Source of the DNA: Cyanidioschyzon merolae | Taxonomy: Eukaryota | Length of the DNA stretch: 64,000 nucleotides | Reading direction: 5' to 3' (one strand) | Assembly (NCBI GenBank): GCA_000091205.1 | Contig: AP006500.2 | In this document: in pieces, positions 1 through 64,000 of the stretch | How the letters are laid out: each line of letters opens with the position of its first letter | How positions within the stretch are numbered: the stretch's first letter is position 1 | Translations under genes and position numbers: made by a program | Notes under the pieces: generated by a model | Databases searched by the model: none | Seen by the model: only the letters and a program-made list of their open reading frames with translations | Told to the model about the DNA's origin: nothing

Positions 1-546
1 GCAAGCCCGGGTGACCTCGGTTCTGCGCTGCAGGAAGCGAGCTGCGCAGTTGTTCGTACGGAGCGCGGCGGCAAAGTTACTTACCACGGACCGGGTCAGG
101 TCACTGGTTACGCTGTTATGAACCTGAGACGATATCGCTGTGACCTGCGGTGGTACGTTTCCTTGCTCGAGGAGGTTGTGATTCGGTGCCTGCGCGACTT
201 TGGAATACCCGGCGAGCGACGCAGTGATCATCATGGGGTCTGGGTTGCCGGGGGAACCCGCAAAATTGCCTTTATTGGCGTGAGCGTTAGCCGTTGGGTC
301 ACCTGCCATGGGTTTGCCCTGAATGTCAACCGGGAGGTGCTCCCACCGTTCCGACGTATCGTTGCATGCGGTCTCGATGGCAACACCGTGACTTGCATGC
401 AGGATCTGCTGCCGCATCCGAACACCTGTTCCGCAGAGCAGGTGCGCAACTCACTTGCCACGCACTTTAGTGAACTGTTCGATGTTGCACTGAAACCTTA
501 CGCATCTTCGGCGGCGTCGGGAACAGATTCGCGATCAGGTACTTGA
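1..546 (+). CDS. Octanoyl/lipoyl transferase (LipB/LIP2 family), 5'-partial; the reading frame is already open at base 1
   Basis: Frame 1 translated from base 1 reads ...RGGKVTYHGPGQVTGYAVMNL..GVWV..KIAFIGVSVSRWVTCHGFALNV..ACGL. These are the hallmark LipB motifs (TYHGPGQ, KIAAIG…RWVT.HG.ALNV). Stop at 544-546. Confidence 0.8.
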   Translation, partial: ASPGDLGSALQEASCAVVRTERGGKVTYHGPGQVTGYAVMNLRRYRCDLRWYVSLLEEVVIRCLRDFGIPGERRSDHHGVWVAGGTRKIAFIGVSVSRWVTCHGFALNVNREVLPPFRRIVACGLDGNTVTCMQDLLPHPNTCSAEQVRNSLATHFSELFDVALKPYASSAASGTDSRSGT

Positions 547-1412
547 TAACAGCGATGAACGCTATCCTGTTTCGAACGCTGCCGCCATCTTAGGAACTCG
601 ACTGTCGATAGCGATGCCCAGTTGCTTGTTCTGTAGATGCAAAAACACGACACGATTTGGGTTCATGCCAGGTGCAATTGCGGCAGAGAAGACGATGACG
701 CGAGTACACCTGCGCCAGCGTTGGGAAGCTAATCAGGCACTTGTCTGGCAATCTCGTTGTCGCTGGAGCGTGGCACCCCGAAGAATCGTGTTTTATGTGC
801 TGCAAAAAAAAGCCCGGCTTTGCAACGCTGCTGATTTGTTGGCGCTTATGGCCGCAGTAAGCGCCAGGCCTCTGGGTAGACTTGGCAGATCAAGTCGTAG
901 GGTCGGATCGATGCATCCAGAACCATTTGTGACATGCATCCGGCTTTGGCGCTACAGCGTTGACAGCGACGTCGGATCACATCTACAGCGCTAGCCACCG
1001 AAAGCATTCACAGAATTCCGAGCTTTTCTGAACCAACATACGCATGGGCGCCTGCGCAGCTGAAACATGTTGGCATCGATGGAGGTACGCCAGCCGGTGA
1101 TCCGCCGGGCGTACGCGAGTGATCTGCAGCTGTGATCCTTCATATGTACATGAAAGAGACTAAATGTTCAACTATGTACTGTTGGCTCTCTAGCGTAAGA
1201 ACTAGAGCGCGAGGCCTTCTTTGCAACAAAACCGTTTACCTGGGAATCCGCCTAACGAAACACCAAGGTATTTCGAGCTGTGTTCTGGGCACTCTTTTGC
1301 TGGACAGGTCCCCGCCCGCTGGTACAAGCACCAATATCAACAACTTCGTCGTTCCCAATAGGTCAGTGAGTGGCGTAACCACGGCGGACTCGGCACAACT
1401 TGTTCTGCCAGG

Positions 1413-1988
1413 ATGAAACGAACTGCGTTCGCACCTGGTTTGCCGCTGAACCGAAGAAGACTTGTGAGGACAGCGCCGCGTGCAACGGGAGCTGGTACGG
1501 CGCGTAAACCTGCACAGCGACCACTCGTGGCAGGCACTACTGCGTCCAACGGCGCGGCACCCGTCAGGGGTATCGCAACGCGCAAGAGACGTGGAGGTGC
1601 GCTGCCCGGTGACCCCGCTGCACCCAAACACAACGTCACGATTCTAAACTACCGCGATGATGAGTCTCTGACGCTCGCTGTTCCCGAGGACCGCTACATA
1701 TGGTGGTATTTCCGGGAAAATGGTTATGAGCTGCCGTCATCGTGCCTGAACGGGTGCTGCACCACGTGCGCCGCCAAGATCGTTCGCGGCAGTCTAGAGC
1801 AGCCCGAGGCGCTCGGACTCACACGAGAGTTCCGTGACAAGGGCTATTGTCTACTGTGTGTAAGCTATCCGCGTTCCGCACTCGTGCTGGTCCTTCAGAG
1901 CGAGGACGAGGTCTACGAGCAGCAGTGGGCAACAACTTTCGAGAGCGGCGGCAAACGCTGGGGCGGCCTCATCCCAGAGGAAGACTAG
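1413..1988 (+). CDS. Plant-type [2Fe-2S] ferredoxin with a roughly 75-aa N-terminal presequence and a C-terminal extension
   Basis: ATG verified at 1413. The core reads ...YELPSSCLNGCCTTCAAKIVRGSLEQ...GYCLLCVSYP, which is the C-x4-C-x2-C ... C ligand pattern and LTCVAYP-like motif of plant ferredoxins. The N-terminus is Arg/Ala-rich. Confidence 0.8.
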   Translation: MKRTAFAPGLPLNRRRLVRTAPRATGAGTARKPAQRPLVAGTTASNGAAPVRGIATRKRRGGALPGDPAAPKHNVTILNYRDDESLTLAVPEDRYIWWYFRENGYELPSSCLNGCCTTCAAKIVRGSLEQPEALGLTREFRDKGYCLLCVSYPRSALVLVLQSEDEVYEQQWATTFESGGKRWGGLIPEED

Positions 1989-3040
1989 GCGCTGCGAAAA
2001 TCGCTGGTGAATGCGGCAAGGGTTCCACGGGAGCTCGCTTTGTTCTCTGACGCACCACGTGTGTGAAATAGATACCGAGGAAACACGAGAAGCCGCATTT
2101 GTTTCGGACGTATCACCGAAAATACGCCACGGTCTGCGGAGCGCCAGCGCCGCGTTCCAAGGAACCGGCCTCCTTCTTCTTCACCAAAAGGTTGCAGGAG
2201 GTTATGTAGCCTACCGCGAACGGCTGCCATTCAGACCGTGCGAAAAAGCAGTACGACTGGACAATGATCTGACAGTCGCCGCACCTCTTCGCGCTTTACT
2301 TGCGTTTGCTGAAACGCTGCGCCGTAGATCTCTATATCAAAGCGAATATAGCTGTCGACGATGTGTGCGGCAGCACTGGCGCTACAACAGAAGTAGTCTA
2401 AGCGCCATCCTCGATTCTGGAAGTAGTTCTGGACATGCCGATACCCGATGTAGGAGTAGGCGCGGACAGATGGATGCAGCCAGCGGAACGTGTCCAGGAG
2501 TGCGCATTCCTACAGGGTTTGCGAAAAACTCGCCCGCTCCTCATCAGTAAAGCCCGCATTACAACAAATCCCATCGGGATCGAGGTATCGATTTCCTGGT
2601 GGGCGCAGGTCCAGTCACTGCACCAGGTCCTCTCTGTCTTCGGAGGCTTGGTTCGGAATGTATGCCGAATATCTCAGAACTATCCCAAAAAGCTCCACAG
2701 GACGCACCGACCAAAGCACATACTGCCGAGCTGGGATCGAATACCCCCGAATGCGAACGGGATTATCGCATTGGAACCGTCCTCGTCTGATCACTGACAA
2801 GCGCCCTAGGATCTGTTCCGAGCGCTCCACAGTGCCGGTTCGCACTGGAGTCAACGATTCAGATCTCCCATGACTGCTGCAGATCCTCGTCGAACAAGGA
2901 GCGATCAGATCTCTGCGAGGATTCTCTTCACTGAGCTGGGCTTGCAAATTATAGTGCACACGGAATATCACGTTTCCCATTGGCGTACGTTCGCTCCGTC
3001 AATGCCATCCGCATCGAGGGCGTCCGATGCGTCATCGAAA

Positions 3041-4168
3041 TCACTGTACATTGGAAACTGGCTGCTCGGCAGGGTGCTGCCCGTTGGTCTGCTCATCGGC
3101 AACAACCTCGAGGGTCGGGAATTCAATGAGGCACTCGGCAGCGCGAACGACATCGGCGATCCTGACATCCTCCATTTTCGGGATCGGGACCCGAGGCTGG
3201 TTCGCTCGGTCGGATTTCAGATATACCGAAAAGTGCTCAGTGTCTGCAACGAATCGTCGTATCTGGAGGCGCTCGAGGGCCTCGGCCATTGTGACATGCT
3301 CTGGGCAGCGGTCCAGTGCGAGGACACTATCGTTCGGCGCTTGCGCTGCAACCGAAACGAAGCACTCAATTCGCCATTCGATGCAATCCGCTGCTGAACG
3401 ATACATCGATGTATTCCGGCGGTGCTTGGAAAATACTTCAGGTAAAAGTTGAAGTCGGATGCCGCGCTTCGTTGCAGCACGTTGGACGGCTGCCAAGCGC
3501 CTCCGCCGTGCGTGGTCCTCCGCTGCGGTGGGCCCGCGTAACCGCGGCACCGAACCGCCGCCAGACAGTATTTGCTGGACGTATCGCTTATGACTCTGTT
3601 GACGTAGTTCAAGATCTTCCAAAAACGCATAGTCACGAAGAAGTTGCTTCAGGTCGTAGTCAGTGCGCGGAATAAAAGCGTATCGGGTTGTCTCGAGCCG
3701 GCCGGAACAACCAGCTTCCCTATGTCCACGATAGCAGTCCAGAGAGCACAACCGTCGCTGACATACCGGGCACTTGTAGACAGCCTCGTGCTGGTTTTCG
3801 CACTGAGAGCACCGCTTTCGGGCTTCGGTGCCTGCAGGGGTTAGGGCTTTCGCGTGGCTGTCGCTGGCGGTGTCGACGTCAGGTTGTGCATCGAGCTCCG
3901 TCGTGGTGGAGACGGAGCGTTGCCCAGGCCGCCACGAGACGTCTGCAACGTCGTCCGTCACAACACCGTCCCGACAAAAGGTATCTCGATCCATGCAACG
4001 ACGAGACAAGGTACTTGGGAGACGGTGCGGAGCGCATGCCGCTGCGAGTGCCAGGAACGCCATACCATAGATGTATACGTCTAGACAAAATGGTCTATCC
4101 TTGCGCACCGCGCTGTAGCGCTCTTCCGGCGGTGCGTCAACCACGCATGAACCACGAGCAGCGAGCAT
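3041..4168 (-). CDS. zf-HIT domain protein (HIT-type zinc finger), otherwise uncharacterised
   Basis: CSQCENQHEAVYKCPVCQRRLCSLDCYRGH matches the zf-HIT consensus (C-x2-C…Y-x-CP-x-C…YCS-x2-C-x3-H). The ORF track starts at a TTG at 4228; the first in-frame ATG was verified at 4168 (reverse complement of cat at 4166-4168). The start is uncertain. Confidence 0.55.
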   Translation of the reverse strand: MLAARGSCVVDAPPEERYSAVRKDRPFCLDVYIYGMAFLALAAACAPHRLPSTLSRRCMDRDTFCRDGVVTDDVADVSWRPGQRSVSTTTELDAQPDVDTASDSHAKALTPAGTEARKRCSQCENQHEAVYKCPVCQRRLCSLDCYRGHREAGCSGRLETTRYAFIPRTDYDLKQLLRDYAFLEDLELRQQSHKRYVQQILSGGGSVPRLRGPTAAEDHARRRRLAAVQRAATKRGIRLQLLPEVFSKHRRNTSMYRSAADCIEWRIECFVSVAAQAPNDSVLALDRCPEHVTMAEALERLQIRRFVADTEHFSVYLKSDRANQPRVPIPKMEDVRIADVVRAAECLIEFPTLEVVADEQTNGQHPAEQPVSNVQ

Positions 4169-4320
4169 GTGTTTCCCGCGTGAACAAGCAAGTAGCTCTG
4201 TTGGAGCTGAAAATCCAAACGATTGCAATTGTAGAAGGAACCGGGAACCTCGCGTACGAGACAGCTGTTTGCAGGAAGCACGAGGCGGCTCCCATGGACG
4301 GAGCAGCTAGATGTTTTTTT

Positions 4321-5848
4321 GGATGCGCATGGAACACTGAACTGCTGCTCGTTCTATGGGCGCTTTTCGGTTCCCCGGAGCTTGATTCGATGTGTGGTCT
4401 CGAATATTGGCGTGCGGACACAGGGGGTTACGGTTCTACACAGCCCAGTCTGGCATTCTCGTTCTCGTTTACAGAGACGCTGCTTCGACGCTTTTGCCGC
4501 TGGAATGCTTGACGTTCCCGGACTCGTCTTGATTCCGATAACGTCTGTGAACAAGCGCTCGCAAGTCAAAAGATATCTCTCGGCAATGTACGCGCACAAA
4601 CATCCATGCTTCCCCTTTTGCTCGCCTGAAGCATGCGCAAATCACGCATGCTTCCAATGAAGACCTGCCTCTGATGCACACAAACTCGACGTCGTCCACT
4701 GTAGCGTTCGCCACAAGCAGATGTCACGCGCGCTCTCACCGAACGCTGCCCAAACGAACGGCTCTGTCCAAAATCCATATCCTCGTCCCTTTCTGGTCAT
4801 CGATGGAACGGCTCGCGACACCAGCGTGATACCCCGCGCGGGATGCGCGCCCAGAGGCTCCCGTCTCTCATGTGTGCATCGAAAGGCGCCCTGGACTCGG
4901 AAGTCAGATATCCAAGCGATCGTCCCGAAGCACAGACCGCGTCACCGCTGTGCACGAAGCGAGCCTCGACAAACCGTAATTTCTCGACTTGATCTCCAGC
5001 GCGGCATCGCGTTGCGGTGCCCGCCCCATCGTGGCCAACACGAAACGACCAGCGTATCCGAGAGCAAGTATGGGTAATGGAACTTGAGGGTAGGCGCTTC
5101 ACCATGGACGCTTTCCCGAAAGCCATTACCCACTCCGAATTCCGGGATCCATGGTCAATCTGAACGTTTTGTCGTCTGAATCGTGCCCGACATCGCGTTC
5201 CGCACGTCCTCTGTCGAAGGCGCTGCGTGCGCTTGCGCGTGCACCTGCCAGCCTTCAGGGCTAACCGATTGCCGAGCTCGAGCCCGTGCTCATAGCGTGC
5301 GACACTGGGCTTGGAGGCAGAGGCGGGCATCACGTACGGCCTCCTGCGCTCGTCAACGGCACGTACCGAGCGAGGAGGAAAGCGTGCAGGTGCCAGAGGG
5401 CGACGCTCGGGGGAGCAGGAGCTGGAGCTGGCGCCGGAGCTGGCGTCCGAGTTGTGGGCGCACCGGCATACCCGGTTGCAGTCCGGTGGCGTCCCTTGCA
5501 GCGGCGCCACCGAGACCGTCTACGAAGCAGACGGGCATGAAATGCGGAGCGTAGATCGCAGCGATCGTCGGTGTATCCACTGCGTCAACAATCGCGTGAA
5601 GCTGCGGTATCGCGAAGCGAACTCGGGCATCAACACCTATTGAGTGCTGACAACGAAGGTGGATGCAAGTGAGCGTGCGGCACATGCACTGCCGTATACA
5701 AGAGACAGAAGCAGGAAGCAGGTGCAGCAAAAGCCTGCAGCGGCAGGTGCTGACGATTGTGACGAACTACCCAAACTTTGGAGCCTACGCTCGAGTTAGC
5801 GTACTCGACCAGCTCCATTTCATTTTGACCTGGAGGCAGAGGTATTCA
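4321..5848. repeat. Dispersed repeat copy R1 (1,528 bp), contains a decayed Tc1/mariner-like transposase segment
   Basis: Colinear with 10113-11640 at a constant offset of 5,792 bp with no indels. Translated ORFs differ by only about 1% (237-aa ORFs differ at 3 residues). Residues ...LVIDGTARDTSVIPRAGCAPRGSRLSCVHRK... (4721-5077) resemble the Tc1/IS630 DDE region. Confidence 0.9.
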
Positions 5849-6347
5849 CGGGAGGCATGCGGTGATCGGTAGACAATCCCAGTTCCCGATCGAGACCGCA
5901 TCATGATTCCAACGCCCTGGAACAAGCACATTTGGAACCGCAAAGTGGTTCAGCTTCCACGTGGAGAAGCAGTACCCAGCTTTTCCGCTTTATACACGCT
6001 CAAGCGGTAACCGTCAGCACGCCTCGCATCCGTTCGTCGGTTTCAAATGCGACCGTTGCCCTGGACACTCGTCCACGCTGCACCCGAATATCGCCCAGAT
6101 TCCGAGTCGCCCGAACAAACTGAGCAACAAAGCCACCTGGTGCAGCATGGACTACAGTGCAGCGGACACCGCGGATGCATGAACGCGCGGCCTGATACCA
6201 AACAGCTTAGCTACCAACCATATTTATCGGATGAGCGCGTGCCTATCTTCGAACTAGCGCATACCTCTCTCTCTCAAACCAAAATTCCCCATCATGATCC
6301 CGTTCCTTTGAGAGCCGCCAAGGGCCGCCTCGTGCGCGCTACGCTAT

Positions 6348-9300
6348 TCAAGAGCTCGCGACTGCCGTTCGGACACGTCCCTCATCGGTGCCGGACCTTG
6401 CAGCAGAACCGGTCGTTGACGGGTGCATCATTTCGGGTACCGGTGGACACGAGCACACCAGATTCCGATCACCGTACACGTCATCGATGCGAGAGGTTCG
6501 CGGCCAGAACTTGCCGCGCGCGTAGAGCCAGCTTGCCGGGAAGGCGCCAATCTCGCGCGGATACGGCCGATCCCAGGTATCCGCACTGACCACCTCTGCC
6601 GTGTGTGGTGCATACTTGAGCGGATTGTGCTGCGGATCCCAGCGACCCTGCTCAATCTGGCGAATCTCTTCGCGAATCATCAGCATCGCATCGCAAAACC
6701 GATCGAGCTCATCGATACTCTCGCTCTCCGTCGGTTCAATCATAAGCGTTCCAGCCACCGGCCATGACATGGTAGGAGAATGGAATCCATAGTCCTGAAG
6801 GCGTTTCGCCACGTCCGATTCCGTAACACCTGCACTAAGCTTGAACGGACGTAGATCCAGGATAAACTCATGTGCGCATCGTCCGTGCTTCCCGCGATAC
6901 AGAATCGGATACGCCGGCGACAAGCGCGCCGCCATGTAATTCGCATTCAGGATCGCCTGTTCGCTGGCCTCGCGCAAGCCGTCGCTACCCATCATTTTCA
7001 CAAACATCCACACAATCGGCAGGATGGATGCAGAGCCGTACGGCGCCGCCGCAATCGGCCCAATCGCGGTATCGGGGTGTGCGCTCGCCACCGGGCGCAC
7101 CGGATGCGACGGCAGGAAAGGCGCCAGCGCCTCTGTCACGGCGATCGCGCCGACGCCGGGCCCGCCGCCGCCGTGCGGGATCGTCAGCGTCTTGTGCAGG
7201 TTCAGGTGACACGCATCGCCGCCGATCTCCGCGGGCGACGTGAGGCCCATCTGCGCGTTCAGGTTTGCCCCATCGATATACACCAGACCTCCGTTTGTGT
7301 GAATGATGTCGCAGATTTCCTTGATGCCCTCCTCGAACACTCCGTGCGTGGAGGGATACGTGATCATGGCTGCGGCGAGCTGATCTCGATGTTGCTCCGC
7401 GCGAGCACGCAGTTCGGCGATATCGATGTTGCCCTGGGCGTCGGTACCGACCGGGATGATACGCATACCTGCCATTTTGGCGCTCGCTGGGTTTGTTCCA
7501 TGCGCCGATGTCGGTACAATGCATACCTTGCGTTGGTGCTGGCCGCGGGCCTTGTGGTACGCCAAAAAGGTCATCAGGCCGGCGTATTCGCCCTGGGCGC
7601 CGCTGTTCGGCTGCAGAGACACGGCTGCGAATCCTGTGATATCCGCGAGATCACGTTCGAGATCTGCAAACAATCGTTGGTAGCCGCGCAATTGTTCGGG
7701 TGGTGTAAAGGGATGCGGCAGGGAGAACTCTGGCCACGATACAGGGATCATCTCGCTGGTGGCGTTCAGCTTCATCGTGCAGCTGCCCAGAGGAATCATG
7801 GAGTGCACCAGCGACAAATCCTTGGCTGCTAGTTGATGGATGTATCGGAGCATCTTGTGCTCCGTGCGATACTCGTGAAATACCGGGTGCGTCATGTATG
7901 CGGTTGTTCGTTCGAAGGCCTGGGCAAGGTTCGGCTCGAGGCCGCCAAAACCGCTCGGTGGCAGCGATGCAGCGATTTGCTCCAGCTCCTCGCCAGAGCA
8001 TGGACGTTGCGGACCGCGAAAAGCTGAGACAAGCTCCTGGAGGTCGTCGCGAGTATGCGTTTCGTCGAACGATACAGAAATTGAGCGGGGCCCCAGAGAT
8101 CGTACATTCAGTTTTGCCGCATCGCAGCGCGCTAGCACCGCTTGCGCCGCCTCTGTGGTCGGGTAATCGATGCGCACGGTATCAAAAATTGCAGCCTTTT
8201 CGCTGACACCCACGCCGACTGCAGCGGCGAAGGTGCGGGCGAAGCGTTGTACGCGATTGGCGATAGCACGGAGGCCATCCGGTCCATGATACAGCCCATA
8301 CATTGCGGAAATGTTCGCAAGCAACGCTTGAGCGGTGCAGACGTTGCTTGTTGCCTTATCGCGACGAATATGCTGTTCGCGGGTCTGCAGCGCCATGCGC
8401 AGTGCCGGTTTGCCCTGAGCGTCGCGACTAATGCCGATAATTCTCCCTGGCATGAGACGCTTGAGATCGTCACGGCAGGCGAAAAACGCAGCCGATGGAC
8501 CACCATACCCCATGGGAACACCGAAGCGCTGTGCACTGCCCACGGCGATATCAGCTCCCCATTCTCCAGGCGGTCGCAGCATCGTCAGAGCCAGGAGATC
8601 TGATGCAACAACGACGCGTGTGCCATGCGCGTGCGCATTCTCCACAAACGACGTATAGTCATGGATCGTGCCGTCCGTTGCGGGATACTGCACCAGCGCA
8701 CCACACAAGTCGGCTCCATCCCACTGCACCTGCTGCCAGTTGTCCACGACAAGCTCGATGTCCATGGGCTCTGCACGCACCTTCATGACTGCAATCGTTT
8801 GCGGATGCACATCCTTGTCGACGAAAAATCGAAGCTTCTTGCGCTTCGAGACAGCAGCACACATACTCATCGCTTCGGCTGCCGCAGTTCCCTCGTCAAG
8901 CAGTGAGGCATTCGCTATAGGCAGGCCCGTGAGGTCCCCCACCATTGTCTGGAAGTTCAGCAGGGATTCCAAGCGTCCCTGCGCAACTTCAGCTTGATAT
9001 GGAGTGTACTGCGTATACCAGGCAGGGTTTTCCAGGATGTTTCGCTGAATGACTGGAGGCATGATGGTACCATAGTACCCGCAGCCGATAAAGTTACGTC
9101 GCAGTTCGTTCTGTTTCGCGATCTGCCGCAGCTCAGCGAGCACCTCAGACTCGGCGCGCTTTGGCCCAACGCTCAGCTTCCGCGTCGTGCGAATCGACTT
9201 GGGAATCGTCTGATCCATCAGTTCTTCGATACTTTTCACACCAAGAACCTGAAGCATTTTTTCGTTCGCTTCCGGGTTCCCAGAGCCGGTATGTCGTTTG

Positions 9301-9554
9301 TAGAACAGGTCCAGCGGCGCAAACGCCGAACTCGATGCCCCTCGCCGGAACTCTGCCTGTAAACGCCAACTCAACGCCGACCTCAGTGAATGGTAAGCAC
9401 CCGCGACGCCTACACCACGTACAGGAGCTCCTACCACTGAATTACCGGTGTGGTAGCGAGAGCGTGCTGAATTAAGCCAGCGCTGCGTGTCCGCACCGAG
9501 CGCACGTCGACGAGTTACCGACCCGCTGACGCGAGTGAGCAAGAGGCGAAACAT
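6348..9554 (-). CDS. GLDC: Glycine dehydrogenase (decarboxylating), glycine cleavage system P-protein, with a mitochondrial presequence
   Basis: A 1068-aa single exon; ATG verified at 9554. The full-length two-domain P-protein shows (TQYTPYQAE..., PLP-dependent core, ...HLNLHKT..). The N-terminus MFRLLLTRVSGSVTRRRALG... is presequence-like. Confidence 0.95.
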   Translation of the reverse strand: MFRLLLTRVSGSVTRRRALGADTQRWLNSARSRYHTGNSVVGAPVRGVGVAGAYHSLRSALSWRLQAEFRRGASSSAFAPLDLFYKRHTGSGNPEANEKMLQVLGVKSIEELMDQTIPKSIRTTRKLSVGPKRAESEVLAELRQIAKQNELRRNFIGCGYYGTIMPPVIQRNILENPAWYTQYTPYQAEVAQGRLESLLNFQTMVGDLTGLPIANASLLDEGTAAAEAMSMCAAVSKRKKLRFFVDKDVHPQTIAVMKVRAEPMDIELVVDNWQQVQWDGADLCGALVQYPATDGTIHDYTSFVENAHAHGTRVVVASDLLALTMLRPPGEWGADIAVGSAQRFGVPMGYGGPSAAFFACRDDLKRLMPGRIIGISRDAQGKPALRMALQTREQHIRRDKATSNVCTAQALLANISAMYGLYHGPDGLRAIANRVQRFARTFAAAVGVGVSEKAAIFDTVRIDYPTTEAAQAVLARCDAAKLNVRSLGPRSISVSFDETHTRDDLQELVSAFRGPQRPCSGEELEQIAASLPPSGFGGLEPNLAQAFERTTAYMTHPVFHEYRTEHKMLRYIHQLAAKDLSLVHSMIPLGSCTMKLNATSEMIPVSWPEFSLPHPFTPPEQLRGYQRLFADLERDLADITGFAAVSLQPNSGAQGEYAGLMTFLAYHKARGQHQRKVCIVPTSAHGTNPASAKMAGMRIIPVGTDAQGNIDIAELRARAEQHRDQLAAAMITYPSTHGVFEEGIKEICDIIHTNGGLVYIDGANLNAQMGLTSPAEIGGDACHLNLHKTLTIPHGGGGPGVGAIAVTEALAPFLPSHPVRPVASAHPDTAIGPIAAAPYGSASILPIVWMFVKMMGSDGLREASEQAILNANYMAARLSPAYPILYRGKHGRCAHEFILDLRPFKLSAGVTESDVAKRLQDYGFHSPTMSWPVAGTLMIEPTESESIDELDRFCDAMLMIREEIRQIEQGRWDPQHNPLKYAPHTAEVVSADTWDRPYPREIGAFPASWLYARGKFWPRTSRIDDVYGDRNLVCSCPPVPEMMHPSTTGSAARSGTDEGRVRTAVASS

Positions 9555-9794
9555 TCAGCAAGGCAGCACGAGACTCTATGTAAACTTCCTCGACTTGACT
9601 GTCACAGCACTATGGGACTCGGCTCAGCACCAACCGTGAACGACAGCGCAAACAAACAAGCGTTTACAGACGTTGACGCCTTGTGAACCAGACCTAAAGT
9701 CTAGCTCAGGCAGATGGTACCAGCGCGATGATAGCGTCGGCGGCACCCGCAGCAGCCAGCGATGCGTACTGCCTGGTGATGAATCGGATGGCAG

Positions 9795-9945
9795 CGACGG
9801 GAAGCGCGCACGCACACACACCTGCCGCAGCCGCACGATCGACACTCAGATCAGCGCCAGCGACAGGAAGCGCGCGCGCACACACACCTGCCACAGTGGC
9901 AGGATCGACACTCAGATCAGCGCCAGCGACAGGAAGCGCGCGCGC
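9795..9945. repeat. Minisatellite, about 60-bp unit, roughly 2.5 copies
   Basis: gaagcgcgc(a/g)cgcacacacacctgcc(g/a)cag..gatcgacactcagatcagcgccagcgacag is repeated head-to-tail. The translated ORF shows KRARTHTC.SR.IDTQISASDR repeated. Confidence 0.8.
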
Positions 9946-10112
9946 ACGCCCATCGCAGGCGAGGCGCTGCCTGGAGTCATCACGCCGCGGCGTCAGAGCG
10001 GCAGCCGCTGGGCGCGCCACGTATGACGTGATCTCGCAGGCACACAGCCACGGAAGCAGTGCGCGCGCGTGCTGATGCCGTCCGGCAGGCGTCGACTGCT
10101 TTAAGGATCGTA

Positions 10113-11640
10113 GGATGCGCATGGAACACTGAACTGCTGCTCGTTCTATGGGCGCTTTTCGGTTCCCCGGAGCTTGATTCGATGCGTGGTCTCGAATATT
10201 GGCGTGCGGACACAGGGGGTTACGGTTCTACACAGCCCAGTCTGGCATTCTCGTTCTCGTTTACAGAGACGCTGCTTCGACGCTTTTGCCGCTGGAATGC
10301 TTGACGTTCCCGGACTCGTCTTGATTCCGATAACGTCTGTGAACAAGCGCTCGCAAGTCAAAAGATATCCCTCGGCAATGTACGCGCACAAACATCCATG
10401 CTTCCCCTTTTGCTCGCCTGAAGCATGCGCAAATCACGCATGCTCCCAATGAAGACCTGCCTCTGATGCACACAAACTCGACGTCGTCCACTGTAGCGTT
10501 CGCCACAGGCAGATGTCACGCGCGCTCTCACCGAACGCTGCCCAAACGAACGGCTCTGTCCAAAATCCATATCCTCGTCCCTTTCTGGTCATCGATGGAG
10601 CGGCTCGCGACACCAGCGTGATACCCCGCGCGGGATGCGCGCCCAGAGGCTCCCGTCTCTCATGTGTGCATCGAAAGGCGCCCTGGACTCGGAAGTCAGA
10701 TATCCAAGCGATCGTCCCGAAGCACAGACCGCGTCACCGTTGTGCACGAAGCGAGCCTCGACAAACCGTAATTTCTCGACTTGATCTCCAGCGCGGCATC
10801 GCGTTGCGGTGCCCGCCCCATCGTGGCCAACACGAAACGACCAGCGTATCCGAGAGCAAGTATGGGTGATGGAACTTGAGGGTAGGCGCTTCACCATGGA
10901 CGCTTTCCCGAAAGCCATTACCCACTCCGAATTCCGGGATCCATGGTCAATCTGAACGTTTTGTCGTCGGAATCGTGCCCGACATCGCGTTCCGCACGTC
11001 CTCTGTCGAAGGCGCTGCGTGCGCTTGCGCGTGCACCTGCCAGCCTTCAGGGCTAACCGATTGCCGAGCTCGAGCCCGTGCTCATAGCGTGCGACACTGG
11101 GCTTGGAGGCAGAGGCGGGCATCACGTACGGCCTCCTGCGCTCGTCAACGGCACGTACCGAGCGAGGAGGAAAGCATGCAGGTGCCAGAGGGCGACGCTC
11201 GGGGGAGCAGGAGCTGGAGCTGGCGCCGGAGCTGGCGTCCGAGTTGTGGGCGCACCGGCATACCCGGTTGCAGTCCGGTGGCGTCCCTTGCAGCGGCGCC
11301 ACCGAGACCGTCTACGAAGCAGACGGGCATGAAATGCGGAGCGTAGATCGCAGCGATCGTCGGTGTATCCACTGCGTCAACAATCGCGTGAAGCTGCGGT
11401 ATCGCGAAGCGAACTCGGGCATCAACACCTATTGAGTGCTGACAACGAAGGTGGATGCAAGTGAGCGTGCGGCACATGCACTGCCGTATACAAGAGACAG
11501 AAGCAGGAAGCAGATGCAGCAAAAGCCTGCAGCGGCAGGTGCTGACGATTGTGACGAACTACCCAAACTTTGGAGCCTACGCTCGAGTTAGCGTACTCGA
11601 CCAGCTCCATTTCATTCTGACCTGGAGGCAGAGGTATTCA
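10113..11640. repeat. Dispersed repeat copy R2 (1,528 bp), direct orientation relative to R1
   Basis: See R1. Both boundaries were verified by eye (identity begins at ggatgcgcatggaac and ends at gaggtattca in both copies). Confidence 0.9.
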
Positions 11641-12624
11641 AGCGCATCTGATTTGTCGCACAGACCCAATACCTTTAACGGAAAGGTTCCAAACTGAATG
11701 GCAACGTGTAGCTCCAGGTCATCTGCTCTCCATGCGATGAGCGTGGTGGAGCACTCAGCCAGGGCGCGAAACTGCCCTCGATGGGCTCGGTACGCCCATT
11801 CGGGCAGCGGGGAACGTACCGCGAACAGCAGCTGACATGTTGCATTGATCCCATTGACCAACTGGAAAATCCTACTGCAGCCGTCTCTACTGACGTCCAT
11901 GCAATCATCCGTCGTGAACGGTCGCTCCGCGGGTCATGTCGAGCGTGCGCACACAAGCGATGCAGCCTGCGAAATCTCAGCAGTCTTCCACCCTGGTATT
12001 TGCCCATGTGACAGTATTACCTGGACTGGAAATCATTGGTGTGCGCTTTCCAAGGCGTCGTTCCCGCATGCACGACCGGAAGCTTTAGACACCTACGCGA
12101 ACAGCTCTTCGAAACGGGAATGCGAACGAAGCGCTTTCCTCGTAGCACATCGTTTAAACTGCAGACCCGATGATTCAAAACGGATCTCCGCGGGATGTGC
12201 GAATGCTACGCGTGACCCGGGTGGAAACCGCGGCTCTGCGTGCACCACCTACCTCCAACTTGTAGTTATTCGTCGGCACCGCGTGCCAGCAGTGATGCCT
12301 CAGAGGTGAACCGACCGAACCGACCGGTTGCTCCTTGGGCAGGACCCTTCATCATGGGCAGTGGTGAAAGCGCCCGTCCACCAACCCAGTTCTGCGAAAC
12401 ATATTATCGCACTTTGGATCGTAGAGGCCGTAGCACTGCGGCGGTCGCCAATGCTCATCGCTGGACCACTCAGTACAATGGATTGCTCAGCTGCAACCGG
12501 TTGATCGCAGCGCTTCGCGGGTGACACACTCCAGCGCCACATCGCACATGAGCGCACATGCTTGTACAAGGAGCCTATTGCGAGCATCTATTGGCCGCAA
12601 TTCCGCGGTAACCAGAACTGCGCT

Positions 12625-15039
12625 CTAGTCCGAAGCGCTGTCCCGGAAAAGGTACCGCGCGAATAGTTCTAAACCGCCGTCGCTCCGACCGGCCTCACCA
12701 CGAACCTCCCGGTCGAAATACGGCACAACGATGAGAGGACTAACACCGCTTCGACGCGTTTGCGAGGGTAGTGCCTGCTGTAAACGTTCAGTCTGCTGAC
12801 CGTGTTCCCGAACAAGCCGATGCACAAAGCGCTCCAAGTCTCGTAGCGTTGGTGGTACAACCTGATTGATCACGAGACGATGCGACGCAATACGCTGTCT
12901 TGCAAGTGCTTGTGCCAAGCGCTCTGTTTCCACAACGTTCAGATAGGTAGGCCGCGTAACTAGAACGACTTCGCTTCGTTCCGGATCGTGAAGAAGATCC
13001 CTCAGCTCCATAAGCTGTTCCCGAAATCGACTCAAGCGTTGGGCCGGGGTCAGCTCAGGTTCAGTACGATCGCTGCGTCCACCGAGACCCGAAAAGAACT
13101 GCGTGATACCATCTAGCTTCGATTTGAGGCGGAGGATCCTCCCGAGCAGACCATCCAGAAAGTCCGGAAACGCAAGCAGGCGCAGTGTGTGCCCAGTCGG
13201 CGCAGTATCGATCACAATATGGTCATACTCGGATGATATCAGGTTCACGACGCGAGAGAGCGCCACGAGCTCATCGATGCCTGGAGGCAGCGCGTCAAAC
13301 AGGTTCCCCAGATCACCAATGTCCAGATCCAGACCCAAAATCTTCGCGGAACGGAGCGATTCTAGCGTTTCCCGAAATTCGATCAGCGCTCGTTCCGCAT
13401 CGACTTCCAGGATGGAAAGATTTTCAGCGATCAGTGTCACATCATTCAGGTAGGAGCCGGACGGTGCTTTCACGTCGAATAAGTCGCCCAGAGAATGGGC
13501 CGGATCCGTTGAGACCACGATAGTGCGTTGCCCGGTATCGGCAAGGTGCACGCCGATGGCTCCCGCTGTCGTGGTCTTTCCACAGCCGCCTTTAGCAGCG
13601 GTGAGGACCACTTTGCGCAGGCGCGGCTTCTCATCAGACCACAATGGCGACAGACAGGCAGCGAAGGCGCGAGCACCATACACTGTGCGAATCTCCGTAT
13701 CGAAAATAGGGACCTGAACGATATCGTATCCATGCGTAGCACCGAGTCGTTGGTGCAAGCGTTCAAGAAACTCCTGCTGCGCGCTTTGCATCGAGTGTAT
13801 GTACGCGCCCTTCGCGGATGGTTGCAGCACCATGTTCACGATGACAGCAGAGACCGATAAGCTCCTCTTGTGAGTTAATTCATCGATCAATCGAAGCGAC
13901 TCTCGGACGGCTAGCTCTGTCGCAATGGTCACCACAACGATTTCCGTGGATTTCTCGTCACGGAGCAGGGATCCGAGTTGCTGCATTCGCTGCTGAAATG
14001 TACCAATTTTGGAGGCGGCCTCCTCCCATTGCTTTCTATTCACCGAACCAGAGACTGTATTCAAGATCACACCCAGCTTACCCCTGAGTTGCAAGAGCTT
14101 GCCCAGAAAGGAATCCAGAAAATCGGGAAACGATAGCAATCGGAGCGTGTGCCCGCTGGGTGCCGTATCGATAACCACCCGATCATAGCGTTCCAGTAGG
14201 TCCAAAATAAGCGAGAGCGCAACAAACTCATCAGCCCCGGGAGGTACGGTATCCAAAAGCTCTTGCACATCTGCCAACCCCAACTTGTTTAAATCGATCA
14301 GACGCTGCGTCGAAATGAGGGCCTTGAACTCCTCCGCAGCAGCAGTAATATCGATTTCCAGTGCGTCCAGGTTTGGTGCTACGCGTTGCACTTGGCCACG
14401 CACGCTTGAGCGCCCCTGTGAAGCTGGCTCGATCAGCACCAGTTCATCGAGCGACGCCGCCTCCGTGCCAAGGTCAACACCGAGCGCATCACCGAGCGAG
14501 TGTGCCGGGTCCGTAGACACAACCAGCGTGCGTAGACCGGCTGATGCGAGTCGATGCGCTACGGCAGCGGAAGTGGTCGTTTTCCCGGTCCCGCCTTTGC
14601 CAGTGAAGAGACATATGCGCGTGGTGGTGTCTGTTCGCAACAGGTGTGCGAGCGGAGACTCGGACACGTCGAGCGCGTTTGCAAGCGAGCTGCACGAAAC
14701 TTGTTCACGTCCTGCATGGGCGACTCGCTCGCGCCCCGATCTCGACTCGTTATTCTGTTTCCTGGTGAGCGTTTTTCGGGTGAGAGCCGCACCCGGGAAC
14801 CCACGTGTCCGTAGCCAAGTCCGCGCCTCACCGCTCGGCAGCGCTTCTGTTACAACGAGTGCATTCGTCCGGAGCGCCCAACCCCGTGAAAGCGTCCAGT
14901 GTCCCGCGTCGACTCGAGCAACGCACAGCACAGCCTGTTGCGTACCCGCCAGCCGAGTTGAGCGTAATAGAACCTGGTCGTTCAGGGCTGCAACCGGAAT
15001 CGAGAGGCCAACAAAGCCCGGCAATCGCTGGTGTTCCAT
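12625..15039 (-). CDS. Two-domain ArsA/GET3-family ATPase (duplicated deviant Walker-A ATPase) with a long N-terminal extension
   Basis: Two homologous halves, each with a GKGG(T/C)GKTT P-loop and a VVSTDPAHSLGD motif. The ORF track starts at a GTG at 15132; the first ATG was verified at 15039. The mature ATPase is preceded by an extension of about 150-180 aa. Confidence 0.9.
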   Translation of the reverse strand: MEHQRLPGFVGLSIPVAALNDQVLLRSTRLAGTQQAVLCVARVDAGHWTLSRGWALRTNALVVTEALPSGEARTWLRTRGFPGAALTRKTLTRKQNNESRSGRERVAHAGREQVSCSSLANALDVSESPLAHLLRTDTTTRICLFTGKGGTGKTTTSAAVAHRLASAGLRTLVVSTDPAHSLGDALGVDLGTEAASLDELVLIEPASQGRSSVRGQVQRVAPNLDALEIDITAAAEEFKALISTQRLIDLNKLGLADVQELLDTVPPGADEFVALSLILDLLERYDRVVIDTAPSGHTLRLLSFPDFLDSFLGKLLQLRGKLGVILNTVSGSVNRKQWEEAASKIGTFQQRMQQLGSLLRDEKSTEIVVVTIATELAVRESLRLIDELTHKRSLSVSAVIVNMVLQPSAKGAYIHSMQSAQQEFLERLHQRLGATHGYDIVQVPIFDTEIRTVYGARAFAACLSPLWSDEKPRLRKVVLTAAKGGCGKTTTAGAIGVHLADTGQRTIVVSTDPAHSLGDLFDVKAPSGSYLNDVTLIAENLSILEVDAERALIEFRETLESLRSAKILGLDLDIGDLGNLFDALPPGIDELVALSRVVNLISSEYDHIVIDTAPTGHTLRLLAFPDFLDGLLGRILRLKSKLDGITQFFSGLGGRSDRTEPELTPAQRLSRFREQLMELRDLLHDPERSEVVLVTRPTYLNVVETERLAQALARQRIASHRLVINQVVPPTLRDLERFVHRLVREHGQQTERLQQALPSQTRRSGVSPLIVVPYFDREVRGEAGRSDGGLELFARYLFRDSASD

Positions 15040-16457
15040 AGTCGCGCCCACGTTGACAGGAACACGAGAGAGAAGCGGATCACTGGCGAATGACCGCTGA
15101 GTCCAGACCGAATGCGGTTGAAGAGCTAGCACAGGTAGTGATAACTGGGAAACGCGTTATGACATGGACCGCTACCCTTCGACAACCGCGTTTCACACCA
15201 CCAGCACAAGCACCAGGAAGAGGAATGATGAACGTGGCGTCTGAATGTGTTGCCCCGCTGATCCCACACGCCCCAGAGCAACTCCATTGCTCGGGAATGC
15301 AAGCGACGCCTGCAAAAAGGTAGGGCGGAATCACCCTTTCAAGACGGAAGCAGGATTCATAGTAACCGTTGTGTGTGAGATACGTAAAGCCTTATCTGAA
15401 GCTTCACGTGGCAAAAGCGACCTTGCAAGCCGGTACGCAGGCAGGAAACAGAACTCGAAGCGGCAGGTGCCGGATGGTCCCAACTATGAGGCGGCGTGCG
15501 CCACCGGAGACTTTAGCAGACCAGGAAGCGTCCGCAGTGGGCCTCAAAGCTCGCTGGATTGTCGGGTCGTTCAAGCATCTGTTCACTGGGAGAGGCCTAG
15601 ACTGGTAAGGGTGCTGGGCGGAGGCGCCGAAGCAGGAGCTGAGGTCTTTGCCCTGGTCACCAGCAATATTCTCGCAACCAAGGTGTCGGGGCTGCTATCC
15701 CACGACTCTAGACTGTACACAAATCAACTGTTCAGTATCGGTGAGGGTTGTCACCGCCAGCGCCAAGCACATGGTGACTGGCGCTCGGCCCTCTCTTCCG
15801 TGACGAGCGTGCTATCGACGTTATGGGTTGCCCGCAGGGTATGTAGGCGCGCTCGCTGGCATGATGCACGTTTCCCTGGTTGCATTTCCTCGATTAGACG
15901 GTGTCAAGGTCTGTATCGCCGCATGCTATCCACGTCGAGTCGTCATGGAACGCGCAGAACTGAGCCAGTCTACCTTTGCGACGATATGGAAATTTGCGCT
16001 GCATGAAAAGCATGAGATCGGGTGCAGGCTGGTAGTGGTTACCAGACTCTGGGATTACTTTCCTAGCGACAGAAACGAAACCTCAAGCGCCATTGCAGCA
16101 CGCCCGACAGGAGTCTTTACACGGCACAACCCGGAAACCAAGTATCTACGGAATGCGCAAGATCGCAAGCCAACCTAGAACGCATCGAGACACTTATTGA
16201 CACGGGGACAATCCAAGAGCCATGCGAACAAGGCAAATGCGAGTTTGCAGTTGTACTTGAGCACGTTCCCGAAGGCATCTGCTAATGCACTGCAGGGTTG
16301 TTCTGGTCGTTCGTAAACACGGACACGTCCCGTATGGAATGCTTCGTTCCCGGGGGCACCGCATATGCGAATCGATAACCCGGAAAGCACAGCATGTACA
16401 TGACTCCGTGGTGCCTCAGCGGTCCAGTGCACTCAAACCAGACGAGCTGCAGTGGCG

Positions 16458-16904
16458 TCATCGTTCCGTCTTGAGCTTGAACCCTGTTGAGCAGAGCGCC
16501 TCGTAGAAAGCACGAATCTTCCCGTGAAACCGCCCCGGTTGCGACCATTGCGCCTGACGGATACCAGCTGCGCACGCCCGCTTACCCAGCACAAGGCCTA
16601 CGCGGCGGGCAGCCTCCGTGGACGCGGACTGATAGCCCACGAGCTCCGCCTGCGCACACTCGCCCGATACCGTTTCTGAAGAGGTTTCCGATGCCAGCTC
16701 GGGCGCATTCCCGAGACGAATAGGCTCTTGCAAGCTCGAAGCCTCTGCGTCAACCGTTCCTTTCCGCCAGTTTACGACCTGAGCCTTGACGTGTCTCGAC
16801 GTCAGCGTAAGGATAACTCGGTGCGGCAGGGCCTCCCAGTGGCGCACGCGTTTCGCAAACCCCCGCGCCTGGTACCAGAGTTTCCCCGATCGCTGTGTGC
16901 TCAT
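16458..16904 (-). CDS. Bacterial-type (organellar) ribosomal protein uL18
   Basis: ...RFAKRVRHWEALPHRVILTLTSRHVKAQVV....AARRVGLVLGKRACAAGIRQAQWSQPGRFHGKIRAFYEALCSTGFKL is colinear with bacterial L18 (RLRRH.RVR..RPRLSVFRSNKHIYAQVI … AA..VGK.IAERA.EKGI..VVFDRGGY.YHGRVKALADAAREAGL.F). ATG verified at 16904; an upstream TTG start is possible. Confidence 0.6.
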   Translation of the reverse strand: MSTQRSGKLWYQARGFAKRVRHWEALPHRVILTLTSRHVKAQVVNWRKGTVDAEASSLQEPIRLGNAPELASETSSETVSGECAQAELVGYQSASTEAARRVGLVLGKRACAAGIRQAQWSQPGRFHGKIRAFYEALCSTGFKLKTER

Positions 16905-17033
16905 AACATTGCCAAATCTATATATACTGTGGAAAGTCCAATAAGTTGTACCAAAACCGGTCGATTCCAACGTAAACCAAAGACTGCAAAGTTATGGCGC
17001 CTGCACCGGCATGAGAGCAAATAGTTGTACTCT

Positions 17034-17036
17034 ACG

Positions 17037-17079
<43 letters not shown>
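17034..17079. repeat. (GCGT)n microsatellite, about 11 units, alternating purine-pyrimidine
   Basis: gtgcgtgcgtgcgtgc... seen directly. It lies 130-175 bp upstream of the uL18 start on the gene's 5' side. Confidence 0.95.
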
Positions 17080-17649
17080 TTTCCGACACGCATGTTTGCG
17101 TGCGCGGTCGTCGTGTCCACCACAGCAGATTCCATACCAAAGCTGAGAGCGGCGTTTGGAGCGAGCGTTCCCGTATCTGCATCATTTTCGCGGTTGCTCA
17201 GTTTTGAGATCGATTATCCTGTTTTTACGGAAACCTGGATGCATGATTTGTTTGGCACTCCACGGGATTTCGCAAGAGCGAAACCATGTTGGTGCTTACA
17301 GGTGCAGGCGCGTTCCGCAAGCATCGTATACGCTTCATGGAGCTGGCACGCAGCTCTGCAAGCCGGCATCGATCCGTTGAGTTCCAATATTGTCGCATGG
17401 ACTGCAACTCATACACAAACAGCTGGGCGAAATGCATTCCGTGAAAAATGGGCACCTCGGGCATCTCGCCGCATGCGCAGCGCTCGTGTCACTCGACTCG
17501 CACGCATCACGCTGCAGCGTCGCCGAGGCATAGTCGCGGATGCCGGCAGCTGCTCTTGTAACGCAGATGTATCGATTGTTTGGGGCTTGAGATTTCCTGG
17601 GAAAAAATGCACCGCTGATTCCATGGGAACCACGCATGCCCATAGCGTC

Positions 17650-18474
17650 CTATCGAAGCGCTTCAGCGTCGGGATTCTGCAGCGATCCAAAGAGCAAGAG
17701 ATCATCGTCGGGAGCGCGGATCAGATCACAGTGCAGACAGATGATGCGACGTGCTCCCGCAACTCGATCAGCGCACACGGCCTCTGGCTTCGGAAGCGCG
17801 CGGTCATCCGGAACATCGAGCGCTCTGTCCCAGACAAGAACTGTGCCCTTCCTGTGCACCTGCGGTAAATTGTTGTAGTTGACACCTCGTTGCCACATAA
17901 TTTCATTCTTCATTCCTGTATCCGTGCCGCGAAGCGTCTTGTGTGCGTCGTCGAGGGAGAGCTTGTCCTTCTGCACCAACAGCCAAAACGCAGTATTATA
18001 TTGGCAGTTCACATGGCAGTCTACCTGACGCCAGGCCAGGTAATCACGCACGTGTCGGAAGCTGGGCAGAACGACAAGCCTCGCGTCGAAACTCGGTGTG
18101 TCGCGCAGCGGTGTCGACCCGCCCAGGTGGCCAGCCCAGCCGCACACGAACGCGCTGGTAAACAGTGAGACAGTCACCGAGAGCAACTTGCTCGTGCGCC
18201 GTCCGAAAATTGTTGCGTCTCGGCGGAATATGAAGCTGTACTCATCACTGTGACCGTATGCAATTCCGACCTGTCCGGAGAAGGCCTGCATAACGTGGCC
18301 GGCTGTCTCGTTCAAAAGCGTGACGAGGCGCTCATCAACCGGTTTCTCTAGGCCGTGGCGTTCGGCGAACTTGCGGAATACGCGACCGTCCACGCGAACT
18401 GCAAAGAAGACGTCCGGAATGATTTCGTCGCGGGACTCGAATGCTTTTATGTACTCGTACTTCGAGTTCGCCAT
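17650..18474 (-). CDS. THG1: tRNA(His) guanylyltransferase (Thg1 family)
   Basis: MANSKYEYIKAFE..DEIIPDVFFAVRVDGRVFRKFAERHGLEKPVDERLVTLLNETAGHVMQAF..IAYGHSDEYSFIFRR..IFGRRTSKLLSVTVSLFTSAFV tracks the Thg1 N-terminal catalytic domain (MAKSKFEYV..FE…RIDG..FH.F…KPND…AYGQSDEYSF). ATG verified at 18474. Confidence 0.8.
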   Translation of the reverse strand: MANSKYEYIKAFESRDEIIPDVFFAVRVDGRVFRKFAERHGLEKPVDERLVTLLNETAGHVMQAFSGQVGIAYGHSDEYSFIFRRDATIFGRRTSKLLSVTVSLFTSAFVCGWAGHLGGSTPLRDTPSFDARLVVLPSFRHVRDYLAWRQVDCHVNCQYNTAFWLLVQKDKLSLDDAHKTLRGTDTGMKNEIMWQRGVNYNNLPQVHRKGTVLVWDRALDVPDDRALPKPEAVCADRVAGARRIICLHCDLIRAPDDDLLLFGSLQNPDAEALR

Positions 18475-19051
18475 CGGGCCGTTCGCGGCGGCTTCGGCGT
18501 CGGGCAAGGTGCCCAAACGCCTGCACCTTGTACCCGCCCCAAGTCGAGGAGTCGCAGTCGGGCACTACGCCCGTGTCAGACGAAATTGGAACTTTGGGCG
18601 GCTCGTCCCGATTGTGGCGACGATTTTTCCGAACTTGTGTTCGATGTACTGCCTTCATCATTCGGGGTGCAGCGATGCAGACGTGCCGATGTACACGACG
18701 TTTTCGGATATTGGGTCGTTGTTTCGGAGTGGCTCCGTTGACAATTTGCTGGTGGAATTCGTTGCGTTACTGGAATCAGAATGATGTGCTACGCCCTCGA
18801 GCAAGTATTCGTGAAATCACCGAGATCATCTTCGCAATTCATGTGGAGAAGCCTCCACTCTTCTCCTTTTTACGTGTATCATGTTTAAATCATGAATTCT
18901 CCAATTTTTCGATCTTTTTGGATCAAGGCAAATCGCGGACGCAGCAATTCGCGCTGCCAGATCGGCGGGGCCAAAAATCGACGCCGGCCCGTGACGACTT
19001 GTTCATGAGCGCATACCAGAAGTTCACGAAGAATCAAGTCAAATAATCGAA

Positions 19052-19741
19052 TTGGTTCGAAAGATAAGTCCTTCCCTGATTGTGGTCATCGACGAAACAG
19101 CATTCCACAGCAGCGCGATACCTCTGAGGGCATATTCTCCCAGAGGCTCCCGTCTCTGCCGCATGCATCGAAAAGGGTCCGGTGCACGGGCTGCAGTCAT
19201 CGCAGCGATACGCTTCCAGATGAGAGCGCACCACCGCTCTGCGCAGAGAGAGCGTCGAAGAATCGACATTGCTCGAATTGCGCTCCAGCGTGGATATTCT
19301 TTCCGGTGCCTGTTTCATCATGTACATGACAGCGTCCCACAAAACCCGTATGGAATGGAACAGCGTGCGCGTGAGCGTGCATCGGACAGCGTACTCGCCA
19401 CGGGGATTCTCCAGAGAATACCCGTGATCATCAGGAACAGCAGCATGCGGGGAAACGGTGGAGGGCATCGAGGTGAGCTTTTCTGCACCCGCCAAGGGCA
19501 AGCACTGAGCGATGAAGCACGTCTCGCGCGCCACAGCGCGGCGCTCGGAAGCGACATGGTTGGTATATTGGAAAACGTAACCACAGCCATACGTTTCAAG
19601 TTTGAAGTGCGCACCGAGACTCTACACACCGTAAGCGAAATGGCAATCGAAGCGTCAATTGCTGATTCTGCCTGTACCGGAAATACATCCACTACAACCG
19701 GAAGCAGCGAAATCTGGACTCAAACGCTGTCATCAACGTAA
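19052..19741 (+). mobile_element. Decayed Tc1/mariner (IS630-superfamily)-like DDE transposase relic
   Basis: ...SLIVVIDETAFHSSAIPLRAYSPRGSRLCRMHRKGSGARAAVIAAIRFQ... matches the Tc1 DDE core pattern (vfiDEsgf…rgy..rG.r……g.r.sviaAi). No intact full-length ORF or terminal inverted repeats were identified. Confidence 0.5.
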
Positions 19742-20154
19742 TGCTTCTGCTGCTGACTACGGTGCTGGAGGGAAAGGAGAGACCGGCACATTCAAAGTCG
19801 GAGATGAGAGACAGGAAATGGAAGCAGTCGTAGAAAAACGCGCAAAAACTTTTGCTGATGGCAAAGGGCAGAAACGAGAGCTTGAAGGCGTATGCGCGTC
19901 TTCATAAGCATGTCCAATTTTATGGTAACATGGGTGTATCGGAGGCTCGAGTCGGCAGTGGACGCATGGCTGTCCCAGAAATCACTTTTGTCCATATTGT
20001 ATCTATTATATCGAATTTTATCCAAAATGGATCGCACACGGCGAGCGGCGTCGCCATCGTCCAGCTCCGGCTGCAACACTTGGATGTTCTTACTACCCCT
20101 CTAGGCTTCAAAGGTTTGCTGCAAGGGCTGCTTTCTGGGAGACGCTGACGCATC

Positions 20155-20925
20155 ATGGGTCGCGTCATTCGTGGACAGCGTCGCGGTGCGGGCGGCATAT
20201 TCAAAGCTCACACATCGAAGAGAAAAGGGCCAGTAAAGCTTCGCCCCGTGGACTTTGCTGAGCGCAACGGTTACATTCGGGGGCTCGTTACCGCCATCGA
20301 ACACGACCCGGGACGCGGCGCGCCCGTCGCGATCGTTGAGTTCCAAGACCCGTACCGCTACAAGAAAAGGAAGGAACGCATCTTGGCTGTCGAGGGCATG
20401 TACACGGGCATGTCCGTGTACTTTGGTAAAAAAGCGGTCCTCGCTGTAGGAAACACGCTTCCACTCTCCTCTATGCCGGAAGGTACCATTGTGTGCAACC
20501 TCGAGACAAAGGAAGGCGACCGAGGCACGCTTGCCAGAGCCTCCGGCATGTACGCTGTTGTGGTGAACCATCTAGAAAACGGAAAGACTCGTGTACGTCT
20601 ACCGAGCGGCGCTCGCCGACTAGTATCGAGCTCGTGCAGGGCGACAGTTGGAGTTGTTGCAGGTGGCGGCCGAACAGCGAAACCCATCCTCAAAGCTGGC
20701 CGCGCATACTACAAATACAAAGCGAAGCGCAACGAATGGCCGCGAGTACGTGGCGTAGCTATGAACCCTGTGGACCACCCGCACGGTGGTGGTAATCATC
20801 AACATGTGGGCCATCCAACGACTGTTGCCAGGGGAAGTGTTCCCGGTCAGAAAGTTGGTCTCATTGCAGCCCGTCGTACTGGCCGCATCAGCGGTACACG
20901 TGAAACGCGCGTCAAGGAAGAGTAA
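20155..20925 (+). CDS. RPL8: 60S ribosomal protein uL2 (RPL8/L2)
   Basis: [20 protein letters not shown]....[24 protein letters not shown] is essentially colinear with eukaryotic RPL8. Single exon; ATG verified at 20155. Confidence 0.95.
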
Positions 20926-21355
20926 ACTTATCGCGTCCATTTTCCTAAAACAGACGACAAAGACGCTGAGAATTGTCCACGGGGGTCGAGCGATCACTTC
21001 CGCCGACCTTCGTTCGCGCGGCTGAACGATTCAGGCTGCCACATACGCACCAACTCGAAATCTGGGGTTCCGGTCTGAGACTCTGGCAGACCTTGCTCGA
21101 GTCGATGGGCTTTCGAGCTTTGTGCAAGCGAGGATCACTGGTCAGTTGGTATTGGTGTTGGTCATGGTCATGGTAATAGAGACGCGAGTGGCGCTTATGC
21201 GGATGCCCCGATATCAGAAAACACCATAGTACCATTCGGTACTTGAGCGTGCTTGAACCACGCTTCCCATCAGCAAACGGTGAGACTATTAGCGCGCTGC
21301 CCTTGTCGTTATGGGGAAACATTGCGGATGCTGCTCCCGGAACGTCATGGGATGC

Positions 21356-22474
21356 TCATCCTCCGATGGCGGTCATGGGACGATCGTTTTCGGTTCGCCT
21401 TGGAAGATCCCGCAGCGGATCACGTGCACCGCCATGTGCAAAGGCCTTGCGAGCGACAGCAGCATCGATCACTGCGTCGAGTTCCTGCCAGTCACCCCGC
21501 TGAATCAGATGCCGCAAACCGTATTCTGTTCGTCCAAAGAGACATGTTCGAAGATGCCCCGTTGCTGTCACGCGCAAACGATTGCAACCCGCGCAAAAGT
21601 GATTGCTCATTGAGGTAATGAAGCCCACTCGGAGCGCGGAGTCGCCGTCACCTCGATAAGCCCAGTATTTCGTCGTATCATGGGGATCGAGCGAGCGCTG
21701 CACCTGTTCCCGGGATTCGGGCTCGAATCGACCGCGGAGACGTTGGAGCATTTCGGCGTAGGGGACGAAGCGGTTTGATTCCCAGCCGTTGCCGCTAAAG
21801 GGCATGAACTCAATAAAGCGCACCGCCTGTAGCCGTCCGGGACGCAAAACGGTTTCCATACTCGCAAAGTATTCGCAGAAATCCAGTAACTCGTCATCAT
21901 TGATACCTCGCATGACAACGCAGTTCACCTTGACGTCTAGTCCCGCCTGAACGGCTCGGCGGATAGCTCGTAGGACTCGTGGGAGAAAAATTTCTCCAGA
22001 CCGACGAGTTAAAATTGTGAACCGCTCTGGCCGCAGTGTATCGAGCGATATGTTTACTGAGCGCATGCCACAACGCTGCAGAGTCGGCAGGTGTCGCTCC
22101 AGCAGCACCGCATTCGTCGTCATAGAGAGCGCTACCACAGGACTGCCGCCCGAACCAGTTCCCACGGCAGCATTCGTCGAAGATGCTGCACTCAGCGGTG
22201 CGAGTGCGTCCAACACCTGCTCTACGTCCTTGCGGACGAGCGGCTCGCCACCGGTCAGCCGCAGCTTGCGTATCCCTCGTTGCCGGACCAGGTGCTCCGC
22301 AAGAGCTGCTATCTCTGAAGCGGTAAGACACTCCGCCGAAGGTGCCAGGTTCGGCACACCCGTTGCTGGCATACAGTACTGACAGCGAAGATTGCATCTC
22401 TCTGTCAGTGATAATCGCAGGTAGTTGTGAACGCGGCCGAATGAGTCCGTTATAGGTCGCATGACAAGTGACAT
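21356..22474 (-). CDS. MOCS1: GTP 3',8-cyclase, molybdenum cofactor biosynthesis (MoaA / MOCS1A type, radical SAM), with no MoaC fusion
   Basis: YLRLSLTERCNLRCQYCMP (CxxxCxxC radical-SAM motif), a GGEPL-type region, and a C-terminal ...AIGG double glycine typical of MOCS1A. In-frame ATGs were verified at 22474 and 22462; the track starts at a GTG at 22507. Confidence 0.88.
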   Translation of the reverse strand: MSLVMRPITDSFGRVHNYLRLSLTERCNLRCQYCMPATGVPNLAPSAECLTASEIAALAEHLVRQRGIRKLRLTGGEPLVRKDVEQVLDALAPLSAASSTNAAVGTGSGGSPVVALSMTTNAVLLERHLPTLQRCGMRSVNISLDTLRPERFTILTRRSGEIFLPRVLRAIRRAVQAGLDVKVNCVVMRGINDDELLDFCEYFASMETVLRPGRLQAVRFIEFMPFSGNGWESNRFVPYAEMLQRLRGRFEPESREQVQRSLDPHDTTKYWAYRGDGDSALRVGFITSMSNHFCAGCNRLRVTATGHLRTCLFGRTEYGLRHLIQRGDWQELDAVIDAAVARKAFAHGGARDPLRDLPRRTENDRPMTAIGG

Positions 22475-24006
22475 TACTTGGAGCAAGGCCAACGCGCTCT
22501 CGAGCACACGATCAGGGGTGTCGATTCGCCCTACCTTTCGTGAGAGCAGCGTTCCGTATAAGCCCTGTGCAGAGACAGCGCTCCGGGTCGTTGCGGAGCC
22601 ACCGCGCCACGTTCGAAGCGGGGTGTCTGCTCGCTGCTCAGAAGGCGCAAGTCACTCGACTCCACGGGTACGCACTCCAGGTCTGCCCAGTGGTCGGACA
22701 ATTTGAGGTGCTCGACCCGAGCACCCCTATGAACTGCACGAAAGACGTGCAACTCCCTGCTATACTTGTTCTGAGCACCTTTTCTGTTGCAGAGCTTCGC
22801 ACGACTGGCGTCGGGGCTTTCGGAGCCAGCCGCAACGCTACCGGTGCCCGAGCCAGCGGCAATAGCGACGACGCTCTAGCGCAGGTTGCGCTCGTGCGCT
22901 TCCGAACAACTCCTGCATTTGCATTGGGTCACTGCTGAGGCGGTTCGGACGAGTGATATATCTGGGGACGGAAAGCTGCAACCATTCTTGTGACAGCCAG
23001 CACAGCGATAGTTTCGTCATGGGTATTGCGAGAGAGAGAACACGGGCGATTGACCTGGTGTGATGAAGAGTCTGCCGGTTTAGAGCCGTTTCTGTCTCCT
23101 GGTACCAGCGGACTGATCAACTCGAGAACACGCCGCATAGCAAGCAACGATAATTTCTGGTAGATCCCTCCATAGCGAGCGCATCGCTACCCGAACCTGC
23201 ACATTGGCTCGATGAGCACGCTGCACCGCGAGCGCTTGTATTGCCCAGCGGGTCGCACAAAGCACGCGAACATGTGCGGACAGCAACATGGAGACGCGCA
23301 CCTGCATGATTCTTGCGTGCCGCTGGTTACTCTGGCGACCTTGGATAATAGCAGCGAACCTCGGATGCGTATCCAGAGGGCATTTTTGGAACGCAAGGCT
23401 CGCAATGCGCATCACGCTTGTACGAGCATCTGCATTTATTTTGGGCAAGGCGCTCATCCTTCGGAATGCATCCTCAGCGTGCATCAGTGGGATCGCATGA
23501 GTACTTTTCACGGGTCTCTGGATGGCGTTTGAAAAGCCTGCTCCGTGGAACACGTTGTGGTCGACCCGCCGCTCTTGCGACGCCTACTGCGATGCGGCTC
23601 CAGCTGCAAGAGTGCAGCGCCGTGTGCATGTAGCGCATACCTGCAGGCTTTTCCGCGCACGAAGCCCACAGCGCTCGGCTCGCAGAGGCATGCTCACAAA
23701 TGCGATACAGCTAGCAGATATATCACATCTTCCGCTGAACGGAAACGCGTCAGCTAATGCCACGTGCCGAGTCAGGAAAACGCAGCGTGCGCTCAGACCC
23801 GTCTGTCTTTCAGGGCAGACTCGACACCTGGTAGAACCCACGACCTGATCGTTTGCTCTATGGCGACCTAGTCCTGGTCGCGGATAGACCCTGGAAGTAT
23901 GTTGCGGAATGATGGATGCTCTAACAGGTGCACCGAACAACCACCTGATGGGGGATGGCTCATTCGGGCGAAAAACCCATCGATCATAGAAGAAATTGCA
24001 GGCTAG

Positions 24007-24466
24007 ATGCCATTCTTTGCGGATGTTCGCAGCAGACTCGGCACACGATGCAACGCGCGAAACGACCAGAACATCGGAGAGGCAGCATGGGTCATGAGAC
24101 CTGAACATAAACCACAGAATAATGCCATTCTTTGCGGATGTTCGCAGCAGACTCGGCACACGATGCAACGCGCGAAACGACCAGAACATCGGAGAGGCAG
24201 CATGGGTCATGAGACCTGAACATAAACCACAGAATAATGCCATTCTTTGCGGATGTTCGCAGCAGACTCGGCACACGATGCAACGCGCGAAACGACCAGA
24301 ACATCGGAGAGGCAGCATGGGTCATGAGACCTGAACATAAACCACAGAATAATGCCATTCTTTGCGGATGTTCGCAGCAGACTCGGCACACGATGCAACG
24401 CGCGAAACGACCAGAACATCGGAGAGGCAGCATGGGTCATGAGACCTGAACATAAACTACAGAATA
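24007..24466. repeat. Minisatellite, 115-bp unit, 4 tandem copies
   Basis: Identical 70-aa ORFs start at 24007, 24122, 24237 and 24352 (period 115). The unit is atgccattctttgcggatgttcgcagcagactcggcacacgatgcaacgcgcgaaacgaccagaacatcggagaggcagcatgggtcatgagacctgaacataaaccacagaataa. Confidence 0.9.
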
Positions 24467-24714
24467 ATGGATGCTTTCCAGAACACCAAAATGCATCGCC
24501 TAATCTGGTATCCTTCGTCCTTGTAAATGTTCCGTTGAACAATTGAGCACACGTCATCCGTTCGTTGCCCGCGGAGGCGCCTCTCTCAAGGGCGGTGTGC
24601 GATCGCGAGGGCGTCACGCACGGCGCGGCTGCATGCGTGCGTTGCGTGCGCGCGCTCAGCCGAGTCTCTTGGGCAAGCGCTTGCCTAGCTGCCTGTTTGC
24701 GTCAAAGTAGGCTG

Positions 24715-25621
24715 ATGTACAGTCTAACGAAGCTCAGTCGGCAACTCTGGAAGTTGGAGAGAACTAGTGTGCGTTCCTTTTTCGTGGAACGGGCGTTTAC
24801 CCTGGGAACCCGAAGTACACGGGGTCGGTTGAGCACCAGTGCGTCGGTCTCGAGCAGTGCGCAACCAGCCACAGCAGCCGCAACGGCTCCGGAACCTCCC
24901 AAGCCACCGCCGAAACCAGACCACGTGCGTCTGAAGATTGATGGAAGAGAGGTGGAGGTTCCTCGGGCGAGCACAGTGATTCAAGCGTGTCAAGCTGCTG
25001 GCGTGAACATCCCTCACTTTTGCTACCACGAGCGGCTGTCTGTGGCTGGCAACTGCCGCATGTGCTTGGTTGAGGTTGAAAAGATGCCCAAGCTTGCAAT
25101 CAGTTGTGCGCTGCCCGTCATGGATGGCATGAGCATCATAACAGACTCGCCGCGGGTGAAGAAAAGCCGTGAGGCTGTGCTTGAGTTTTTGCTCAAGTCG
25201 CACCCGCTGGACTGTCCAATATGCGGTAAGTTTTCAGCACCGTCGAACTTTCAACTCAAGAAAAGAGCAAAATACTAACCGTTTCGACTTTATAGACCAA
25301 GGTGGCGAATGTCAACTACAAGAGCTAAGTATGGTGTTTGGTTCCGATCGAGGACGCTACTACGAGTACAAGCGCACCGTCGACGACAAGTACTGGGGCC
25401 CGCTCATCAAAACCGTCATGACGAGATGCATCCACTGTACGCGCTGCGTTCGTTTTGCCGAGGAGGTCGCAGGTGTTGCGGATATCGGCACCGCCGGACG
25501 TGGCGAATCGACCGAGATCACCATGTATTTGCCGGAAAAGTTCTTCCAATCGGAGCTCAGTGGCAACGTGATCGATTTATGTCCAGTTGGAGCACTTACT
25601 CGAAAGCGTTATGAGCATTGA
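24715..25621 (+). CDS. NADH:ubiquinone oxidoreductase 75-kDa subunit (NuoG/NDUFS1/Nad11) N-terminal Fe-S domain only. It has two exons (24715-25225 and 25296-25621) and a mitochondrial-type presequence.
   Basis: [62 protein letters not shown] (N1b 2Fe-2S), HPLDCPIC|DQGGECQLQ (the His/Cys cluster, split by the intron) and [10 protein letters not shown]...DLCPVGALT (N4) are all intact. Exon 1 ends ...ccaatatgcg, followed by gtaagt; the intron contains tactaac and ends tttatag. The codon g|ac restores D in ..CPICDQGGEC... Translation stops at ...[10 protein letters not shown]. Confidence 0.8.
25226..25295 (+). other. Spliceosomal intron (70 nt) of the NuoG-N-terminal-domain gene
   Basis: 5' GTAAGT, branch-point TACTAAC 17 nt upstream of the 3' TAG. 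Removal restores the conserved CPICDQGGEC motif in frame. Confidence 0.85.
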
Positions 25622-26333
25622 AAACGAATTTGGGCAAGACTTTTCAAAAATTGATGACGAACTCTATGCACTGATGAATGGAATATTCCGTTATCCCTGT
25701 CCGAGAGTGAAGATGAAACTCATTGCGGATACCTGATGGACTACCTGAGCACGGAGTTTGTATCTATACAGTATTTCATGACGTCCTATGATGAAGCGGA
25801 CCCAGACAAGTCCACTGAGATGCTTGGCTCTGCATGGAAGTCGCTGGTGAAAGCTCGATACGTGCCGCGATTCTCAAGTGCCGGCCGAAGATCAAGTCCA
25901 TGGTTTCATGCGCGCGTACGTGAATTCTCGGGTGTGTATGGAAGAATGCGGGTATGCATCGGCTACCGAATGCTCTGTGGCGCTTGCATTCGCGGCACTG
26001 TATCGTACACATCGTGATGTTGGTTAACAGCAACAACAACTCGCCCGAGAAATGACACTCCCTGAGACCCGGCTACCTGCGACTGCACATGGCGATGCGG
26101 TAACCAGTCAGCAGTGGAAATGGCAACCTCGAACATAAGAAAATTCGCAGTTTTCTTCCTATACTCCTGTCGAAGAACAAGCAGTGCGTGACTTCACAAG
26201 CTCGCAGCGCGCTGTGGTCAAGTCGCATACAGAACCCGACGCCGTGACACGCGGGCGGGCGATGGTCTCTGGTCGACCTCCAAAACATACCATCGCTCGA
26301 TAAAATTTTTTGGTTACTGCAAGAGACTCAGTG

Positions 26334-27179
26334 TCAGCTGGTCAACGTGGAGATTGGCCGATGTTTCGGACCATCCATCAGACCCAGCGGCTGCGAGACC
26401 GTCGATCCGTTTGGATTGACACTAGTCGCCCAAGTCGGGTGCAGTGCAAGCGGCCCGTCGGTGCCCGGAGCGCCCCGCGGTTCGCCCACCAGCGCAGGAC
26501 CTGGAGGCACCCACTTGCCGTTCTCCATTGCGGTCCACAGGGCAGATGCGTCACAAGGATACGCCAGTTGCGGGCTCGGTGTCACCGCCCTGGATCTCGG
26601 TGAAAGCGCACCAGTGGTTACTGTATCGCGAACAGTATCGACGTCATACTGAATCGCGACAAGAATGCGCCCAGCGAAGCGCCCGGCCCGTGCTCGACCT
26701 TTCTTCAGCGGATAGTGGAATGAATACCAAAGTTCACTCCGCCCGGAAGTGTCAAACTTTATCCGCGATAGCGGAATACGTACGCGACTAACGACTTCGG
26801 ACGTTTCCGTACAGCAGAATCCATGGCGCATTTCGCAAATATCGCAGACGATAACAAAATCAGGAAGCGTAAACGCGTTACATTGGCCGCTTTCGAGACA
26901 AAAGCGCTGCGGTCCACGACTCTTACGCCTGAACGTAACAACGTTTGTGGCGAACTCCGTTTCTTCGTTCATACGAAGCTGGAAGCTTGTATCTAGCCAC
27001 ACACGGACAAAGAGCCGACGGGGAAACATCCCGACTTCAACGTCACGAATCTCACGCACCGTGACGGACACGCTCGAACGCATACCATTTGGCGTGTAAA
27101 TCGTCTGTGCGAGCGACGGCGTCTCTCTGGAAAACTGCATCAGTTTTTCAAAACAATAGAATTGTCGTGACCTGTACAC
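26334..27179 (-). CDS. Hypothetical protein (possible C2-like beta-sandwich; weak)
   Basis: A 281-aa ORF with only loose resemblance to C2-domain spacing (..RRLFVRVWLD...ELWYSFHYP...GRILVAIQY). Start not verified. It could be partly spurious in this GC-rich DNA. Confidence 0.25.
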   Translation of the reverse strand: MYRSRQFYCFEKLMQFSRETPSLAQTIYTPNGMRSSVSVTVREIRDVEVGMFPRRLFVRVWLDTSFQLRMNEETEFATNVVTFRRKSRGPQRFCLESGQCNAFTLPDFVIVCDICEMRHGFCCTETSEVVSRVRIPLSRIKFDTSGRSELWYSFHYPLKKGRARAGRFAGRILVAIQYDVDTVRDTVTTGALSPRSRAVTPSPQLAYPCDASALWTAMENGKWVPPGPALVGEPRGAPGTDGPLALHPTWATSVNPNGSTVSQPLGLMDGPKHRPISTLTS

Positions 27180-29238
27180 TACAAAAGTGCGTCCCTAGAA
27201 GTTATCTATTGCAGTTCAGCGCTGTTCTTCACCTGGTGTAGCGCAGAACCTCGGCACTGGAGAAGCCGGGAACAGCGTCGATAGGTTGCATGTGCGCGCG
27301 TCATTTCCAGGGCTGCTGTCGGGTGGCCCGCGCACGTGCGGCGATGCCAAATGGACACGACTGCGCGAGATTGAAACGGCAGGCGATGAGACGCCCTGGG
27401 GCTCGTCGCTTCCAGCACCTGGAACAGGATCCAGCGATTGCGCGACTCGAAAGGCCTTTCTGGTACCGAATGCGATTCCGTATGTGTTGACGGGTGGCAA
27501 GGATGCTGGATCCAGCTAGTGTATGCTGGAAAATGTCTAGTGGGTTTCAGTGGAATCGCTGAACACCTAGCTTACTGCGCAGTGGTACACTCGCGCACTG
27601 ATACGAGGCAGTGTGCGGAATCCGCCGGGGATGAAGGACTGCTATGAAAGAGGAATACGGTTCGCTCCGACGCTGATTCGAGGCAGTGCACAGAGTCCAC
27701 TGAATATTCGGAACAGCGGTGCTGGAGGAGCGTTGTTTAGCTGGCTGCTGATGCGAGGCAGCATGTGGAATGCGCGGCGGATCTGGGGCATGTGACGGAA
27801 TCGTGTACTGCATACTGCGTCGACCGGGACTGGGAAAATATCAGAGAAACCCATCCATGGTAAGTTCTGCGATCAACAGGAATGCGTCGTGCACCATATT
27901 CAGCTTCCCAACAAAGGCAGCAGGGAAGTCGATAAAGCTGGGATCCACTGCCAGTGCTTGGAGGCACGTAGCGGCGCATTGCCGCCGATGCACCAGTGCA
28001 AAGCGTTCCTGTCAAACACGATTTGTCCGTGGCAAGACACAACTCAAAGAGCGTCGAGCTTGAGTTTCGGATCGATCGGTCGTTGTTCAAACGATGAGGA
28101 ATCGAGCGCTTTGAACCCGGGGGACAGGGACCCACGAAAGCATCGCACAGGGCCGGCGGTCGACGACAATCGCCTCGAGCGTGAGATTCCGCTTTGGATG
28201 CGAGCGCCCTCGGGTCGAGGTCAACTATATTTGCATTTTCGAGGATCGTCGAATCTTGGCAGCGATCCCGAAGAGCGCATTGGTTATCGGCACCAGAGGA
28301 GGTGCCCATCATTTCGGAACGCACACCCAAGCTCCGCAGTCCACCATCCAGACCTTCCTTGGTGAATCACGGTTCGAGTAGACGATCCCCAGTATGGACG
28401 CCGTAACGAGGCGGGACTGCTTTGCTACGACCTTGAAGGTGTCAGCTCGAGACTTTTTGAAGGGAATTCCATTCAGAAAGCACACATGTCCATAGTTAGA
28501 CAGGGTTCAAGGCCATGTCCGATCCGCAGACCCCTCAACTTGGCCAGTTCTATACAGTATCGTGCGCTGCGGTATGCATGGAGTGGCGCTCTCCGTACCC
28601 AGCTGCGTTGATACAGGATATCATACCACCACCACCACCACCACAAACAAAGACAAGTACGGACGAGACTTGCCTGCCGCTGAGATCGCAAAAGGCCCGG
28701 CACTGCGTATATCGCGCCACAATACCCGTTGCCAAATGCCGATCCCACAGCAATCTCAGTTGGGCCAAGACGTTGCAAAAGCAGAGGGCAGCACACGATT
28801 GATCGACTCGGAAAGCCTGCATTGTTGTTCGGAGCCCAGGTGATGCCCCCGCAGAAGCGGTGCGTGCTCCTGCAAACCCAGCTTGCAGATGCTGCTTCAA
28901 GCCTTGATACCGCCGTTCGTATGCGTTGCGCTTGCATCAAGCTCGAGACCCTTGTCCACGACGCGGATTCGGATTCAAGAGAGGACTCGATAAAATGCGT
29001 GCGCCTGGCATTGCCAACGACGAAAGCATTCCGGGGAACGACGCAAGCTAGAAACGCAGCGTTCGAGTCTATGCGAGCAGCTTGCATCACTGATGTCGCG
29101 ATACCATTGCGTTCACATCAGACTATACCGAGGCCATTGATTCAATAGGCGCTAGCTCCCCGAGCCCAGAAATGATGTCGCTTGGCACTGATTGCCGTTC
29201 GGAGCATCGACTCAGTCGCACTTCTGCAACGCCACCGT

Positions 29239-31302
29239 TCAGATGCTTTTCTGGAGTCGCGGCTTGTTATAGAGCAGGAACACAAAGGCAATTGCACGAT
29301 ACGCTACATCAAGCATGATTAGAAAACCGATGTTTCCGCCGATACCAAATGAATTGATGTTGTACGTGACCAGTGGATTATTGGTATTCGAACGCGGAAT
29401 GTACCCGAATTCATTGTCCATGACAGCCGCGAATCCATAGTAGATAAACGACACAAAGCGAAGCCATCGCAACCACACGGGAATCACATCAGGGCCGATA
29501 AAGAAGCCGCCGAAAAGCAGCGACAGCACGATCAGTACCGGAGCGATTGCCGCTGCTGTTTGCGGGCTACTCGCTGAGGCGCTAGCCATAAGGGTCAGTG
29601 ATTCCGCGGTATGGGCCGTCAACAGCACAAGCACCACGAAGATGAAAAAAGAGGACGGATGCGGTTGCAAGCCTACCATCCAGTACGTGATGCAAGCGAA
29701 GAGAATAGCGAGCACCACCAATCGGGGAAGCTCGGCGACGCTCTTGGCGAGGAAGTAAGCACTTACGCGATAGAAACGCGATAAGCGCTCTCGCAAGACA
29801 ATACCCCGCTCAAGCGGGAACAAGAAAACAACGCCGAAAGACGCACCGAAAGCCTGATTGATAAGCAGGAAGAAAAGAACGCCGGGTACAGCGTTCAAGT
29901 CAGAGGAATTGCGTCCAGTGTTCAACCAGATCAAACCCAAAACGACTGAAAAGATGATCGTCTGAAAGAAGCGCGCAAAGTTCGTGCCCTTTTCGCGCAC
30001 CATGAGTTTGAAGGAGCGCTTCACCAGGAGCCCAAACTGTACCGGCCACGGTTCAGCGTAGTTCGGTTCGCCTTGGGACGAGAAGAGCGACACGCCCTTA
30101 CGCGTTACTTTGGTATGCAGGTCACCGATGGCGCCCAACGGATCATCCAGCGGCAGCGAGGCCTCCGACTTGTGTTCGAGAAAGCGATTGGCTAGGTAAC
30201 TGATTCGTGCCCGTGTCTGCTTCTCCAGTGTCTTGGAGCGCGCATTCAGAGAGATCAAATCCAGTGCAAAATCCGCTGGGTTAAAGTAGGCCGGACATGG
30301 ATACTTGAGCGCCGCGAAATACGGCACCATATCTTTCGCCGGACCAAAGTAGATTTGATGACCCTCGCTTAGCAGCAACAGGTAATCAAACATCTGGAAA
30401 ATCTGCGAACGTGGTTGATGAATGGTTGCAATGATCGTACGCCCGCGTCTCGCTAGCCGCAACATCGTGAGCATCACCGCCTGTGCCTGGAACGAGTCCA
30501 GGCCGGTGGTCGGCTCATCCAGGAGCAGTAGTGGCGGGTTCGTCACCAATTCTATACCGATGTTCACGCGCTTGCGTTCACCGCCACTGACACCTCGCTG
30601 TACAGCGTTCCCGATTAAAGTATTGGTGGCGTTTGCAAGGCCCAGCTCCGTGATCACCTGCTCCACGCGCCGCATCTTCTTCTCGATGGGCATCGAGGCG
30701 GGCAAACGACACTGCGCACTAAACTCGATCTGTTCACGTACGGTGAGGTCAGCAAACACGCGAGCGTCCTGCTCGACAAATCCCGTGTACCGGCGGAACA
30801 TGTTGACGTCGCGTTCGTGCCCGTTGATACGTAGCTCACCGCTAATTTCGTACTCACCAACAGGAATTCGACCTCCAAGCATCGACAAGAGGGCAGTCTT
30901 ACCCGCGCCACTACCCCCCATAATGGCGAGCACTTGACCCGGCCGCGCGTAACCAGTTATGCCTTTGAGAATGGGCTTTACCACAGTCTCCTTCGAGCGT
31001 TTAAACGGGCCACCTGTTTTGAGTCGTACCGACAAGCACAAGTCGTGCCAGTTCATCGAGAAGGTATGCTGCTGAATAAGCGAAACCTCGACGCTTTTTG
31101 ATTCCATTCTTTGTCCTTCAAAGAAGGAGCCTTGGCCTGCATCCGTGCTAAACTCGGCGAACTCATCGTCTACATGGGACTTGAGCGGGTCAAAGGGTAC
31201 GTAGCTATCTCTGTTGCCGGTAGCGTTTATCTCCTCATTCCGGTGCGCGGCAGTTGCGCCTGCTTCCTCGTCTCCAGTACCGTTTTCGTACACATCACCC
31301 AT
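29239..31302 (-). CDS. ABC transporter, G-subfamily half-transporter (NBD-TMD, white/ABCG type)
   Basis: Walker A GGSGAGKTALLSMLGGR, ABC signature VSGGERKRVNIGIELV, Walker B LLLLDEPTTGLDS, and a C-terminal 6-TM domain. ATG verified at 31302. Single exon. Confidence 0.9.
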   Translation of the reverse strand: MGDVYENGTGDEEAGATAAHRNEEINATGNRDSYVPFDPLKSHVDDEFAEFSTDAGQGSFFEGQRMESKSVEVSLIQQHTFSMNWHDLCLSVRLKTGGPFKRSKETVVKPILKGITGYARPGQVLAIMGGSGAGKTALLSMLGGRIPVGEYEISGELRINGHERDVNMFRRYTGFVEQDARVFADLTVREQIEFSAQCRLPASMPIEKKMRRVEQVITELGLANATNTLIGNAVQRGVSGGERKRVNIGIELVTNPPLLLLDEPTTGLDSFQAQAVMLTMLRLARRGRTIIATIHQPRSQIFQMFDYLLLLSEGHQIYFGPAKDMVPYFAALKYPCPAYFNPADFALDLISLNARSKTLEKQTRARISYLANRFLEHKSEASLPLDDPLGAIGDLHTKVTRKGVSLFSSQGEPNYAEPWPVQFGLLVKRSFKLMVREKGTNFARFFQTIIFSVVLGLIWLNTGRNSSDLNAVPGVLFFLLINQAFGASFGVVFLFPLERGIVLRERLSRFYRVSAYFLAKSVAELPRLVVLAILFACITYWMVGLQPHPSSFFIFVVLVLLTAHTAESLTLMASASASSPQTAAAIAPVLIVLSLLFGGFFIGPDVIPVWLRWLRFVSFIYYGFAAVMDNEFGYIPRSNTNNPLVTYNINSFGIGGNIGFLIMLDVAYRAIAFVFLLYNKPRLQKSI

Positions 31303-31607
31303 TGTTTCATTCTTTTAGGCTGACAGCACAGTTACCGTTCAAGAGCAGTGTCTTGTAGTAACTGGGGCACAGAGCATGTGTACGGCTCAAAGGCACCCCG
31401 CGTGGCCGTGTAGAAGGAATGAATCTCACGAAGATGGACGCGTGACGTCCGGCGCGCCAATCGCAGATACGCATGCGAGGCACTCTTTGTCCAGTTTACT
31501 GGCTTCGAGAAGCGGTGCGCATCACGGGGGCACCTGCCAGATTCCCATCCGTCTTTGAACTCAATTGTGTTTCACTATTAGGAGCGTGTCACCAAATGCT
31601 ATTCGCT

Positions 31608-31671
31608 GGTCAATAGCAAACACGTTCGAAGTGCGTTCATTTGAAGAAATAAAAAAAATTCAAGGGAAAGG
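31608..31671 (-). promoter_or_regulatory. Conserved upstream element, copy A (306-369 bp upstream of the ABCG start codon)
   Basis: The reverse complement reads cctttcccttgaattttttttatttcttcaaatgaacgcacttcgaacgtgtttgctattgacc. It is about 85% identical to 56975-57037, including an identical 26-mer atttcttcaaatgaacgcacttcga. Confidence 0.5.
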
Positions 31672-33338
31672 TACGAACATGGACGTCCGGAATCCTGAAG
31701 GGCTGTCATCGTCGGGTACCGGAAAACACGAAAGAATATCCACTTGGCTCGGACCAACATGCGAAGAAGAGCGAGTAACGAAGAAGTAGGAGAGGGGATA
31801 TGGACGAGAAAAAGTGTTTGCTCGACGGGACGATGATGAGCCTGTAGTGGCACAGGGGGCGCGAATTTCAGGAACCCCTGCACTGATGAGTTCAAGCAGA
31901 GGCAATAAACACATGGAGGTCGGGAACCGAAACTTCAGCGCCGCCATTAATATCAGACGACATGCGGTGCCGAAGACGAGACTCGCAGAGCAGTCTCTCA
32001 GGCTCGAGATGTGCAAGGATGAACTGAAACCGATTGCAATCGGCTGGTCACAAAGGGCTACGATGCGTCTGCGCGCAAGTGTATGTATACCCTCTATGGT
32101 CGTAGAACGCTGATCGTTTCACTGGTATGTACCCGCCCACAATGGAAACGAGAATTGAAGGCACACCTCAAGGCTATTGTAACTACTCCATTGCGAACAA
32201 GGTCATCATATTCGTGTTTGCAATAGTCTCGTTTGTTCGCGTCTACATCGGCAGCATGAAAGAGATCGTCAGAAAGCGCATGCCGTGCATCGACGCTGTC
32301 TTCACTCAGATAACCGCCGTATGGGCGCTTGTCGGAGAAATCCTCTTAACCGTCGCAGTGGCAGCGGGCACTTCTCGCAACAGAAACCGCTGCCGGCTTT
32401 TCCCTGGATTGAATTCGGGTTGCTTTTGTTCGCATGGATGATAACGCTCGGGCGTGTCTGAAGATGCCAGGAGCGGGACACTCGTGAAGAACGATCCCAT
32501 TCCGATACAGCTGGGGCCCCGAAACCACTTCCGAGTCCCTGACGCGTTTCCTTCCGAAGGGGAGCACAGCGAATGGCCGGCAGACCTTGAACGTCCAGTG
32601 CGGAATAGCGGACGCTCTCCCGGATGCTGGCAACAATCGCGCCAGTGAGAGTCGTTGGTTTGTGTAAACGATCCTACACCTTAAAAGAACTGAAGCGTTC
32701 CTCAGCGTTCCAGGTTATGTGGATTCTGGCCAGGCCTCCTCTTTTCATGGAGCAGGTGTCCTGGAAAGAGCGTCCTCCCTCAGAGATGACGCCAGGAGCA
32801 CAGACGCACTGTAGACGAGACCAGCTTCCCAAGTAGTCCTATTTGTGTCTGGTCCCCTGATGCGAAACGCGATACCCATGTCTGGGTTTGATGACATTGT
32901 CCCAGAGCTCCACGGCCGCTCAGCAATTACATATCTCACTGGATGTGTGTCAACGTAGATGCATCGCTCCGGTGGTGACAGGTCTGCAGGAGGCGCACGC
33001 GCGCGCACAGCGGCCGATCTCGCGCACTGACCGAAATAGCCCACCGAATGGGGGAGAGCGCCCGCGCGCTCGCCGCCGCAGCGCGCGCACGGCTGCGTGC
33101 GTGTCCCCGATCAGCCGGCCAGTCGTCCAGAGGATCGCACCAGCGTCCGATTTGGAAGCGGCCGCACACCAAAATTGGCCTCGGATCGATTTAGGCAGTA
33201 GGTCATTCGCGGCCTGTGTCTCTCCGATCATGAAATGAACTAGTTCGGTGTTTTGGCATTTAGCGGGTGTGCTCTGTGCGGCTTTGATTGCGACAGGAAG
33301 CAATTTTGCTTTGGAACCGTAACCGTGAACCGAAAAGA

Positions 33339-34031
33339 ATGCAGCGGTACGTTACAACAATACTCAGCGTTCTTTTGCTGTGTGGGCTGCTTTTCTCTGC
33401 TCCAGGAGCGATCAGAGCGGAGATCGAGTTGAGTCTGGTGGAGCTACCGCTCGATCTTCACCATTCAATGCCGAACTACCCTTCAGGAAACTTTCCGGCG
33501 CCGTCGCCGCTGCTACCGCACCCACCAGTGTATGACGAGAATCGCACCGCAACACTCATGCTGACTGGAGCGCAGGTGCAGAACAGCAACAACGCCGGCC
33601 AGAACGACTTCGGGGTCGGGGGTGAAATTACGTTCAGCTCGGGAATCAAGTATGCAACTGTGTTCCCAAATGAAGCGCCTGGAACGTTCAAGGTTGTGAA
33701 TGCTACAGAACTACTTTCCAACATTTCCTTCGCATACTTTGTGTACTACAAGCATCCACTGGCACAATACGCATCGCTGAATTTCCCAGCAAGCAACCCG
33801 GTAGCGAGCCTCTACCAGCCTAATCAGCGTAGTCCGAACTATACTGCCGGGGCAGTGGTGATCAAACAGTCGAACGTGATGCCGTCTTCGCACGGGTCGA
33901 TCTACGTGAGCTTCAATGTCTATGACCCACAGAACACATCCCGCGTCCCGAACATCCCGAGCAGTCTACTGGACATGGGTGTTCTGAGCATCTTGGATGT
34001 ACCTTGCTCGGGGGCTGGTATCGAGTGCTGA
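33339..34031 (+). CDS. Secreted, N-glycosylation-site-rich protein of unknown function, paralogue 1
   Basis: ATG verified at 33339. It carries a hydrophobic signal peptide (MQRYVTTILSVLLLCGLLFSAPGAIRA), multiple N-x-S/T sites and a C-terminal ..VPCSGAGIEC. It is colinear and about 45% identical with the downstream gene. Confidence 0.6.
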   Translation: MQRYVTTILSVLLLCGLLFSAPGAIRAEIELSLVELPLDLHHSMPNYPSGNFPAPSPLLPHPPVYDENRTATLMLTGAQVQNSNNAGQNDFGVGGEITFSSGIKYATVFPNEAPGTFKVVNATELLSNISFAYFVYYKHPLAQYASLNFPASNPVASLYQPNQRSPNYTAGAVVIKQSNVMPSSHGSIYVSFNVYDPQNTSRVPNIPSSLLDMGVLSILDVPCSGAGIEC

Positions 34032-34956
34032 CATAGGGATCGGGTTACATTCTTTTCATTGGCTTCATCGCAGGGTGTGCGTGGATCCACCGACAACCAC
34101 TCGCATGTGGTCGTCGTCCAGCACCAAGACGCGAACACGATGCGCATTCGGTTCCGAGACATCGTCAGCAGTGTGTTGGATCGGTTCTGTGAAAATTTTG
34201 GCAAGTAAAATGATACTGGCGTTTGGGGTTTCCAGAATTGATTTTACGGCGCACGACAAGTAAACAGACGAGCGTGTCGATCCATGTCGATGTGATTCGT
34301 CGCCACGCACGCAGAGAATCTCGTTGTTCCTTTCAGATTCAGATGAGCACATCGGTAGTGACTTGTTTGGATTCCACGGACCAGATGCCTAGAAAATGGC
34401 ACACGAGCGTTGGTCAAACGTCCAAAAGAGCTAGAGAAGGAAGGATTTTCAGCATATCCGCGGTGTCTCCTGTTCCACAATTCTGGTATTCTGGTCTTGA
34501 TGCACGCTGGTCGGGGTTTCAGCGATTGCCCTCGTGCAACATTTGCATCCACAAGATCTGCGCGAAGCATGGATTCTCCTATAACGTCGTGAAGTTTCCG
34601 CACCGAGTACCAGAATGTGCCTCAGAGTGCCTGTGCTGGTATTCGGCACCTCGTGTAGCGCGCATACCAGGAAGCACCGCCAGATCAGACGCTGTCTCTG
34701 TAATCCAAATCGGGTTTCTTTCGGGTGCGCCACGCGCGCGGCAGCTGCGTGCAGCGCGCACGCGGACACGTGCACACTCGACACCCAATTTGGACACTAC
34801 AGAGGACCAGGCTCGGGACCGTGCCAGACCGGGATATCCACTCTGTGTGTAGCACTGGACCGCTGCCAATGCGAAAGCTCGTGTGCAATTGCATTTGTCT
34901 TGATATCCCGCTCAGCCAGGGTGAGTTACAAAGATAGTGTTCATTGCGCTTGTACA

Positions 34957-35667
34957 ATGTCTCGCCGACACGCATTGGGTAGCGTTGTATTGCTGGTGTT
35001 GCTCCTCGTGGGAATTCGATGCTGCATATCCGCAGCTGTTTGGCCGCGTTCAGAGATCGACACGGCACTCCTGGAAGAGGTGCTCGGGAGCGTTCGCGTG
35101 ACCGAGTCTCATGATCATGAAAGCATGGAAGGTGTGCCGTCGCCACTCCCGTCGACACCACCGGTTTACGATATGAATCGCACCGCGACTGTGGTCATCA
35201 CAGGTACGCAGGTTGTAAACAGCAACGGTGCCGGGGAGGGCCCCTATGCCTACGGGCTGGGCATCAGCTTCTTGTCAGGAATCCGCTATGCCACGGTGTA
35301 TCCGAACAACGATCCCGGGAGCTTCCGACTCATTAATGCAACAGCTTTGCTGAAAAACAACTCCTTCTTGTATTTCATCTACTACAAGTCTCCGATCGCC
35401 CAGTACTCTGCAGAGAACTCTGCCGGAAGAGCTACCGTTGCGGATTTGTACACTGAAAACCAAACGAATCCGGATTTCGTGTCCGCAGCGGTGATGATCA
35501 AGAGGCTGCGCACCACCACGGGCAATCATGGTGAGTTCTCGGCCACATTCAGCGTGTTCGATCCCCATAATACGTCCGCATTGCCGAACATACCGAATAG
35601 TTTGCTCGATTTCGGCGTTTTAGGAATACAGAATGTGCCATGCGAGAATGCCGGCATCAGCTGCTGA
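34957..35667 (+). CDS. Secreted, N-glycosylation-site-rich protein of unknown function, paralogue 2 (tandem duplicate)
   Basis: ATG verified at 34957. The signal peptide is MSRRHALGSVVLLVLLLVGIRCCISAAVWP. It shares with the upstream paralogue the blocks PPVYD.NRTAT...TG.QV.NSN.AG......G..I.F.SGI.YATV.PN..PG.F...NAT.LL.N.SF.YF.YYK.P.AQY.....NIPSSLLD.GVL.I..VPC..AGI.C. Confidence 0.6.
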   Translation: MSRRHALGSVVLLVLLLVGIRCCISAAVWPRSEIDTALLEEVLGSVRVTESHDHESMEGVPSPLPSTPPVYDMNRTATVVITGTQVVNSNGAGEGPYAYGLGISFLSGIRYATVYPNNDPGSFRLINATALLKNNSFLYFIYYKSPIAQYSAENSAGRATVADLYTENQTNPDFVSAAVMIKRLRTTTGNHGEFSATFSVFDPHNTSALPNIPNSLLDFGVLGIQNVPCENAGISC

Positions 35668-37456
35668 GCCGCCCACGCCGGCTCCGATATGACGTCGACA
35701 GCGACGGATAGGGAGGTACACGCGTGACGCGGCTAAAATTGCTGCTTGAACGTTACGGAAAGATACAGATAAAACATGGAATGTTGCCTAGACGTGCGCT
35801 GGAGAAGCAGGTTCTTCTACTCGAGGTAACTGGTCAGACGCCAGGGGCGAGCTGGCGCTGCAACTCCAGGTCCGCGGTTAGCTCGATAGCCGGCCTCGCG
35901 GTGAATCGCATATCTGCTGCGATCCGCCTTCGACTGGTTTGCTGAAGCGGGGCAAGAGTTCGTACCCCGAAACACCAAGCTGTGGACGGCCTTTGCTCTC
36001 ACGGGAGCATGATGCGGCAGTCGCACGCACGATCTCATGGTCACCGCACATAATGCACCGAAAAGCGGGTTGTGCAGCGTTCTCTTCAGCGCTCTGAAAG
36101 CGTTGAACAGCGTTCAGGCAATATCTCTCAGGTTCCAGAAAGCAGATGCTTGTGATGGCAAGCGTGCGTACAAAGAAGCTTCTTGTCCCGGACGAGAATC
36201 TAAAAGGTATTTCGTCCAGCTGATCAACATCCGTAGACGCAGCATGCATTGGAGCCGCGCTCTGGACCACAGCTGAGGCATCGTCGGCCATGCGAGCCTC
36301 ACTGCACCGTGTCGAGCGTGTGCGGCACACGAGCTCCGCAGCAAATCCAAGGTATGCTCAACAAGTTCGACCCGGAGCTGTGCATGGATGTGCTCCCGGA
36401 TCCAGTTAACAATCGCGTAATCGCGGAAGCGCTCGTTCGTGGCAACGATCATAGACCTTTTAAATACGCCATGCAACTATCGAAAATCGTACTGTCGAAA
36501 ACTGAATCAAGCATGTCTATCGCGAACTTGAAATTCCAAGCTCAGACTTTGCGATTTGTTCGTATTTCAGAAGACGCACATGTGCGTCGCTCAGCATGGC
36601 TTAGACACATCCATGTATACGTTCTGCATTGAAGCAGAGTTTCGGGAGATACCCACGAAAACGCGAGATTGACGAGTGCCGCAAAGCGAAAGAATTGAGA
36701 CCTCCAGCCCGACATGCCATACGAAGATTTTGCAGAAATCTCCCTCGGCAATCGGGAACCAGGGTCTTGATCCCTGCAAGCGGCGCCAGTCTCGACCGTA
36801 TTCCAGACTCAGTTAACCCAGAGAAGCCGAAACGCGCGTGACGCGCATGCCATCGGGTGAAATCCCCTCGTGTTGCCTGAAAGCGAAACAAGCGTCTGCC
36901 CGCGTACGCACTCAAGCCGATGCACGTTGCGCAATCGTGAAGCCGTCGTGTCTTCGTCTAGCAACATTGGCGACGCACCCCCAGCGTCGCAGTGAGCACC
37001 TGTAGCGGGCTCGGGACCCCGCAGGTTCGTTGTGTTAAGCCTCTACGTCATGGACAAACATCGTTCTGCGGTCGATGGAAAGCCAAATGGCCTCTAAAAA
37101 ATAAGAAGGGTCGACTCGCCTGGATACTGGCAGTGTTCGCGCTCCCCCGGGACCAGTTCGATACAAGAGTGTTGCACCAGAGGGACCGCAGGATAACCGT
37201 ACGCGTTGCATCGGTACCCGACATTGCCGGGTGCTCCGATGGAACACATCTCCGCCCGGGCACGATGTCCAATATTGTCCAGCAGGCGATCGCTGCCCAG
37301 CATTGCACCGGACACGCCTGACGATGCCAGCTGGCGCGCGACCCGATCAGACACGCTCGATGAGGCTTACGCAGAGGAACGCCCTGTCGAACCGCACCAG
37401 CGTTCGCTTCAACGCACCTCAGTAACCGTCCGTAGTGAAGTTGCGACTGCTCAAAA

Positions 37457-38170
37457 ATGGCCCTGTCGTGCTTTTGTGCCAAACGTACTTTCCAGAGCTT
37501 CGATCGAACGCCCCTTCCCGAGTATGAAGAGAACAAGAGGAAAGTGAACGCGATTGAGAGCTCACTGGGGCGTCTCATTCGCGACCTCGAAGCGGTTCAA
37601 TCAAACTGGGTTCGGTTGGGTGACGTCTTGAAAGCGTTCGCATCCGATCTCAGCGGCGCTCTACCTGAATCAAGCAGTGAGAACGTCAAGGATACGTCAG
37701 AGAAGCTGGCAAAGTCCAGCGAGGAGGTCGGGAACGAGTTGCGCCAAACGCTGACGGCGGAAAAAGCGTCCCCCTCGAGTAAGATTCTCAGTTACCTGAA
37801 AGAGTTCCGTAAGCGGCTTGCAGAGTGCAAGCAAAAGTCATCCAAGATGGAGAACCTGGCGAAAGACTACGACGCAAGACGGGCTGTGGTCGATGACAAG
37901 GAAAAGGCGAACACTCCCGAGCCTAAGCTGCAACGCGTTCGTGATCTCATGTATGAGGCGGAGATGAAGTTCCGTGAGGCCGAGAAGAACGTGCTTCAAC
38001 TGCAGAAATCCATCATAGATGACGCACCGTTTGCGTTCGAGGCAGCGATGGTCGGTCTCGCAACCATTCTGGCCGATCGGTCGCGTCTCTTGCAGGAGAA
38101 AGGTACGACATTTCGCACAATTCGCGACGCGCAGCTGGATGCAGTTCTGAAGCGCATCGATTCAACGTGA
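37457..38170 (+). CDS. Hypothetical coiled-coil protein
   Basis: A 237-aa ORF; ATG verified at 37457. It is K/E-rich with a heptad-like composition and no recognisable catalytic motif. Confidence 0.35.
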   Translation: MALSCFCAKRTFQSFDRTPLPEYEENKRKVNAIESSLGRLIRDLEAVQSNWVRLGDVLKAFASDLSGALPESSSENVKDTSEKLAKSSEEVGNELRQTLTAEKASPSSKILSYLKEFRKRLAECKQKSSKMENLAKDYDARRAVVDDKEKANTPEPKLQRVRDLMYEAEMKFREAEKNVLQLQKSIIDDAPFAFEAAMVGLATILADRSRLLQEKGTTFRTIRDAQLDAVLKRIDST

Positions 38171-38699
38171 TAGGCGTGCTTTTTTCTCAGGTCATGACGG
38201 GACCAGCGGGCATCTGCAGTGCACTGATCGCGGGGGCAGCAGCCCGTTGGCATCCCATGCAGTCAAGGCGCACTTCGATATCTCAGAACGCGGGCTATGC
38301 AACGGATGGCGCGAGCGCTACCACTGCTTCGCGTTCGCCTGGCGCTTGGAAGACCCAGTGCAGGCGTTTCATGCACGCCTGCACATTTTGACTTGGGTCC
38401 TGGTCAGGTCCAGTCGCGCAGGCCGGCGCCAATAATGCTTTGAATTCATTGAGACTATCTTTGGCGTGGATGCAGTAGCGTAAAAGTACCAAAAGATGGG
38501 ATCGGTAGTCTGGACCGCTTCGCCCCGTGAAATGAGCGCCGGCACATCGGCGGCTCCAAATACCCCAGATGGTTTGTATCCTGGGCGCCGCGTACAGTAC
38601 GTGGAGCCACGCTCTGCAGAGATGCTCACACACCGGTCCCGCAGTAAGGAACCGATCCATATCATCACCCGTGCGAGGCAGTGCGAGCAGCGTATGCAT

Positions 38700-39200
38700 G
38701 TTGGTCGAGTTGCTTCGCTGGGGCCCATACCCTATGCAAATCAGGCCGAGGAGCACTACCGGCGGCACGGAGCTCTTTCATCTGCGAAGAGTTGCTGCCC
38801 GGTGTGCAAGTATTTCGCGCCGGGAAGCGCCCAAGTCAGCGCTCGGCACGCCGCCTTTCACGTCCAGAAACACGACCAGTACTTTATCGAATATTCACGC
38901 CGGCACCAGCGCATTCGCCGTATTCGAGCGCAGACGGATCACGGCACCAGCGAGATCGCGCTTGCCGCTGGGGCGCGTACTGCGATGCGGGTTCGAGGTT
39001 CATACCACGTATCGCCGCCAGCGGTACCGGCATTTCACTGGAAGCGATCGCTGCGATGACGGGAGTGTGCCTCTGAGACTCTATTCCATGCAAACAGAAG
39101 AGACCGGAGCCTCTGGGAGCATCTCCCGGGCGACGTATCATGGCGCTGCCGTCGAATGCCGTATTTTGGGCGTCCGCAGAGAGAGACGAGGATTTCGCAT
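38700..39200 (-). mobile_element. Decayed Tc1/mariner-like transposase relic (third copy of the family)
   Basis: The minus-strand translation ...PRGSGLFCLHGIESQRHTPVIAAIASSEMPV... parallels the 19052-19741 relic (PRGSRLCRMHRKGSGARAAVIAAIRFQ). Nucleotides 39095-39130 are reverse-complement-similar to 19140-19175 and to 4855-4880 (cccagaggctcc.gtctct...catgcatcgaa). Confidence 0.45.
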
Positions 39201-40218
39201 TCAGGCCGAATCGATAAATTGACGATACAAGTCTATTGTATTTTCGGCATGAGCTTTTGAATCAGTCACCAGGCGAAGCTGTTGCGTATCTCGCCCCGTC
39301 AATCCAGCGGCGCGAATTGCTGCGCATACGCGTTGCCTCGAAATTGAAGATGCATGATCTGAGCAGGCTGCACCGAATGAAAGGAGATACCTGAAGCCTT
39401 GTTCATGTGCACGAAATCAGAATGTCAGTTATTGAACGAAATTCTGTTCGAGAATATCCCGATTCATATTGATTCCGGTGACGTTAAGCATTCCAGCTGC
39501 CAAGTGTCGAATACACCACTCCGTACCTTACCAGAGAGTCCCGGAACGACGTGGGGATCCCGAATCTCGCTTTGTTCCAATCCGAATCGCAACAGTATGC
39601 ACCTCAAAAATTTCGATATATAAGTCGAAAGACTGTAACAGTGCGATCCGTTCCCTGTTCCACGCCGTACTCTGGCACGGGTGTCATTCAGTACACAAAA
39701 TCCGTTCTTGCCCAGAGGCACCTGGGAGTGCGCCTCCAGCGCTGGCGCTGCTGCTGCTGCTGCGCACCACGGAGGCGTTTCACCGATCTCTTTTTTTAAT
39801 TTCATTGACAGAACGTTTACCTGGGCCAGCGTTCTCCGATTATGCGCATTTTTCTTTTCTTACTATTTTTGTGTGTGTTTTTTTCAGTGCGCGCCACGGA
39901 GGCGTTTCACCGATGCGCACGGATCGCGTAGCGCGGCGCGTGCGAGCGGGAACGCCGGCGCTGCTGGGGTGCGTGCGTGCGCGCGCGCGTCGCCCGTCCA
40001 CGCCGCGCATCGTGATGCTTCGGCGGCCTTCAGGGGCGCGCGCCCGCCGCCTCGCCGTCCGGGGCGCAAACTGCCCATCATCCTTGGGGACGACGATCAT
40101 CGAAGCTGGGCGCTGGCGTCGACGTGCCCGTTCATATAGAGTGTGCGCTGTGGTATTGAGTGAACATCGACTCGTGTCGGGCACAAGGCACACACCAAAT
40201 AAGCTTTCAACACGTGGT

Positions 40219-41628
40219 ATGGCGCCGCGAAGTGGTTTCGTTCCAGTAACTGGAGAGCGGCTGCTGTGGCGGTCGAGAGGCTCTCTGGGTGGTGTACCCT
40301 CGCGGGGGCTACCTCCTGATAACCCAATTCGGAGCGGAGGCTGGGGTGCGTTCTGTTCGCGCCGGTTCTCTGAGCGGGCGTGTCCCGCGCGAATTTTGCG
40401 CTGTACTCCTGCGCGCAACCGGGCAAGCTCGCGCAGGGGCGTACTCAGCCTTCGAGCAGAGGAGGACTATTACGCAAGGCTGGGTGTGTCGCGGAACGCA
40501 GCTGCGGACGAAATCCGACGCGCTTTCCGCCAAAAGGCGCGCATGCTGCACCCCGACGTCAACAAAGCACCGAACGCCAAGGAAGAGTTTCAGAAATTGT
40601 CTGAGGCGTATGAGGTGCTCTCGGACGAGAACCTCCGCAAGCGCTACGATATGTTCGGTGAGGCCGGTGTGAAGGGAGCGGCGGCGAGCTCTGGTGGCGG
40701 GCCCACCGGCTTCGCGGACTTTGCGGACCTTGGCGGTCTGGGTGATATCTTTGACCAGTTTTTTGGGGGCGCGGCTTCTGGTCGTGCGCGCGCCCGGCGT
40801 AGCGGTCCCGAGCCCGGTGAAGACCTCCGACTAGACCTCGAGATAGACTTTGAGAAAGCCATTTTCGGCGGCGAGGAGAAAATACGAATCAGTCACTTGG
40901 AAACCTGCGAAACTTGCAGCGGATCCGGGATGCGCCCGGGTTCCTCGCCACGAATGTGCACGATGTGCGGCGGCGCAGGGGTCGTGACGCAGGTTGCGCG
41001 GACCCCGCTAGGCGCTTTCCAGTCGACGCAAACGTGTCCGAATTGCCGCGGGGCAGGAGAAGTAGTCGATGAATACTGTGGCACGTGCGGCGGGCGAGGT
41101 CGTGTACAGACGCAGAAGCAGCTCATGCTCACCATTCCCGCTGGGGTGGATGATGGCTCCAGGCTACGTGTCCGCTCCGAGGGCGATGCTGGTACCCGCG
41201 GCGGGCCACCCGGTGACCTCTACGTGTACATCAAGGTTCGTCCGCATCCCGAATTTCGCCGAGAGGATCTCGACATTTATTCGGAGTTCACCGTGTCGTA
41301 CCTCGACGCCATTCTCGGTCGGCGCATACGTGTGAACACGATTCACGGCCCTGTGGAGGTTTCGCTTCCGCCGGGTACGCAGCCTGGCACTGTACTGCGA
41401 ATTGCCGATAAGGGTGTACCGAAACTGGGATCGCCAACACGCCGTGGACACCACTACTTAACAATCAAGGTTAGTATACCGAAGCAATTAAGCGATGCGG
41501 AGCGAAAGCTCATCGAAGAATTGGATCGCCTTCGAAAGGAGGATGCGCACCAGAACGGCTCCGCCAGCGGAACAGATGACAAGAAACGGGGAGGCATCTT
41601 CGGAGGCTTTGGGCCTAAAATGAAGTAG
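40219..41628 (+). CDS. Type-I DnaJ/Hsp40 (bacterial-type, organelle-targeted), with J-domain, G/F region, four CxxCxG zinc-finger repeats and a C-terminal domain
   Basis: [33 protein letters not shown] (J domain with HPD), [32 protein letters not shown], then a DnaJ-like C-terminus. ATG verified at 40219, preceded by an Arg-rich presequence. An alternative upstream ATG at 39910 ([13 protein letters not shown]...) would give a presequence of about 185 aa. Confidence 0.88.
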
Positions 41629-42600
41629 CCCTCGCTGACGGTTGCGAGTCGAGCACATGAGGCGAGCGACTCCATCTTCGTTCGTGGCCTGCATAAGCGC
41701 GACAGCGACTGCCCCTGACACCAACGAATATGGCGTTGGACAGGATGCCACGGCGAGTCGATGCGGCCATACCTGTTGCGTTTCTTTTCTGGCACTCCCT
41801 GAGCTTGGAAGATTGTCACAAGAACCGTATTTCAATCAGCAAGCTGTAGGGCGTGAGCGAGCACGAGCATGTGCGACTTGCTGGCCGGTGCATTTCCTTT
41901 AACCTCATCGCTGCAGCGCCTCGGTCAATGCACCATCAGAGGGATACGCATGCGTCTGTAAATGTCGGAAATCAGGTCGTGTGCCATGGATTCGTCATGA
42001 TGCCTTTTGGGGGCACCATGTGTACGACGAGGTTGGTCAGTGAGGCACGAGGCCACGGCTTCGCCTGTGGCGATTGCATCCGCCGGTGCCGCATGCCGCT
42101 GCCAAGAATAGTTGACGGGAGACAGATCCGGGCCTGTGGGGGCGTTTGTCACGCGGAGCGTCTCGCCCTGCTGGGAAGCGGAACGTCTAAAGTGTCAAGA
42201 AGCTTCGGTTTTAGCGGCATTGGCAAAGAAGTTGTGGCACTACGCGCAGTAATGGAGAACAACGCGACACGATTCGCCTCTACGAACAGCCCAGGAACAC
42301 CGTGCCCAGTGGATATGCAGACGGCGTTGCAGCGTTTCTGGGGTGGTAACGGTACCCTAATCATGCCTTGCGTGTGGCGAGAATCCAACGCCCACTCTCC
42401 TGGCCGCTGATCTTTTTAAATCGAAAATATTCAGCGTTCCAGCACAATACCCACACGGAGTACTTAATGATTTCCTCGAAAGTTCACTTGAAACAAAGAC
42501 GCTAGACGCTGCGGAAGCACGAAGCATTGGCGGATGTTGAGCGGGGCGCTCCAGTCTCGGTTCAGAAGCTGCGCGCGCGCATTGGTACTATACGGGAGAA

Positions 42601-42624
42601 ACACACACACACACACACACACAC
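42601..42624. repeat. (AC)12 microsatellite
   Basis: acacacacacacacacacacacac seen directly. Confidence 0.95.
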
Positions 42625-45272
42625 GCCATAGGCAGCTTCTCAACTTCGATAGCCTCGCCATGAGAAGTTCGATCCACAAAACCTACATAAATCTCGTGCA
42701 TGGTGCTCTGTTCCGCTCTCTTCTTCTCTACCTGTTTCAGCGTACATCCCAGCCCATAATGCGTGTACGTTGTCCTGAACACATTGATGGGAATCGTGTA
42801 GAATCGTTTCCTGCACTCGTTATACGATGTCGTCGATTGCGCGTTAGTGCAGCGCTTGTGCGCTCAAATACGTCCATGTCGTTGACAACCACCATGAAAC
42901 AACGCGACTCGTCAGTACTTTAGTTTTTCGGCTCCTTGAATAAGTTGGAAGAATGCGCAAGTCGTCTGGGTGCGCGCAACCGAACGCGTTGGCGAGACCA
43001 GCACAGACTCAGGTACTCCTGGCAAAAATCGTCTGCGTGAGGCAGTTGGACGCTCATACAATCTCTGAATAAAGCGCGCACAGCATTGTCCTCCAATCGA
43101 ACCGGTCGCCAGCGCGTAGAGAAGGGTCCTGATGGCACCAGTCCTCTTTTCGCTCAGCGTTGTGGCGTCCACCGTGCCCGTCTGCCCGTAAAATCGGGCC
43201 ACGGAAAAGTCAAAGAGCATTGTCTACGTTTTTGTGCTCAGGTCGTTGCCAATGTGCCTTTGATTTAGAGGTACGGAAACGGCGATGACGTCCTTCAACC
43301 AGGGATCTACGCTTAACGCAAATTCTTTCTCTTCATCTACTGTGGACGATGAGAAATATGTTTTGTTCCAGGGCTGAGGCCTAGTTTTGTGAGAGTTCGT
43401 GCAGATTGGTATTCAATTGGTCTCTGTTGCTTCTGTGAGCTTCGTTCCGCGTCATGCAAACATGAAACCACGAGCGGGCTTCGCGAATAATCTTCGCGAT
43501 GTTCCTTGAATGCATCATCGTCGCTCTTTAAGACTGACTCCTTTTTCCTTTTCTTGTTTCCTTTGCGGGATCACATAGATGTGAGCGCTATGCGCCATCC
43601 CTGGTTTTCACTCGGGAGGTGGATTTCGTCGATGGAGAATGGTTCTGAATTCCGCAAGCTGTACGGATGTATCTAGTTTTGCTCAAGTACCTGTTCGTTA
43701 CGTCCTCTGTCGCGAGCACGCCCATGGTCCGAATCGTCTCTTTCCACCGCCACCCGCGCACGAGCAGAGAAGTAACATAGCAGCTCAGGGCTGGCGAAGT
43801 TAGAGAGCGATTTGGAGGAGTATGGTGTTCCAGATGCAAACGACTCGTTTATTGATCCGTGAAGGCAGAATGCCATTTGACAACAGAGAAGAGGCCTTCG
43901 ATTGCATTGGACAGGCTAGACAAGGCAGCCACGAAGCGCAGCTGAGTGCTAATCCCAAATGCACACTCGTTGACCCTAGTAGAGTGGCAAAATTCGATTC
44001 GGCCTACGAGCAGGGCAGAGAAATGTGCGAAGAAGAAGCCACGTGTCGTGCATGGGCGAAGGATGAAGCGTAGAACGATCCTATCAGTTCGGCGAGTTGT
44101 TAGCGACCACAGGATCGCATGGCGGCAACAGCTTAAGATGTCGTCAATTTTGCGTGTTTCTTGTTAACGAGCAGCAGTTTGCCTCTCTTTTCGTACCCAT
44201 GCACAGGTCTTCCGCGTCTCCTGAACGAAGCCTCTTCGAGCGACATGAAGACCGTTCGTTCGTCTCCTGTGGATTCGTAGTTCAGTACGAAATCGGTAGT
44301 GTCTTGATCGACGCTCGACGGTTTCCCATAGGAGCGCGTTTTCTTCTGTGTCCGTTGGTGTCTCTTCATCATCGGTCACATCAACTGTACGGAAATATTA
44401 TATTGTGTAGCTTGTTTGGTATTATTTCTAAGAGAGCGTATGGCGTCGATCGGATTGATGAGACGACATTCGCGTGACTCGAGGTTCATGAGTTTACTGT
44501 CTTGGGTACTCGACCTTCAGAATAAAGACTAGGCGAAGAATGGTTCGTGCAGCAGCTCACCGAAGCACGACTGACTTGTTCAACTGAGACTCGTTCTGGC
44601 GAGCTCATCGTGACAGCGTCAAGTCTTCCCGTAACCTCTCTCCAGTCTCCAAGATACGTTCCTATTACTGAAACCCCGCGAGAGACAAAAACCAAAACAT
44701 TGATCGACGTGCTGCTACAGGAGCTCCAGCAAACACTGCTGTGCATATCTGACGCGTTACCGCTCCCGCTCCAACACGTCTGCGCACTAGCAGCACTCGA
44801 GGCCTGGCGCCTGCGCGATGCCGCCCGTGCTACCAGCACCACCACCAACACCAACACCGCCCTTGCAGCGAACTGTATTCGACTCCAATGTGCTGCAGTA
44901 CGCAATCGCTTGGCTGCACTGCACTGCACTGCACTGCACGAACGGCTGCAAAATACGTTGCCCGTATCTGCGGGGCGCCCTGCAGTGCCCCGCCGATCTA
45001 TGGCACACATCTCTGGCACCGCCGGCGTGCCGGCATCCGTCGACGCCCTTCCCGAATGTTCGCCTCGCCGGCGAGCGCTGAGATTCTGGTACAAAACGCC
45101 TTATCCATCATCTCCGTGAACGGCGTGCGTCCTTCGCGTCTGTGGCGAACAATCTGGGATTTCGACTCGTGCATCAGACAGTGTGAAGAGAGAACCTACG
45201 TCCTGACATCGCTTTGCGGAAAATAGCCCTCCTGAGCACCGCTTGAACGAATTTTGCAGGCTTGGTGGCAGC

Positions 45273-47084
45273 ATGGTGGAGCCCGGAGCCGACGGAGACG
45301 CCGCACTTGCCGAGCAACGAAAGCAACAGGGTAACGAAGCATTCGCCGCCAGAGACTTTGACGCTGCAGTACGCTACTTTTCGGAGGCGATTGAGCTGGA
45401 TCCATCGAATAACGTTTTGTACTCTAATAGATCAGCGGCCTATGCGTCTATGGGCGCATACGAGGAGGCTTTGGCAGACGCAGAGCGCTGTATCGAGCTG
45501 GCGCCGCAGTGGCCGAAAGGATACTCTCGTCGAGGTGCAGCGCTCGCTGGTCTGGGTGAGTTTGATCAAGCCGAAGAAGCCTACCGCCAGGGTTTATCGA
45601 TCGATCCCGATAATGCTGCCCTGAAGAAGGGTCTAGACGAGTTGGCGCAGCTGAGGCAACGAGGTCCAGACTCGGGAGCAGGCGCTGCCGGGGGTTTCCC
45701 CGCGGAGCTGTTGCGAGCCCTGGCCACCAATCCGCGGGCGCGAGAGCTCTTGCAGGATCCATCCATTCTAAGTGCTCTCCAAGGTCTGAACGATCCGTCG
45801 AAACTGATGGAGGTTTTGCGCAACCCGAAAATACAAGAAATTTTCAATTTGATCTCGGGAACGCAAGGGCAAGCGTCACAACAATCGTCGTCGTCATCGA
45901 TTTTTGGAACGGACGCAGGTGGCCGTGATATTGAAGGCGCTCCTGGTCATGAACAGGGAACAGACGAGACATTGAATGCATCAGCGCCTGGTGACAATGT
46001 CGAAGCTGCATCAGAAGCCCCGAGGGCAGGCCCGGAGCAAGCTGTAGCGAACGGCGATACCGCCATGAACGCTGCGGATTCAGATGATGACGGCGACGCT
46101 GATAAGTCTAGTAGAGCTGAAGCTGAACGCGAGAAGGAGCTTGGTAACGCCGCATACAAGCAAAGAAAATTCGAGGAGGCATTGAAGCACTATCGCAGAG
46201 CTCAGGAGCTCAACCCGCGTGAGCTTGTGTACATCTTGAACGAGGCAGCGGTCTACTTTGAAATGAAAGATTATCAAAAGACAATAGAATTGTGCCAATG
46301 GGCGATCGACCGCAATCAAGAGGAGAATCTCGGAGCCGATTTCCCGGTCATTGCGAAAGCGTACGCGCGGATTGCGAGCGCCTACGACCGCCTTGGCGAT
46401 TTTGATGCCGCGATCAAGGCCTACGAGAAGTCGCTGGTGGAGCACCATGACCCACGCGTTGCAATGAAGCTTCAGGACTGTCGTCGGCGAAAGAAAAAGC
46501 ACGAGGAGGAAGCCTACATTGACGAGGAAAAGTCACAAAAGGCGCGCGAGGAGGGTAACGCTGCTTTCAAGGCAGCTGACTTTCCCAAGGCCATCGAGTG
46601 GTATACAGAGGCACATCGTCGCAACCCGCGCGACCCGGTGCCGCTCTCGAATCGCGCCGCCGCGTATATCAAGCTCGGAGAAATCCCGTCAGCGCTGCGC
46701 GACATCGACAAGGCACTCGAGCTTGATCCGAAATTTGTTCGCGCGTACGTGCGCAAAGGCCAGGCGCACATGCTCATGAAGGAGTATCACAAGGCGCTGG
46801 ACGCCTACGAGAAGGGGTTGGAATTAGATCCGAACAACGCGGAGCTGCGGGAAGGCTATGCCAAAGTGCTGGTTGCGATACAGTCGACCGATCATGATCC
46901 TGCGCGCGCTGAACGAGCCATGTCGGATCCAGAGATTCAGTCCATCCTCATGGATCCGCAAATGGGCATTCTCTTGAAGAATATGGAGAGCGATCCATCC
47001 GCTGTTCAGTCAGCAATGAGCAACCCTGGCGTTGCACGTAAGATCCGTAAGCTGATCGCGGCAGGAATCATTCGAACGGCGTAG
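45273..47084 (+). CDS. STI1: Hsp70/Hsp90-organizing protein (HOP/STI1): TPR1-DP1-TPR2A-TPR2B-DP2
   Basis: QGNEAFAARDFDAAVRYFSEAIELDPSNNVLYSNRSAAYA (TPR1). Repeated TPR blocks with KELGNAAYK.., EEGNAAFKAADFPKAIEWYTEA..NPRD..SNRAAAY..LG. C-terminal DP motif ..DPEIQSILMDPQMGILL. ATG verified at 45273 (the track begins at a TTG at 45243). Confidence 0.92.
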   Translation: MVEPGADGDAALAEQRKQQGNEAFAARDFDAAVRYFSEAIELDPSNNVLYSNRSAAYASMGAYEEALADAERCIELAPQWPKGYSRRGAALAGLGEFDQAEEAYRQGLSIDPDNAALKKGLDELAQLRQRGPDSGAGAAGGFPAELLRALATNPRARELLQDPSILSALQGLNDPSKLMEVLRNPKIQEIFNLISGTQGQASQQSSSSSIFGTDAGGRDIEGAPGHEQGTDETLNASAPGDNVEAASEAPRAGPEQAVANGDTAMNAADSDDDGDADKSSRAEAEREKELGNAAYKQRKFEEALKHYRRAQELNPRELVYILNEAAVYFEMKDYQKTIELCQWAIDRNQEENLGADFPVIAKAYARIASAYDRLGDFDAAIKAYEKSLVEHHDPRVAMKLQDCRRRKKKHEEEAYIDEEKSQKAREEGNAAFKAADFPKAIEWYTEAHRRNPRDPVPLSNRAAAYIKLGEIPSALRDIDKALELDPKFVRAYVRKGQAHMLMKEYHKALDAYEKGLELDPNNAELREGYAKVLVAIQSTDHDPARAERAMSDPEIQSILMDPQMGILLKNMESDPSAVQSAMSNPGVARKIRKLIAAGIIRTA

Positions 47085-48339
47085 CGTCCAGGAGTCATCA
47101 GCGCTCGCGGTAACTACGGTAAACACACCTTGGTCTCGCTGAACGACCACGAGGCGCTTGCCTGTGTCTCACGAACAGGAGCCTCGCGCAGCCAAGCGTC
47201 GCTCATATCCCGTGCGCTATTTCTCAACATGGTGCCTGCTCAGCATCCCTTGTGCAGTGACGAGTTATGGATGCCAACTGTTCTTCCGCGAGTCAGCCTC
47301 GTCGACGCACCGTTCGCATACGAGACGCTACGATGCTCTCGTAAGCGTCTACCTACCTGGATACCCATCAATCTACCTACCTGCTTTCCTGCTCGCCTGT
47401 GTGAAGTTGCAAAGCTTAGTGCAGTGACTGCGGGTATATGGACCCGGATGGAGCGCTGGTCTGTGTAAAGAGTCATCAGGTCGAATCTAGTCACAAACTA
47501 TTTATTAAAGAACAACTATCTTAAGGCCCCACACACCACGCCGGCCTAAGAGGTCTAGTTTTTCCAGAGGAGCACTGAAAGTGGATTAACGCCGGGTGTT
47601 TGGGCGACGGGGAAGGAAGCCCACACCAAGGACCTGGACCGTAACGAACGGAGGCGCGGAGGCAGGAGCAGCAGAGAATGATGACGAGAGTTCTGAGTCG
47701 TTATCCGCTGCTCTCGAAACAACGCTGAAGGCTCCGTCGCAAATCCTGGATCCATACTCGAACTCGGGCTCAGTTTTACCTTCTACCATGGTTACCTACC
47801 TCAACTGTGGAAACAGACTCGGCGGATACTTTGGAAGACGGCTGGCGGTATGTTCGCGGTCGAAGCTAGAATAAGCGACTTACCCGCCTATGTGTTTGGG
47901 GAGCGGATTCGAAGCCACTGAAAGGCTGGTTCCTAGACTGTTCCCAGTGGTTGAGGGTAGCTTCACGCGTCCGGAAAGACAAAGGTCGCATTCGAATCGA
48001 CCTTGACTAATGTACTTCTGATTCTACGCTAGCGCTGCGGCAGACACGCAGTGAACGACTGGAATGCAGGAGGCAATGGTGGCGTGTGCTCTCACACACC
48101 CCGTGGAAGGTGCGTCTAAATCGACAACGTATCTCTGGAGTACCGCAGCGTTACTCCTATTCCCTTATGCGCTACGACTCGATAGGTTTCGCATCATGGA
48201 ATATTAGCGGGACCGCCTCGGTATTTAACTACGAGATATCGAATTACTAGTAGAGTAAAGAGGAACTAATACAAGTCGAGGACTCTACAATAGGAAAAGA
48301 GACCCAACGAGGTACGGAGAAGGAGACACAGAAACCTCA

Positions 48340-50700
48340 TGATCCCCTTACATGCAAAATAACCAGAGAAAGCAGCTCAGGAAAGAGCCCGAAGAAGAAA
48401 AAGACCAGCAAGAAAAAAACAGAAGAATAGAAAGAAGAACTCCCAAACGAGCCCATCACAAGGTATCCCCCGAAAGGGCACCCCTGCGGGAACTCGAGAA
48501 AGCCGTCGCCAAACCCAGGCACCTACTCACAACGCTGAAGATCCGAAAAGCCGTGCATGCAAGTCTTTAGACCAATTGGCACGCGAGTTTGTAGATGAGA
48601 ATCAGAAGATCGCCAGAGAACTGGGACTGCTGGCACCAGAACGCAACAGTTGCAATCCGCAGTACCTGAAACGACGTACCAAAACTCGGATTGATGAATG
48701 CTACCGAGTCTATAAGATCGTCAACCGCACCGCCATACACGCCAACGCCGGAGACAAAGAAGCGAAGGCAGCGCTACCGGCGCTACAGGCGCAACATGAG
48801 GAAGCTATCAAAAGAACGAAGAAACTTTCCAGAGAAGACAAACGAGAGGATCGAAACCGCAGAATCGCCTCCCTGACGAAATCTATGCTGGAGAGCACCA
48901 CCGAAGATGAGACCTGGCGCTACATCCGATCGAGACTGAACCCACCAAAAAAGTGCTTGGGGTTCACAGGAATCGTTTACAAGGAAGAGCTGAGGACGGA
49001 GCGTGCCTCAGTGAACGAGGCCTGGACGGACCACTGGACAGAGCTGCATGAAGACGCAACTGGGCACTGCCAAGACCGAATCTATTGGCTCCAATATGCT
49101 GCAGAAGTAGCACGCCTCGAACCGGTACCGGAATGGAACGACCCAATCTTCTGGCCTGAATCTGTCCGGACCCTGCTATGCTCAAGCAACCGCAAAACAC
49201 CTGGCTTTGACGGTATCCCTACGGAGTGGATGAAACTGGTGACCCCAAAAGACGGGACAACAGGGACACCATCGATACCAGATGAACCTGACACAACGTT
49301 AGGTAAACGCCTTGTGGAGCTCATCCAACGCATGTTCGAAGAGGCGTACATCCCGGATGTATGGAGGGCTGCCGAGGTCGTACCGATCCTCAAAAAGGAC
49401 TCCAACACACACACACAGACATGGAAACTACCGGACTATGCGCCTCATCCCGTAAATCATGAAGCTACTTTGCGCCATCCTCACGAACCAGATCCAGAGG
49501 CGCCTCGAGGAGCGCAAGTTCCTTGCCCCAGAACAGGCTGGATTTCGGAGCCGCGAGGAGTGCATGAGCCATGCTCTGACCCTCATTGAAGTGGCGCAAC
49601 GTCGCTCCATTAGCGATCAACAACCAATTTACGTATGCTTCATCGACTTTCAAAAGGTTTTTGACACGGCCCCGCATGAGGCTCTATTTCTGAAGATGGA
49701 ACGAGCCGGAGTCTCCGGAAAGTGCTTAGCGTTCTTCCGTGCGCTCTATGTAGACTCATGGATGCACATGCGACTGGGCGACGGCTCAAGAATCCCTTCG
49801 ATAAGGATCTGCCATGGACTGCGACAGAGCGACCCCGCATCCCCGCTCCTTTTCAACATCTTCATCAACGATCTGCTTAACAACTGCAGACAATACGGGC
49901 TTGAGGTGCCGTGGATAGACTGTGGAGATGCCCGATGAGGAGCCCTCACATAGGAACCGCCTCGCAGGCCTTCTATTCGCGGACGATGTCGTGCTGTTGG
50001 CACCCGCCCCGGAAACGCTCGCGGCAAGCATGCAACAAATCAGCGCCTGGGCCGATCGCTGGGAGATGAGCATAGGAGCATCGAAGTGCGGCGTCATGGT
50101 CATCCATGGAGACTCGCAGCGCATTCGCAGTCGCTCGTGGCGGTTGCAGAATTAGGAAATTCCGATCGTGGAAAAATATCGCTATCTGCAGGGTCTGTCT
50201 CACGCCGACGCTCGACGAAAAGGCACACGTTGACGAGATGATCGCCAAGATGCATAGAGGTACAGCGATCGCACGCCCATTCCTATCCGACCCCTCTATC
50301 TGCATAGCAATCCGTACGAGGGCACTAAGGATGTGTATCATCCAGCCTGCGAGCTGGGGTGCTGAGTGGTGCGGATTGAAGCACCCAAATGCCTCGCCTC
50401 TGCAGACAGCCGCCAACACGGCAATGCGACTCGTTGTTGTTGGATGCTCAATGCAGAGCAGAGCAACCACCGCGCTGACACCCGGACGTGAACTCCAAAT
50501 ACCCTCGACAGAAGCGATAGCAGCAGGCTACCGGGCATGTATACGGGCCAAAGGGCCCACTATGCGCACATGTTTGAGTCGGATTTTCATGCAGACCCCA
50601 ACGCACCGCAAGAACACTTGGATGAAATCAACGCAGATTTGGTTGGAGCGCCTCTTGGGCGAAAATGCGCTCCCCAATCGTTCCCCAGAAATATAGAAGG
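48340..50700 (+). mobile_element. Non-LTR (LINE-type) retrotransposon relic with a frameshifted reverse transcriptase (pseudogene)
   Basis: RT motifs are spread over four consecutive, mutually frameshifted ORFs: ..KTPGFDGIPTEWMKL.. (motif 0), FRSREECMSHALTLIE..IYVCFIDFQKVFDTAPHE (motifs 1-2), GLRQSDPASPLLFNIFIND (motif 4-like), and LLFADDVVLLA (the Y/FADD active-site box). Confidence 0.75.
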
Positions 50701-51826
50701 CTCCCGCCGCCTCAAGCGAACGGTCCAAACAATATGGGAACGTAGACACGGTACCAGTCGCGCCAGTAACGCCGGCTTGACTCTATACCGGAACTGCAAC
50801 CTAGCGTACACATGCAAGCACTGATGGGAGGCGCTGGAATTCCCGGGGCTTGCTCGAGGTACCCAGTGGCTCGCCAAAATCCGCGTTGGTGGCATCTGGC
50901 TACCAGCACCGTCTCTAAGCCGTATAGGAACACTGGAATCGCACTGGGAATCACACTGTCCCTGCTGAGGAAACGAGACCCCCCGAGACGCTGACATATT
51001 TAGGCTTATAGTGCCCGCGCTGGAGACAGGAGCACAGCGAGTTCCTTGAAAGACACTAGCAGCTGGGCATCGCCGTGATAGTCGAAGGCCGGACACTCAC
51101 TCTGAGTGTAGCACTGGCAACTGATGGTCCGCTAACCGAGCCTCAGCGCTCATTAGTGGCGAACAAACTCACACCCTACCTTCTAGGCGCAAGGTCCAGC
51201 GAATCGGATACGCACACGGGTTTAGTGCTCTCTACGCCTACCCACTGGTGGGTGTCAAGCACAAACCCGCATTGCCAACCAACAACAACGCATTCCATGC
51301 ATGATCACGGAGGAGAGAGGCGGCTCCCAGGATATATCCTAACAGCCAAGTTTCTCCAGCGTGTCGTGCAGCGAAGGCAAGCCTGCATCCGCAGGCTGTC
51401 CGAGCACAAACTGACGACGAGACCCGACTCTACGTCGGATGAAGCACGCCTCGAGCCGACGCCCTCTGTGCTATAGAAGAGCCGTTCTAACTCTATGACT
51501 CGTTCGTACCAAAGGTAAACACGCAATTGCGGATGATTTGGACAGTCAATTGGCACAAGATAGGACGTGTGAAACCACCAGAGTATCCTAGAAGAAGTAT
51601 AGCTAAAGTGACTTGAAGGAAGGTGTCGATGGGTGGATACTTCACCGCGCACTGAAAGAAAAGAGAAAGAAAAGAAAAAGCGCACAATCGAGGAACGCTA
51701 CCCGATGGGAACGTTTTGTCTATGAAAAAATCCGCCACCGCTTGGCGGATGCGCACGCCAGGGGAAACGGCGCTCCAGCAACAGCGATTCGAAAGCGGCA
51801 GCGGATCCGCGCTGTGGCAAGGCGAT

Positions 51827-51847
51827 CGCGCACGCGCGCGCGCGCGC
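51827..51847. repeat. (CG)n alternating tract
   Basis: gcgcacgcgcgcgcgcgcgc seen directly, about 190 bp upstream of the Dbf4-like ATG. Confidence 0.9.
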
Positions 51848-52032
51848 TCACTTCAAACCTCGCGCCTGATTGCTCCTCCGAGCGCTGGGCATCCCGTAAC
51901 GAGCTACGCAACTTGCTAACTTGGGGTTTTCACGAGCGAGCTTCCCAGGGCTGAGCTGAACTGGTGTGCTGCACTTGCACCGGCTCGCGTACTGTTCTCT
52001 GCGTGGTGTCCCTGTCTGGCGCTCGCAGTGAA

Positions 52033-53316
52033 ATGAGCTCGCGGGGTTTACAGACGGGCGAAGTTGGATGTGACACACTTGCATCGGACGCACCTGACGA
52101 GCCAGCCTCAACGTCATCATCATCTCCATCGTCGTTTACTAGACCCCGTCGAAACGTCGCGCACGCTCATAAGAATGCAGCGAAAGGGAAAGTGCTGGCG
52201 CCAGGCAGGTTTCACGAATTGTTTCGAAAGTATTTGCACAAGTTTCGAGGCAAGGCGTGTTATATCGACCCTGAGATGCCTGCGTCATGGGCTCGTGCAG
52301 CGCGGCGGGCAGTCTACGCTTATGGTGCGCGTCTGCAGCCGTATTTTGACGCTGCTCTGTATTGCGTGATCACCCATAGAGCGCCTGGTGATTGTTCGCC
52401 GACGCTCGAACGTGCGCGACGGTGGCGGATCCATCTTTTACATTGCACGGACGGTCGGGTGCAGCGCTGGATCCGCGTCGGCGAATACGCAGCGGAATGG
52501 GCGCTGGCTGGTCTGCGAGCTTCGGCTGACGTTCATTGTATTGGCACGGCTGACGGAAAAGAGAACACCCCTGCACCAGTTGCATCAAGATGGAGAAGAA
52601 GAGGCGTTTCGAGCGTGCCCGCCGTGAAGCCCGACATACTCAAGCTACCGCGAGCATCCGGACCCGAAGCATGTCTGGCCCCGTCGAATGATCCACACAG
52701 GAGCCGATGTACTGGAACTCCGTTGCAGTGGCCATCGCAGCATGCACTTGTTTGTACCGAGGTCTTGACGTTGACGCCGACGGCGTCGAACGCGCTATCG
52801 ATTTCCGGTGTGGAACGTATTGCCGAGGCTGGAGCGTCTGCAATCACACCTATAGCGACTGCCGCATCAGTGTTGCGTTCTGCACGCGAGACCAGCACCT
52901 GTCTAGAGCAAGGTGGTGCGGCGATGTCGGCGGAGGAACCGATGCATTCGGGTTATTGTGAGCTTTGCAGCACGAGATTCCAGCATTATGCCGTACACCT
53001 CAAATCCTCCGAACATAGCCGACGTAGCAGGCGCATTGATTGGCGTCCACTCGATGCGCTGGCTATGGCGATCTACACAGAGAGATTGCGTGAGCGCTCG
53101 AGCCTCGCGAGGGCGATTGCCGCATCCGTACCGGTTTCGCCGATCTCGAGCAGGGATAGCTCTGTGATTTCAGATATGTCTTCGAGTTTGGGTGCCGCTT
53201 CCTTTATCGCGAAGCAGCAAGCCGGCGGGAAAGGCTCCGAAAGCCCGACAGGACCATTGCTGTACGCCGCAGCTGCTTCCGAGGACAGCGTGCGGAATCG
53301 GCTACTAGTCGGCTAG
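52033..53316 (+). CDS. Dbf4/Drf1-like protein (Cdc7-kinase regulatory subunit family) with a C-terminal DBF4-type zinc finger
   Basis: GYCELCSTRFQHYAVHLKSSEHSRRS fits the zf-DBF CCHH motif (GYCE.C...Y..L..H..S..H..F). An N-terminal segment ..VYAYGARLQPYFDAALYCVITHRAP.. is BRCT/motif-N-like. ATG verified at 52033. The remainder is low-complexity. Confidence 0.5.
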   Translation: MSSRGLQTGEVGCDTLASDAPDEPASTSSSSPSSFTRPRRNVAHAHKNAAKGKVLAPGRFHELFRKYLHKFRGKACYIDPEMPASWARAARRAVYAYGARLQPYFDAALYCVITHRAPGDCSPTLERARRWRIHLLHCTDGRVQRWIRVGEYAAEWALAGLRASADVHCIGTADGKENTPAPVASRWRRRGVSSVPAVKPDILKLPRASGPEACLAPSNDPHRSRCTGTPLQWPSQHALVCTEVLTLTPTASNALSISGVERIAEAGASAITPIATAASVLRSARETSTCLEQGGAAMSAEEPMHSGYCELCSTRFQHYAVHLKSSEHSRRSRRIDWRPLDALAMAIYTERLRERSSLARAIAASVPVSPISSRDSSVISDMSSSLGAASFIAKQQAGGKGSESPTGPLLYAAAASEDSVRNRLLVG

Positions 53317-54128
53317 CCGCAGAGGCAAAAACACATACGTACGTACATGCACACGCAGACGCACACACAAATACGTTGTAAATCAAGCGGCATGTCGTCG
53401 ATAGTTGGCTAAATATCGATGCCCGCTGCGCTGGCCGTAGAAAGTCGTAGACTTTCCCGAACATCGGGAAGAGGCAGCCGTATAGCGGTCGTTCGTGTGA
53501 ATCCAGGCGCCGTGGTTGCGTTGCGCGCCCCAGCACCAACATGCTACCTGTCGTGCCCAGTTTCCAACGCAGTGCACCTCGCACGAGATGGAACCGTACT
53601 GTTAGTCGCGCAGACGCACATGCATGCTATTGGGACTGTCCCCAGGGGCATGAACTGCGCATCACAACGAGCGGTGGTGTTCGAACGGAGCAAGCTACAG
53701 TGCCGTCTTCTTTCCGACGAATGGTGTGCCTGCTCAGGGCCCGTGTTCCGCCCTGGACCAATACACGTGTGAACACCTTCAGAGCATCTCGCGATGTAAA
53801 CGCACCCGTCACAGTGTACGCCTGCTCGCACACGCGCGGTGCTTAAGAAAACTGATGCGCCTTCTTTCAATGATTATGTTCATTGCGCATCTGTCAAAAT
53901 CCCGCATACGCAACTTGCCGGGAAGCAATTCAGCGTCCAATAAACGGTATCAGCGGGGCTTGTGCTCTGAAACGCGATAAAGACCGTGCGTTTCTAGACG
54001 CTCTCTGTTGCGCGCTTGTCTGCGAGTGATGCAATGAGTGGACGCGGATAGCTCAAAGAAAAATCCACGCAGGGTGCAAGCAGTTCGTTGAGGGATTCAG
54101 CGGCAACCGGCTTCGATCCGTGCATCCC

Positions 54129-54149
54129 AGAGAGAGAGAGAGAGAGAGA
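54129..54149. repeat. (AG)n microsatellite
   Basis: agagagagagagagagagaga seen directly. Confidence 0.95.
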
Positions 54150-55002
54150 CAAAAGGAACCTTAAACACCTCTCGTCAACAAGGAGCCGAGTCTGCGTCCG
54201 CTCCTGCCGATGCCTGCGGCGAGCAGAGGCGACACAACCAGAGCGTTGCGTCGTGAAGCGGGAAACCCAGACAAACTCGCATCCGATTTGCCAGACCCCA
54301 TACTTCGAGGGATTGGATTCGATTTGATCGGGCCTAACCTACCTAGTTCATGATAAATCGTTCGCTCAACCTGCTAGATGCTCTGGTTGTGTGCCGCAGC
54401 AAGACCAACGAAAAAAATACGATAAAGCGTTGCTTGCACCTCGAGCTGACATCCGTGCTTGTACCACAGGGCGTTCCAGCCGCCTTGCGGTGTATTCCAC
54501 GTTGCAGCGATTGTCCATAATAGACGCCCAGTACACGATGAATCACTGCATCTAGCGTACCTCCCGACATGGTGATTGGCCTAGAAGAAACGGAGCGAGG
54601 GCGCGCTCGCACAGGATTCGAGTTGTCTCCCGCTATTGCTGACGAAAATCTCAGGTTCGGATTGTTCCAGTGATTTTCCTCCTCTGCATCCGAACAATAG
54701 CTTCGCCAGGACTCATAGATACACGCAGCGTTGCACATGCATCCACAGCGCCGCTAGACCCCATAGCGTCGCTGGGTGCACTGCGGGCTGCGTATCGCAC
54801 CTGGGATACTTTGTCGCATATCTAACGCACGCACGCATCAAGGGACGTCTGCGGCTGAAACGCAGGGTGCCGCTGCCAGGCGCTCCTCGGTACCGCTGGA
54901 AGGCACTCTGGAAGCGCAGGCCAGTACGCGCACAGAGGCGAAAAGAGGAACACGGGACTAGTGCTGCACCCGATCCGAGTGTTGTCGTCTTGTGTGCCCA
55001 AC

Positions 55003-55797
55003 ATGTCTCGCCGCTACGACCAACGCGTGACGACCTTCAGCCCTGAGGGGCGACTCTATCAGGTGGAGTACGCCTTGGAGGCGATTTCGCACGCCGGCGC
55101 CTGCCTGGGGATACTCTGCTCCGACGGAGTTGTGCTGGCAGCCGAGAGACGCAACCTGTCCAAACTCCTGGATAAAAGAGGTCGCATTACTCGAGCATCG
55201 GAGAAGATGTACGAAATCGATAACCACATAGGCTGTGCGGTAGCGGGTATCACAGCGGACGCAAACGCACTGATCCAGAAAGCGCGTCTTTTCGCGCAGC
55301 GCTACCTATATACCTATAACGAGCCGGTACCAGTTGAATACCTGGTTCAACAAATCGCCGACGCGAAACAAAGCTACACACAGTTTGGCGGATTGCGACC
55401 CTACGGCGTTAGTTTTCTGTTCGCGGGCTGGGACAGACACCTCGGTTACCAGCTCTATAACAGTGATCCCAGCGGGAACTACGGTGGGTGGAAAGCAATT
55501 GCGATTGGTCAGCACCATGCTGCTGCGAATAGCATGCTTCGACAAGAATATCCCGAGAACCCCGAGGCCATGCCGACCATGAAGGACGGTATGCGGCTGG
55601 CAGCCAAGGTGTTCGCTAAGACCATCGATTTGTCTATTCTCGATGTGGAGAAACTTGAGTTCACCAGGGTGTGTCCTCTGGATGCGTGCACGAACGCGAA
55701 CATTTTGTTTCACAATGTAAGTGATGAGGAGCTGAAAAGCGCGTTCGAGGAGGTGAAGCGAGAACTGGCGCAGGCGTCGGGCACGGAGAACACCTGA
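55003..55797 (+). CDS. PSMA4: Proteasome subunit alpha type-4 (alpha3)
   Basis: MSRRYDQRVTTFSPEGRLYQVEYALEAISHAGACLGIL...YTQFGGLRPYGVSFLFAGWD..YQLYNSDPSGNYGGWKA is nearly colinear with metazoan/yeast PSMA4. ATG verified at 55003 (the track starts at a GTG at 54961). Confidence 0.93.
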   Translation: MSRRYDQRVTTFSPEGRLYQVEYALEAISHAGACLGILCSDGVVLAAERRNLSKLLDKRGRITRASEKMYEIDNHIGCAVAGITADANALIQKARLFAQRYLYTYNEPVPVEYLVQQIADAKQSYTQFGGLRPYGVSFLFAGWDRHLGYQLYNSDPSGNYGGWKAIAIGQHHAAANSMLRQEYPENPEAMPTMKDGMRLAAKVFAKTIDLSILDVEKLEFTRVCPLDACTNANILFHNVSDEELKSAFEEVKRELAQASGTENT

Positions 55798-56350
55798 AGC
55801 TGCTCGTGACAACGTGGCCTACGCGGAACGCCCAAGTCTTCACTACCAGAGCCTGGTAACACGAAAACACAACGAGATCAGACGAGGAATCCGTCGGTAT
55901 GGATTGCTGGTGCGAGAACGAACCATATCGCGTGCTCTACCACGCGCGGCATGCCACAGCGCACCTGGCCAGACACCTGTTTGCGGCACCTGGGTACAGT
56001 TTGGCACCAGCGACGGTCGCCTGCTACACATATTCTTCGACGCACGGCTATGGAACATGTCGCGATTCAGATAGAGCTGCGCTACGAAGGACGGTATCTG
56101 TTAGGGTTCCGCATCCCCTGCCGCTTCCATGCATGCCACTGCGACTTTGAGGTGCTTTCAACGCCCCCGCCAGGCGCTTTTACGCACGGACTTGCGTCCA
56201 TGAATGTAAGTGCGTACAGCGTTTTCCGATCGACCGAATGTTTACCTGAACAAGGTGATCCTCGATTGCACGATGATGATGATGATGACGATCGGCATCA
56301 AGTGAAGCATCTGCCAAGCCACGCCAAAGCCTCAGCTTCCATGTGCTAGC

Positions 56351-56406
56351 CATCACCATCACCACCACCATCACCACCACCATCACCACCACCACCACCA
56401 CCACCA
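56351..56406. repeat. (CAC/CAT)n triplet microsatellite
   Basis: catcaccatcaccaccaccatcaccaccaccatcaccaccaccaccacc seen directly; a (GAT)n run lies just upstream at about 56275-56295. Confidence 0.9.
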
Positions 56407-56974
56407 GCCGCACTTCCCGTTGGCGTAATACGTTCGTGCCCACAATCCTTGGGCAGATGCGTGTTCTCGGGGAGCGCTCGAAGTCATATCCAGCACCAGT
56501 GCTGATGCCGCACTCAATCAGAGGCGCTTTGGTGTTTACCGCTGATCAGCGAAACGAAAAACGTTTCACGACCATATAGGGTAAATACACATACCCACGC
56601 ATAGACGCCTACCGGCCTTTTTCGACTGGCCGCCTTCCAGCGGTTTCAGTCCATCCAGGCACACTTTGACGTGAGACGCTTCCCCCAGAAAGTTAGAACG
56701 CGTCAGCGCCTCCGGGCTCGTGTTCAGCGCCACACATCTTCTGGTATTGGTGGTGGCGTCAGGTCTCGGTTCACGAACTCACCAGTGCAAGCATTCCTCG
56801 AACTCGTACCCTGAATGCCACTACAGTCTCGTGATCATCCCGTCGGCCAAAGACCTTTTCTCGCCTATCTGCCCGCTTCTTCGCTCGATTGTCAACGAGA
56901 AGGGAATTTTTTCGCTCTTTTCTCGGGGAGCCAGCGATGACGACGCTCCCGGCTCCCTGACTTGCATGCCCGCC

Positions 56975-57037
56975 CCATTTCCCTCAGATTTTCTATTTCT
57001 TCAAATGAACGCACTTCGAGTACGTTCGCTATAAACC
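56975..57037 (+). promoter_or_regulatory. Conserved upstream element, copy B (341-403 bp upstream of the PGAM-like start codon)
   Basis: ccatttccctcagattttctatttcttcaaatgaacgcacttcgagtacgttcgctataaacc. It has the same orientation relative to its downstream gene as copy A. Confidence 0.5.
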
Positions 57038-57377
57038 GAGAAAAAGCATCTGATGACAAGCACCTGGAGAAGGAACACCACTGCGTCGAAGGACTGTAGC
57101 GGACGTCGGTGCCTGCGGGCCTCGCGACGGAGCTGGAGCGCCCGTCCCGGCAGGCGGCAGCTGCGACGCGGCATCGTGTACGCCCGCCCCAGGGCATGCG
57201 TTCCGGAAAGCGTAGCCAGACGCTGACTTTCTCCAATACTAGTCGTAGTCGTAGCTGACGAGGTGCAGTGTCGACCCGTATACGCGTCCAGGTGTGGTCA
57301 TTGTTGGTGTCGCTCGTTTCTGGAAACGTTTCATTCAGTTCTACGTTGACCATAACTCGTAACGGTACCGCGGCTGC

Positions 57378-58406
57378 ATGTTCGTCAGCAGTGGGAACGC
57401 CTTCGTACCGAGTGGGAAACCCCTAACCAGAGCAGCTTCCCAAAGACGGGGCGCTCGTCACAAAAACCAGGTCTGTTGCAAGCTGCCGCTCGGTAAGAGC
57501 CGTCTATGGAACCGCTTGCTTGAATGCTTCTCACTACCGCCAGAGACGAGCTTCCGCAAAGCGGTACGCTGTCTGGGCCTCACCAACAGCCTGGTAATCA
57601 CGTGCTGGTGCTGTCTGCACGCTACCGTGGTCGCACCAGCGCTCGCTGTCAACGGTTTGGTGGACCACCCGTTAACGCAACCGCTGCGGAACAAATACTA
57701 TCTGGTTCGTGCTGGGGAGTCTATCGCAGACGCACGCGGGATGGTCGAGTCGAACCCCGTCGATAAGACCTCTATAGCAAAGTCGGGTTTGACGGCTCGT
57801 GGTGCCCAACAAGCTCGCGCTGCTGCCGAGCAACTGGTCAAGAAACTGGGCTTTTGCCAGCAGACGAGCCAGTGCTGGATCTGGCCGTCGATGACGCTGA
57901 ACGCCTATGAAACCGGTGAGATCATCGGCGACAAAGCCGCTTTGGGTCACGAACGAATTGTGCCCGAGTTTAGCTATCTCGACAAGAGGGGTCTCGGCGT
58001 GTACAATGGCAGCATTTCCAGCGACGTTATTCCGAGGCTGCATGCACAGGATCGTGCGGACGCCCAGTATCGACCACCGGCTGGCGATGACGGTACCCCG
58101 CCGGAGAGCATTTTTGACGTCTTCATTCGAGTACGGCAGCTGTTGTCGAAACTGGAAACGCAGTACGGCACCCAGGGCGCAGATGTGGTTATCGTCGCGC
58201 CCGATACCTACACCTTGAGCGTCTTAGAGTGTGTGATGAACGGTGAACCGCTCGAGCGATTCGAACAACACCTGTTCGCACCGGGCGAAGTCCATTTCGT
58301 TGCGAATCCAAAAGTGTTCCCGATACGCGACGAAACCTTACCCCACGAACGCGTGAACTGGGCCAATATCGAGAGCGTTCGGCACGGGAGCGCTTCGGGC
58401 GGCTGA
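57378..58406 (+). CDS. Histidine-phosphatase (phosphoglycerate-mutase-like) fold protein with an N-terminal extension; both catalytic His appear substituted
   Basis: The PGAM-family block order is conserved: YYLVRAGES (in place of LVRHGE), LTARGAQQARAAAEQL (LT..G..QA), IWPSMTLNAYETGEII (SPL.RA..TA), PPAGDDGTPPESIFDVFIRV (P.GES..DV..R), and VVIVAPDTYTLSVLECV (in place of VVSHG..IR). ATG verified at 57378. Confidence 0.55.
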   Translation: MFVSSGNAFVPSGKPLTRAASQRRGARHKNQVCCKLPLGKSRLWNRLLECFSLPPETSFRKAVRCLGLTNSLVITCWCCLHATVVAPALAVNGLVDHPLTQPLRNKYYLVRAGESIADARGMVESNPVDKTSIAKSGLTARGAQQARAAAEQLVKKLGFCQQTSQCWIWPSMTLNAYETGEIIGDKAALGHERIVPEFSYLDKRGLGVYNGSISSDVIPRLHAQDRADAQYRPPAGDDGTPPESIFDVFIRVRQLLSKLETQYGTQGADVVIVAPDTYTLSVLECVMNGEPLERFEQHLFAPGEVHFVANPKVFPIRDETLPHERVNWANIESVRHGSASGG

Positions 58407-58697
58407 TGGAGACACACCGCGCACCCGGCACTCGCGGCTCACGAAGCGAGCTCCCAGCGAGAGCGCGACGCTACAAGAACGCGCACTGAGCGCACCTGGG
58501 CAGCTGCGCACTCGTCACACCCGAACCGTGCTCGCTGAGCCGCTCGAGGAGTTGACACGCGAAGCAGGGCGTGCACTCGGCAATGTCTAGGGCACGCGGC
58601 TACTTTTGTTTTCCTCTTTCGCAGATGGCCCCGGGTGCGGAGCATCACCGCTGCGCGATGGCAAGCGCCCGGATGAAACGCATCCGCAACGCATGCT

Positions 58698-59960
58698 TCA
58701 GCGGTACTCGTCATGGAGACGCCACATGCGTATCGCTCCATCATGACATCCAGTGAGCAGACGAGTCGCCGAGCGGTCGAACGCAATACAAAGCACGACA
58801 GCCGGTACGCGTGCCCCGACTGAACAAGTCACGCCTGAGGTGGCCTGGGGCGCAGCACTCTGGCTCTGCCAACACCGCTGGGCAGCGTTCCACCAGTGCA
58901 GTTGCCCGTCGAGGTCGCCGCATACCAACTGGCCATCTTCACTCACGGCAGCCGTGCTGAGGGTCGGCGCTGGTCCAGGAATCTCGTCCACGAGTTGCAC
59001 AGCGGGCAGCTTCCACATTCGCGCACCGTCGGCGCTCACGGACACGAGCCGCTCAAGCTCGCTTTCTGTGAGATCAGTCTCGAGCCAGCAGCTCGACAGG
59101 CCAATGACTGGCTTCGCATGGCGTGTGCAGACACCAGCGGCGACACCCTTCACAATATCCCAGCTTCGAATCGTACAGTCGTCGCTGGCGCTTAACAGCT
59201 GCGGTTCGAGTGCTCGACCAACAAGCGAACGCACTCCGCCCCGATGACCGCCTAACTCGTGGACACTGCATTGGCCCCCGACGCGGGTATCCCACACGCG
59301 AATCATCTCGTCTGCGCTCCCCGAGAAGAGTACATGTGTCAACCGCGGATGGACTGCGAGGGCGTCCACACTCGCCCGGTGACCTACCAGACGTAGTGCA
59401 ATGCGACCGGTACGCGTATCCCATGCGAGGACGCGTTTATCAGCGGCACCACTGTACAGAAGATGTGGTGCTGACTCCGCGAAACGCAGCACTCGAACGG
59501 GTCCCAGCAGCTGCGACTCGGAGCGAAACGTATGAACAACAAGCCCACTGGCCAGATCAAAGAGTCGGATGCTTCGATCCCAGACACCGGCTGCGAAGGT
59601 GACGTTATCGCTGGCGACATCAAGCGCAACGGGCCAGCTATTTTCCACCCAGACTTGTCTGTATAAAGTCCAGGGATACCAGGTGCTTCTGGTGGCCGGT
59701 GAGAGCGCCCATGTCGCGGCTGCCTGCACCACCACACCCGGACCGGTTCGAGGGGGTTCGTGCACCCCCGCCGCCGTTGCCGGTTGTGTCGAGAGCGTCC
59801 CGCGTAGCTTCGTCAGCCAGTCGGGTACATCTGCACCTGCTTTCGGTCGCTGAGGGCGCAGGGCGCTCCTCCCGGGCTCTCCGAAGAGGCGCTGTGTGAA
59901 CACGCTGTTCCATTGGACAAGTTCTCGCAGTCGACGTTCGTTTGACGCTGCATCGCTCAT
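58698..59960 (-). CDS. WD40-repeat protein
   Basis: Multiple WD-repeat units (..LYSGAADKRVLAWDTRTG.., ..LFSGSADEMIRVWDTRVG.., ..LLSASDDCTIRSWDI..). ATG verified at 59960 (the track begins at a TTG at 59996). Confidence 0.7.
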   Translation of the reverse strand: MSDAASNERRLRELVQWNSVFTQRLFGEPGRSALRPQRPKAGADVPDWLTKLRGTLSTQPATAAGVHEPPRTGPGVVVQAAATWALSPATRSTWYPWTLYRQVWVENSWPVALDVASDNVTFAAGVWDRSIRLFDLASGLVVHTFRSESQLLGPVRVLRFAESAPHLLYSGAADKRVLAWDTRTGRIALRLVGHRASVDALAVHPRLTHVLFSGSADEMIRVWDTRVGGQCSVHELGGHRGGVRSLVGRALEPQLLSASDDCTIRSWDIVKGVAAGVCTRHAKPVIGLSSCWLETDLTESELERLVSVSADGARMWKLPAVQLVDEIPGPAPTLSTAAVSEDGQLVCGDLDGQLHWWNAAQRCWQSQSAAPQATSGVTCSVGARVPAVVLCIAFDRSATRLLTGCHDGAIRMWRLHDEYR

Positions 59961-60652
59961 CCTGAGCGCAAGGCACGTGTCCCTGCGGAGGCGCAAACGC
60001 GAGCGGCAGCGTCACTTACTGCTTCCGTGAACGACGCCAAGAACAGTACCCGGTACCATGGACGAGCGGTAACTGAGCGTCTCCAAGCTCAGAGACCCAG
60101 TGAAGAAGCGGAAGCAGTCCCGTTGGCGAAGCGGAGACGAACCGAACGCCAGTCCATCCGTAAACGAATGCATCGATACATCGATCGGTGGCAAGTCGCC
60201 CGGTATGCTCCTCGCCCTGGAATGCACACTGCGTACTCGTGCGTCTTTCTGGGCGAGACGCTCAACAGCAGCAGCGGTACAAGGCAACGAGTTCGCGATG
60301 GGTAACGTGCGCTTTCCCGGAGTCGTTAGTTACGGAAACCTTGTGACGTTCAAGTAGGTCGAGTTCGCTCCAATGTATTCGAAACTGGACACGTGCACCG
60401 TTATTCATGGATAACAAACGATGTGCCGTTCGCTTGTGCGGTTGGACAAGTTTTATGGACTGGTGCAGGACACCCCTGCTCTAACCAGGTGCGTATTCGG
60501 GTCGAGTGCGTCACAGACACACCGCCTAGACACGACCTGGTGCGGTCTATGGTGTTGTTGTTGCTGTTGTTGTTGGCCTTATTCGCTGCTGCAGATGCTG
60601 AAGCGATGTCACTGCTTCGCCTCTAGTCATTTTAGGTATCGTACTGTTTCTT

Positions 60653-60765
60653 TCACAGCGTCGTGGGTGGTGCATGGACACCACCAGCATCATCATCATC
60701 ATCATCATCATCAACGTCGTCGTCGCCGTCGTCATTATCTTCACGAATGATGTTTTCAGCGAAGA

Positions 60766-60796
<31 letters not shown>

Positions 60797-63700
60797 CGGT
60801 GCTTCACGCAGCGTCGACTGGGTGCGCGCATCTACCAAACTTGCCCCAGCGTTCAGCAGGTTGTTTCCGCTGAGCCCCAGATGATTATCAAACTGCGCGC
60901 CCATGAGCGATTGAGCGCGTCCTGTGCGCTGGGTACGCAGGTTGACCGCACTCACGTCGGTCGAGTAGAAACGCCGACGAGAGCGCTCTCGTATGGTCAA
61001 GTCCACGTCCGACAGGCGCGAAACGTGACCACTCGAAGGCGCGTGGCTCCGAGCACCAGCGCCCAAGGAGCGCGGGCTCCGGTTCCACGGCATCCCGCCG
61101 CCAGGCAAACTCTCGTGAGTGAACGTATCACCGGAATACGTCATCGGGACTGCCTCGTATTCGCGTTGGTTCGCAGCGCGGCGCGTGAGTTGCACAAACT
61201 TGGGCTCAACATCATACGCTTGTGTCGGATGCGGTGTGCGTTTGCGATGCAAGACGCCGAACCACTCCAGTTCCTGTACAATAACTTTGGGTGACGGGAA
61301 ATACATTCGATTCCAGTGATGGATCAAAAGCGGTGGTGTCTCGCAGATGATCACACACAAGATGATGATCAGCCAAAGCAGCGGCTCGCTGAATATCCGC
61401 ATCGCGTTCCAGTATAGCATTGCTGCTAGGTCCAAGTCCACGGTAAAGGTTCGTGCACAGAATGCAGGTCCTAGCCAGAACCACAAGGTTGCGCTGAAAA
61501 AGTATAAGCAGAACGAAAACAACGTCCAGCGTGCTTGATACAGCGCAAGCTGCAGATGCACGACCACAACCAGCTCAGTGAAGCAAGTCATTTCGAAAAT
61601 GCTCTTGCCCAGCATTTGCCCGCCGTTTCCTGGACCGTCCGCGCGGGCATAAAAAGTCAAGTAGAACATGACCACCGACTGACAGAGCGCTGTGAAAAAC
61701 CAATAGGCAAACACTCGCCAACGTCCGCTGGTATTGCGTTGCCCGCTGCGATAAATCTCCGGATAAAATAGCGTGTACGCGGCAGACACTTCCTGATCCA
61801 GGGTCGCCAACACGATCACCGGTATGGATGTCAGGAAAACGTTGTACATGGCGCCAAGCCAGGGATTGAAGAACTGTGCTCCGCTGAACGCCGATTTCGT
61901 TGCAAACCAGATCTCGAACGATGCCAGAGCCGCATTCTTATAGATCATATACACCACAAGCTTGCTGTTGCGTTTGTAGAACCAGCGGCCGTGCACCAGC
62001 ACAAGACGCTTCAGGAAGCGAAACTCCCCAATCGAAAAATCGCTAGCGAGTGCAGCCTCCATGCCTTCGCGTCCAGCAATACCGACCCCGACGTGCGCGA
62101 CCTGGATCATGCCGACATCGTTCGCTCCGTCCCCGATTGCTAGCGTCGTGGCATGCGGGTTGTTCTCTCGCATGCAACGCACAAGTTCCGCTTTCTGCTT
62201 CGGCGTCATGCGGCAGGCAATGACGCATCGCGCATACTCGCTGACGCGCACAAGTTTTCGCCGCAAGCTCCCCTGCAGTGCAACATCCAGTACATCACCG
62301 CCCACCACGAGCGCCTTGGCGATCGCACTGACGCCGTCGACTTCGAGCGCCCGCCAACGCGCTTCCGCACAGTCCAGTTGTGCGTCGATATCGGCAGCAT
62401 CGCCCGGACTCAACACCACGATGTCCATGTTGCGGCCGAGCAAGCCCGATGAAAGACCCACGTTGATTGCCGTCTCCTGTTTATCGCCGGTCAGCATCCA
62501 GACTTTAATACCGGCGAAATAAAGTGATCGCAGAGTGTCTGGAACATCACGCTGCAGGTAATCGATAATGGCACTCACGCCGAGCAACGTCAAGTCGCGT
62601 TCAATCTCGTCCGCCAGCGCCTCAACTTGGCTCGCACGATTTTCCATCGAAGATGACGCCTCCGTATAGCGTTTCGCCCATTCGGCGTACAGGTCTTCGT
62701 CGAGATCGCGATAACCAACGACCAAGGTCCGCAGACCAGCGAGCGCAAAACGATGCACTGCCTGCTGAATACCGGCCAGAGCCTGTTCGGCTTTCGTGTC
62801 CGTTGAACGAGCTCGCGCACACATCACCGAGTCTGCGCCTTTGGTGTACAATCGAATGCGACCGTCGGGCTTCCGAACAACAATCGACATGCGCTTACGC
62901 TCGGATGTGAATTCGAGCACGTGCAACACTGCGTAGGTCACCGGCTGTTCGTCCTCGAGCAGAATCATACTCAGCGCGTTGCGGTCGTAGAGCGTGACGC
63001 CACTGTAGTGGGCAGCAATGACCAGCGCCCGCTCATCCGGACTCGGCGCATGGTACTCGATTTGTCCAGTGGTATCGTCGCGGGACGGGGCTACCGTGTT
63101 GCAAAGCGCAAGCAATCGGAAAAACTCCAAATCGTTCTCATGATCCCGCCGACGCTGCGTAATCTCTTCGCCGTCAACGTACGCTTTGGCGAATTCCATA
63201 ATGTTTTGGGTCATCGTTCCGGTCTTGTCGGTAAAAACGTGCGTGATCTGGCCAAGCTCATCGTTGAGCGTCGAGTTCCGGCACCGGGCTCGTGTACGCG
63301 TCTCCCAGCAGTACATATGGTCGTCAACGACAATGAAAATCGACTGCAGACCTCGAACGATTTCCATGGTAACGTAGAGCGAAATCGGAACAAAGTTCGA
63401 AATCGTCAAAAAGAACGTGAAAAAGCGGAGTACGACGTTACCCACGCTGTAGCGCTCATCCAAGTACCAGGTTTGCGACGGATGCAAGTGCCGGTGTGCC
63501 CAGACGCCGTTCAAGATGGTCAGAATTAACGCAATGAAAAACTGGATGCAAATGAGAGCGAGAATGAATCTCGTGATCGTTTTCTCGATGCGACCAACTT
63601 TGTGCGCTTCCCTTTTCAGATTCATCATGAGTTTCGTCTCTTTTCCGGTATAAACGGCAATGCCGATCACCCAGTCCGTGTTGCGCAGCACAATACCCCG

Positions 63701-64000
63701 CTGCAGCAAATGGTCCCGGGAGACCGCGCACTCCACCACCTCGCCAGTCGGGAGACCTGTTTCGTCGGGCACTTCGATGCGAGCGCGGCCTTCAAACTCG
63801 TACAAGCGCGGGTTCGGAGCCTCGCAGTGGAACTCACCGATCAGTGTCCGCAACTGCTTTGGTGTGAAGAGGTCGCGATTCAGCGGAATACATGACTTGA
63901 CTTTGAGATTCGTTTCGCCATCGATTGCTCGTGTCTCCACGAAGCATGTCCCATCAGGCGTGCTGGACGACAGCGCTATGAGGTCAGCAGGCACGCCCTC
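60653..64000 (-). CDS. P4-type ATPase (phospholipid flippase, Drs2/ATP8-like); the N-terminus lies beyond the window end
   Basis: DKTGTMTQN (phosphorylation site), TGDKQETAINVG, GDGANDVGMIQVAHVGVGIAG, and a ten-TM architecture. The C-terminal tail carries Q9 and D-rich homopolymer runs. The ORF is still open at base 64000. Confidence 0.92.
60688..60797. repeat. Cluster of triplet microsatellites (CAT)n, (CGT)n and (GCT)n inside the flippase 3' coding end
   Basis: catcatcatcatcatcatcatcat..cgtcgtcgtcgccgtcgtc..gctgctgctgctgctgctgctgctg seen directly. In the flippase frame these encode the D-rich and Q9 runs. Confidence 0.9.

Follow-up and report, generated by a model that had tools for sequence, protein, structure and literature searches.

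The alga Cyanidioschyzon merolae is prized as a model because its genome is minimal and nearly devoid of repeats and because it recombines homologous DNA efficiently. In human, the direct repeats of CMT1A-REP, 24 kb each and 1.4 Mb apart, lie around PMP22 and are associated with the remnant of a mariner-like element. In Leishmania, direct repeats from degenerate mobile elements are reportedly linked to circular excision and amplification across the whole genome, which Ubeda and colleagues are said to have shown experimentally in 2014. As for C. merolae, its WSV repeat has been described as a truncated ORF with BLASTX similarity to the WSSV protein WSV486, and a mean length of 3.2 kb was reported for its dispersed repeats (Nozaki et al., PMC1955436). 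Engineered direct repeats have also been used for marker recycling in this alga, with marker loss selected by 5-FOA (Takemura et al. 2018/2019, as summarised in PMC8504449). Here, we analysed a window of 64 kb (the whole stretch of 64,000 nucleotides) in which the glycine dehydrogenase gene GLDC lies between two near-identical direct repeats, R1 and R2. No mention of this pair was found in the C. merolae literature searched.

Direct repeats around the GLDC gene

Self-BLAST of the window and a fixed-offset comparison confirmed the near-identical direct repeats that a sequence-only reading of this DNA had placed around GLDC. R1 and R2 are colinear and in the same orientation at an offset of 5,792 bp, and their ungapped match over 1,528 bp contains 11 mismatches (99.28% identity); self-BLASTN recovered no other long repeat pair within the window. 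A 1.5-kb match at 99% is not attainable by chance, and the size and identity range of low-copy direct repeats (at least 1 kb, at least 90-95% identity, direct, on one chromosome) includes this pair. The 11 differences are scattered over the entire unit, and the edges are sharp, identity dropping to background a few bases beyond either end. The unit runs from GGATG to ATTCA on the + strand (TGAAT to CATCC in gene orientation) and is flanked by TTTTT and CGGGA at one copy and by TCGTA and AGCGC at the other. R1 is located 500 bp from the GLDC stop and 177 bp from the start of the BCD1/zf-HIT gene, while R2 is located 985 bp from the ArsA/GET3 stop and 559 bp from the GLDC start. The GLDC ORF gives full-length Pfam matches to GDC-P (E 3e-187) and GcvP2_C (E 1e-58), and its protein is identical to BAM82500.1 of C. 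merolae 10D, with 0 differences, which places the locus on 10D chromosome 18. The coordinates of all features are listed in Table 1.

Table 1 Coordinates of the features at the GLDC locus and of the repeat family members in the window
Feature	Position	Strand	Remarks
BCD1/zf-HIT protein gene	3041..4144	-	downstream neighbour of GLDC; Pfam BCD1 + zf-HIT
Repeat copy R1, 1,528 bp	4321..5848	+	orientation from family pseudo-ORF (+ strand), opposite to GLDC
Decayed motif LVIDGTARDTSVIPRAGCAPRGSR in R1	4793..4864	+	aligns with VVIDETAFHSSAIPLRAYSPRGSR of element C; R2 equivalent at +5,792
GLDC, glycine dehydrogenase (decarboxylating), P-protein of the glycine cleavage system	6348..9554	-	intact intronless 1,068-aa ORF
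66-bp tandem repeat, 2.4 copies	9792..9947		unique spacer between R2 and GLDC start codon
Repeat copy R2, 1,528 bp	10113..11640	+	orientation from family pseudo-ORF
Tandem ArsA/GET3-type ATPase gene	12625..15039	-	upstream neighbour of GLDC; Pfam ArsA_ATPase E 8e-121
Element C, diverged family member	18566..19947	+	58-65% identity to R; occupies Thg1-RPL2 spacer
Element D, shorter diverged family member	38733..39685	-	upstream of DnaJ gene

The same arrangement was found in wild populations. Metagenome contigs L004, L005 and L015-L017 contain both R copies with the spacing seen in 10D. The recurrence of the arrangement in independent hot-spring metagenome assemblies indicates that it is neither an assembly artefact nor a very recent event, and the 11 differences between R1 and R2 in the finished Sanger genome indicate that the copies were assembled separately. 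The proposal of a very recent duplication is thus unsupported, the pair being common to strain 10D and environmental populations. Many short-read metagenome contigs of 4-4.5 kb terminate within R, with breaks at the repeat edges, and other contigs in the metagenome assemblies stand alone at a length of exactly 1,528 bp; C. merolae assemblies from short metagenome reads are thus interrupted or collapsed here. ArsA, GLDC or BCD1 flanks R in every recovered contig that carries a near-identical copy, and searching metagenomes for a 40-mer taken at the repeat edge gave 4 contigs, all from the GLDC locus. In the window and the recovered contigs, near-identical R copies come from this locus alone, and the window has two. 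One contig, L027 (5,949 bp), is a circular permutation of the repeat plus GLDC with a 159-nt terminal overlap containing 2 mismatches. We considered this contig as evidence for an episome and dropped it, because it holds no junction absent from the linear arrangement; all junctions of a circle or a tandem array occur in the linear form too.

Family membership and coding status of the repeat

R is a member of a dispersed, decayed, non-coding family, of which the window contains four members, namely R1, R2 and the diverged elements C and D. In blastn comparisons, R matches C and D at 58-65% identity over 300-550 nt, with E values down to 1e-30, and the firm similarity of element C to R spans 18660-19838. 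The Thg1-RPL2 spacer is 1,638 bp long in the window versus 350 bp in the Cyanidiococcus-like contig L002. Profile A2, built from 43 database homologues of the ORF of element C, matched R1 on the + strand at 4661-5074 (E 1.5e-23) and 5265-5537 (E 1.3e-7), and R2 at 10453-10866 and 11057-11329. Family similarity spans at least 4377-5723, that is, most of R (4321-5848), indicating that the duplicated unit corresponds approximately to one element, with element ends defined from three family members only. The sequence-only reading had weighed a high-copy family with ordinary divergence between its copies; the family is indeed multi-copy, but R1 and R2 differ from each other by 0.7% versus 35-42% from any other member seen, and are thus far closer than the rest.

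The ORFs of R look non-coding, with a negative codon score, a GC2 of 0.62 and variable sites distributed 5:2:2 across codon positions. The pseudo-ORF on the + strand is riddled with stops, its reading frame is destroyed, and it had no match in a large protein database. Pfam searches with the long ORFs and six frames of R gave no transposase and no credible domain, with no match at E<=1. In addition, a 237-aa ORF on the gene strand, called by JGI pipelines, was rejected as coding, because it has homologues only within its own 90% cluster and a negative codon score, and because most of its variable sites fall on codon positions 1 and 2.

Each repeat copy had been read as carrying a Tc1/mariner-like transposase remnant. 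The ORF of element C at 19052-19741 gave sub-threshold matches to DDE_3 (E 0.0054, 17 bits vs a cutoff of 28.6) and IS630 (E 0.0072, 15.8 bits vs a cutoff of 100). Because ~80 proteins were scanned in this search, these E-values are not significant alone; the matches occur in 2 of the 44 family members, which represent one orthologous pair. The motif behind them is VVIDETAF...SPRGSR, of which R has a decayed version. Upstream of this DDE-like motif, the family has the motif FGVAP(S/L)T(V/I)C(R/W)W, which we take to be HTH-like. The family consensus had no transposase match in Pfam, the remaining 42 of the 44 members had no match in Pfam or NCBIfam, and neither the family profile nor the single ORF had a match among PDB sequences. 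No inverted match scoring at least 9 was found between the ends of R1, R2 or C, and no TA or other target-site duplication was found at the R1 and R2 flanks; without these hallmarks, transposition is unproven. The remnant claim is thus hinted at by the weak matches of one relative, but not by R itself, the consensus or most of the family. A DNA transposon of the IS630/Tc1-mariner type is a possible, though unproven, source of the family. An LTR retrotransposon was ruled out by the missing TG...CA ends of R and by the interior between the copies, which is a host gene in conserved synteny rather than gag/pol.

Origin and age of the pair

The gene order ArsA-GLDC-BCD1 is kept without repeats in L002, and ArsA-GLDC is kept without repeats in the Cyanidium contig L003. 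No independent flanking repeat or family member was found at these orthologous Cyanidiococcus-like and Cyanidium loci. These data indicate that GLDC stayed put and that the repeats were added around it, which contradicts the suggestion of a composite-transposon-like or transduplication structure.

The distance between the two paralogous copies in 10D (0.72%) is similar to that between orthologous R copies of 10D and wild haplotypes (0.6-0.85%). The unique spacers diverge by ~1.0-1.2% between 10D and wild haplotypes, a contrast with R that comprises a few dozen sites, indel columns included. At repeat positions 69, 1300 and 1328, both 10D copies agree and nearly all 13 environmental copies differ, while an edge difference at repeat position 24 is common across strains. 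Copies within one metagenome contig differ only within ~130 bp of the edges, but R interiors in these contigs were probably collapsed by assemblers, which weakens the inference of gene conversion. The sequences hint at short-tract gene conversion between R1 and R2. For the earlier suggestion of ongoing gene conversion, the variants common to the 10D copies are a hint, and the environmental interiors, probably collapsed, lend it little.

Taken together, the locus is likely to reflect a local duplication of a dead element from before 10D and the wild populations separated, followed by occasional short-tract conversion. R1 and R2 would both be copies of the same member of a decayed, non-coding, Cyanidioschyzon-specific family, which would have entered intergenic spacers after the Cyanidiococcus split. 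One GLDC-adjacent copy would then have been copied into the spacer across the gene, 5.8 kb away, either by a local re-insertion mobilised in trans or by a repair or template-switch event. This copying would have preceded the divergence of the cultured strain 10D and the hot-spring metagenome populations, and the copies would since have drifted to 0.7%, with tracts converted now and then. A point against this explanation is that a random segmental duplication is not expected to match element ends.

That match, in which the duplicated unit equals the extent of family similarity within ~50-125 bp, would be accounted for by two independent same-orientation insertions of a recently active non-autonomous DNA transposon, with no local copying. 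The 1.5-kb size and the order of the HTH-like and DDE-like motifs would also suit an IS630/Tc1-sized element. However, such insertions are improbable given the missing terminal inverted repeats and target-site duplications and a pseudo-ORF full of stops. Moreover, other members are only 58-65% identical, giving no sign of a young subfamily, the contigs with near-identical R all come from the GLDC locus, and merely eight class II elements have been reported in the genome (Nozaki et al., PMC1955436).

Equally doubtful is the idea that two ancient insertions beside GLDC have been held near-identical by continuous gene conversion, for which no recent duplication would be needed. Conversion limited to the homologous stretch predicts that identity stops abruptly near the element ends, as observed, and the three private sites common to both 10D copies, with a paralogue-specific difference only near the edge, point in the same direction. 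Nevertheless, the even spread of the 11 differences, with no long identical tract, indicates that homogenisation is not strong, the identical environmental interiors are probably assembly collapse, and the absence of the family from Cyanidiococcus limits the age of the insertions.

It is quite unlikely that R acts as a promoter, a terminator, a non-coding RNA gene or a similar functional module, duplicated and then kept upstream of GLDC and BCD1. The copies do lie close to the ATG of both genes (559 bp for GLDC and 177 bp for BCD1), which are on the same strand, dispersed repeats of C. merolae have been reported to be transcribed (PMC1955436), and strains differ slightly less in R than in the unique spacers, a contrast that is again one of few sites. 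Rfam and tRNA scans of the 64-kb window, however, gave zero matches, and in Cyanidiococcus and Cyanidium the orthologous genes do without R.

Still harder to credit is that R1 and R2 are kept for a plastic GLDC copy number, through reversible excision of a 5.8-kb circle or through tandem copies of the unit of repeat plus GLDC. If so, hot-spring populations would tune photorespiratory capacity to fluctuating CO2, and one of the simplest eukaryotic genomes known would contain a natural parallel to the repeat-mediated amplification of Leishmania. L027 would then stem from genuine circles or arrays, not from a cycle in the assembly graph.

An assembly artefact, or GLDC carried in by a composite transposon or LTR-element-like structure, can be dismissed almost entirely despite the LTR-internal-LTR-like geometry and the permuted L027, because R1 and R2 can be told apart at 11 sites of a finished genome, all four junctions are seen in independent assemblies, the gene order is repeat-free in related genera, R has no TG..CA ends, no LTR elements are reported in the genome (PMC1955436) and L027 adds no new junction.

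Under the favoured local duplication, the claim that the arrangement is a substrate for unequal recombination is plausible as a prediction, since direct-repeat pop-out works in C. merolae (PMC8504449). Homologous recombination between R1 and R2 would excise GLDC as a 5,792-bp circle and leave one repeat behind, whereas unequal sister-chromatid exchange would produce a GLDC tandem duplication. Deletion products would presumably be purged by selection, because GLDC is single-copy in C. merolae (PMC4867895). In cultures, spontaneous deletion or duplication of GLDC through this pair would be predictable, and gene targeting or PCR design around this photorespiratory gene should take the repeats into account. 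It reveals no new kind of element or mechanism. Since 10D and wild populations can be compared, the pair may offer a small natural system for measuring how fast ectopic recombination and gene conversion proceed.

Comparison with known systems

R resembles IS630/Tc1-mariner elements in its unit of ~1.5 kb and in the weak match of one relative to the region of the first catalytic Asp of DDE_3/IS630, and the second copy just 5.8 kb away is reminiscent of their local hopping with gap repair. In contrast, the R family scores under all curated thresholds and has no terminal inverted repeats, no TA duplication and a destroyed frame. With the dispersed repeats of Nozaki et al., it shares a dispersed, decayed and intergenic nature, with truncated pseudo-ORFs on all sampled spacers; its units, compared by description only, are 0.6-1.5 kb versus the reported mean of 3.2 kb.

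The repeat-gene-repeat geometry is also that of engineered marker recycling in the same alga, where recombination removes the intervening gene. That construct is artificial, whereas R1 and R2 are natural and GLDC loss would be counter-selected. As in Leishmania, a gene lies between direct repeats that would stem from degenerate mobile elements and permit circular excision or amplification, but R1 and R2 represent a single locus, known from its sequence arrangement and without evidence of amplification. Compared with CMT1A-REP, the C. merolae pair is small and close (1.5 kb, 5.8 kb apart), belongs to an organism with a haploid vegetative stage and is known here from the reference arrangement alone. 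Nevertheless, both systems consist of near-identical direct repeats around a single dosage-relevant gene, with a predicted reciprocal outcome of deletion and tandem duplication.

Structure and assembly of the repeat pair around the glycine dehydrogenase gene

When the window was compared with itself by BLAST and at a fixed offset, R1 and R2, the two copies of repeat unit R, matched over 1,528 bp in direct orientation at 99.28% identity (11 mismatches, gap-free, offset 5,792 bp). The colinear, near-identical repeats described around GLDC by the sequence-only reading are thus confirmed to the base and were recovered by the window-against-itself BLAST it had proposed; the observation stands in full, and its interpretation in part. 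R1/R2 is the sole long repeat pair found by self-BLAST within the 64-kb window, its similarity ends abruptly at both boundaries, and the mismatches are dispersed over the entire repeat. The unique 4,264-bp segment between the copies contains GLDC, whose product shows no difference from BAM82500.1 of C. merolae 10D, and the minus-strand order is ArsA/GET3, R2, GLDC, R1 and BCD1/zf-HIT. GLDC is a single-copy gene (PMC4867895).

Coordinates of the GLDC locus and of other features in the window
Feature	Position	Strand	Description
LipB-type lipoyl(octanoyl) transferase	118-546		
Plant-type 2Fe-2S ferredoxin	1413-1988		
BCD1/zf-HIT	3041-4144	minus	
R1	4321-5848		direct repeat, 1,528 bp
Glycine dehydrogenase (P-protein), GLDC	6348-9554	minus	intact, intronless, 1,068 aa; GDC-P E 3e-187 + GcvP2_C
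66-bp tandem repeat	9792-9947		2.4 copies, 93% identical
R2	10113-11640		direct repeat, 1,528 bp
ArsA/GET3	12625-15039	minus	
Microsatellite	17035-17079		short, (CGTG)11
Element C	18660-19838		R relative, Thg1-RPL2 spacer
115-bp tandem array	24007-24469		four units, 99% identical
Element D	39020-39587	opposite to R	R relative
Microsatellite	56350-56406		short, CCA-rich 12-mer x4.8

The bases after R2 (11641-11650, AGCGCATCTG) and after R1 (5849-5867, GGCATGCGG) loosely resemble the start of R (GGATGCGCATGG). The resemblance may be a remnant of a junction formed through microhomology, or it may be chance in GC-rich DNA. The 66-bp tandem repeat lies in the GLDC upstream spacer just beyond R2 and is also found in environmental contigs. 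The LipB-type and ferredoxin genes are located less than 6 kb from GLDC, as in contig L031. The H-protein, the partner of GLDC, is lipoylated; the proximity of these genes may be a coincidence.

The 10D genome is a telomere-to-telomere Sanger sequence (PMC1955436), and R1 and R2 were assembled separately, because 11 sites differ between them. Both copies also occur at equal spacing in the independent hot-spring metagenome contigs L004, L005 and L015-L017. An assembly artefact, which the sequence-only reading had wished to see excluded, is ruled out on the present data. About 20 short-read contigs of 4.0-4.6 kb carry GLDC alone, most of which terminate 50-530 bp into a repeat copy while a few end before it, and L029 and L030 terminate exactly at the repeat end. 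Some metagenome assemblies further contain a lone contig of exactly 1,528 bp with the repeat ORF (P0138 clusters; members P0185 and P0190), which is a collapsed repeat node whose length is independent confirmation, from wild populations, of where the repeat begins and ends. Positions 1-5949 of contig L027 (Ga0209012_1007496) are a circular permutation of R plus the GLDC segment (5,792 bp with a 159-nt terminal overlap, 2 mismatches). Such a contig could come from a cycle in the assembly graph, or from a circle or tandem array that really exists; L027 has no junction absent from the linear form and therefore provides no evidence for circles.

Gene order in related genera and the dispersed repeat family

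The ArsA-GLDC-BCD1 order is kept in the Cyanidiococcus-like contig L002 (GLDC 89% identical) and ArsA-GLDC in Cyanidium caldarium L003 (75% identical), and neither locus contains a flanking repeat or R-related sequence. The two spacers are longer in C. merolae (3,070 and 2,119 bp) than in L002 (1,790 and 1,159 bp). Because gene order is kept without repeats and the L002 spacers are shorter, GLDC occupies its ancestral place, with the repeats added around it. The composite-transposon-like or transduplication structure suggested earlier, as well as an LTR element, is ruled out by this position of GLDC and the later repeats.

A sensitive search identified elements C and D, both 58-65% identical to R, and a related fragment beside the 115-bp tandem array at 24.0-24.6 kb. 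Each unit of this array (24007-24469 and 24389-24615) includes a 47-nt stretch ~77% identical to R (5041-5087). At its right edge the array passes into a 200-nt piece of the family, and it resembles a small satellite that arose from a family member. For one ORF within element C (19052-19741), a search of 1.84 billion representative proteins gave 43 homologues (E<=1e-3). The eight of these that were inspected are pseudo-ORFs, short and rich in Arg, Ser and Cys, and Pfam scans of ten gave no credible domain. The profile of these homologues matches the plus strand of R (E 1.5e-23 and 1.3e-7). Family similarity spans at least 4377-5723 of R1, and the duplicated unit therefore approximates one element. 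Element C nearly fills the 1,638-bp Thg1-RPL2 spacer of C. merolae (18517-20154) and is missing from the orthologous 350-bp spacer of L002 (2188-2537), indicating that the family is an acquisition of the Cyanidioschyzon lineage; judged from these spacers, the family may largely account for spacer-length differences between the two genera.

The long ORFs of R, including a 237-aa ORF called as a gene by metagenome pipelines, were rejected as genes: they have no Pfam domain, no homologues beyond their own 90% cluster, a negative codon score and a GC2 of 0.62, as in antisense ORFs. Their nine variable sites fall at codon positions 1, 2 and 3 in a ratio of 5:2:2.

A Tc1/mariner remnant had been proposed in each copy. 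The element C ORF gave sub-threshold matches to DDE_3 (E 0.0054, 17 bits against a cutoff of 28.6, profile positions 2-45) and IS630 (E 0.0072, positions 143-192 of 299), neither significant alone with ~80 proteins scanned. Both lie on the motif VVIDETAFHSSAIPLRAYSPRGSR, the counterpart of which in R is decayed (LVIDGTARDTSVIPRAGCAPRGSR, 4793-4864). Upstream, family members carry a motif resembling FGVAPSTVCRW, which we take to be typical of IS630/Tc1 HTH domains and treat as a lead only. However, DDE_3 matches were limited to two of 44 family members, one orthologous pair; no hit of any kind came from R itself or from searches with the family consensus and the PDB profile, and neither TIRs nor a TA duplication was found at the repeats. 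A Tc1/mariner-type origin of the family is plausible but unproven.

Age, possible homogenisation and significance of the pair

Since the same pair is present in 10D and in hot-spring metagenome contigs, it predates the divergence of 10D from those populations, contrary to the very recent duplication proposed earlier. Between 10D and three environmental haplotypes, divergence is ~1.0-1.2% in unique spacers, 0.6-0.85% in R and 0.2-0.9% in coding DNA, and R1 and R2 differ by 0.72% within 10D. Divergence between the paralogues thus does not exceed that between orthologues of different strains, even though the pair arose before the strains separated, which suggests duplication shortly before the split or partial homogenisation.

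Evidence for gene conversion, the other process proposed, is mixed. At repeat positions 69, 1300 and 1328 both 10D copies share states unlike those of nearly all 13 environmental copies, and at position 24, close to the edge, a paralogue-specific difference is common across strains, as would be expected under short-tract conversion. In 10D, the 11 differences lie evenly along the unit, which speaks against strong, continuing homogenisation. Copies within metagenome contigs differ only within ~130 bp of their edges, a signature of assembler collapse, and therefore their interior identity is unusable.

The second copy of R probably came from local re-insertion in trans, or from repair or template switching. 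Spontaneous recombination between R1 and R2 would either remove GLDC, producing a solo repeat and a 5,792-bp circle, or generate a tandem duplication; GLDC loss would presumably be counter-selected. That selection maintains GLDC copy-number plasticity is highly improbable. The pair is of practical, local relevance to C. merolae genetics and metagenome assembly, and recombination between direct repeats is routinely used for marker removal from this alga in the laboratory (PMC8504449). The C. merolae genome has very few transposons and several hundred decayed interspersed repeats (PMC1955436; PMC5405695), a picture that the R family fits. The structure is an apparently low-copy direct-repeat pair from a dead dispersed element, a fresh instance of a familiar kind.

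Follow-up and report, generated by a model that had tools for sequence, protein, structure and literature searches.

The gene at positions 24,715–25,621 (plus strand) of the window, the whole 64,000-nucleotide stretch of Cyanidioschyzon merolae DNA that was analysed, very probably encodes, as judged from sequence comparison, just the N-terminal half of NDUFS1 (Nad11/NuoG), the 75-kDa core subunit of mitochondrial complex I, split here between two nuclear genes. Few proteins of aerobic life are as conserved as the core subunits of this complex. The gene had already been annotated and this type of split was already known; what is new, insofar as no report was found, is the red-algal case with both halves nuclear, and it extends a known phenomenon without introducing a new mechanism. 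The coding sequence of this gene (hereafter designated the N-half) runs from the ATG at 24715 to the TGA at 25619–25621, contains one intron, and specifies a product of 278 aa, with the following features.

24715..25225, plus strand: exon 1 (codons 1–170 and the first base of codon 171), carrying the presequence-like N-terminus, the [2Fe-2S] N1b domain, and the N5 ligands H163, C167, and C170
24715..24918, plus strand: N-terminal extension (aa 1–68), a putative mitochondrial presequence and then a Pro/Ala-rich linker
24922..25149, plus strand: 2Fe-2S ferredoxin-like domain (Pfam Fer2_4, aa 70–145, E 1.2e-20)
25226..25295, plus strand: spliceosomal intron (70 nt, phase 1) with a GTAAGT 5' splice site and a TAG 3' splice site
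25273–25279, plus strand: branch site TACTAAC, inside the intron 25226..25295
25296..25621, plus strand: exon 2 (rest of codon 171 to codon 278, plus TGA), carrying C176 of N5, the entire N4 ferredoxin-like domain, and the boundary tail
25397..25600, plus strand: Fer4_Nqo3 domain (aa 205–272, Pfam E 4.7e-32)
25589..25621, plus strand: boundary tail G269-ALTRKRYEH-278 and the stop codon, the N-half copy of the GALTSKPYAF strand

The intron splits codon 171 (G/AC, Asp), and the spliced product reads ...HPLDCPIC-DQGGECQLQ... (hyphen at the junction). Indeed, as the preliminary description had proposed from the GTAAGT, TACTAAC, and TAG signals, removal of the 70 nt rebuilds CPIC-DQGGEC in the spliced sequence, and only in this form is the N5 motif H-x3-C-x2-C-x5-C complete. 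The unspliced frame (ORF 24565..25278) terminates at an in-frame TAA (25276–25278) within the branch site, and the intron would have to be removed from the pre-mRNA to yield the 278-aa protein. The splice signals agree with GUAAGU / ACUAACC / AG, the intron consensus in the C. merolae group (bioRxiv 10.64898/2026.05.17.725761). A GenBank protein of C. merolae 10D (P0001, 'NADH dehydrogenase I iron-sulfur protein 75kDa subunit') agrees with the spliced product from end to end at 100% identity, showing that the gene model, intron included, is already in GenBank; the gene is located on chromosome 18 (1,253,087 bp; finished genome, PMC1955436).

The Pfam scan of the 278-aa product revealed three Fe-S domains, namely the two listed above and NADH-G_4Fe-4S_3 (aa 152–189, E 5e-15), and no match to PF00384 or PF09326 of the molybdopterin-like domain, in agreement with the earlier view of a stand-alone gene for the Fe-S N-domain only. 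All twelve ligands of the N1b cluster (C103, C114, C117, and C131) and of the two 4Fe-4S clusters, N5 (H163, C167, C170, and C176) and N4 (C215, C218, C221, and C266, the C-x2-C-x2-C ... C-P site), are present, as had been claimed, and the stop lies 12 residues after C266, matching the description of a protein that ends a few residues past the last cluster motif. Among solved structures, chains of mitochondrial NDUFS1 match best (E 6e-98 to 1e-86, query ~44–276), the match ending at chain residue ~236–255 of 690–750, and pairing by BLASTP with the full-length Chlorokybus NDUFS1 gave 68% identity. The 278-aa protein terminates at the boundary of the hydrogenase-like N-domain and the molybdoenzyme-like C-domain. 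At the other end, the extension precedes the region aligned with solved NDUFS1 structures (from aa 44–72 onward) and contains 9 K/R versus 2 D/E in its first 40 aa and 19 S/T in 68 aa; it is putatively a mitochondrial targeting sequence.

The C-terminal NuoG domain, for which a search elsewhere in the genome had been suggested, was found in C. merolae 10D. A library of representatives at 50% identity was queried with the C-domain segment of P0079, a relative of nearly full length, giving many 450–620-aa proteins that match from near their N-terminus, among them P0153 from the red alga Hildenbrandia rubra; with P0153 as the query, about 58 C-half proteins of 480–590 aa were found among the best 120 matches. 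The C. merolae protein (P0329, 565 aa) bears the product name 'NADH dehydrogenase I iron-sulfur protein 75kDa subunit' and is encoded by an uninterrupted (intronless) 1698-bp ORF on an 866,983-bp contig of chromosome-13 size, in a gene neighbourhood that differs from that of the N-half. It contains Fer4_NDSU1 (PF22151), Molybdopterin (PF00384), and NADH_dhqG_C (PF09326), and matches residues 228–714 of mouse NDUFS1 (E 1e-113). Its gene has its own ATG and its N-terminus reads MPALARTVLRTALSKVLHLHRERPLQHCRRF-GALTSKPYAFRARPWEL..., that is, a basic, presequence-like leader of 31 aa and then GALTSKPYAF. Among the best 120 matches to the N-half query and to the P0153 query, P0001 and P0329 were the only C. 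merolae proteins and no full-length NDUFS1 of this organism appeared; a typical full-length copy is expected to score above the cut-offs of both lists (319 and 427 bits). About 5.2–5.6 kb upstream of the C-half gene, C. merolae-type contigs carry a Complex1_LYR-family gene (122 aa; L003–L005). LYR proteins (NDUFA6/NDUFB9) are complex I subunits, and this proximity is probably a coincidence.

The same partition recurs across red algae. In 75 of the 120 best N-half matches listed, homology ends with CPVGA-x-T-x-K-x-Y-x-F, at the point where full-length proteins continue into the RPWEL motif. The red algae named among these N-half-type proteins are Cyanidiococcus, Porphyridium, Rhodosorus, Pyropia, Gracilariopsis, Gracilaria, Agarophyton, Timspurckia, Bangiopsis, and Purpureofilum, a short protein of the same length class occurring in every red-algal class sampled, and two glaucophytes, Cyanophora and Gloeochaete, belong to the set as well. 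C-half homologues were found in Cyanidiococcus, Cyanidium, Galdieria, Rhodosorus, Porphyridium, Timspurckia, Erythrolobus, Porphyra, and Agarophyton, and the two halves are paired in Cyanidiococcus, Rhodosorus, Porphyridium, Agarophyton, and Timspurckia, being not adjacent in Rhodosorus. Moreover, MMETSP data contain separate transcript ORFs marked 'type:complete' for the N-half (labelled Bangiopsis) and the C-half. The NDUFS1 of the green lineage (Chlorokybus and Chara) is full-length. Most non-cyanidialean N-halves bear a C-terminal low-complexity extension of ~55–70 aa (tails of P0008–P0089), and a CxC motif (CSCA, CGCS, CACA, and others) occurs in 38 of 76 N-half tails, ~25–35 residues past K-x-Y-x-F, Cyanophora included; the N-halves of Cyanidiales, the C. 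merolae gene among them, are without this extension.

As compared with canonical NDUFS1/NuoG of animals, fungi, green plants, and alphaproteobacteria, which is a single polypeptide of about 690–750 aa, the ligand motifs are identical and the two red-algal halves cover the entire protein. Thus, mouse NDUFS1 is tiled by the N-half (32–236) and the C-half (228–714), and Chlorokybus NDUFS1 by 44–250 and 243–714, with an overlap of 8–9 residues that corresponds to the boundary strand GALT-K-Y-F (mouse residues 228–236), copied in both halves. GALTSKPYAF is invariant in the 58 red-algal C-halves and mostly preceded by R-A-V, which would fit an R-3 presequence cleavage site. In the 75 N-halves only G, A, T, K (93%), Y/F (100%), and F (92%) are kept, the positions between them varying, and the C. 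merolae strand end RKRYEH is degenerate relative to SKPYAF. The presence of the strand in both halves suggests that they arose as overlapping partial copies and not by a clean cut, and the duplicated strand may be a docking element. One further C-half protein, P0133, retains a Cys-less vestige of the N4 region.

The preliminary description had left two readings side by side, a split subunit with its C-half encoded elsewhere and a repurposed small Fe-S protein. The latter, for example a soluble electron carrier, with some other protein supplying N1b, N4, and N5 to complex I, is very improbable. Stand-alone homologues of the module do exist, such as the 242-aa subunit of the NAD-reducing hydrogenase (5xf9_B, E 3e-24), but that subunit scores 89 bits as against 331 bits for mitochondrial NDUFS1, and a HoxU-type stand-alone diaphorase Fe-S subunit was rejected on the same comparison. 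Furthermore, no other C. merolae copy of the N-domain appeared among the matches listed, so that complex I would miss three obligatory clusters; a conserved C-half starts exactly where the N-half ends; and the pairing of the two halves is the same across red algae. The split-subunit reading is upheld by the C-half in the same genome, by the co-occurrence of the halves in red algae, and by the purifying selection on the N-half described below.

The orthologue of Cyanidiococcus yangmingshanensis (L002) has an 84-nt intron at the identical codon, in which GTAAGT, ACTAACC, and TAG are conserved and the intron body is diverged, and its stop codon aligns with the C. merolae TGA. Introns of Rhodosorus lie at positions differing from that of the C. 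merolae N-half, indicating that the latter intron is not pan-rhodophyte. The GenBank model of the Cyanidiococcus protein (P0003) is without residues DQ of CPIC-DQGGEC. The motif is complete if the intron is ended at the TAG at L002 4490, the homologue of the acceptor used in C. merolae; the annotation probably misplaces this acceptor by 6 nt.

Around the N-half gene, tblastn of the whole 64-kb window on both strands, with four NuoG-type proteins reaching into the C-domain, the full-length Chlorokybus NDUFS1, and the C. merolae C-half as queries, detected no coding for the NuoG C-domain in the 24 kb upstream and 38 kb downstream of the gene, in line with the earlier remark that the downstream DNA is devoid of NuoG-like coding potential; no downstream exon was found. 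A likeness of 'KRIW' just past the stop to '..RPWE' (tblastn alignment extending to 25633) was dismissed as chance, the stretch being not conserved in Cyanidiococcus. These observations bear on a second alternative, in which one full-length 75-kDa protein is made by trans-splicing of the two loci or through an overlooked exon. C. merolae introns are few and some have been missed in annotation (bioRxiv 10.64898/2026.05.17.725761), which lends this alternative some plausibility, but we regard it as highly improbable: the position of the in-frame TGA is conserved in Cyanidiococcus, the C-half has its own ATG and basic presequence, any fusion would repeat the duplicated GALT...F segment, the MMETSP ORFs for the two halves are separate and complete, and the flanks are empty of C-domain coding.

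Between C. merolae and Cyanidiococcus, the N-half shows a dN of 0.07, a dS of 1.02, and a dN/dS of 0.068 over 243 aligned codons, values by which the gene is judged to be under strong purifying selection; together with the shared intron and stop positions, they bear out the earlier interpretation as a functional gene rather than a dead fragment. A decaying remnant, that is, a pseudogene truncated after loss or relocation of NDUFS1, would account for the truncation relative to canonical NDUFS1 and for the degenerate RKRYEH but deserves hardly any credence in view of this ratio at a dS of about 1, the 12 of 12 intact ligands, the conserved intron signals, and the orthologues of the same length class in all red-algal classes sampled.

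The downstream DNA had also been described as AT-richer UTR. Its G+C content is slightly lower (0.51 versus 0.53–0.57 in the exons), as stated, but it is not featureless, for it contains a C/D-box snoRNA-like element at 25663–25755 (plus strand), 42 nt past the N-half stop, with a Cyanidiococcus counterpart at L002 4856–4949. The element has a box C (UGAUGA), a 12-nt antisense element GUUAUCCCUGUC, a D' box, a degenerate C' box, a box D (CUGA), and a terminal stem, and it aligns end-to-end with Rfam snoR38 at 31.2 bits in C. merolae (E 0.002) and 32.1 bits in Cyanidiococcus (E 0.001), both below the gathering score of 45. It is the sole conserved block in a 3' flank otherwise diverged between the two species; the first UAAA poly(A) signal past the stop is at 26301, and the element may therefore sit within the 3' UTR. 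On the 5' side, a tandem repeat of a 115-bp unit (24007–24469; 4.0 copies, 99% identity) ends ~245 bp before the start codon, and no counterpart was found in the compared part of Cyanidiococcus L002 (from 3901, ~100 bp upstream of the annotated start). Farther upstream lies a MoaA-like radical-SAM molybdenum-cofactor gene (21356–22507, minus strand), found likewise upstream of the N-half in Cyanidiococcus (L002 1671–2777, minus strand), indicating conserved local synteny. Downstream, a 281-aa ORF (26334–27179, minus strand) gave no Pfam match.

If the N-half and C-half together constitute NDUFS1, the two precursors would be imported into mitochondria separately, and the C-half would probably be cleaved just before GALT, at R-A-V/GALT, as the R-3 processing motif suggests. 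The N-half would bind N1b, N4, and N5 and then join NDUFV1/V2 in the N-module, where, by established complex I biochemistry, it would carry electrons on their way from FMN towards N6a. The C-half, a domain that is cofactor-less in mitochondrial enzymes, would dock non-covalently as a scaffold. By estimate, the mature products would measure roughly 23 kDa (N-half, about 210 aa) and roughly 59 kDa (C-half, about 534 aa). A split at the domain boundary would thus leave every NDUFS1 cluster of the FMN-to-quinone wire on one small polypeptide.

Splits of nad11 at the domain boundary arose at least four times in stramenopiles, being known from eustigmatophytes, the PX clade/brown algae, some diatoms, and bicosoecids/labyrinthulids, and the halves are presumed to assemble post-translationally (PMC4824035). 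The N-half of eustigmatophytes is nuclear, as is the C-half of Ectocarpus, which has a transit peptide (PMC4824035). In every described stramenopile case, however, at least one half is still in the mtDNA (PMC4824035), whereas both are nuclear in red algae; and eustigmatophyte N-halves are reportedly without an obvious presequence (PMC4824035), in contrast to the basic 68-aa extension of the C. merolae N-half. Euglenozoa likewise have nuclear genes for the N-terminal Fe-S part of NDUFS1: N-terminal-only nuclear NDUFS1 is known in trypanosomatids and diplonemids (PMC12699882), and in Euglena gracilis NDUFS1A and NDUFS1B are two separate polypeptides in the cryo-EM complex (PDB 8iuf; PMC10884005), a structure showing that a split NDUFS1 is compatible with a working enzyme. 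The Euglena break differs in lying further downstream, inside the Rossmann-like subdomain II, with an NDUFS1A of 385 aa; the N-half match to 8iuf_1A ends at residue 261 of 385, so that the red-algal break is ~120 residues earlier, at the domain boundary. According to PMC12699882, the C-part in Euglena resembles NDUFS1 little in sequence, unlike the red-algal C-half, which by its match to mouse is a bona fide NDUFS1 C-domain. A nuclear N-half, which the preliminary description had considered unusual, has been recorded before, in eustigmatophytes (PMC4824035) and in Euglenozoa (PMC12699882, PMC10884005), and is less unusual than claimed, although its red-algal occurrence stands as a case without a report found. 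In 2024, the authors of the Euglena structure wrote that no split hydrophilic core subunit had been reported in eukaryotes (PMC10884005). No description of the red-algal NDUFS1 split was found in the full-text literature searched, a scope outside which many subscription papers fall and beyond which a mention in surveys of complex I composition is possible.

In a neighbor-joining (NJ) tree, the red-algal C-halves form one clade with 100% bootstrap, within which Cyanidiophyceae are split from the rest, indicating that the fission predates the extant red-algal radiation. Rhodophyte mtDNAs are without nad11 (PMC5910586, PMC4226036), and a gene named nad11 is kept in glaucophyte mtDNAs (PMC7194472). 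The mitochondrial nad11 of Cyanophora (P0247 / AIU44702.1; 482 aa, beginning MGALTSKPYAF) and that of Gloeochaete (P0160 / YP_009092459.1; 495 aa) each encode the C-half only, and nuclear N-halves with presequence-like leaders occur in both (P0089 and P0052), an arrangement not mentioned in the paper describing those mitogenomes. The position of the break is shared with red algae, the nuclear N-half ending at the same K-x-Y-x-F position and the C-half starting with GALTSKPYAF; the difference is that the glaucophyte C-half is still a mitochondrial nad11, AT-rich and lacking a presequence, so that the arrangement appears to be of the eustigmatophyte type. The NJ tree gave no support for a clade of red-algal and glaucophyte C-halves, its deeper nodes being unsupported, and the glaucophyte mitochondrial sequences group with that of Reclinomonas, possibly as a compositional artefact. 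One may tentatively envisage an old stepwise fission shared with glaucophytes, in which the N-half became nuclear first, leaving a C-half-only nad11 in the mtDNA as in Cyanophora and Gloeochaete, and the C-half became nuclear in the red-algal stem, the boundary strand being a functional docking element and not a relic; taken as a whole, we consider this scenario rather unlikely. Further C-half-only proteins with presequence-like leaders were noticed (P0184, from the amoebozoan Phalansterium solitarium, P0162, P0194, P0223, and P0133), as were further N-half-only proteins with K/Q/N-rich tails (P0064, P0075, P0088, P0083, P0084, P0116, and P0119). Fission of NDUFS1 at the domain boundary may be more widespread than published.

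For annotation, the two C. merolae half-genes carry a warning in that they share one product name, with nothing to mark either as a half. Red algae would represent a whole ancient phylum whose NDUFS1 comes from two nuclear genes and is cut exactly at the domain boundary, with glaucophytes appearing to hold an intermediate state of the split; a fission shared by the two groups, if true, would provide a rare genomic character for relationships within Archaeplastida. The red-algal split would also be a case in which both products need separate import and assembly, and a natural experiment on the need for a covalent link to the cofactor-less C-domain, for which C. merolae, a genetically tractable and thermophilic organism, lends itself to biochemical tests.

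Follow-up and report, generated by a model that had tools for sequence, protein, structure and literature searches.

Genes and repeat copies in the window

The window analysed here is a stretch of 64,000 nucleotides (64 kb) of the hot-spring red alga Cyanidioschyzon merolae. Two of its genes, one encoding an ABCG half-transporter and the other a histidine phosphatase (PGAM-like), are each preceded by one copy of a repeat. The copies are referred to as A and B, and the features at the two sites are as follows:

29239..31302, minus strand: ABCG half-transporter gene, downstream of copy A (Pfam ABC_tran and ABC2_membrane; ATG at 31302)
31551..32124, minus strand: copy A of the repeat, 574 bp (blastn against copy B, nhmmer; same boundaries against copies C, D1, and E)
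31626..31651, minus strand: core box in copy A, a 26-nt run identical to copy B (sequence comparison)
32104..32120, minus strand: weak 5'-terminal hairpin of copy A (GAAACG..CGTTCT; RNAalifold consensus, not statistically established)
32142..32441, plus strand: small ORF of 99 aa, divergent from the ABCG gene and directly next to copy A on its 5' side (weak MARVEL-like match)
56547..57094, plus strand: copy B of the repeat, 548 bp (blastn, nhmmer, pairwise boundaries)
56551..56567, plus strand: 5'-terminal hairpin of copy B (GAAACG-AAAAA-CGTTTC, 6 bp; −5.2 kcal/mol, z = −2.4)
56994..57019, plus strand: core box in copy B, a 26-nt run identical to copy A (sequence comparison)
57030..57035, plus strand: putative TATA-like hexamer of copy B, TATAAA, which follows the core at a distance of 10 nt (proposed from alignments)
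57378..58406, plus strand: histidine-phosphatase (PGAM-like) gene, downstream of copy B (Pfam His_Phos_1; homologues in Cyanidiophyceae; ATG at 57378)

The segments 31551–32124 on the minus strand and 56547–57094 on the plus strand are homologous over 574 and 548 bp, with an identity of ~69% (gapped alignment and blastn, E = 4e-46). Their alignment has 582 columns, 360 of the 520 ungapped columns are identical, and the indels are 25, 28, and 23 nt long. The nhmmer scores of copy A are 556–608 bits and vary with the profile used. An initial sequence-only reading of this DNA described a conserved block of roughly 65 bp with unrelated flanking sequence. However, the homology continues for ~480 bp further upstream and ~55–60 bp further downstream, and the flanks are part of the same unit. 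The distances of the block to the ATGs of the ABCG and PGAM-like genes had been given correctly, and copies A and B are indeed each oriented as their downstream gene.

Copy A has its 3' end 248 nt before the ABCG ATG, and its 5' end is 17 nt from the ATG of the small plus-strand ORF. Between the 3' end of copy B and the PGAM-like ATG lie 283 nt, and this copy starts 749 nt downstream of the stop codon of a proteasome alpha gene. It is uncertain whether the 99-aa ORF is a real gene: its Pfam MARVEL match has a score of 26.9 bits, under the cut-off of 32.8, and the comparison with 1.8 billion representative proteins returned a 99%-identical representative and one weak match (E = 6e-5).

Copies across the genome

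The repeat is dispersed and present in multiple copies. Scanning of metagenomes with the 22-mer TTCTTCAAATGAACGCACTTCG of the core box identified 17 loci, which correspond to site A (four contigs), site B (three contigs), and four new regions. The copies from new regions are C, D1, D2, D3, E, F1, and F2, in addition to copy G in contig L021. The window and public metagenomes together contain at least nine copies at at least five genomic regions of the host species, which is a lower bound from ~120 kb of same-species sequence. By our own estimate, overlap between the metagenome samples suggests that there are only ~6–8 sites with an intact 22-mer. Copy B was also found, with 99% identity, in the same-species contigs L001–L003, L011, L017, and L024. 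A search with the family HMM detected no copies in the window beyond A and B. Presence/absence polymorphism was not seen among the same-species contigs, because every one of them carries the copies. The scan of viral contigs gave no matches to the core, and the literature search retrieved no published description of the family.

The repeat is a discrete unit of ~575 bp with common boundaries. Six full-length copies at unrelated loci have the same two end points, and pairwise alignments carried out independently terminate within ~12 bp of them. The 5' ends of the copies read TAC..CAGTGAAACGA and the 3' ends ..GGTCAAAGAC. The first 14 nt of the element, GAAACGATCAGCGT, were considered as kin of the "D3" motif family GAAACGACCAGCGT; the similarity stops at 14 nt and is regarded as a coincidence. 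Conservation across the element is fairly flat (55–77% per 30-column window), and the pairwise identities among the copies, 62–71%, form a star-like pattern. Copy pairs located on one contig or on overlapping contigs (F1/F2, D1/D2, and D1/D3) are inverted.

Copies A, B, C, D1, E, F2, and G are all directed at the next ORF, which is, in this order, the ABCG gene, the PGAM-like gene, a J-domain gene, Alg14, a prefoldin gene, a 175-aa ORF, and an ABCG-like gene; several of these neighbouring ORFs are only predicted. Copies A, D2, and F2 are positioned between divergently oriented genes, and such regions are uninformative about orientation. The bias towards the next gene is thus suggestive, with five of five informative sites at best (p~0.03). 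The position upstream of genes is weak evidence in a compact genome whose intergenic DNA is mostly promoter-side. The gene 3' of D2 was sought through the NDUFS8 neighbour, and the sole recorded contig ends 154 bp upstream of the gene.

The core box

The exact 25-mer ATTTCTTCAAATGAACGCACTTCGA occurs exactly twice in the window, at 31626–31650 on the minus strand and at 56995–57019 on the plus strand, and the preceding T extends the run to the 26 nt reported initially. In shuffled sequences no matches to the 25-mer are expected, even with three mismatches allowed. The core appears to be a modest island of conservation within the far larger repeat, kept better than neutral decay would predict, because an exact run of at least 25 nt between copies A and B at a background identity of 69% has a probability of ~0.015; this pair is unbiased by the motif search.

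Copies A, B, C, D1, E, and F2 retain the complete 22-mer, which has decayed in F1 and G. For C, D1, E, and F2, this conservation is subject to ascertainment bias, as these copies were retrieved with the 22-mer itself. The only by-catch copies that retain the core region are F1 and G, both with the decayed core. The search of the 64-kb window found no core motif outside the repeat. The TATA-like hexamer of copy B is loosely conserved, its counterparts being TATTGA in A, TACAAA in D1, GATAAA in E, and TATATA in F1. Inspection of the core as a candidate heat-shock element showed that the spacing of TTC and GAA does not fit nTTCnnGAAn.

Coding potential and RNA structure

The repeat is non-coding. 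In tblastx, each of the six frames scores equally, stops occur in every frame, and neither a three-base periodicity nor a Pfam match was detected in the repeat. Gene callers placed small ORFs inside copies, and copies C and E contain uninterrupted sense ORFs of 211 and 208 codons, respectively. However, these two open frames are mutually out of register, the phase shifts at each indel, and the indels between copies are not multiples of three.

The search against Rfam gave no matches at the gathering threshold in the whole window, and nothing relevant for copies A or B at E up to 5. In the RNAalifold analysis of six sequences, the covariation term is a penalty of +6.5 kcal/mol, and most of the predicted pairs break in one or two of the six. 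The 5'-terminal hairpin folds at the equivalent place in six of eight copies with energies from −2.4 to −5.2 kcal/mol and is missing in the other two; in the MAFFT alignment, the hairpin stems of F1 and D2 are out of register.

Comparison with a sister species

The repeat is absent from the examined loci of Cyanidiococcus yangmingshanensis, the closest named relative, which comprise ~103 kb and include three orthologous sites. The family HMM has no match in these loci (best E = 0.23), and there is no trace of the repeat upstream of the PGAM-like, ABCG, and NDUFS8 orthologues, at a distance at which neutral DNA is saturated. The conservation in related species that the sequence-only reading proposed to look for is thus missing at the orthologous sites. 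In the sister species, only 245 bp separate NDUFS8 from its divergent neighbour, whereas copy D2 begins here 55 bp from the NDUFS8 ATG. The spacer from the proteasome to the PGAM-like gene is 1837 bp long here, compared to 827–1037 bp in the sister species. Both differences are signatures of insertion.

Four-fold degenerate sites are 32% identical between the two species, which corresponds to saturation. Under neutral evolution, copies that are ~67% identical to each other must therefore have arisen after the species split. Given neutral evolution, the comparison shows that the family would have been amplified after the split from the C. yangmingshanensis lineage.

Hallmarks of mobile elements and neighbouring repeats

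When the last 40 nt are reverse-complemented and aligned with the first 40 nt, the local score is only 4–7 in all six full copies, so terminal inverted repeats are not detectable. No k-mer of 5 nt or longer is common to both ends of copies A, B, C, and E, as expected of a target-site duplication, and the one 6-mer present on both sides of F1 is no more than chance would produce; at 30% divergence, duplications of this kind could have been lost through decay. Inspection of the ends revealed neither TG..CA termini nor a consistent A-rich or simple-repeat tail, at either end and on either strand, and ARAGORN detected no tRNA-like head or nearby tRNA gene in the window and loci. The ~120 kb of same-species sequence contain no detected autonomous partner of the repeat, nor RT or integrase domains in neighbouring repeats. 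Since terminal inverted repeats, target-site duplications, a tRNA head, an A-tail, and LTR ends do not survive, the element may be Helitron-like, Crypton-like, a solo LTR, or of another class.

Other degenerate lineage-specific repeats are present in the same regions. One of them, family X, gives a weak signal of a DDE_3 transposase, a sign that mobile elements were active in the past. The family HMM has no meaningful match to the copies of family X (best E = 0.005 over 77 internal positions) and shows no relation to a tandem array or to the 51.5-kb copy. The ORFs of a further repeat, family Y, have no Pfam matches.

Origin and possible function of the repeat

The sequence-only reading considered a shared cis-regulatory module, a conserved 5'-UTR or first-exon element, and the footprint of a small non-autonomous element, and named membership in a common interspersed repeat as an outcome that would refute it. 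The interspersed repeat is essentially what was found, with its nine or more copies in five or more regions, and the footprint is the best supported of the three readings. The readable copies are promoter-side and point at genes. A shared cis-regulatory module in the strict sense is not supported, given the confinement of the motif to the repeat in the window, the sister orthologous sites that do not carry the family, and the decayed cores of F1 and G.

The family is a lineage-specific non-coding interspersed repeat of ~575 bp. We regard it as probable, while leaving considerable room for doubt, that the repeat is what remains of a non-autonomous mobile element, now decayed, that inserted on the promoter side of genes. 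Such an element would have been amplified after the two lineages separated, its copies presumably being inserted into promoter-side intergenic DNA by transposition in a copy-and-insert manner. The copies would then have drifted to ~65–70% pairwise identity and may have been retained mostly where they are oriented as the gene downstream of them. In a subset of copies, the 3'-proximal core box TTCTTCAAATGAACGCACTTCG may be under constraint, where it could provide the downstream gene with a protein-binding site or with promoter or 5'-leader sequence. A promoter role of the repeat is possible. A mobile "promoter cassette" specific to the lineage would go further: one factor would bind the box of 22–26 bp together with the TATA-like region next to it, the otherwise unrelated genes of the ABCG transporter, PGAM-like phosphatase, J-domain protein, prefoldin subunit, and Alg14 would have been wired into a common, possibly stress-related, programme of expression in the streamlined genome of an extremophile, and the repeat would act as a bidirectional promoter between divergent genes. 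We consider this extension speculative and rather improbable.

The same decayed repeat may be functionless, its position and orientation reflecting tolerated insertions and its intact core a combination of chance and ascertainment. This purely neutral origin appears unlikely, but carries real weight. It is consistent with the flat conservation of the element, the loss of the core in F1 and G, the poorly conserved TATA-like hexamer, and the lack of other uses of the motif in the window, and intergenic DNA is mostly promoter-side in any case. It is at odds with the two window copies, which are the sole sample unbiased by the motif and both keep the identical 26-mer against the 69% background (p = 0.015), and with the co-orientation of all the readable copies with the next gene. 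Furthermore, six sites with an intact 22-mer, of the ~6–8 estimated, would need hundreds of neutrally decaying copies, whereas the HMM finds none further in the window. A promoter region spread by segmental duplication or gene conversion and selected for co-regulation, with no mobile element involved, would also place co-oriented copies with a conserved core box on the promoter side of genes, and the duplication that gave the D3/F2 pair clearly extends over a further 0.9 kb on the downstream side, with an ORF in it. Nevertheless, this origin is very unlikely: six full-length copies with the same ends at unrelated loci are unexpected from independent segmental duplications, nearly the entire 575 bp drifted at a similar rate, the star-like divergence suggests a single burst, and the orthologous sister promoters, one of them only 245 bp long, do not carry the family.

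The discrete unit, the small 5'-terminal hairpin with base pairs that vary between copies, and the few sense-strand stop codons in some copies could also be expected if each copy were its own transcription unit, belonging to a family of structured or long non-coding RNA genes. Such a family is extremely unlikely given the Rfam result even at the relaxed threshold, the covariation penalty and broken pairs, the weakness of the hairpin and its loss from two of eight copies, and an identity of 65–70% with many indels of 20–30 nt, which is unlike a constrained RNA. That the copies are pseudogenes of a protein-coding gene, in sense or antisense, is hardly credible. The long sense ORFs of C and E and the small ORFs called inside copies would fit pseudogenes, but the frames of C and E disagree and change phase with each indel, codon periodicity and Pfam matches are missing, the six-frame tblastx scores are equal, and the indel lengths are not multiples of three.

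Cyanidiophyceae serve as models for minimal eukaryotic genomes, and transposable elements are usually said to be almost missing from them. The window and the related contigs show that the promoter-side intergenic DNA of one lineage of this group has been expanded by several families of degenerate repeats, including the one described here, none of which the sister species has. If the core is functional, the family is a compact, testable case of repeat-driven promoter evolution, and transformation tools are available for C. merolae. If it is not, the value of the family is more modest: it should be masked in annotation, and its exact 26-mer is not to be taken for a transcription factor site common to the ABCG and PGAM-like genes.

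Comparison with known repeat systems

The solo LTRs of Tf1 and Tf2 from Schizosaccharomyces pombe derive from promoter-targeting LTR retrotransposons and are often the sole remnant of the element. Like the repeat, they are units of a few hundred bp in a compact genome, located a few hundred bp upstream of ORFs and containing promoter-like sequence. In contrast to solo LTRs, the repeat lacks TG..CA ends and a target-site duplication, and the ~120 kb of same-species sequence revealed neither pairs of copies around an internal region nor a gag/pol remnant nearby. Membership among solo LTRs is therefore not supported, given the missing termini and missing target-site duplication of 4–6 bp. Gene-proximal MITEs of plants, such as mPing, accumulate in 5' flanks and can donate cis-elements; their defining features are terminal inverted repeats and target-site duplications. 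The repeat resembles them as a short repeat of non-autonomous type in the 5' flanks of genes, but has neither of these features, and the termini of family X are not shared with it. A SINE was rejected, as ARAGORN and Rfam identified no head of tRNA, 7SL, or 5S type with a Pol III promoter, and an A-rich or simple-repeat tail is missing.

Helitrons and Cryptons make neither terminal inverted repeats nor target-site duplications, and Helitrons carry a short hairpin near one terminus. The canonical Helitron has 5'-TC and CTRR-3' termini and inserts between A and T. The repeat is similar in its weak predicted hairpin near the 5' end, which is the 3' end on the other strand, in six of eight copies. 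However, its hairpin has only 4–6 bp, its termini and A/T flanks do not fit consistently, the reverse-strand end being ..GCGTAT, and neither a Rep/helicase nor a tyrosine recombinase was seen. Introner elements of algae and fungi spread in lineage-specific bursts with a strong bias to the orientation of the host gene, and the repeat appears to share both the burst of short copies and the orientation bias. Unlike introners, its copies are located upstream of the ATG, the 5' GT is missing in C and D1 and replaced by GC in B and F1, and there is no polypyrimidine tract. The inconsistent 5' GT and the location outside coding sequence led to the rejection of an introner; Cyanidiophyceae are extremely intron-poor.

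The SIDER1 and SIDER2 elements of Leishmania are degenerate intergenic retroposons of ~0.55 kb, located mainly in 3' UTRs, with a co-opted signature block (PMC2323293, PMC2689281); the retroposon signature is 79 nt long and located at the 5' end. Membership in this trypanosomatid family, suggested by the size of the repeat and by the intron-less head-to-tail genes, was rejected on the basis of the protein homologues, which are from Cyanidiophyceae. The host is a red alga, and three copies (A, D2, and F2) lie in divergent 5'–5' intergenic regions rather than in 3' UTRs. Nevertheless, the repeat is similar to SIDERs in its size of ~0.55 kb, strong degeneracy, intergenic location, and possession of a conserved block.

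Extent of the repeat unit in the window

Exact copies of a 25-mer are present at two positions in the window, 31626-31650 (minus strand) and 56995-57019 (plus strand), where shuffles with three mismatches allowed give an expectation of zero. The sequence-only reading had reported an identical 26-mer inside a 65-bp element upstream of an ABCG transporter gene and a PGAM-like gene; the run is indeed 26 nt long once the T preceding the 25-mer is counted. The distances given to the start codons of the ABCG (31302) and PGAM-like (57378) genes are correct, as is the shared orientation relative to both genes. The flanks, which had been described as unrelated, form a single homologous unit according to gapped alignment, blastn, and MAFFT/nhmmer. 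Its copies in the window are:

Copy A: 31551-32124, minus strand, 574 bp; 3' end 248 nt from the ABCG ATG
Copy B: 56547-57094, plus strand, 548 bp; 3' end 283 nt from the PGAM-like ATG

The blastn alignment of the two copies extends over 582 columns (E=4e-46), and 360 of the 520 ungapped columns are identical in the MAFFT/nhmmer alignment. The homology is interrupted by indels of 25, 28, and 23 nt. The original observation was real but under-extended: conservation peaks in the 65-bp block, close to the 3' end of the unit, but the block is only a part of the unit. The 26-mer core does not occur in the window outside the repeat.

A family of dispersed copies

The motif search that the sequence-only reading had proposed, run with a 22-mer from the core against public metagenomes containing this species, identified 17 loci. 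Seven correspond to sites A and B (nhmmer, megablast), and the other ten merge into four new genomic regions. A nine-sequence HMM does not detect a third copy within the window. The copies on metagenome contigs (L-numbers), with the gene ahead of the 3' end where assigned, are:

Copy C: L014 5208-5784, full-length; 145 nt from the ATG of a J-domain protein gene
Copy D1: L018 4895-5493, full-length; about 80 nt from the ATG of Alg14 (start inferred)
Copy E: L023 7674-8270, full-length; 131 nt from the ATG of a prefoldin subunit gene
Copy F1: L013 5170-5723, full-length
Copies D2 and D3: partial
Copy F2: partial; about 0 nt from the ATG of a 175-aa ORF
Copy G: L021, a contig that looks chimeric; about 1 kb from the ATG of an ABCG-like gene

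Pairwise identities between copies are 62-71% and have a star-like pattern. Both boundaries agree to ~12 bp across independent pairwise alignments. D3 and F2 are related by a secondary duplication, which also copied 0.9 kb of sequence downstream of the element. Site sharing among metagenome samples yields a rough capture-recapture estimate of only ~6-8 sites with an intact 22-mer.

Positions 1-3559 of L021 (JGI24721J26819_10030350) contain sequence matching window 30489-31672 (99.7% identity), followed by a second ABCG-like 5' region (84%) and the element copy. Either misassembly at the repeat has made the contig a chimera, or the sample contains an ABCG paralogue or a closer relative.

Coding and RNA tests

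The tblastx comparison of copies A and B yields equal scores in six frames, with stops in every frame, and three-base periodicity is absent across six full-length copies. Uninterrupted ORFs of ~210 codons are present in copies C and E, with mutual shifts of register at each indel. Pfam searches of the repeat give no match; Rfam gives none in the whole window at gathering thresholds and none relevant on copies A or B with E up to 5. RNAalifold assigns the alignment of six copies a covariation penalty of +6.5 kcal/mol. The only recurrent structure is a 5'-terminal hairpin of 4-6 bp (in copy B, GAAACG/CGTTTC), found in six of eight copies with varying base pairs; with energies of -2.4 to -5.2 kcal/mol it is weak, and it is not statistically established. 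Judged by its sequence, the repeat is neither coding nor a known RNA.

Position relative to genes and conservation of the core

Wherever the context is readable, the next ORF lies ahead of the 3' end of the element. Copies A, D2, and F2 are located in divergent intergenic regions, 17 to ~120 nt from the start of the gene behind. Because divergent regions carry no orientation information, co-orientation with the next gene is counted at five of five informative sites at best (p about 0.03), which is suggestive, not strong. The argument from upstream position is weakened by promoter-side DNA constituting most of the intergenic DNA in this compact genome. Several of the neighboring ORFs are predicted only, and the MARVEL-like ORF beside copy A has no conserved homologues.

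The identity of the core is a better argument for constraint than position or orientation. In copies A and B, the sole motif-unbiased sample, the 26-mer is identical against a background of 69% (p=0.015). The same 22-mer is present at six sites, but copies C, D1, E, and F2 were recovered with the 22-mer itself, and the conservation of their cores is therefore ascertainment-biased. In the by-catch copies, F1 and G, the core is lost, and the TATA-like hexamer that follows the core after 10 nt is only loosely kept. If the repeat is a mobile element, it is possible, as the lesser prospect, that the core contributes to cis-regulation. A true promoter-cassette regulon seems improbable.

Comparison with the sister species

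The closest named relatives of the PGAM-like and ABCG proteins are in Cyanidiococcus yangmingshanensis (83% identity) and Cyanidium caldarium; relatives with 98-99% identity are found only on metagenome contigs. A trypanosomatid SIDER-type retroposon, suggested by the unit size, the G+C content of 56%, and long genes that lack introns and are arranged head to tail in blocks, was dropped, as the protein homologues show the DNA of the window to be that of a Cyanidiophyceae red alga.

The HMM of the repeat has no match in ~103 kb of C. yangmingshanensis that include the orthologous PGAM, ABCG, and NDUFS8 sites. The distance from NDUFS8 to its divergent neighbor is only 245 bp there; in the species of the window, copy D2 starts 55 bp from the NDUFS8 ATG. 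The proteasome-to-PGAM spacer is ~1 kb shorter in C. yangmingshanensis than in the window. Gene order from DnaJ to P4-ATPase is kept in the sister species, and the ABCG neighborhood is not.

The synteny break is at window 31302-39469 (compared with L007/L008 and L004), where a single contig carries the ABCG and DnaJ-STI1 blocks ~8 kb from each other; C. yangmingshanensis has them on separate contigs, JANCYV010000006 and JANCYV010000015, with a Mot1-like SNF2 protein and a pseudouridine synthase as different neighbors of ABCG. Copy A adjoins this breakpoint region. Promoter-side spacers are much shorter in C. yangmingshanensis than in the window (47084-51964 and others): 0.6 kb against 4.9 kb for STI1 to zf-DBF, and 0.8 kb against 1.7 kb for zf-DBF to proteasome. 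The 3'-3' PGAM/WD40 spacer (292 bp in the window, 266 bp in C. yangmingshanensis) and the WD40 to P4-ATPase spacer (657 and 619 bp) have the same size in both species.

Other repeats in the window and related contigs

Mobile elements have clearly been active in the past of this lineage. Two other degenerate families, X and Y, occur in the same regions and are missing from C. yangmingshanensis: X is decayed and DDE_3-like, and Y is ~2.5 kb long, without recognizable or long ORFs or Pfam matches.

Family X: window 18636-19868 (plus strand), 39020-39587 (minus strand), and 4751-5819; L018 6795-8032; copies 61-65% identical
Family Y: window 42257-44764; L018 8220-11057; L014 595-3956 and 8565-10499; L023 6-1000; copies 57-59% identical
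Direct repeat of 1528 bp: window 4321-5848 and 10113-11640, 99.3% identical, spacing 5792 bp
Tandem array of 115-bp units: window 23892-24581, central copies nearly identical
Inverted 70-bp match: window 39800-39869 and 51659-51727, 80% identity, upstream of the DnaJ and zf-DBF genes
Repeat of 27 bp: window 39761 and 39888
(CCACCA/CCATCA)n microsatellite: window 56350-56406, ~140 bp upstream of copy B; akin tracts at 28626, 44833, and 60681

The ORF at 19052-19741 in family X has a weak, sub-threshold match to DDE_3 (Tc1/IS630-like transposase; E=0.005), and the family is probably a decayed DNA transposon. Family Y accompanies the ~575-bp repeat in three of the four new regions and occupies the DnaJ-STI1 spacer, which measures 3.6 kb in the window and 1.6 kb in C. 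yangmingshanensis. The 1528-bp repeat, on either side of the glycine dehydrogenase gene GcvP (6348-9554, minus strand), is much younger than the window's other repeats and is related in part to family X. It could give rise to deletions or amplifications of GcvP; alternatively, it could be a feature of assembly or recent duplication. The 115-bp array is directly upstream of a plus-strand gene starting near 24564, and its unit contains the motif GAAACGACCAG, which occurs again at 5042, 10834, and 51571. The 70-bp match and the 27-bp repeat may constitute another small shared upstream element. The plus-strand neighbors 33288-34031 (247 aa) and 34615-35667 (350 aa) have no Pfam match. Over 535 bp, their 3' halves are 58% identical in DNA, and the two ORFs resemble lineage-specific paralogues in tandem.

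Origin and class of the repeat

Four-fold degenerate sites of the window species and C. yangmingshanensis are 32% identical, which corresponds to saturation. Since the copies of the repeat are still 67% identical, they arose well after the species split, unless they were constrained throughout; the flat decay profile makes constraint over the whole repeat unlikely. Ends shared between unrelated loci, a sister species that lacks the repeat, and star-like divergence are together the signature of a burst of mobile-element amplification. A non-autonomous element would have amplified in one burst after the split from the C. yangmingshanensis lineage, and its copies in promoter-side DNA would since have decayed. 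The repeat is thus likely a decayed, lineage-specific mobile element in promoter-side DNA. Among the readings proposed from the sequence, which also included a shared cis-regulatory module and a conserved 5'-UTR or first-exon element, the evidence favors the footprint of a non-autonomous element.

Neither terminal inverted repeats, target-site duplications, TG..CA ends, nor an A-rich tail were found in the repeat copies; a tRNA-like head, a nearby tRNA gene, and an autonomous partner were likewise not found. The combination of a sub-terminal hairpin with missing inverted repeats and target-site duplications fits a Helitron-like or Crypton-like origin, although the canonical termini of Helitrons are absent. 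The literature searched contains no description of this repeat family. In behavior, it is closest to solo LTRs (Tf1 of fission yeast) or MITEs in the vicinity of genes, and in size and degeneracy it is similar to the SIDERs of Leishmania. Because it does not pass the structural tests that define solo LTRs, MITEs, and SIDERs, it is not filed under any of them, and is a new entry within the general kind of interspersed repeats or non-autonomous elements.

Follow-up and report, generated by a model that had tools for sequence, protein, structure and literature searches.

CMR293C and CMR295C of Cyanidioschyzon merolae are ancient paralogues that probably encode small secreted glycoproteins of a family confined to Cyanidiaceae

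We analyzed a 64,000-nt stretch of DNA from Cyanidioschyzon merolae 10D chromosome 18 (the window), which contains two adjacent genes, A and B, on the same strand. Gene A matched the database entry CMR293C exactly and gene B matched CMR295C exactly, and both entries are annotated as 'hypothetical protein'. A trypanosomatid origin of the DNA, for which the strand-switch layout might speak, is rejected by the exact matches to C. merolae. The ORF coordinates (Table 1) place the tandem pair where the initial annotation had put it. The two proteins were 49% identical with 64% positives over 213 aa by BLASTP (E 1e-68), and 45-46% identical over the full length when aligned with MAFFT, which agrees with the previous estimate of about 45%. 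All seven sequence blocks that had been quoted as shared (PPVYDxNRTAT, TGxQVxNSN, SGIxYATVxPN, NATxLL, YFxYYKxPxAQY, NIPxSLLDxGVL, and VPCxxAGIxC) were found in both A and B. Neither tblastn nor a six-frame HMM scan detected a third or pseudogene copy in the 64-kb window. A literature search found no paper that mentions CMR292C-CMR295C in its text, and the nickel-stress transcriptome supplement has no entry for CMR293C or CMR295C. When transcript-like assemblies of A and B were sought, only genomic or metagenomic contigs without poly(A) ends were obtained, and two of the contigs from this search end in Illumina adapter sequence.

Table 1. Features of genes A and B and their positions in the window
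Feature	Position	Strand	Remarks
Gene A, CMR293C (BAM82509.1 / XP_005538545.1)	33339..34031	+	230 aa plus stop; ORF and translation
Predicted signal peptide of A, residues 1-27 (MQRYVTTILSVLLLCGLLFSAPGAIRA, followed by EIEL)	33339..33419	+	Sole hydrophobic segment; -3/-1 rule
Pro-rich motif PSPLLPHPPVY, A residues 55-65	33501..33533	+	After variable segment 28-54
Sequon N68-R-T of A	33540..33548	+	Sequon here or two residues upstream in 15/15 members (11 + 4)
Sequon N121-A-T of A	33699..33707	+	Conserved in 15/15 members
Sequon N199-T-S of A	33933..33941	+	Conserved in 15/15 members
C223-x6-C230 (CSGAGIEC) of A, within VPCxxAGIxC	34005..34028	+	Putative disulfide loop
114-codon N-terminal extension of the database CMR295C model (350 aa)	34615..34956	+	Most probably non-coding
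Gene B, CMR295C (BAM82510.1 / XP_005538546.1), short form	34957..35667	+	236 aa plus stop
Predicted signal peptide of B, residues 1-27 (MSRRHALGSVVLLVLLLVGIRCCISAA, followed by VWP)	34957..35037	+	Sole hydrophobic segment; -3/-1 rule
Sequon N74-R-T of B	35176..35184	+	Family-conserved position
Sequon N127-A-T of B	35335..35343	+	Position conserved in 15/15 members
Sequon N205-T-S of B	35569..35577	+	Position conserved in 15/15 members
C229-x6-C236 (CENAGISC) of B	35641..35664	+	C-terminal

The family to which A and B belong consists of about 15 distinct members in three clades (A, B, and C). It was found only in Cyanidioschyzon, Cyanidiococcus, and Cyanidium and is absent from Galdieria. When 1.84 billion representative proteins were searched with the family profile, only the Cyanidiaceae members and one bacterial repeat protein were retrieved, which supports the lineage-specific family proposed at the outset. 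The orthogroup OG0001022 contains CMR293C together with two Cyanidiococcus and two Cyanidium genes, and no Galdieria gene (PMC13353863). The orthologues of A in Cyanidiococcus-like genomes were 77-79% identical to A, and orthologues of B were 76-77% identical to B and 236-237 aa long. Each of the two genes has orthologues in other genera, and intact family orthologues occur in at least three genera. Each genome carries 3-4 family genes at a syntenic, internal locus, where the A, B, and C paralogues lie next to one another. These sequence comparisons indicate that CMR293C and CMR295C are ancient paralogues of a small family confined to Cyanidiaceae.

Between species, pN and pS were 0.147 and 0.734 for A and 0.164 and 0.819 for B, the pS values being saturated. 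Among 13 haplotypes, A showed a single variable site in 693 nt, at codon position 3, and B showed four variable sites in 711 nt among haplotypes. The coding variation within populations was thus 1.4 (A) and 5.6 (B) sites per kb versus 14-27 in the flanks, a diversity 5-20 times lower, and no indels were present in either coding sequence among 12 environmental haplotypes. These values indicate that A and B are under strong purifying selection both between species and among environmental haplotypes, as expected if both genes are real and selected, which had been argued from the conservation between the paralogues. A recent duplication giving rise to a pseudogene is excluded as the source of the similarity by the pN and pS values, the orthologues of each paralogue in other genera, and the low haplotype diversity. 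It is likewise extremely improbable that A and B are chance ORFs or decaying pseudogene copies. Apart from the lack of functional annotation of A and B, nothing favors this explanation, and it is already refuted by the conservation data: the intact orthologues in at least three genera, non-synonymous change far below saturated synonymous change, and the reduced coding diversity without indels.

Gene B is nested in a longer ORF which opens at 34615, and the database model of CMR295C carries the resulting N-terminal extension. No homologue of this extension was found. The L003 orthologue of B has an in-frame stop codon six codons upstream of its own Met. Two environmental contigs depart from the window sequence 29 nt upstream of the ATG at 34957, and in the same contigs an ankyrin-repeat gene ends 59 nt upstream of this ATG. 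Among haplotypes, the extension has 26 variable sites per kb, a flank-like value, and none of its nine variable sites occupies a third codon position in the annotated frame. Moreover, the 350-aa model would place the signal peptide internally, at residues 115-141. Since these five observations (homology, the stop codon in the L003 orthologue, contig divergence, variation pattern, and the buried signal peptide) agree, the start of the 350-aa model is probably wrong and the shorter 236-aa model is supported. The extension most probably represents a 5' leader or promoter outside the protein. An intron upstream of B was considered as the cause of the alternative upstream junction and was rejected, because the breakpoint lacks an AG acceptor. 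The corrected model exposes the signal peptide, and automated secretome predictions would therefore class the gene differently.

The signal peptides were judged by Kyte-Doolittle hydropathy in 15-residue windows and by the -3/-1 rule. The maximal window mean was 2.6 in A, which has a hydrophobic core at residues 5-20, and 2.99 in B, at residues 10-24. The candidate cleavage sites (marked by a slash), IRA/E in A and SAA/V in B, have small residues at -3 and -1. The rule also holds at the same alignment column in the orthologues of A (ALGA/G, ASAA/D) and B (LSAA/V, LSAA/L), and an N-terminal hydrophobic leader with the small -3/-1 pattern at this column was present in all 15 members. Outside the leader, no 15-residue window had a Kyte-Doolittle mean above 1.6 that would point to a further transmembrane segment. 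The K/HDEL ER-retention signal is absent, as A ends in GIEC and B in GISC. The sequences are thus consistent with a predicted secretory signal peptide in each protein, which the initial annotation had noticed, and A and B have the sequence features of soluble Sec/SPI secretory proteins.

Both A and B contain five N-x-S/T sequons. Composition-preserving shuffles gave means of 2.6-2.7 (P about 0.1), so that the number is not above chance and the description 'N-glycosylation-rich' overstated the count. What is significant is the conservation of the sites: all 15 members, down to 36% identity, share three sequon positions. In this lineage, N-linked high-mannose glycans have been described on a secreted protein (PMC6508830). 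Based on the conserved sequons and predicted ER entry, A and B are predicted N-glycoproteins. CMR293C and CMR295C are real, conserved genes, and their products are small and probably secreted glycoproteins.

Both proteins have the same layout: the hydrophobic leader, a variable low-confidence spacer, a Pro-rich motif, and a compact domain of ~165 residues. The Pro-rich motif has the family form PSPxxPxPPxY. P55, S56, P57, P62, P63, and Y65 of A are invariant in 11 sequences, and P55, P62, P63, and Y65 are invariant in all 15 members. At the C-terminal end of the domain, V, P, C, A, G, I, and C of VPCxxAGIxC are invariant in 15/15 members. This motif lies at the C-terminus or at most four residues away from it, with four members running 1-4 residues past the second Cys, and its Cys-x6-Cys may form a disulfide loop. 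No hydrophobic stretch of the GPI type follows the motif in the members, and this lack of a hydrophobic C-terminal tail contradicts the GPI anchor that had been raised for A and B. C-terminal prenylation was also rejected, because the proteins have secretory features and their Cys residues are not spaced as in CaaX, CC, or CXC motifs.

The family domain is poor in charged residues and rich in polar ones. D+E+K+R account for 7-16% of the domain versus 19-34% in 12 other proteins of the window, and S+T+N+Q for 22-32% versus 17-21%. Nearly every invariant column is occupied by Pro, Gly, Ala, Tyr, Phe, Leu, Val, Ile, Cys, or a sequon Asn, and the members have no invariant set of catalytic-type residues. 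The low charge content of the family also fits an acidic vacuole.

In the search of Pfam, which includes FAS1, pherophorin, extensin, lectin, and CBM families, no family matched A or B at E <= 1, and a spurious HEAT_2 match was the only one for all 15 members at E <= 10. A profile search against PDB sequences gave no match. AF2 modeled the ~165-residue domain as mostly β-strand with two short helices, ending in VPCxxAGIxC. The confident model, from the second run, had a pLDDT of 86.8 and a pTM of 0.85. The first full-length model had a pLDDT of 58.8, with residues 20-50 below 50, and one of the five models of the second run was poor (pLDDT 46.3). No structural match to the AF2 model was found in BFVD. 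Its best structural neighbors were generic closed β-barrels (EF-Tu domain 2-like, Hcp / tail-tube, hepatitis E virus P domain, and S. aureus 4qxz), with which it shares long antiparallel strands and one or two short helices. By sequence and by the model, the family appears to be an orphan without a recognizable domain or solved-structure relative. Of the initial interpretation, a real, selected, lineage-specific, and domain-less family is therefore retained, whereas the GPI anchor and the glycosylation-rich count are not.

Among known systems, the diploid-phase FAS1 proteins and the LOX-like protein (CMN144C / Cyanidium LOXL) of Cyanidiophyceae resemble the family in their small size and in having a signal peptide, and LOXL has been shown to be N-glycosylated (PMC6508830). 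FAS1 and LOX-like proteins are candidate parts or modifiers of the largely proteinaceous wall (PMC13353863, PMC6508830). The wall-associated LOX and TFF-like genes, like the family, are lineage-restricted, occurring in Cyanidioschyzon, Cyanidiococcus, and Cyanidium and not in Galdieria (PMC13353863). The A/B family, however, has neither a FAS1 nor a LOX domain by Pfam, and its likeness to FAS1 and LOXL proteins is one of context alone. Extensins and pherophorins of plants and green algae likewise have a secretory leader, a Pro-rich segment followed by Tyr, and a globular domain, and by analogy their extracellular structural role may be proposed for the family. In contrast to the Ser-Pro(3-5) repeat arrays of extensins, the family has a single short PSPxxPxPPxY motif. 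No Ser-Pro(3-5) blocks were found in the family alignment, and none of the 15 members matched pherophorin or extensin in Pfam. In the secreted TFF-like and Hog families, some members differ in expression between ploidy phases (PMC13353863). Each of these two families comprises 15-17 genes in Cz. merolae, most of which are subtelomeric, and has recognizable domains, unlike the 3-4 genes per genome of the A/B family, which are found at an internal syntenic locus and have no recognizable domain.

Cyanidiaceae live at pH 0.5-3 and 40-56 °C. To our knowledge, the composition of their cell surface is poorly understood, and their wall lacks cellulose and is reportedly mostly protein. Strain 10D represents the haploid, which has no wall; a largely proteinaceous wall is confined to the diploid phase. 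The diploid wall of Cyanidiaceae consists of 50-55% protein, and 35-50% of the genes for secretory proteins differ between ploidy phases (PMC13353863). The finding in 2026 that 10D is a wall-less haploid makes wall proteins an open and genetically tractable question, for which a lineage-restricted, charge-depleted, and predicted secreted glycoprotein family is a reasonable candidate wall component.

The reading that we favor, tentatively and at slightly less than an even chance, is that A and B are acid-exposed extracellular structural or binding glycoproteins of the wall or a surface coat, as suggested by the secretory leader, the conserved sequons, the scarcity of charged residues, the absence of invariant catalytic-type residues, and the protein-rich diploid wall. 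The leader would be a cleavable Sec-type signal peptide. A and B would enter the ER, where N-glycans would be attached at the three sequon positions shared by the whole family, and the last strand of the domain would be pinned by the Cys-x6-Cys disulfide. Because they have no transmembrane segment, GPI signal, or ER-retention signal, they would leave the cell by default and, at an external pH of 0.5-3, act as non-enzymatic structural or binding glycoproteins in the largely proteinaceous diploid wall or in a surface coat of the wall-less haploid. Different jobs or joint assembly may explain why every genome keeps A, B, and C as neighbors. The proteins may serve as a cell-wall or adhesion component, as was hypothesized in the initial annotation. 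A more far-reaching version, which we regard as doubtful, is that the family has a previously unseen fold and is a principal building block of the proteinaceous, apparently proton-tight diploid wall or of a haploid acid-facing coat, with A, B, and C co-assembling and possibly cross-linked via the Pro-rich/Tyr motif or by lysyl oxidase, which has the same distribution. If true, it would represent a new kind of acid-resistant extracellular matrix protein. The family might also provide an acid-stable scaffold; should it have no place in the wall, it would be an ordinary orphan family.

A different destination is conceivable although unlikely: A and B may be soluble lumenal glycoproteins of an acidic vacuole or lysosome-like compartment, sorted perhaps via the invariant C-terminal motif. 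C-terminal vacuolar sorting determinants are established in plants, and the strictly conserved extreme C-terminus VPCxxAGIxC could act as such a signal. The signal peptide, sequons, and low charge fit this explanation equally well, and both genes are still kept under selection in the wall-less 10D. However, 10D has a walled diploid phase, and a role in the wall is therefore compatible with the retention of the genes in this strain. In addition, Pfam, PDB, and structure searches did not relate A and B to a known vacuolar protein or hydrolase, the two Cys residues, 7 residues apart, look structural rather than propeptide-like, and a charge depletion to 7-10% would suit pH 1-2 better than a mildly acidic lumen. 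It is quite unlikely that A and B are instead haploid-phase surface proteins for cell-cell recognition or adhesion in isogamous mating and not wall components. Wall-less haploids have been shown to mate sexually and a haploid bias is seen in many secretory genes (PMC13353863), the family has the secretory features, and diversification of the paralogues could give specificity. Nevertheless, A and B have no membrane anchor of any kind and are highly conserved within populations, whereas gamete-recognition proteins typically evolve fast, and the candidate mating-type region (CMK076C-CMK078C) is distant from the two genes. Linkage of CMR293C and CMR295C to this region was rejected because it is located on another chromosome, chromosome K.

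We consider it improbable that A and B are secreted enzymes or enzyme inhibitors on a new fold, for example glycan-, protein-, or mineral-modifying ones. Very improbable is a bacterial or phage origin of the domain, by gain from a tail-fibre-like protein whose repeat IPNLDASKITTGVLNIARIP would have given rise to the C-terminal strand motif. Only about 20 motif residues are in common, the score is summed over low-complexity repeats, and neither sequence nor structure searches revealed a bacterial or viral relative of the remaining domain. This origin is suggested by the match of the family profile to a 1180-aa bacterial protein (P0018; E 2.3e-6), in which six repeat stretches align with profile positions 164-229 and which has a Peptidase_S74 tail-fibre chaperone domain. 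Horizontally transferred genes are known to make up about 1% of the genes in Cyanidiales (PMC6629376).

The window has a G+C content of ~55%, and its ORFs are long and intron-free. Two adjacent plus-strand ORFs, A and B, were found where the initial annotation had placed a tandem pair of secreted, N-glycosylation-rich paralogues, and all seven motif blocks that it quoted were present. BLASTP aligned the two products with 49% identity and 64% positives over 213 aa (E 1e-68). A is an exact match to CMR293C (BAM82509.1 / XP_005538545.1) and the longer ORF enclosing B to CMR295C (BAM82510.1 / XP_005538546.1) of Cyanidioschyzon merolae 10D, both annotated "hypothetical protein". A literature search found no paper that names either gene in its text, a transcriptome supplement contained no entries for them, and the public contigs matching A and B were all genomic. 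No third or degraded copy was detected in the window by tblastn and a six-frame HMM scan.

Features around CMR293C and CMR295C and their diversity among environmental haplotypes
Feature	Window position	Strand	Length (aa)	Variable sites per kb	Remark
ABCG transporter	29239-31302	-			directly upstream of A
Small ORF	32127-32441	+	104		hydrophobic segments
Upstream of A				14.2	
A (CMR293C)	33339-34031	+	230	1.4	ORF translation; one variable site, third codon position; predicted cleavage after residue 27 (between IRA and E)
A-B spacer	34032-34614			6.9	
Long ORF enclosing B	opens ATG 34615	+	350		deposited CMR295C
N-terminal extension	34615-34956			26.3	
B (short model)	34957-35667	+	236	5.6	read from ATG 34957, within longer ORF; predicted cleavage after residue 27 (between SAA and V)
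Downstream of B				26.9	
Downstream ORF	37457-38170	+	237		34% charged residues

The pair is surrounded by housekeeping genes (glycine decarboxylase P, ArsA/GET3, MoaA and a 2Fe-2S protein), with DnaJ, HOP/STI1, a DBF zinc-finger protein, a histidine phosphatase, a WD40 protein and a P4-ATPase on the downstream side. In the related genome GCA_041825655.1 (locus L003), MoaA, 2Fe-2S, DnaJ and HOP flank the family in conserved order, the ABCG gene is absent at the syntenic position (L003, 1-10000), and three tandem members are present versus two in C. merolae. The extra copy, A2, lies at L003 7873-8568, where two small unannotated ORFs were also seen. The small ORF in the ~2 kb that separate A from the ABCG gene was called as a 99-aa gene in 10/10 environmental contigs and has a weak precomputed MARVEL-domain match; it possibly encodes a small membrane protein. 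The ORF downstream of B has a coiled-coil-like composition and no Pfam match.

Word-indexed searches of 5.8 billion proteins recovered only ~15 distinct members, and an exhaustive profile search of 1.84 billion representative proteins added no further lineages. The members were without exception from Cyanidioschyzon, Cyanidiococcus yangmingshanensis, Cyanidium caldarium or hot-spring metagenomes containing such algae; the family is confined to Cyanidiaceae, in agreement with the proposed lineage specificity. The published orthogroup OG0001022 likewise contains CMR293C, two Cyanidiococcus and two Cyanidium genes, and none from Galdieria (PMC13353863). The absence of a recognisable domain was also borne out: one spurious HEAT_2 match aside, no member matched Pfam even at E <= 10, and no PDB sequence matched the family. 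The EukProt Cyanidium caldarium protein P0017 (1251 aa) stems from a long gene model, either fused or in the wrong frame, in which residues 963-1098 correspond to the first two-thirds of a member before the frame is lost after ...YFVYYGHPLAQ; we regard this model as an artefact of annotation or assembly.

A neighbour-joining tree resolved an A clade with the additional A2 duplicate in Cyanidiococcus-like genomes, a B clade, a divergent Cyanidium member, and a deep C clade (e.g. KAF6000662.1, KAK4537881.1). Its topology rules out a recent A/B duplication and indicates that the split is older than at least the Cyanidioschyzon-Cyanidiococcus divergence. C-clade members (proteins P0016 and P0041-P0044, and an ORF at 1272-1991 of metagenome contig L005) have 234-243 aa and are 36-42% identical to A; in the annotated Cyanidiococcus and Cyanidium genomes their genes are on the same chromosome, 17-19 genes away by locus-tag number. 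The copy on L005, a C. merolae-like contig, adjoins a CP12 gene. Since no 10D accession occurs among the listed members of the L005 metagenome cluster, the clade C copy of 10D may be unannotated.

Both products have a single hydrophobic segment, which is N-terminal and followed by small residues at -3/-1. The leader sequences themselves are unconserved, and the pattern occupies one and the same alignment column throughout the family, as would a cleavable signal peptide. A variable spacer of low pLDDT in the full-length model (A residues 28-54) leads to the Pro-rich motif PSPLLPHPPVY, in which the P, P, P and Y positions are invariant. An AF2 model of A residues 49-230 from a 15-sequence input reached pLDDT 86.8 and pTM 0.85 (3/5 models >=85), and comprised long antiparallel strands (three of 14 residues each) and two short helices; the fold as modelled has no close relative among solved structures. 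VPCxxAGIxC is invariant in 15/15 members, at or <=4 residues from the C-terminal end, from which we infer a Cys-x6-Cys disulfide. The suggested GPI anchor was wrong on sequence grounds, because a hydrophobic C-terminal tail is absent. K/HDEL is likewise lacking. The term "glycosylation-rich" overstated the number of N-x-S/T sequons, as the five each in A and B do not exceed expectation from composition (shuffle mean 2.6-2.7, P ~0.1). Its substance lies in the positions of A N66/68, N121 and N199, where a sequon is kept in 15/15 members down to 36% identity, which argues that the predicted glycans matter. N-linked high-mannose glycans have been demonstrated on a secreted protein of this lineage (PMC6508830).

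Charged residues (D+E+K+R) make up 9.7% of the A domain, 11.4% of the B domain and 7-16% across the family versus 19-34% in twelve other window proteins, and S+T+N+Q amounts to 22-32% in the family versus 17-21% in the same twelve. Charge depletion of this order would be expected of proteins exposed to very low pH, as judged from acid-stable proteins in general.

Synonymous sites have reached saturation between C. merolae and the L003 genome (pS 0.73 for A and 0.82 for B), and non-synonymous differences are only 0.147 and 0.164, respectively; dN/dS of A is ~0.06. Coding diversity was also low when 12 environmental haplotypes, 99.2-99.8% identical to 10D, were compared with the window. Both A and B are clearly functional genes under selection, as had been proposed, and no pseudogene duplication with frames disrupted in other strains was encountered.

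With the start of CMR295C deposited in the database, the protein gains 114 Cys/Arg-rich residues, and its hydrophobic leader becomes internal (residues 115-141). No homologue of this extension was found, and intergenic DNA could not be aligned between species. Orthologues of B are 236-237 aa long, and in the L003 orthologue an in-frame stop precedes the Met by six codons. Two environmental contigs from different assemblers, L008 and L009, match the window at 99-100% identity from 34928 onward and carry unrelated sequence upstream (1-647 and 1-71, respectively), with an ankyrin-repeat gene ending 59 nt before the B ATG. Haplotype comparison showed the extension to vary as much as flanking DNA; in the annotated frame, 9/9 of its variable sites are at codon position 1 or 2 and 0/9 at position 3, and its amino-acid variants are ~2.6x denser than those in the 236-aa part. 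Only the short model gives an N-terminal signal peptide like that of every other member. From these five observations (homology, L003 stop, contig switch, variability and signal peptide), the short model of the initial annotation is better supported, and the deposited start very probably lies 114 codons too far upstream, where it conceals the signal peptide from secretome predictors.

A and B belong to a conserved, lineage-restricted family that is under selection, has a secretory-type architecture and lacks an anchor. They would enter the ER, lose the signal peptide, be N-glycosylated at the three conserved sites, form the C-terminal disulfide and be exported by default; at the acid-facing exterior of the cell they would have a structural or binding function, not an enzymatic one. 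That they are soluble secretory-pathway glycoproteins is likely; the whole reading, including the extracellular role, is put forward tentatively, at slightly less than even chance. A wall or surface role is plausible in the biological context: strain 10D is a wall-less haploid and the diploid of the same species is walled, expression of 35-50% of secretory-protein genes is reported to differ between these ploidy phases, and wall-associated LOX and TFF-like genes share with the A/B family its presence in three genera and absence from Galdieria (PMC13353863).

The same architecture would suit vacuolar lumenal proteins sorted by the conserved C-terminus; we regard a vacuolar destination as unlikely. 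Haploid mating or adhesion factors, to which the phase-dependent expression of secretory genes could also apply, are somewhat less likely still. A secreted enzyme or inhibitor is rather improbable; no catalytic-looking constellation was seen among the invariant columns of the 15-member alignment. The family profile matched six copies of a repeat, IPNLDASKITTGVLNIARIP, in the bacterial protein P0018 (1180 aa, outside the window; E 2.3e-6), which is tail-fibre-like with a Peptidase_S74 chaperone domain. The family stretch N-T-S-x-x-P-N-I-P-x-S-L-L-D-x-G-V-L-x-I-x-x-V-P is similar to this repeat, probably by motif-level convergence, and derivation of the A/B domain from a tail fibre is very improbable. 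Non-functional ORFs are hardly conceivable with the constraint on both coding sequences.

The initial description was largely right. Both genes were known from databases as hypothetical proteins and A from a published orthogroup; new here are the three clades restricted to Cyanidiaceae, a confident structural model without a solved-structure neighbour, the conserved predicted glycosylation sites and C-terminal Cys pair, the acid-type composition, the constraint within populations and the corrected CMR295C start. As an orphan secreted family it would be of interest only if shown to form part of the unusual cyanidialean wall or coat.

Contig L007 carries unrelated sequence (1-3282) upstream of window 33269, with a ribonucleotide-reductase large-subunit gene ~500 bp before the A ATG. 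L007, L008 and L009 follow 10D almost exactly across A and/or B and switch just 5' of the start codons, and the protein P0028 implies another variant upstream of B. Ten other contigs keep the 10D arrangement. The switches reflect either genuine structural haplotypes that break in the two promoters or assembly chimeras.
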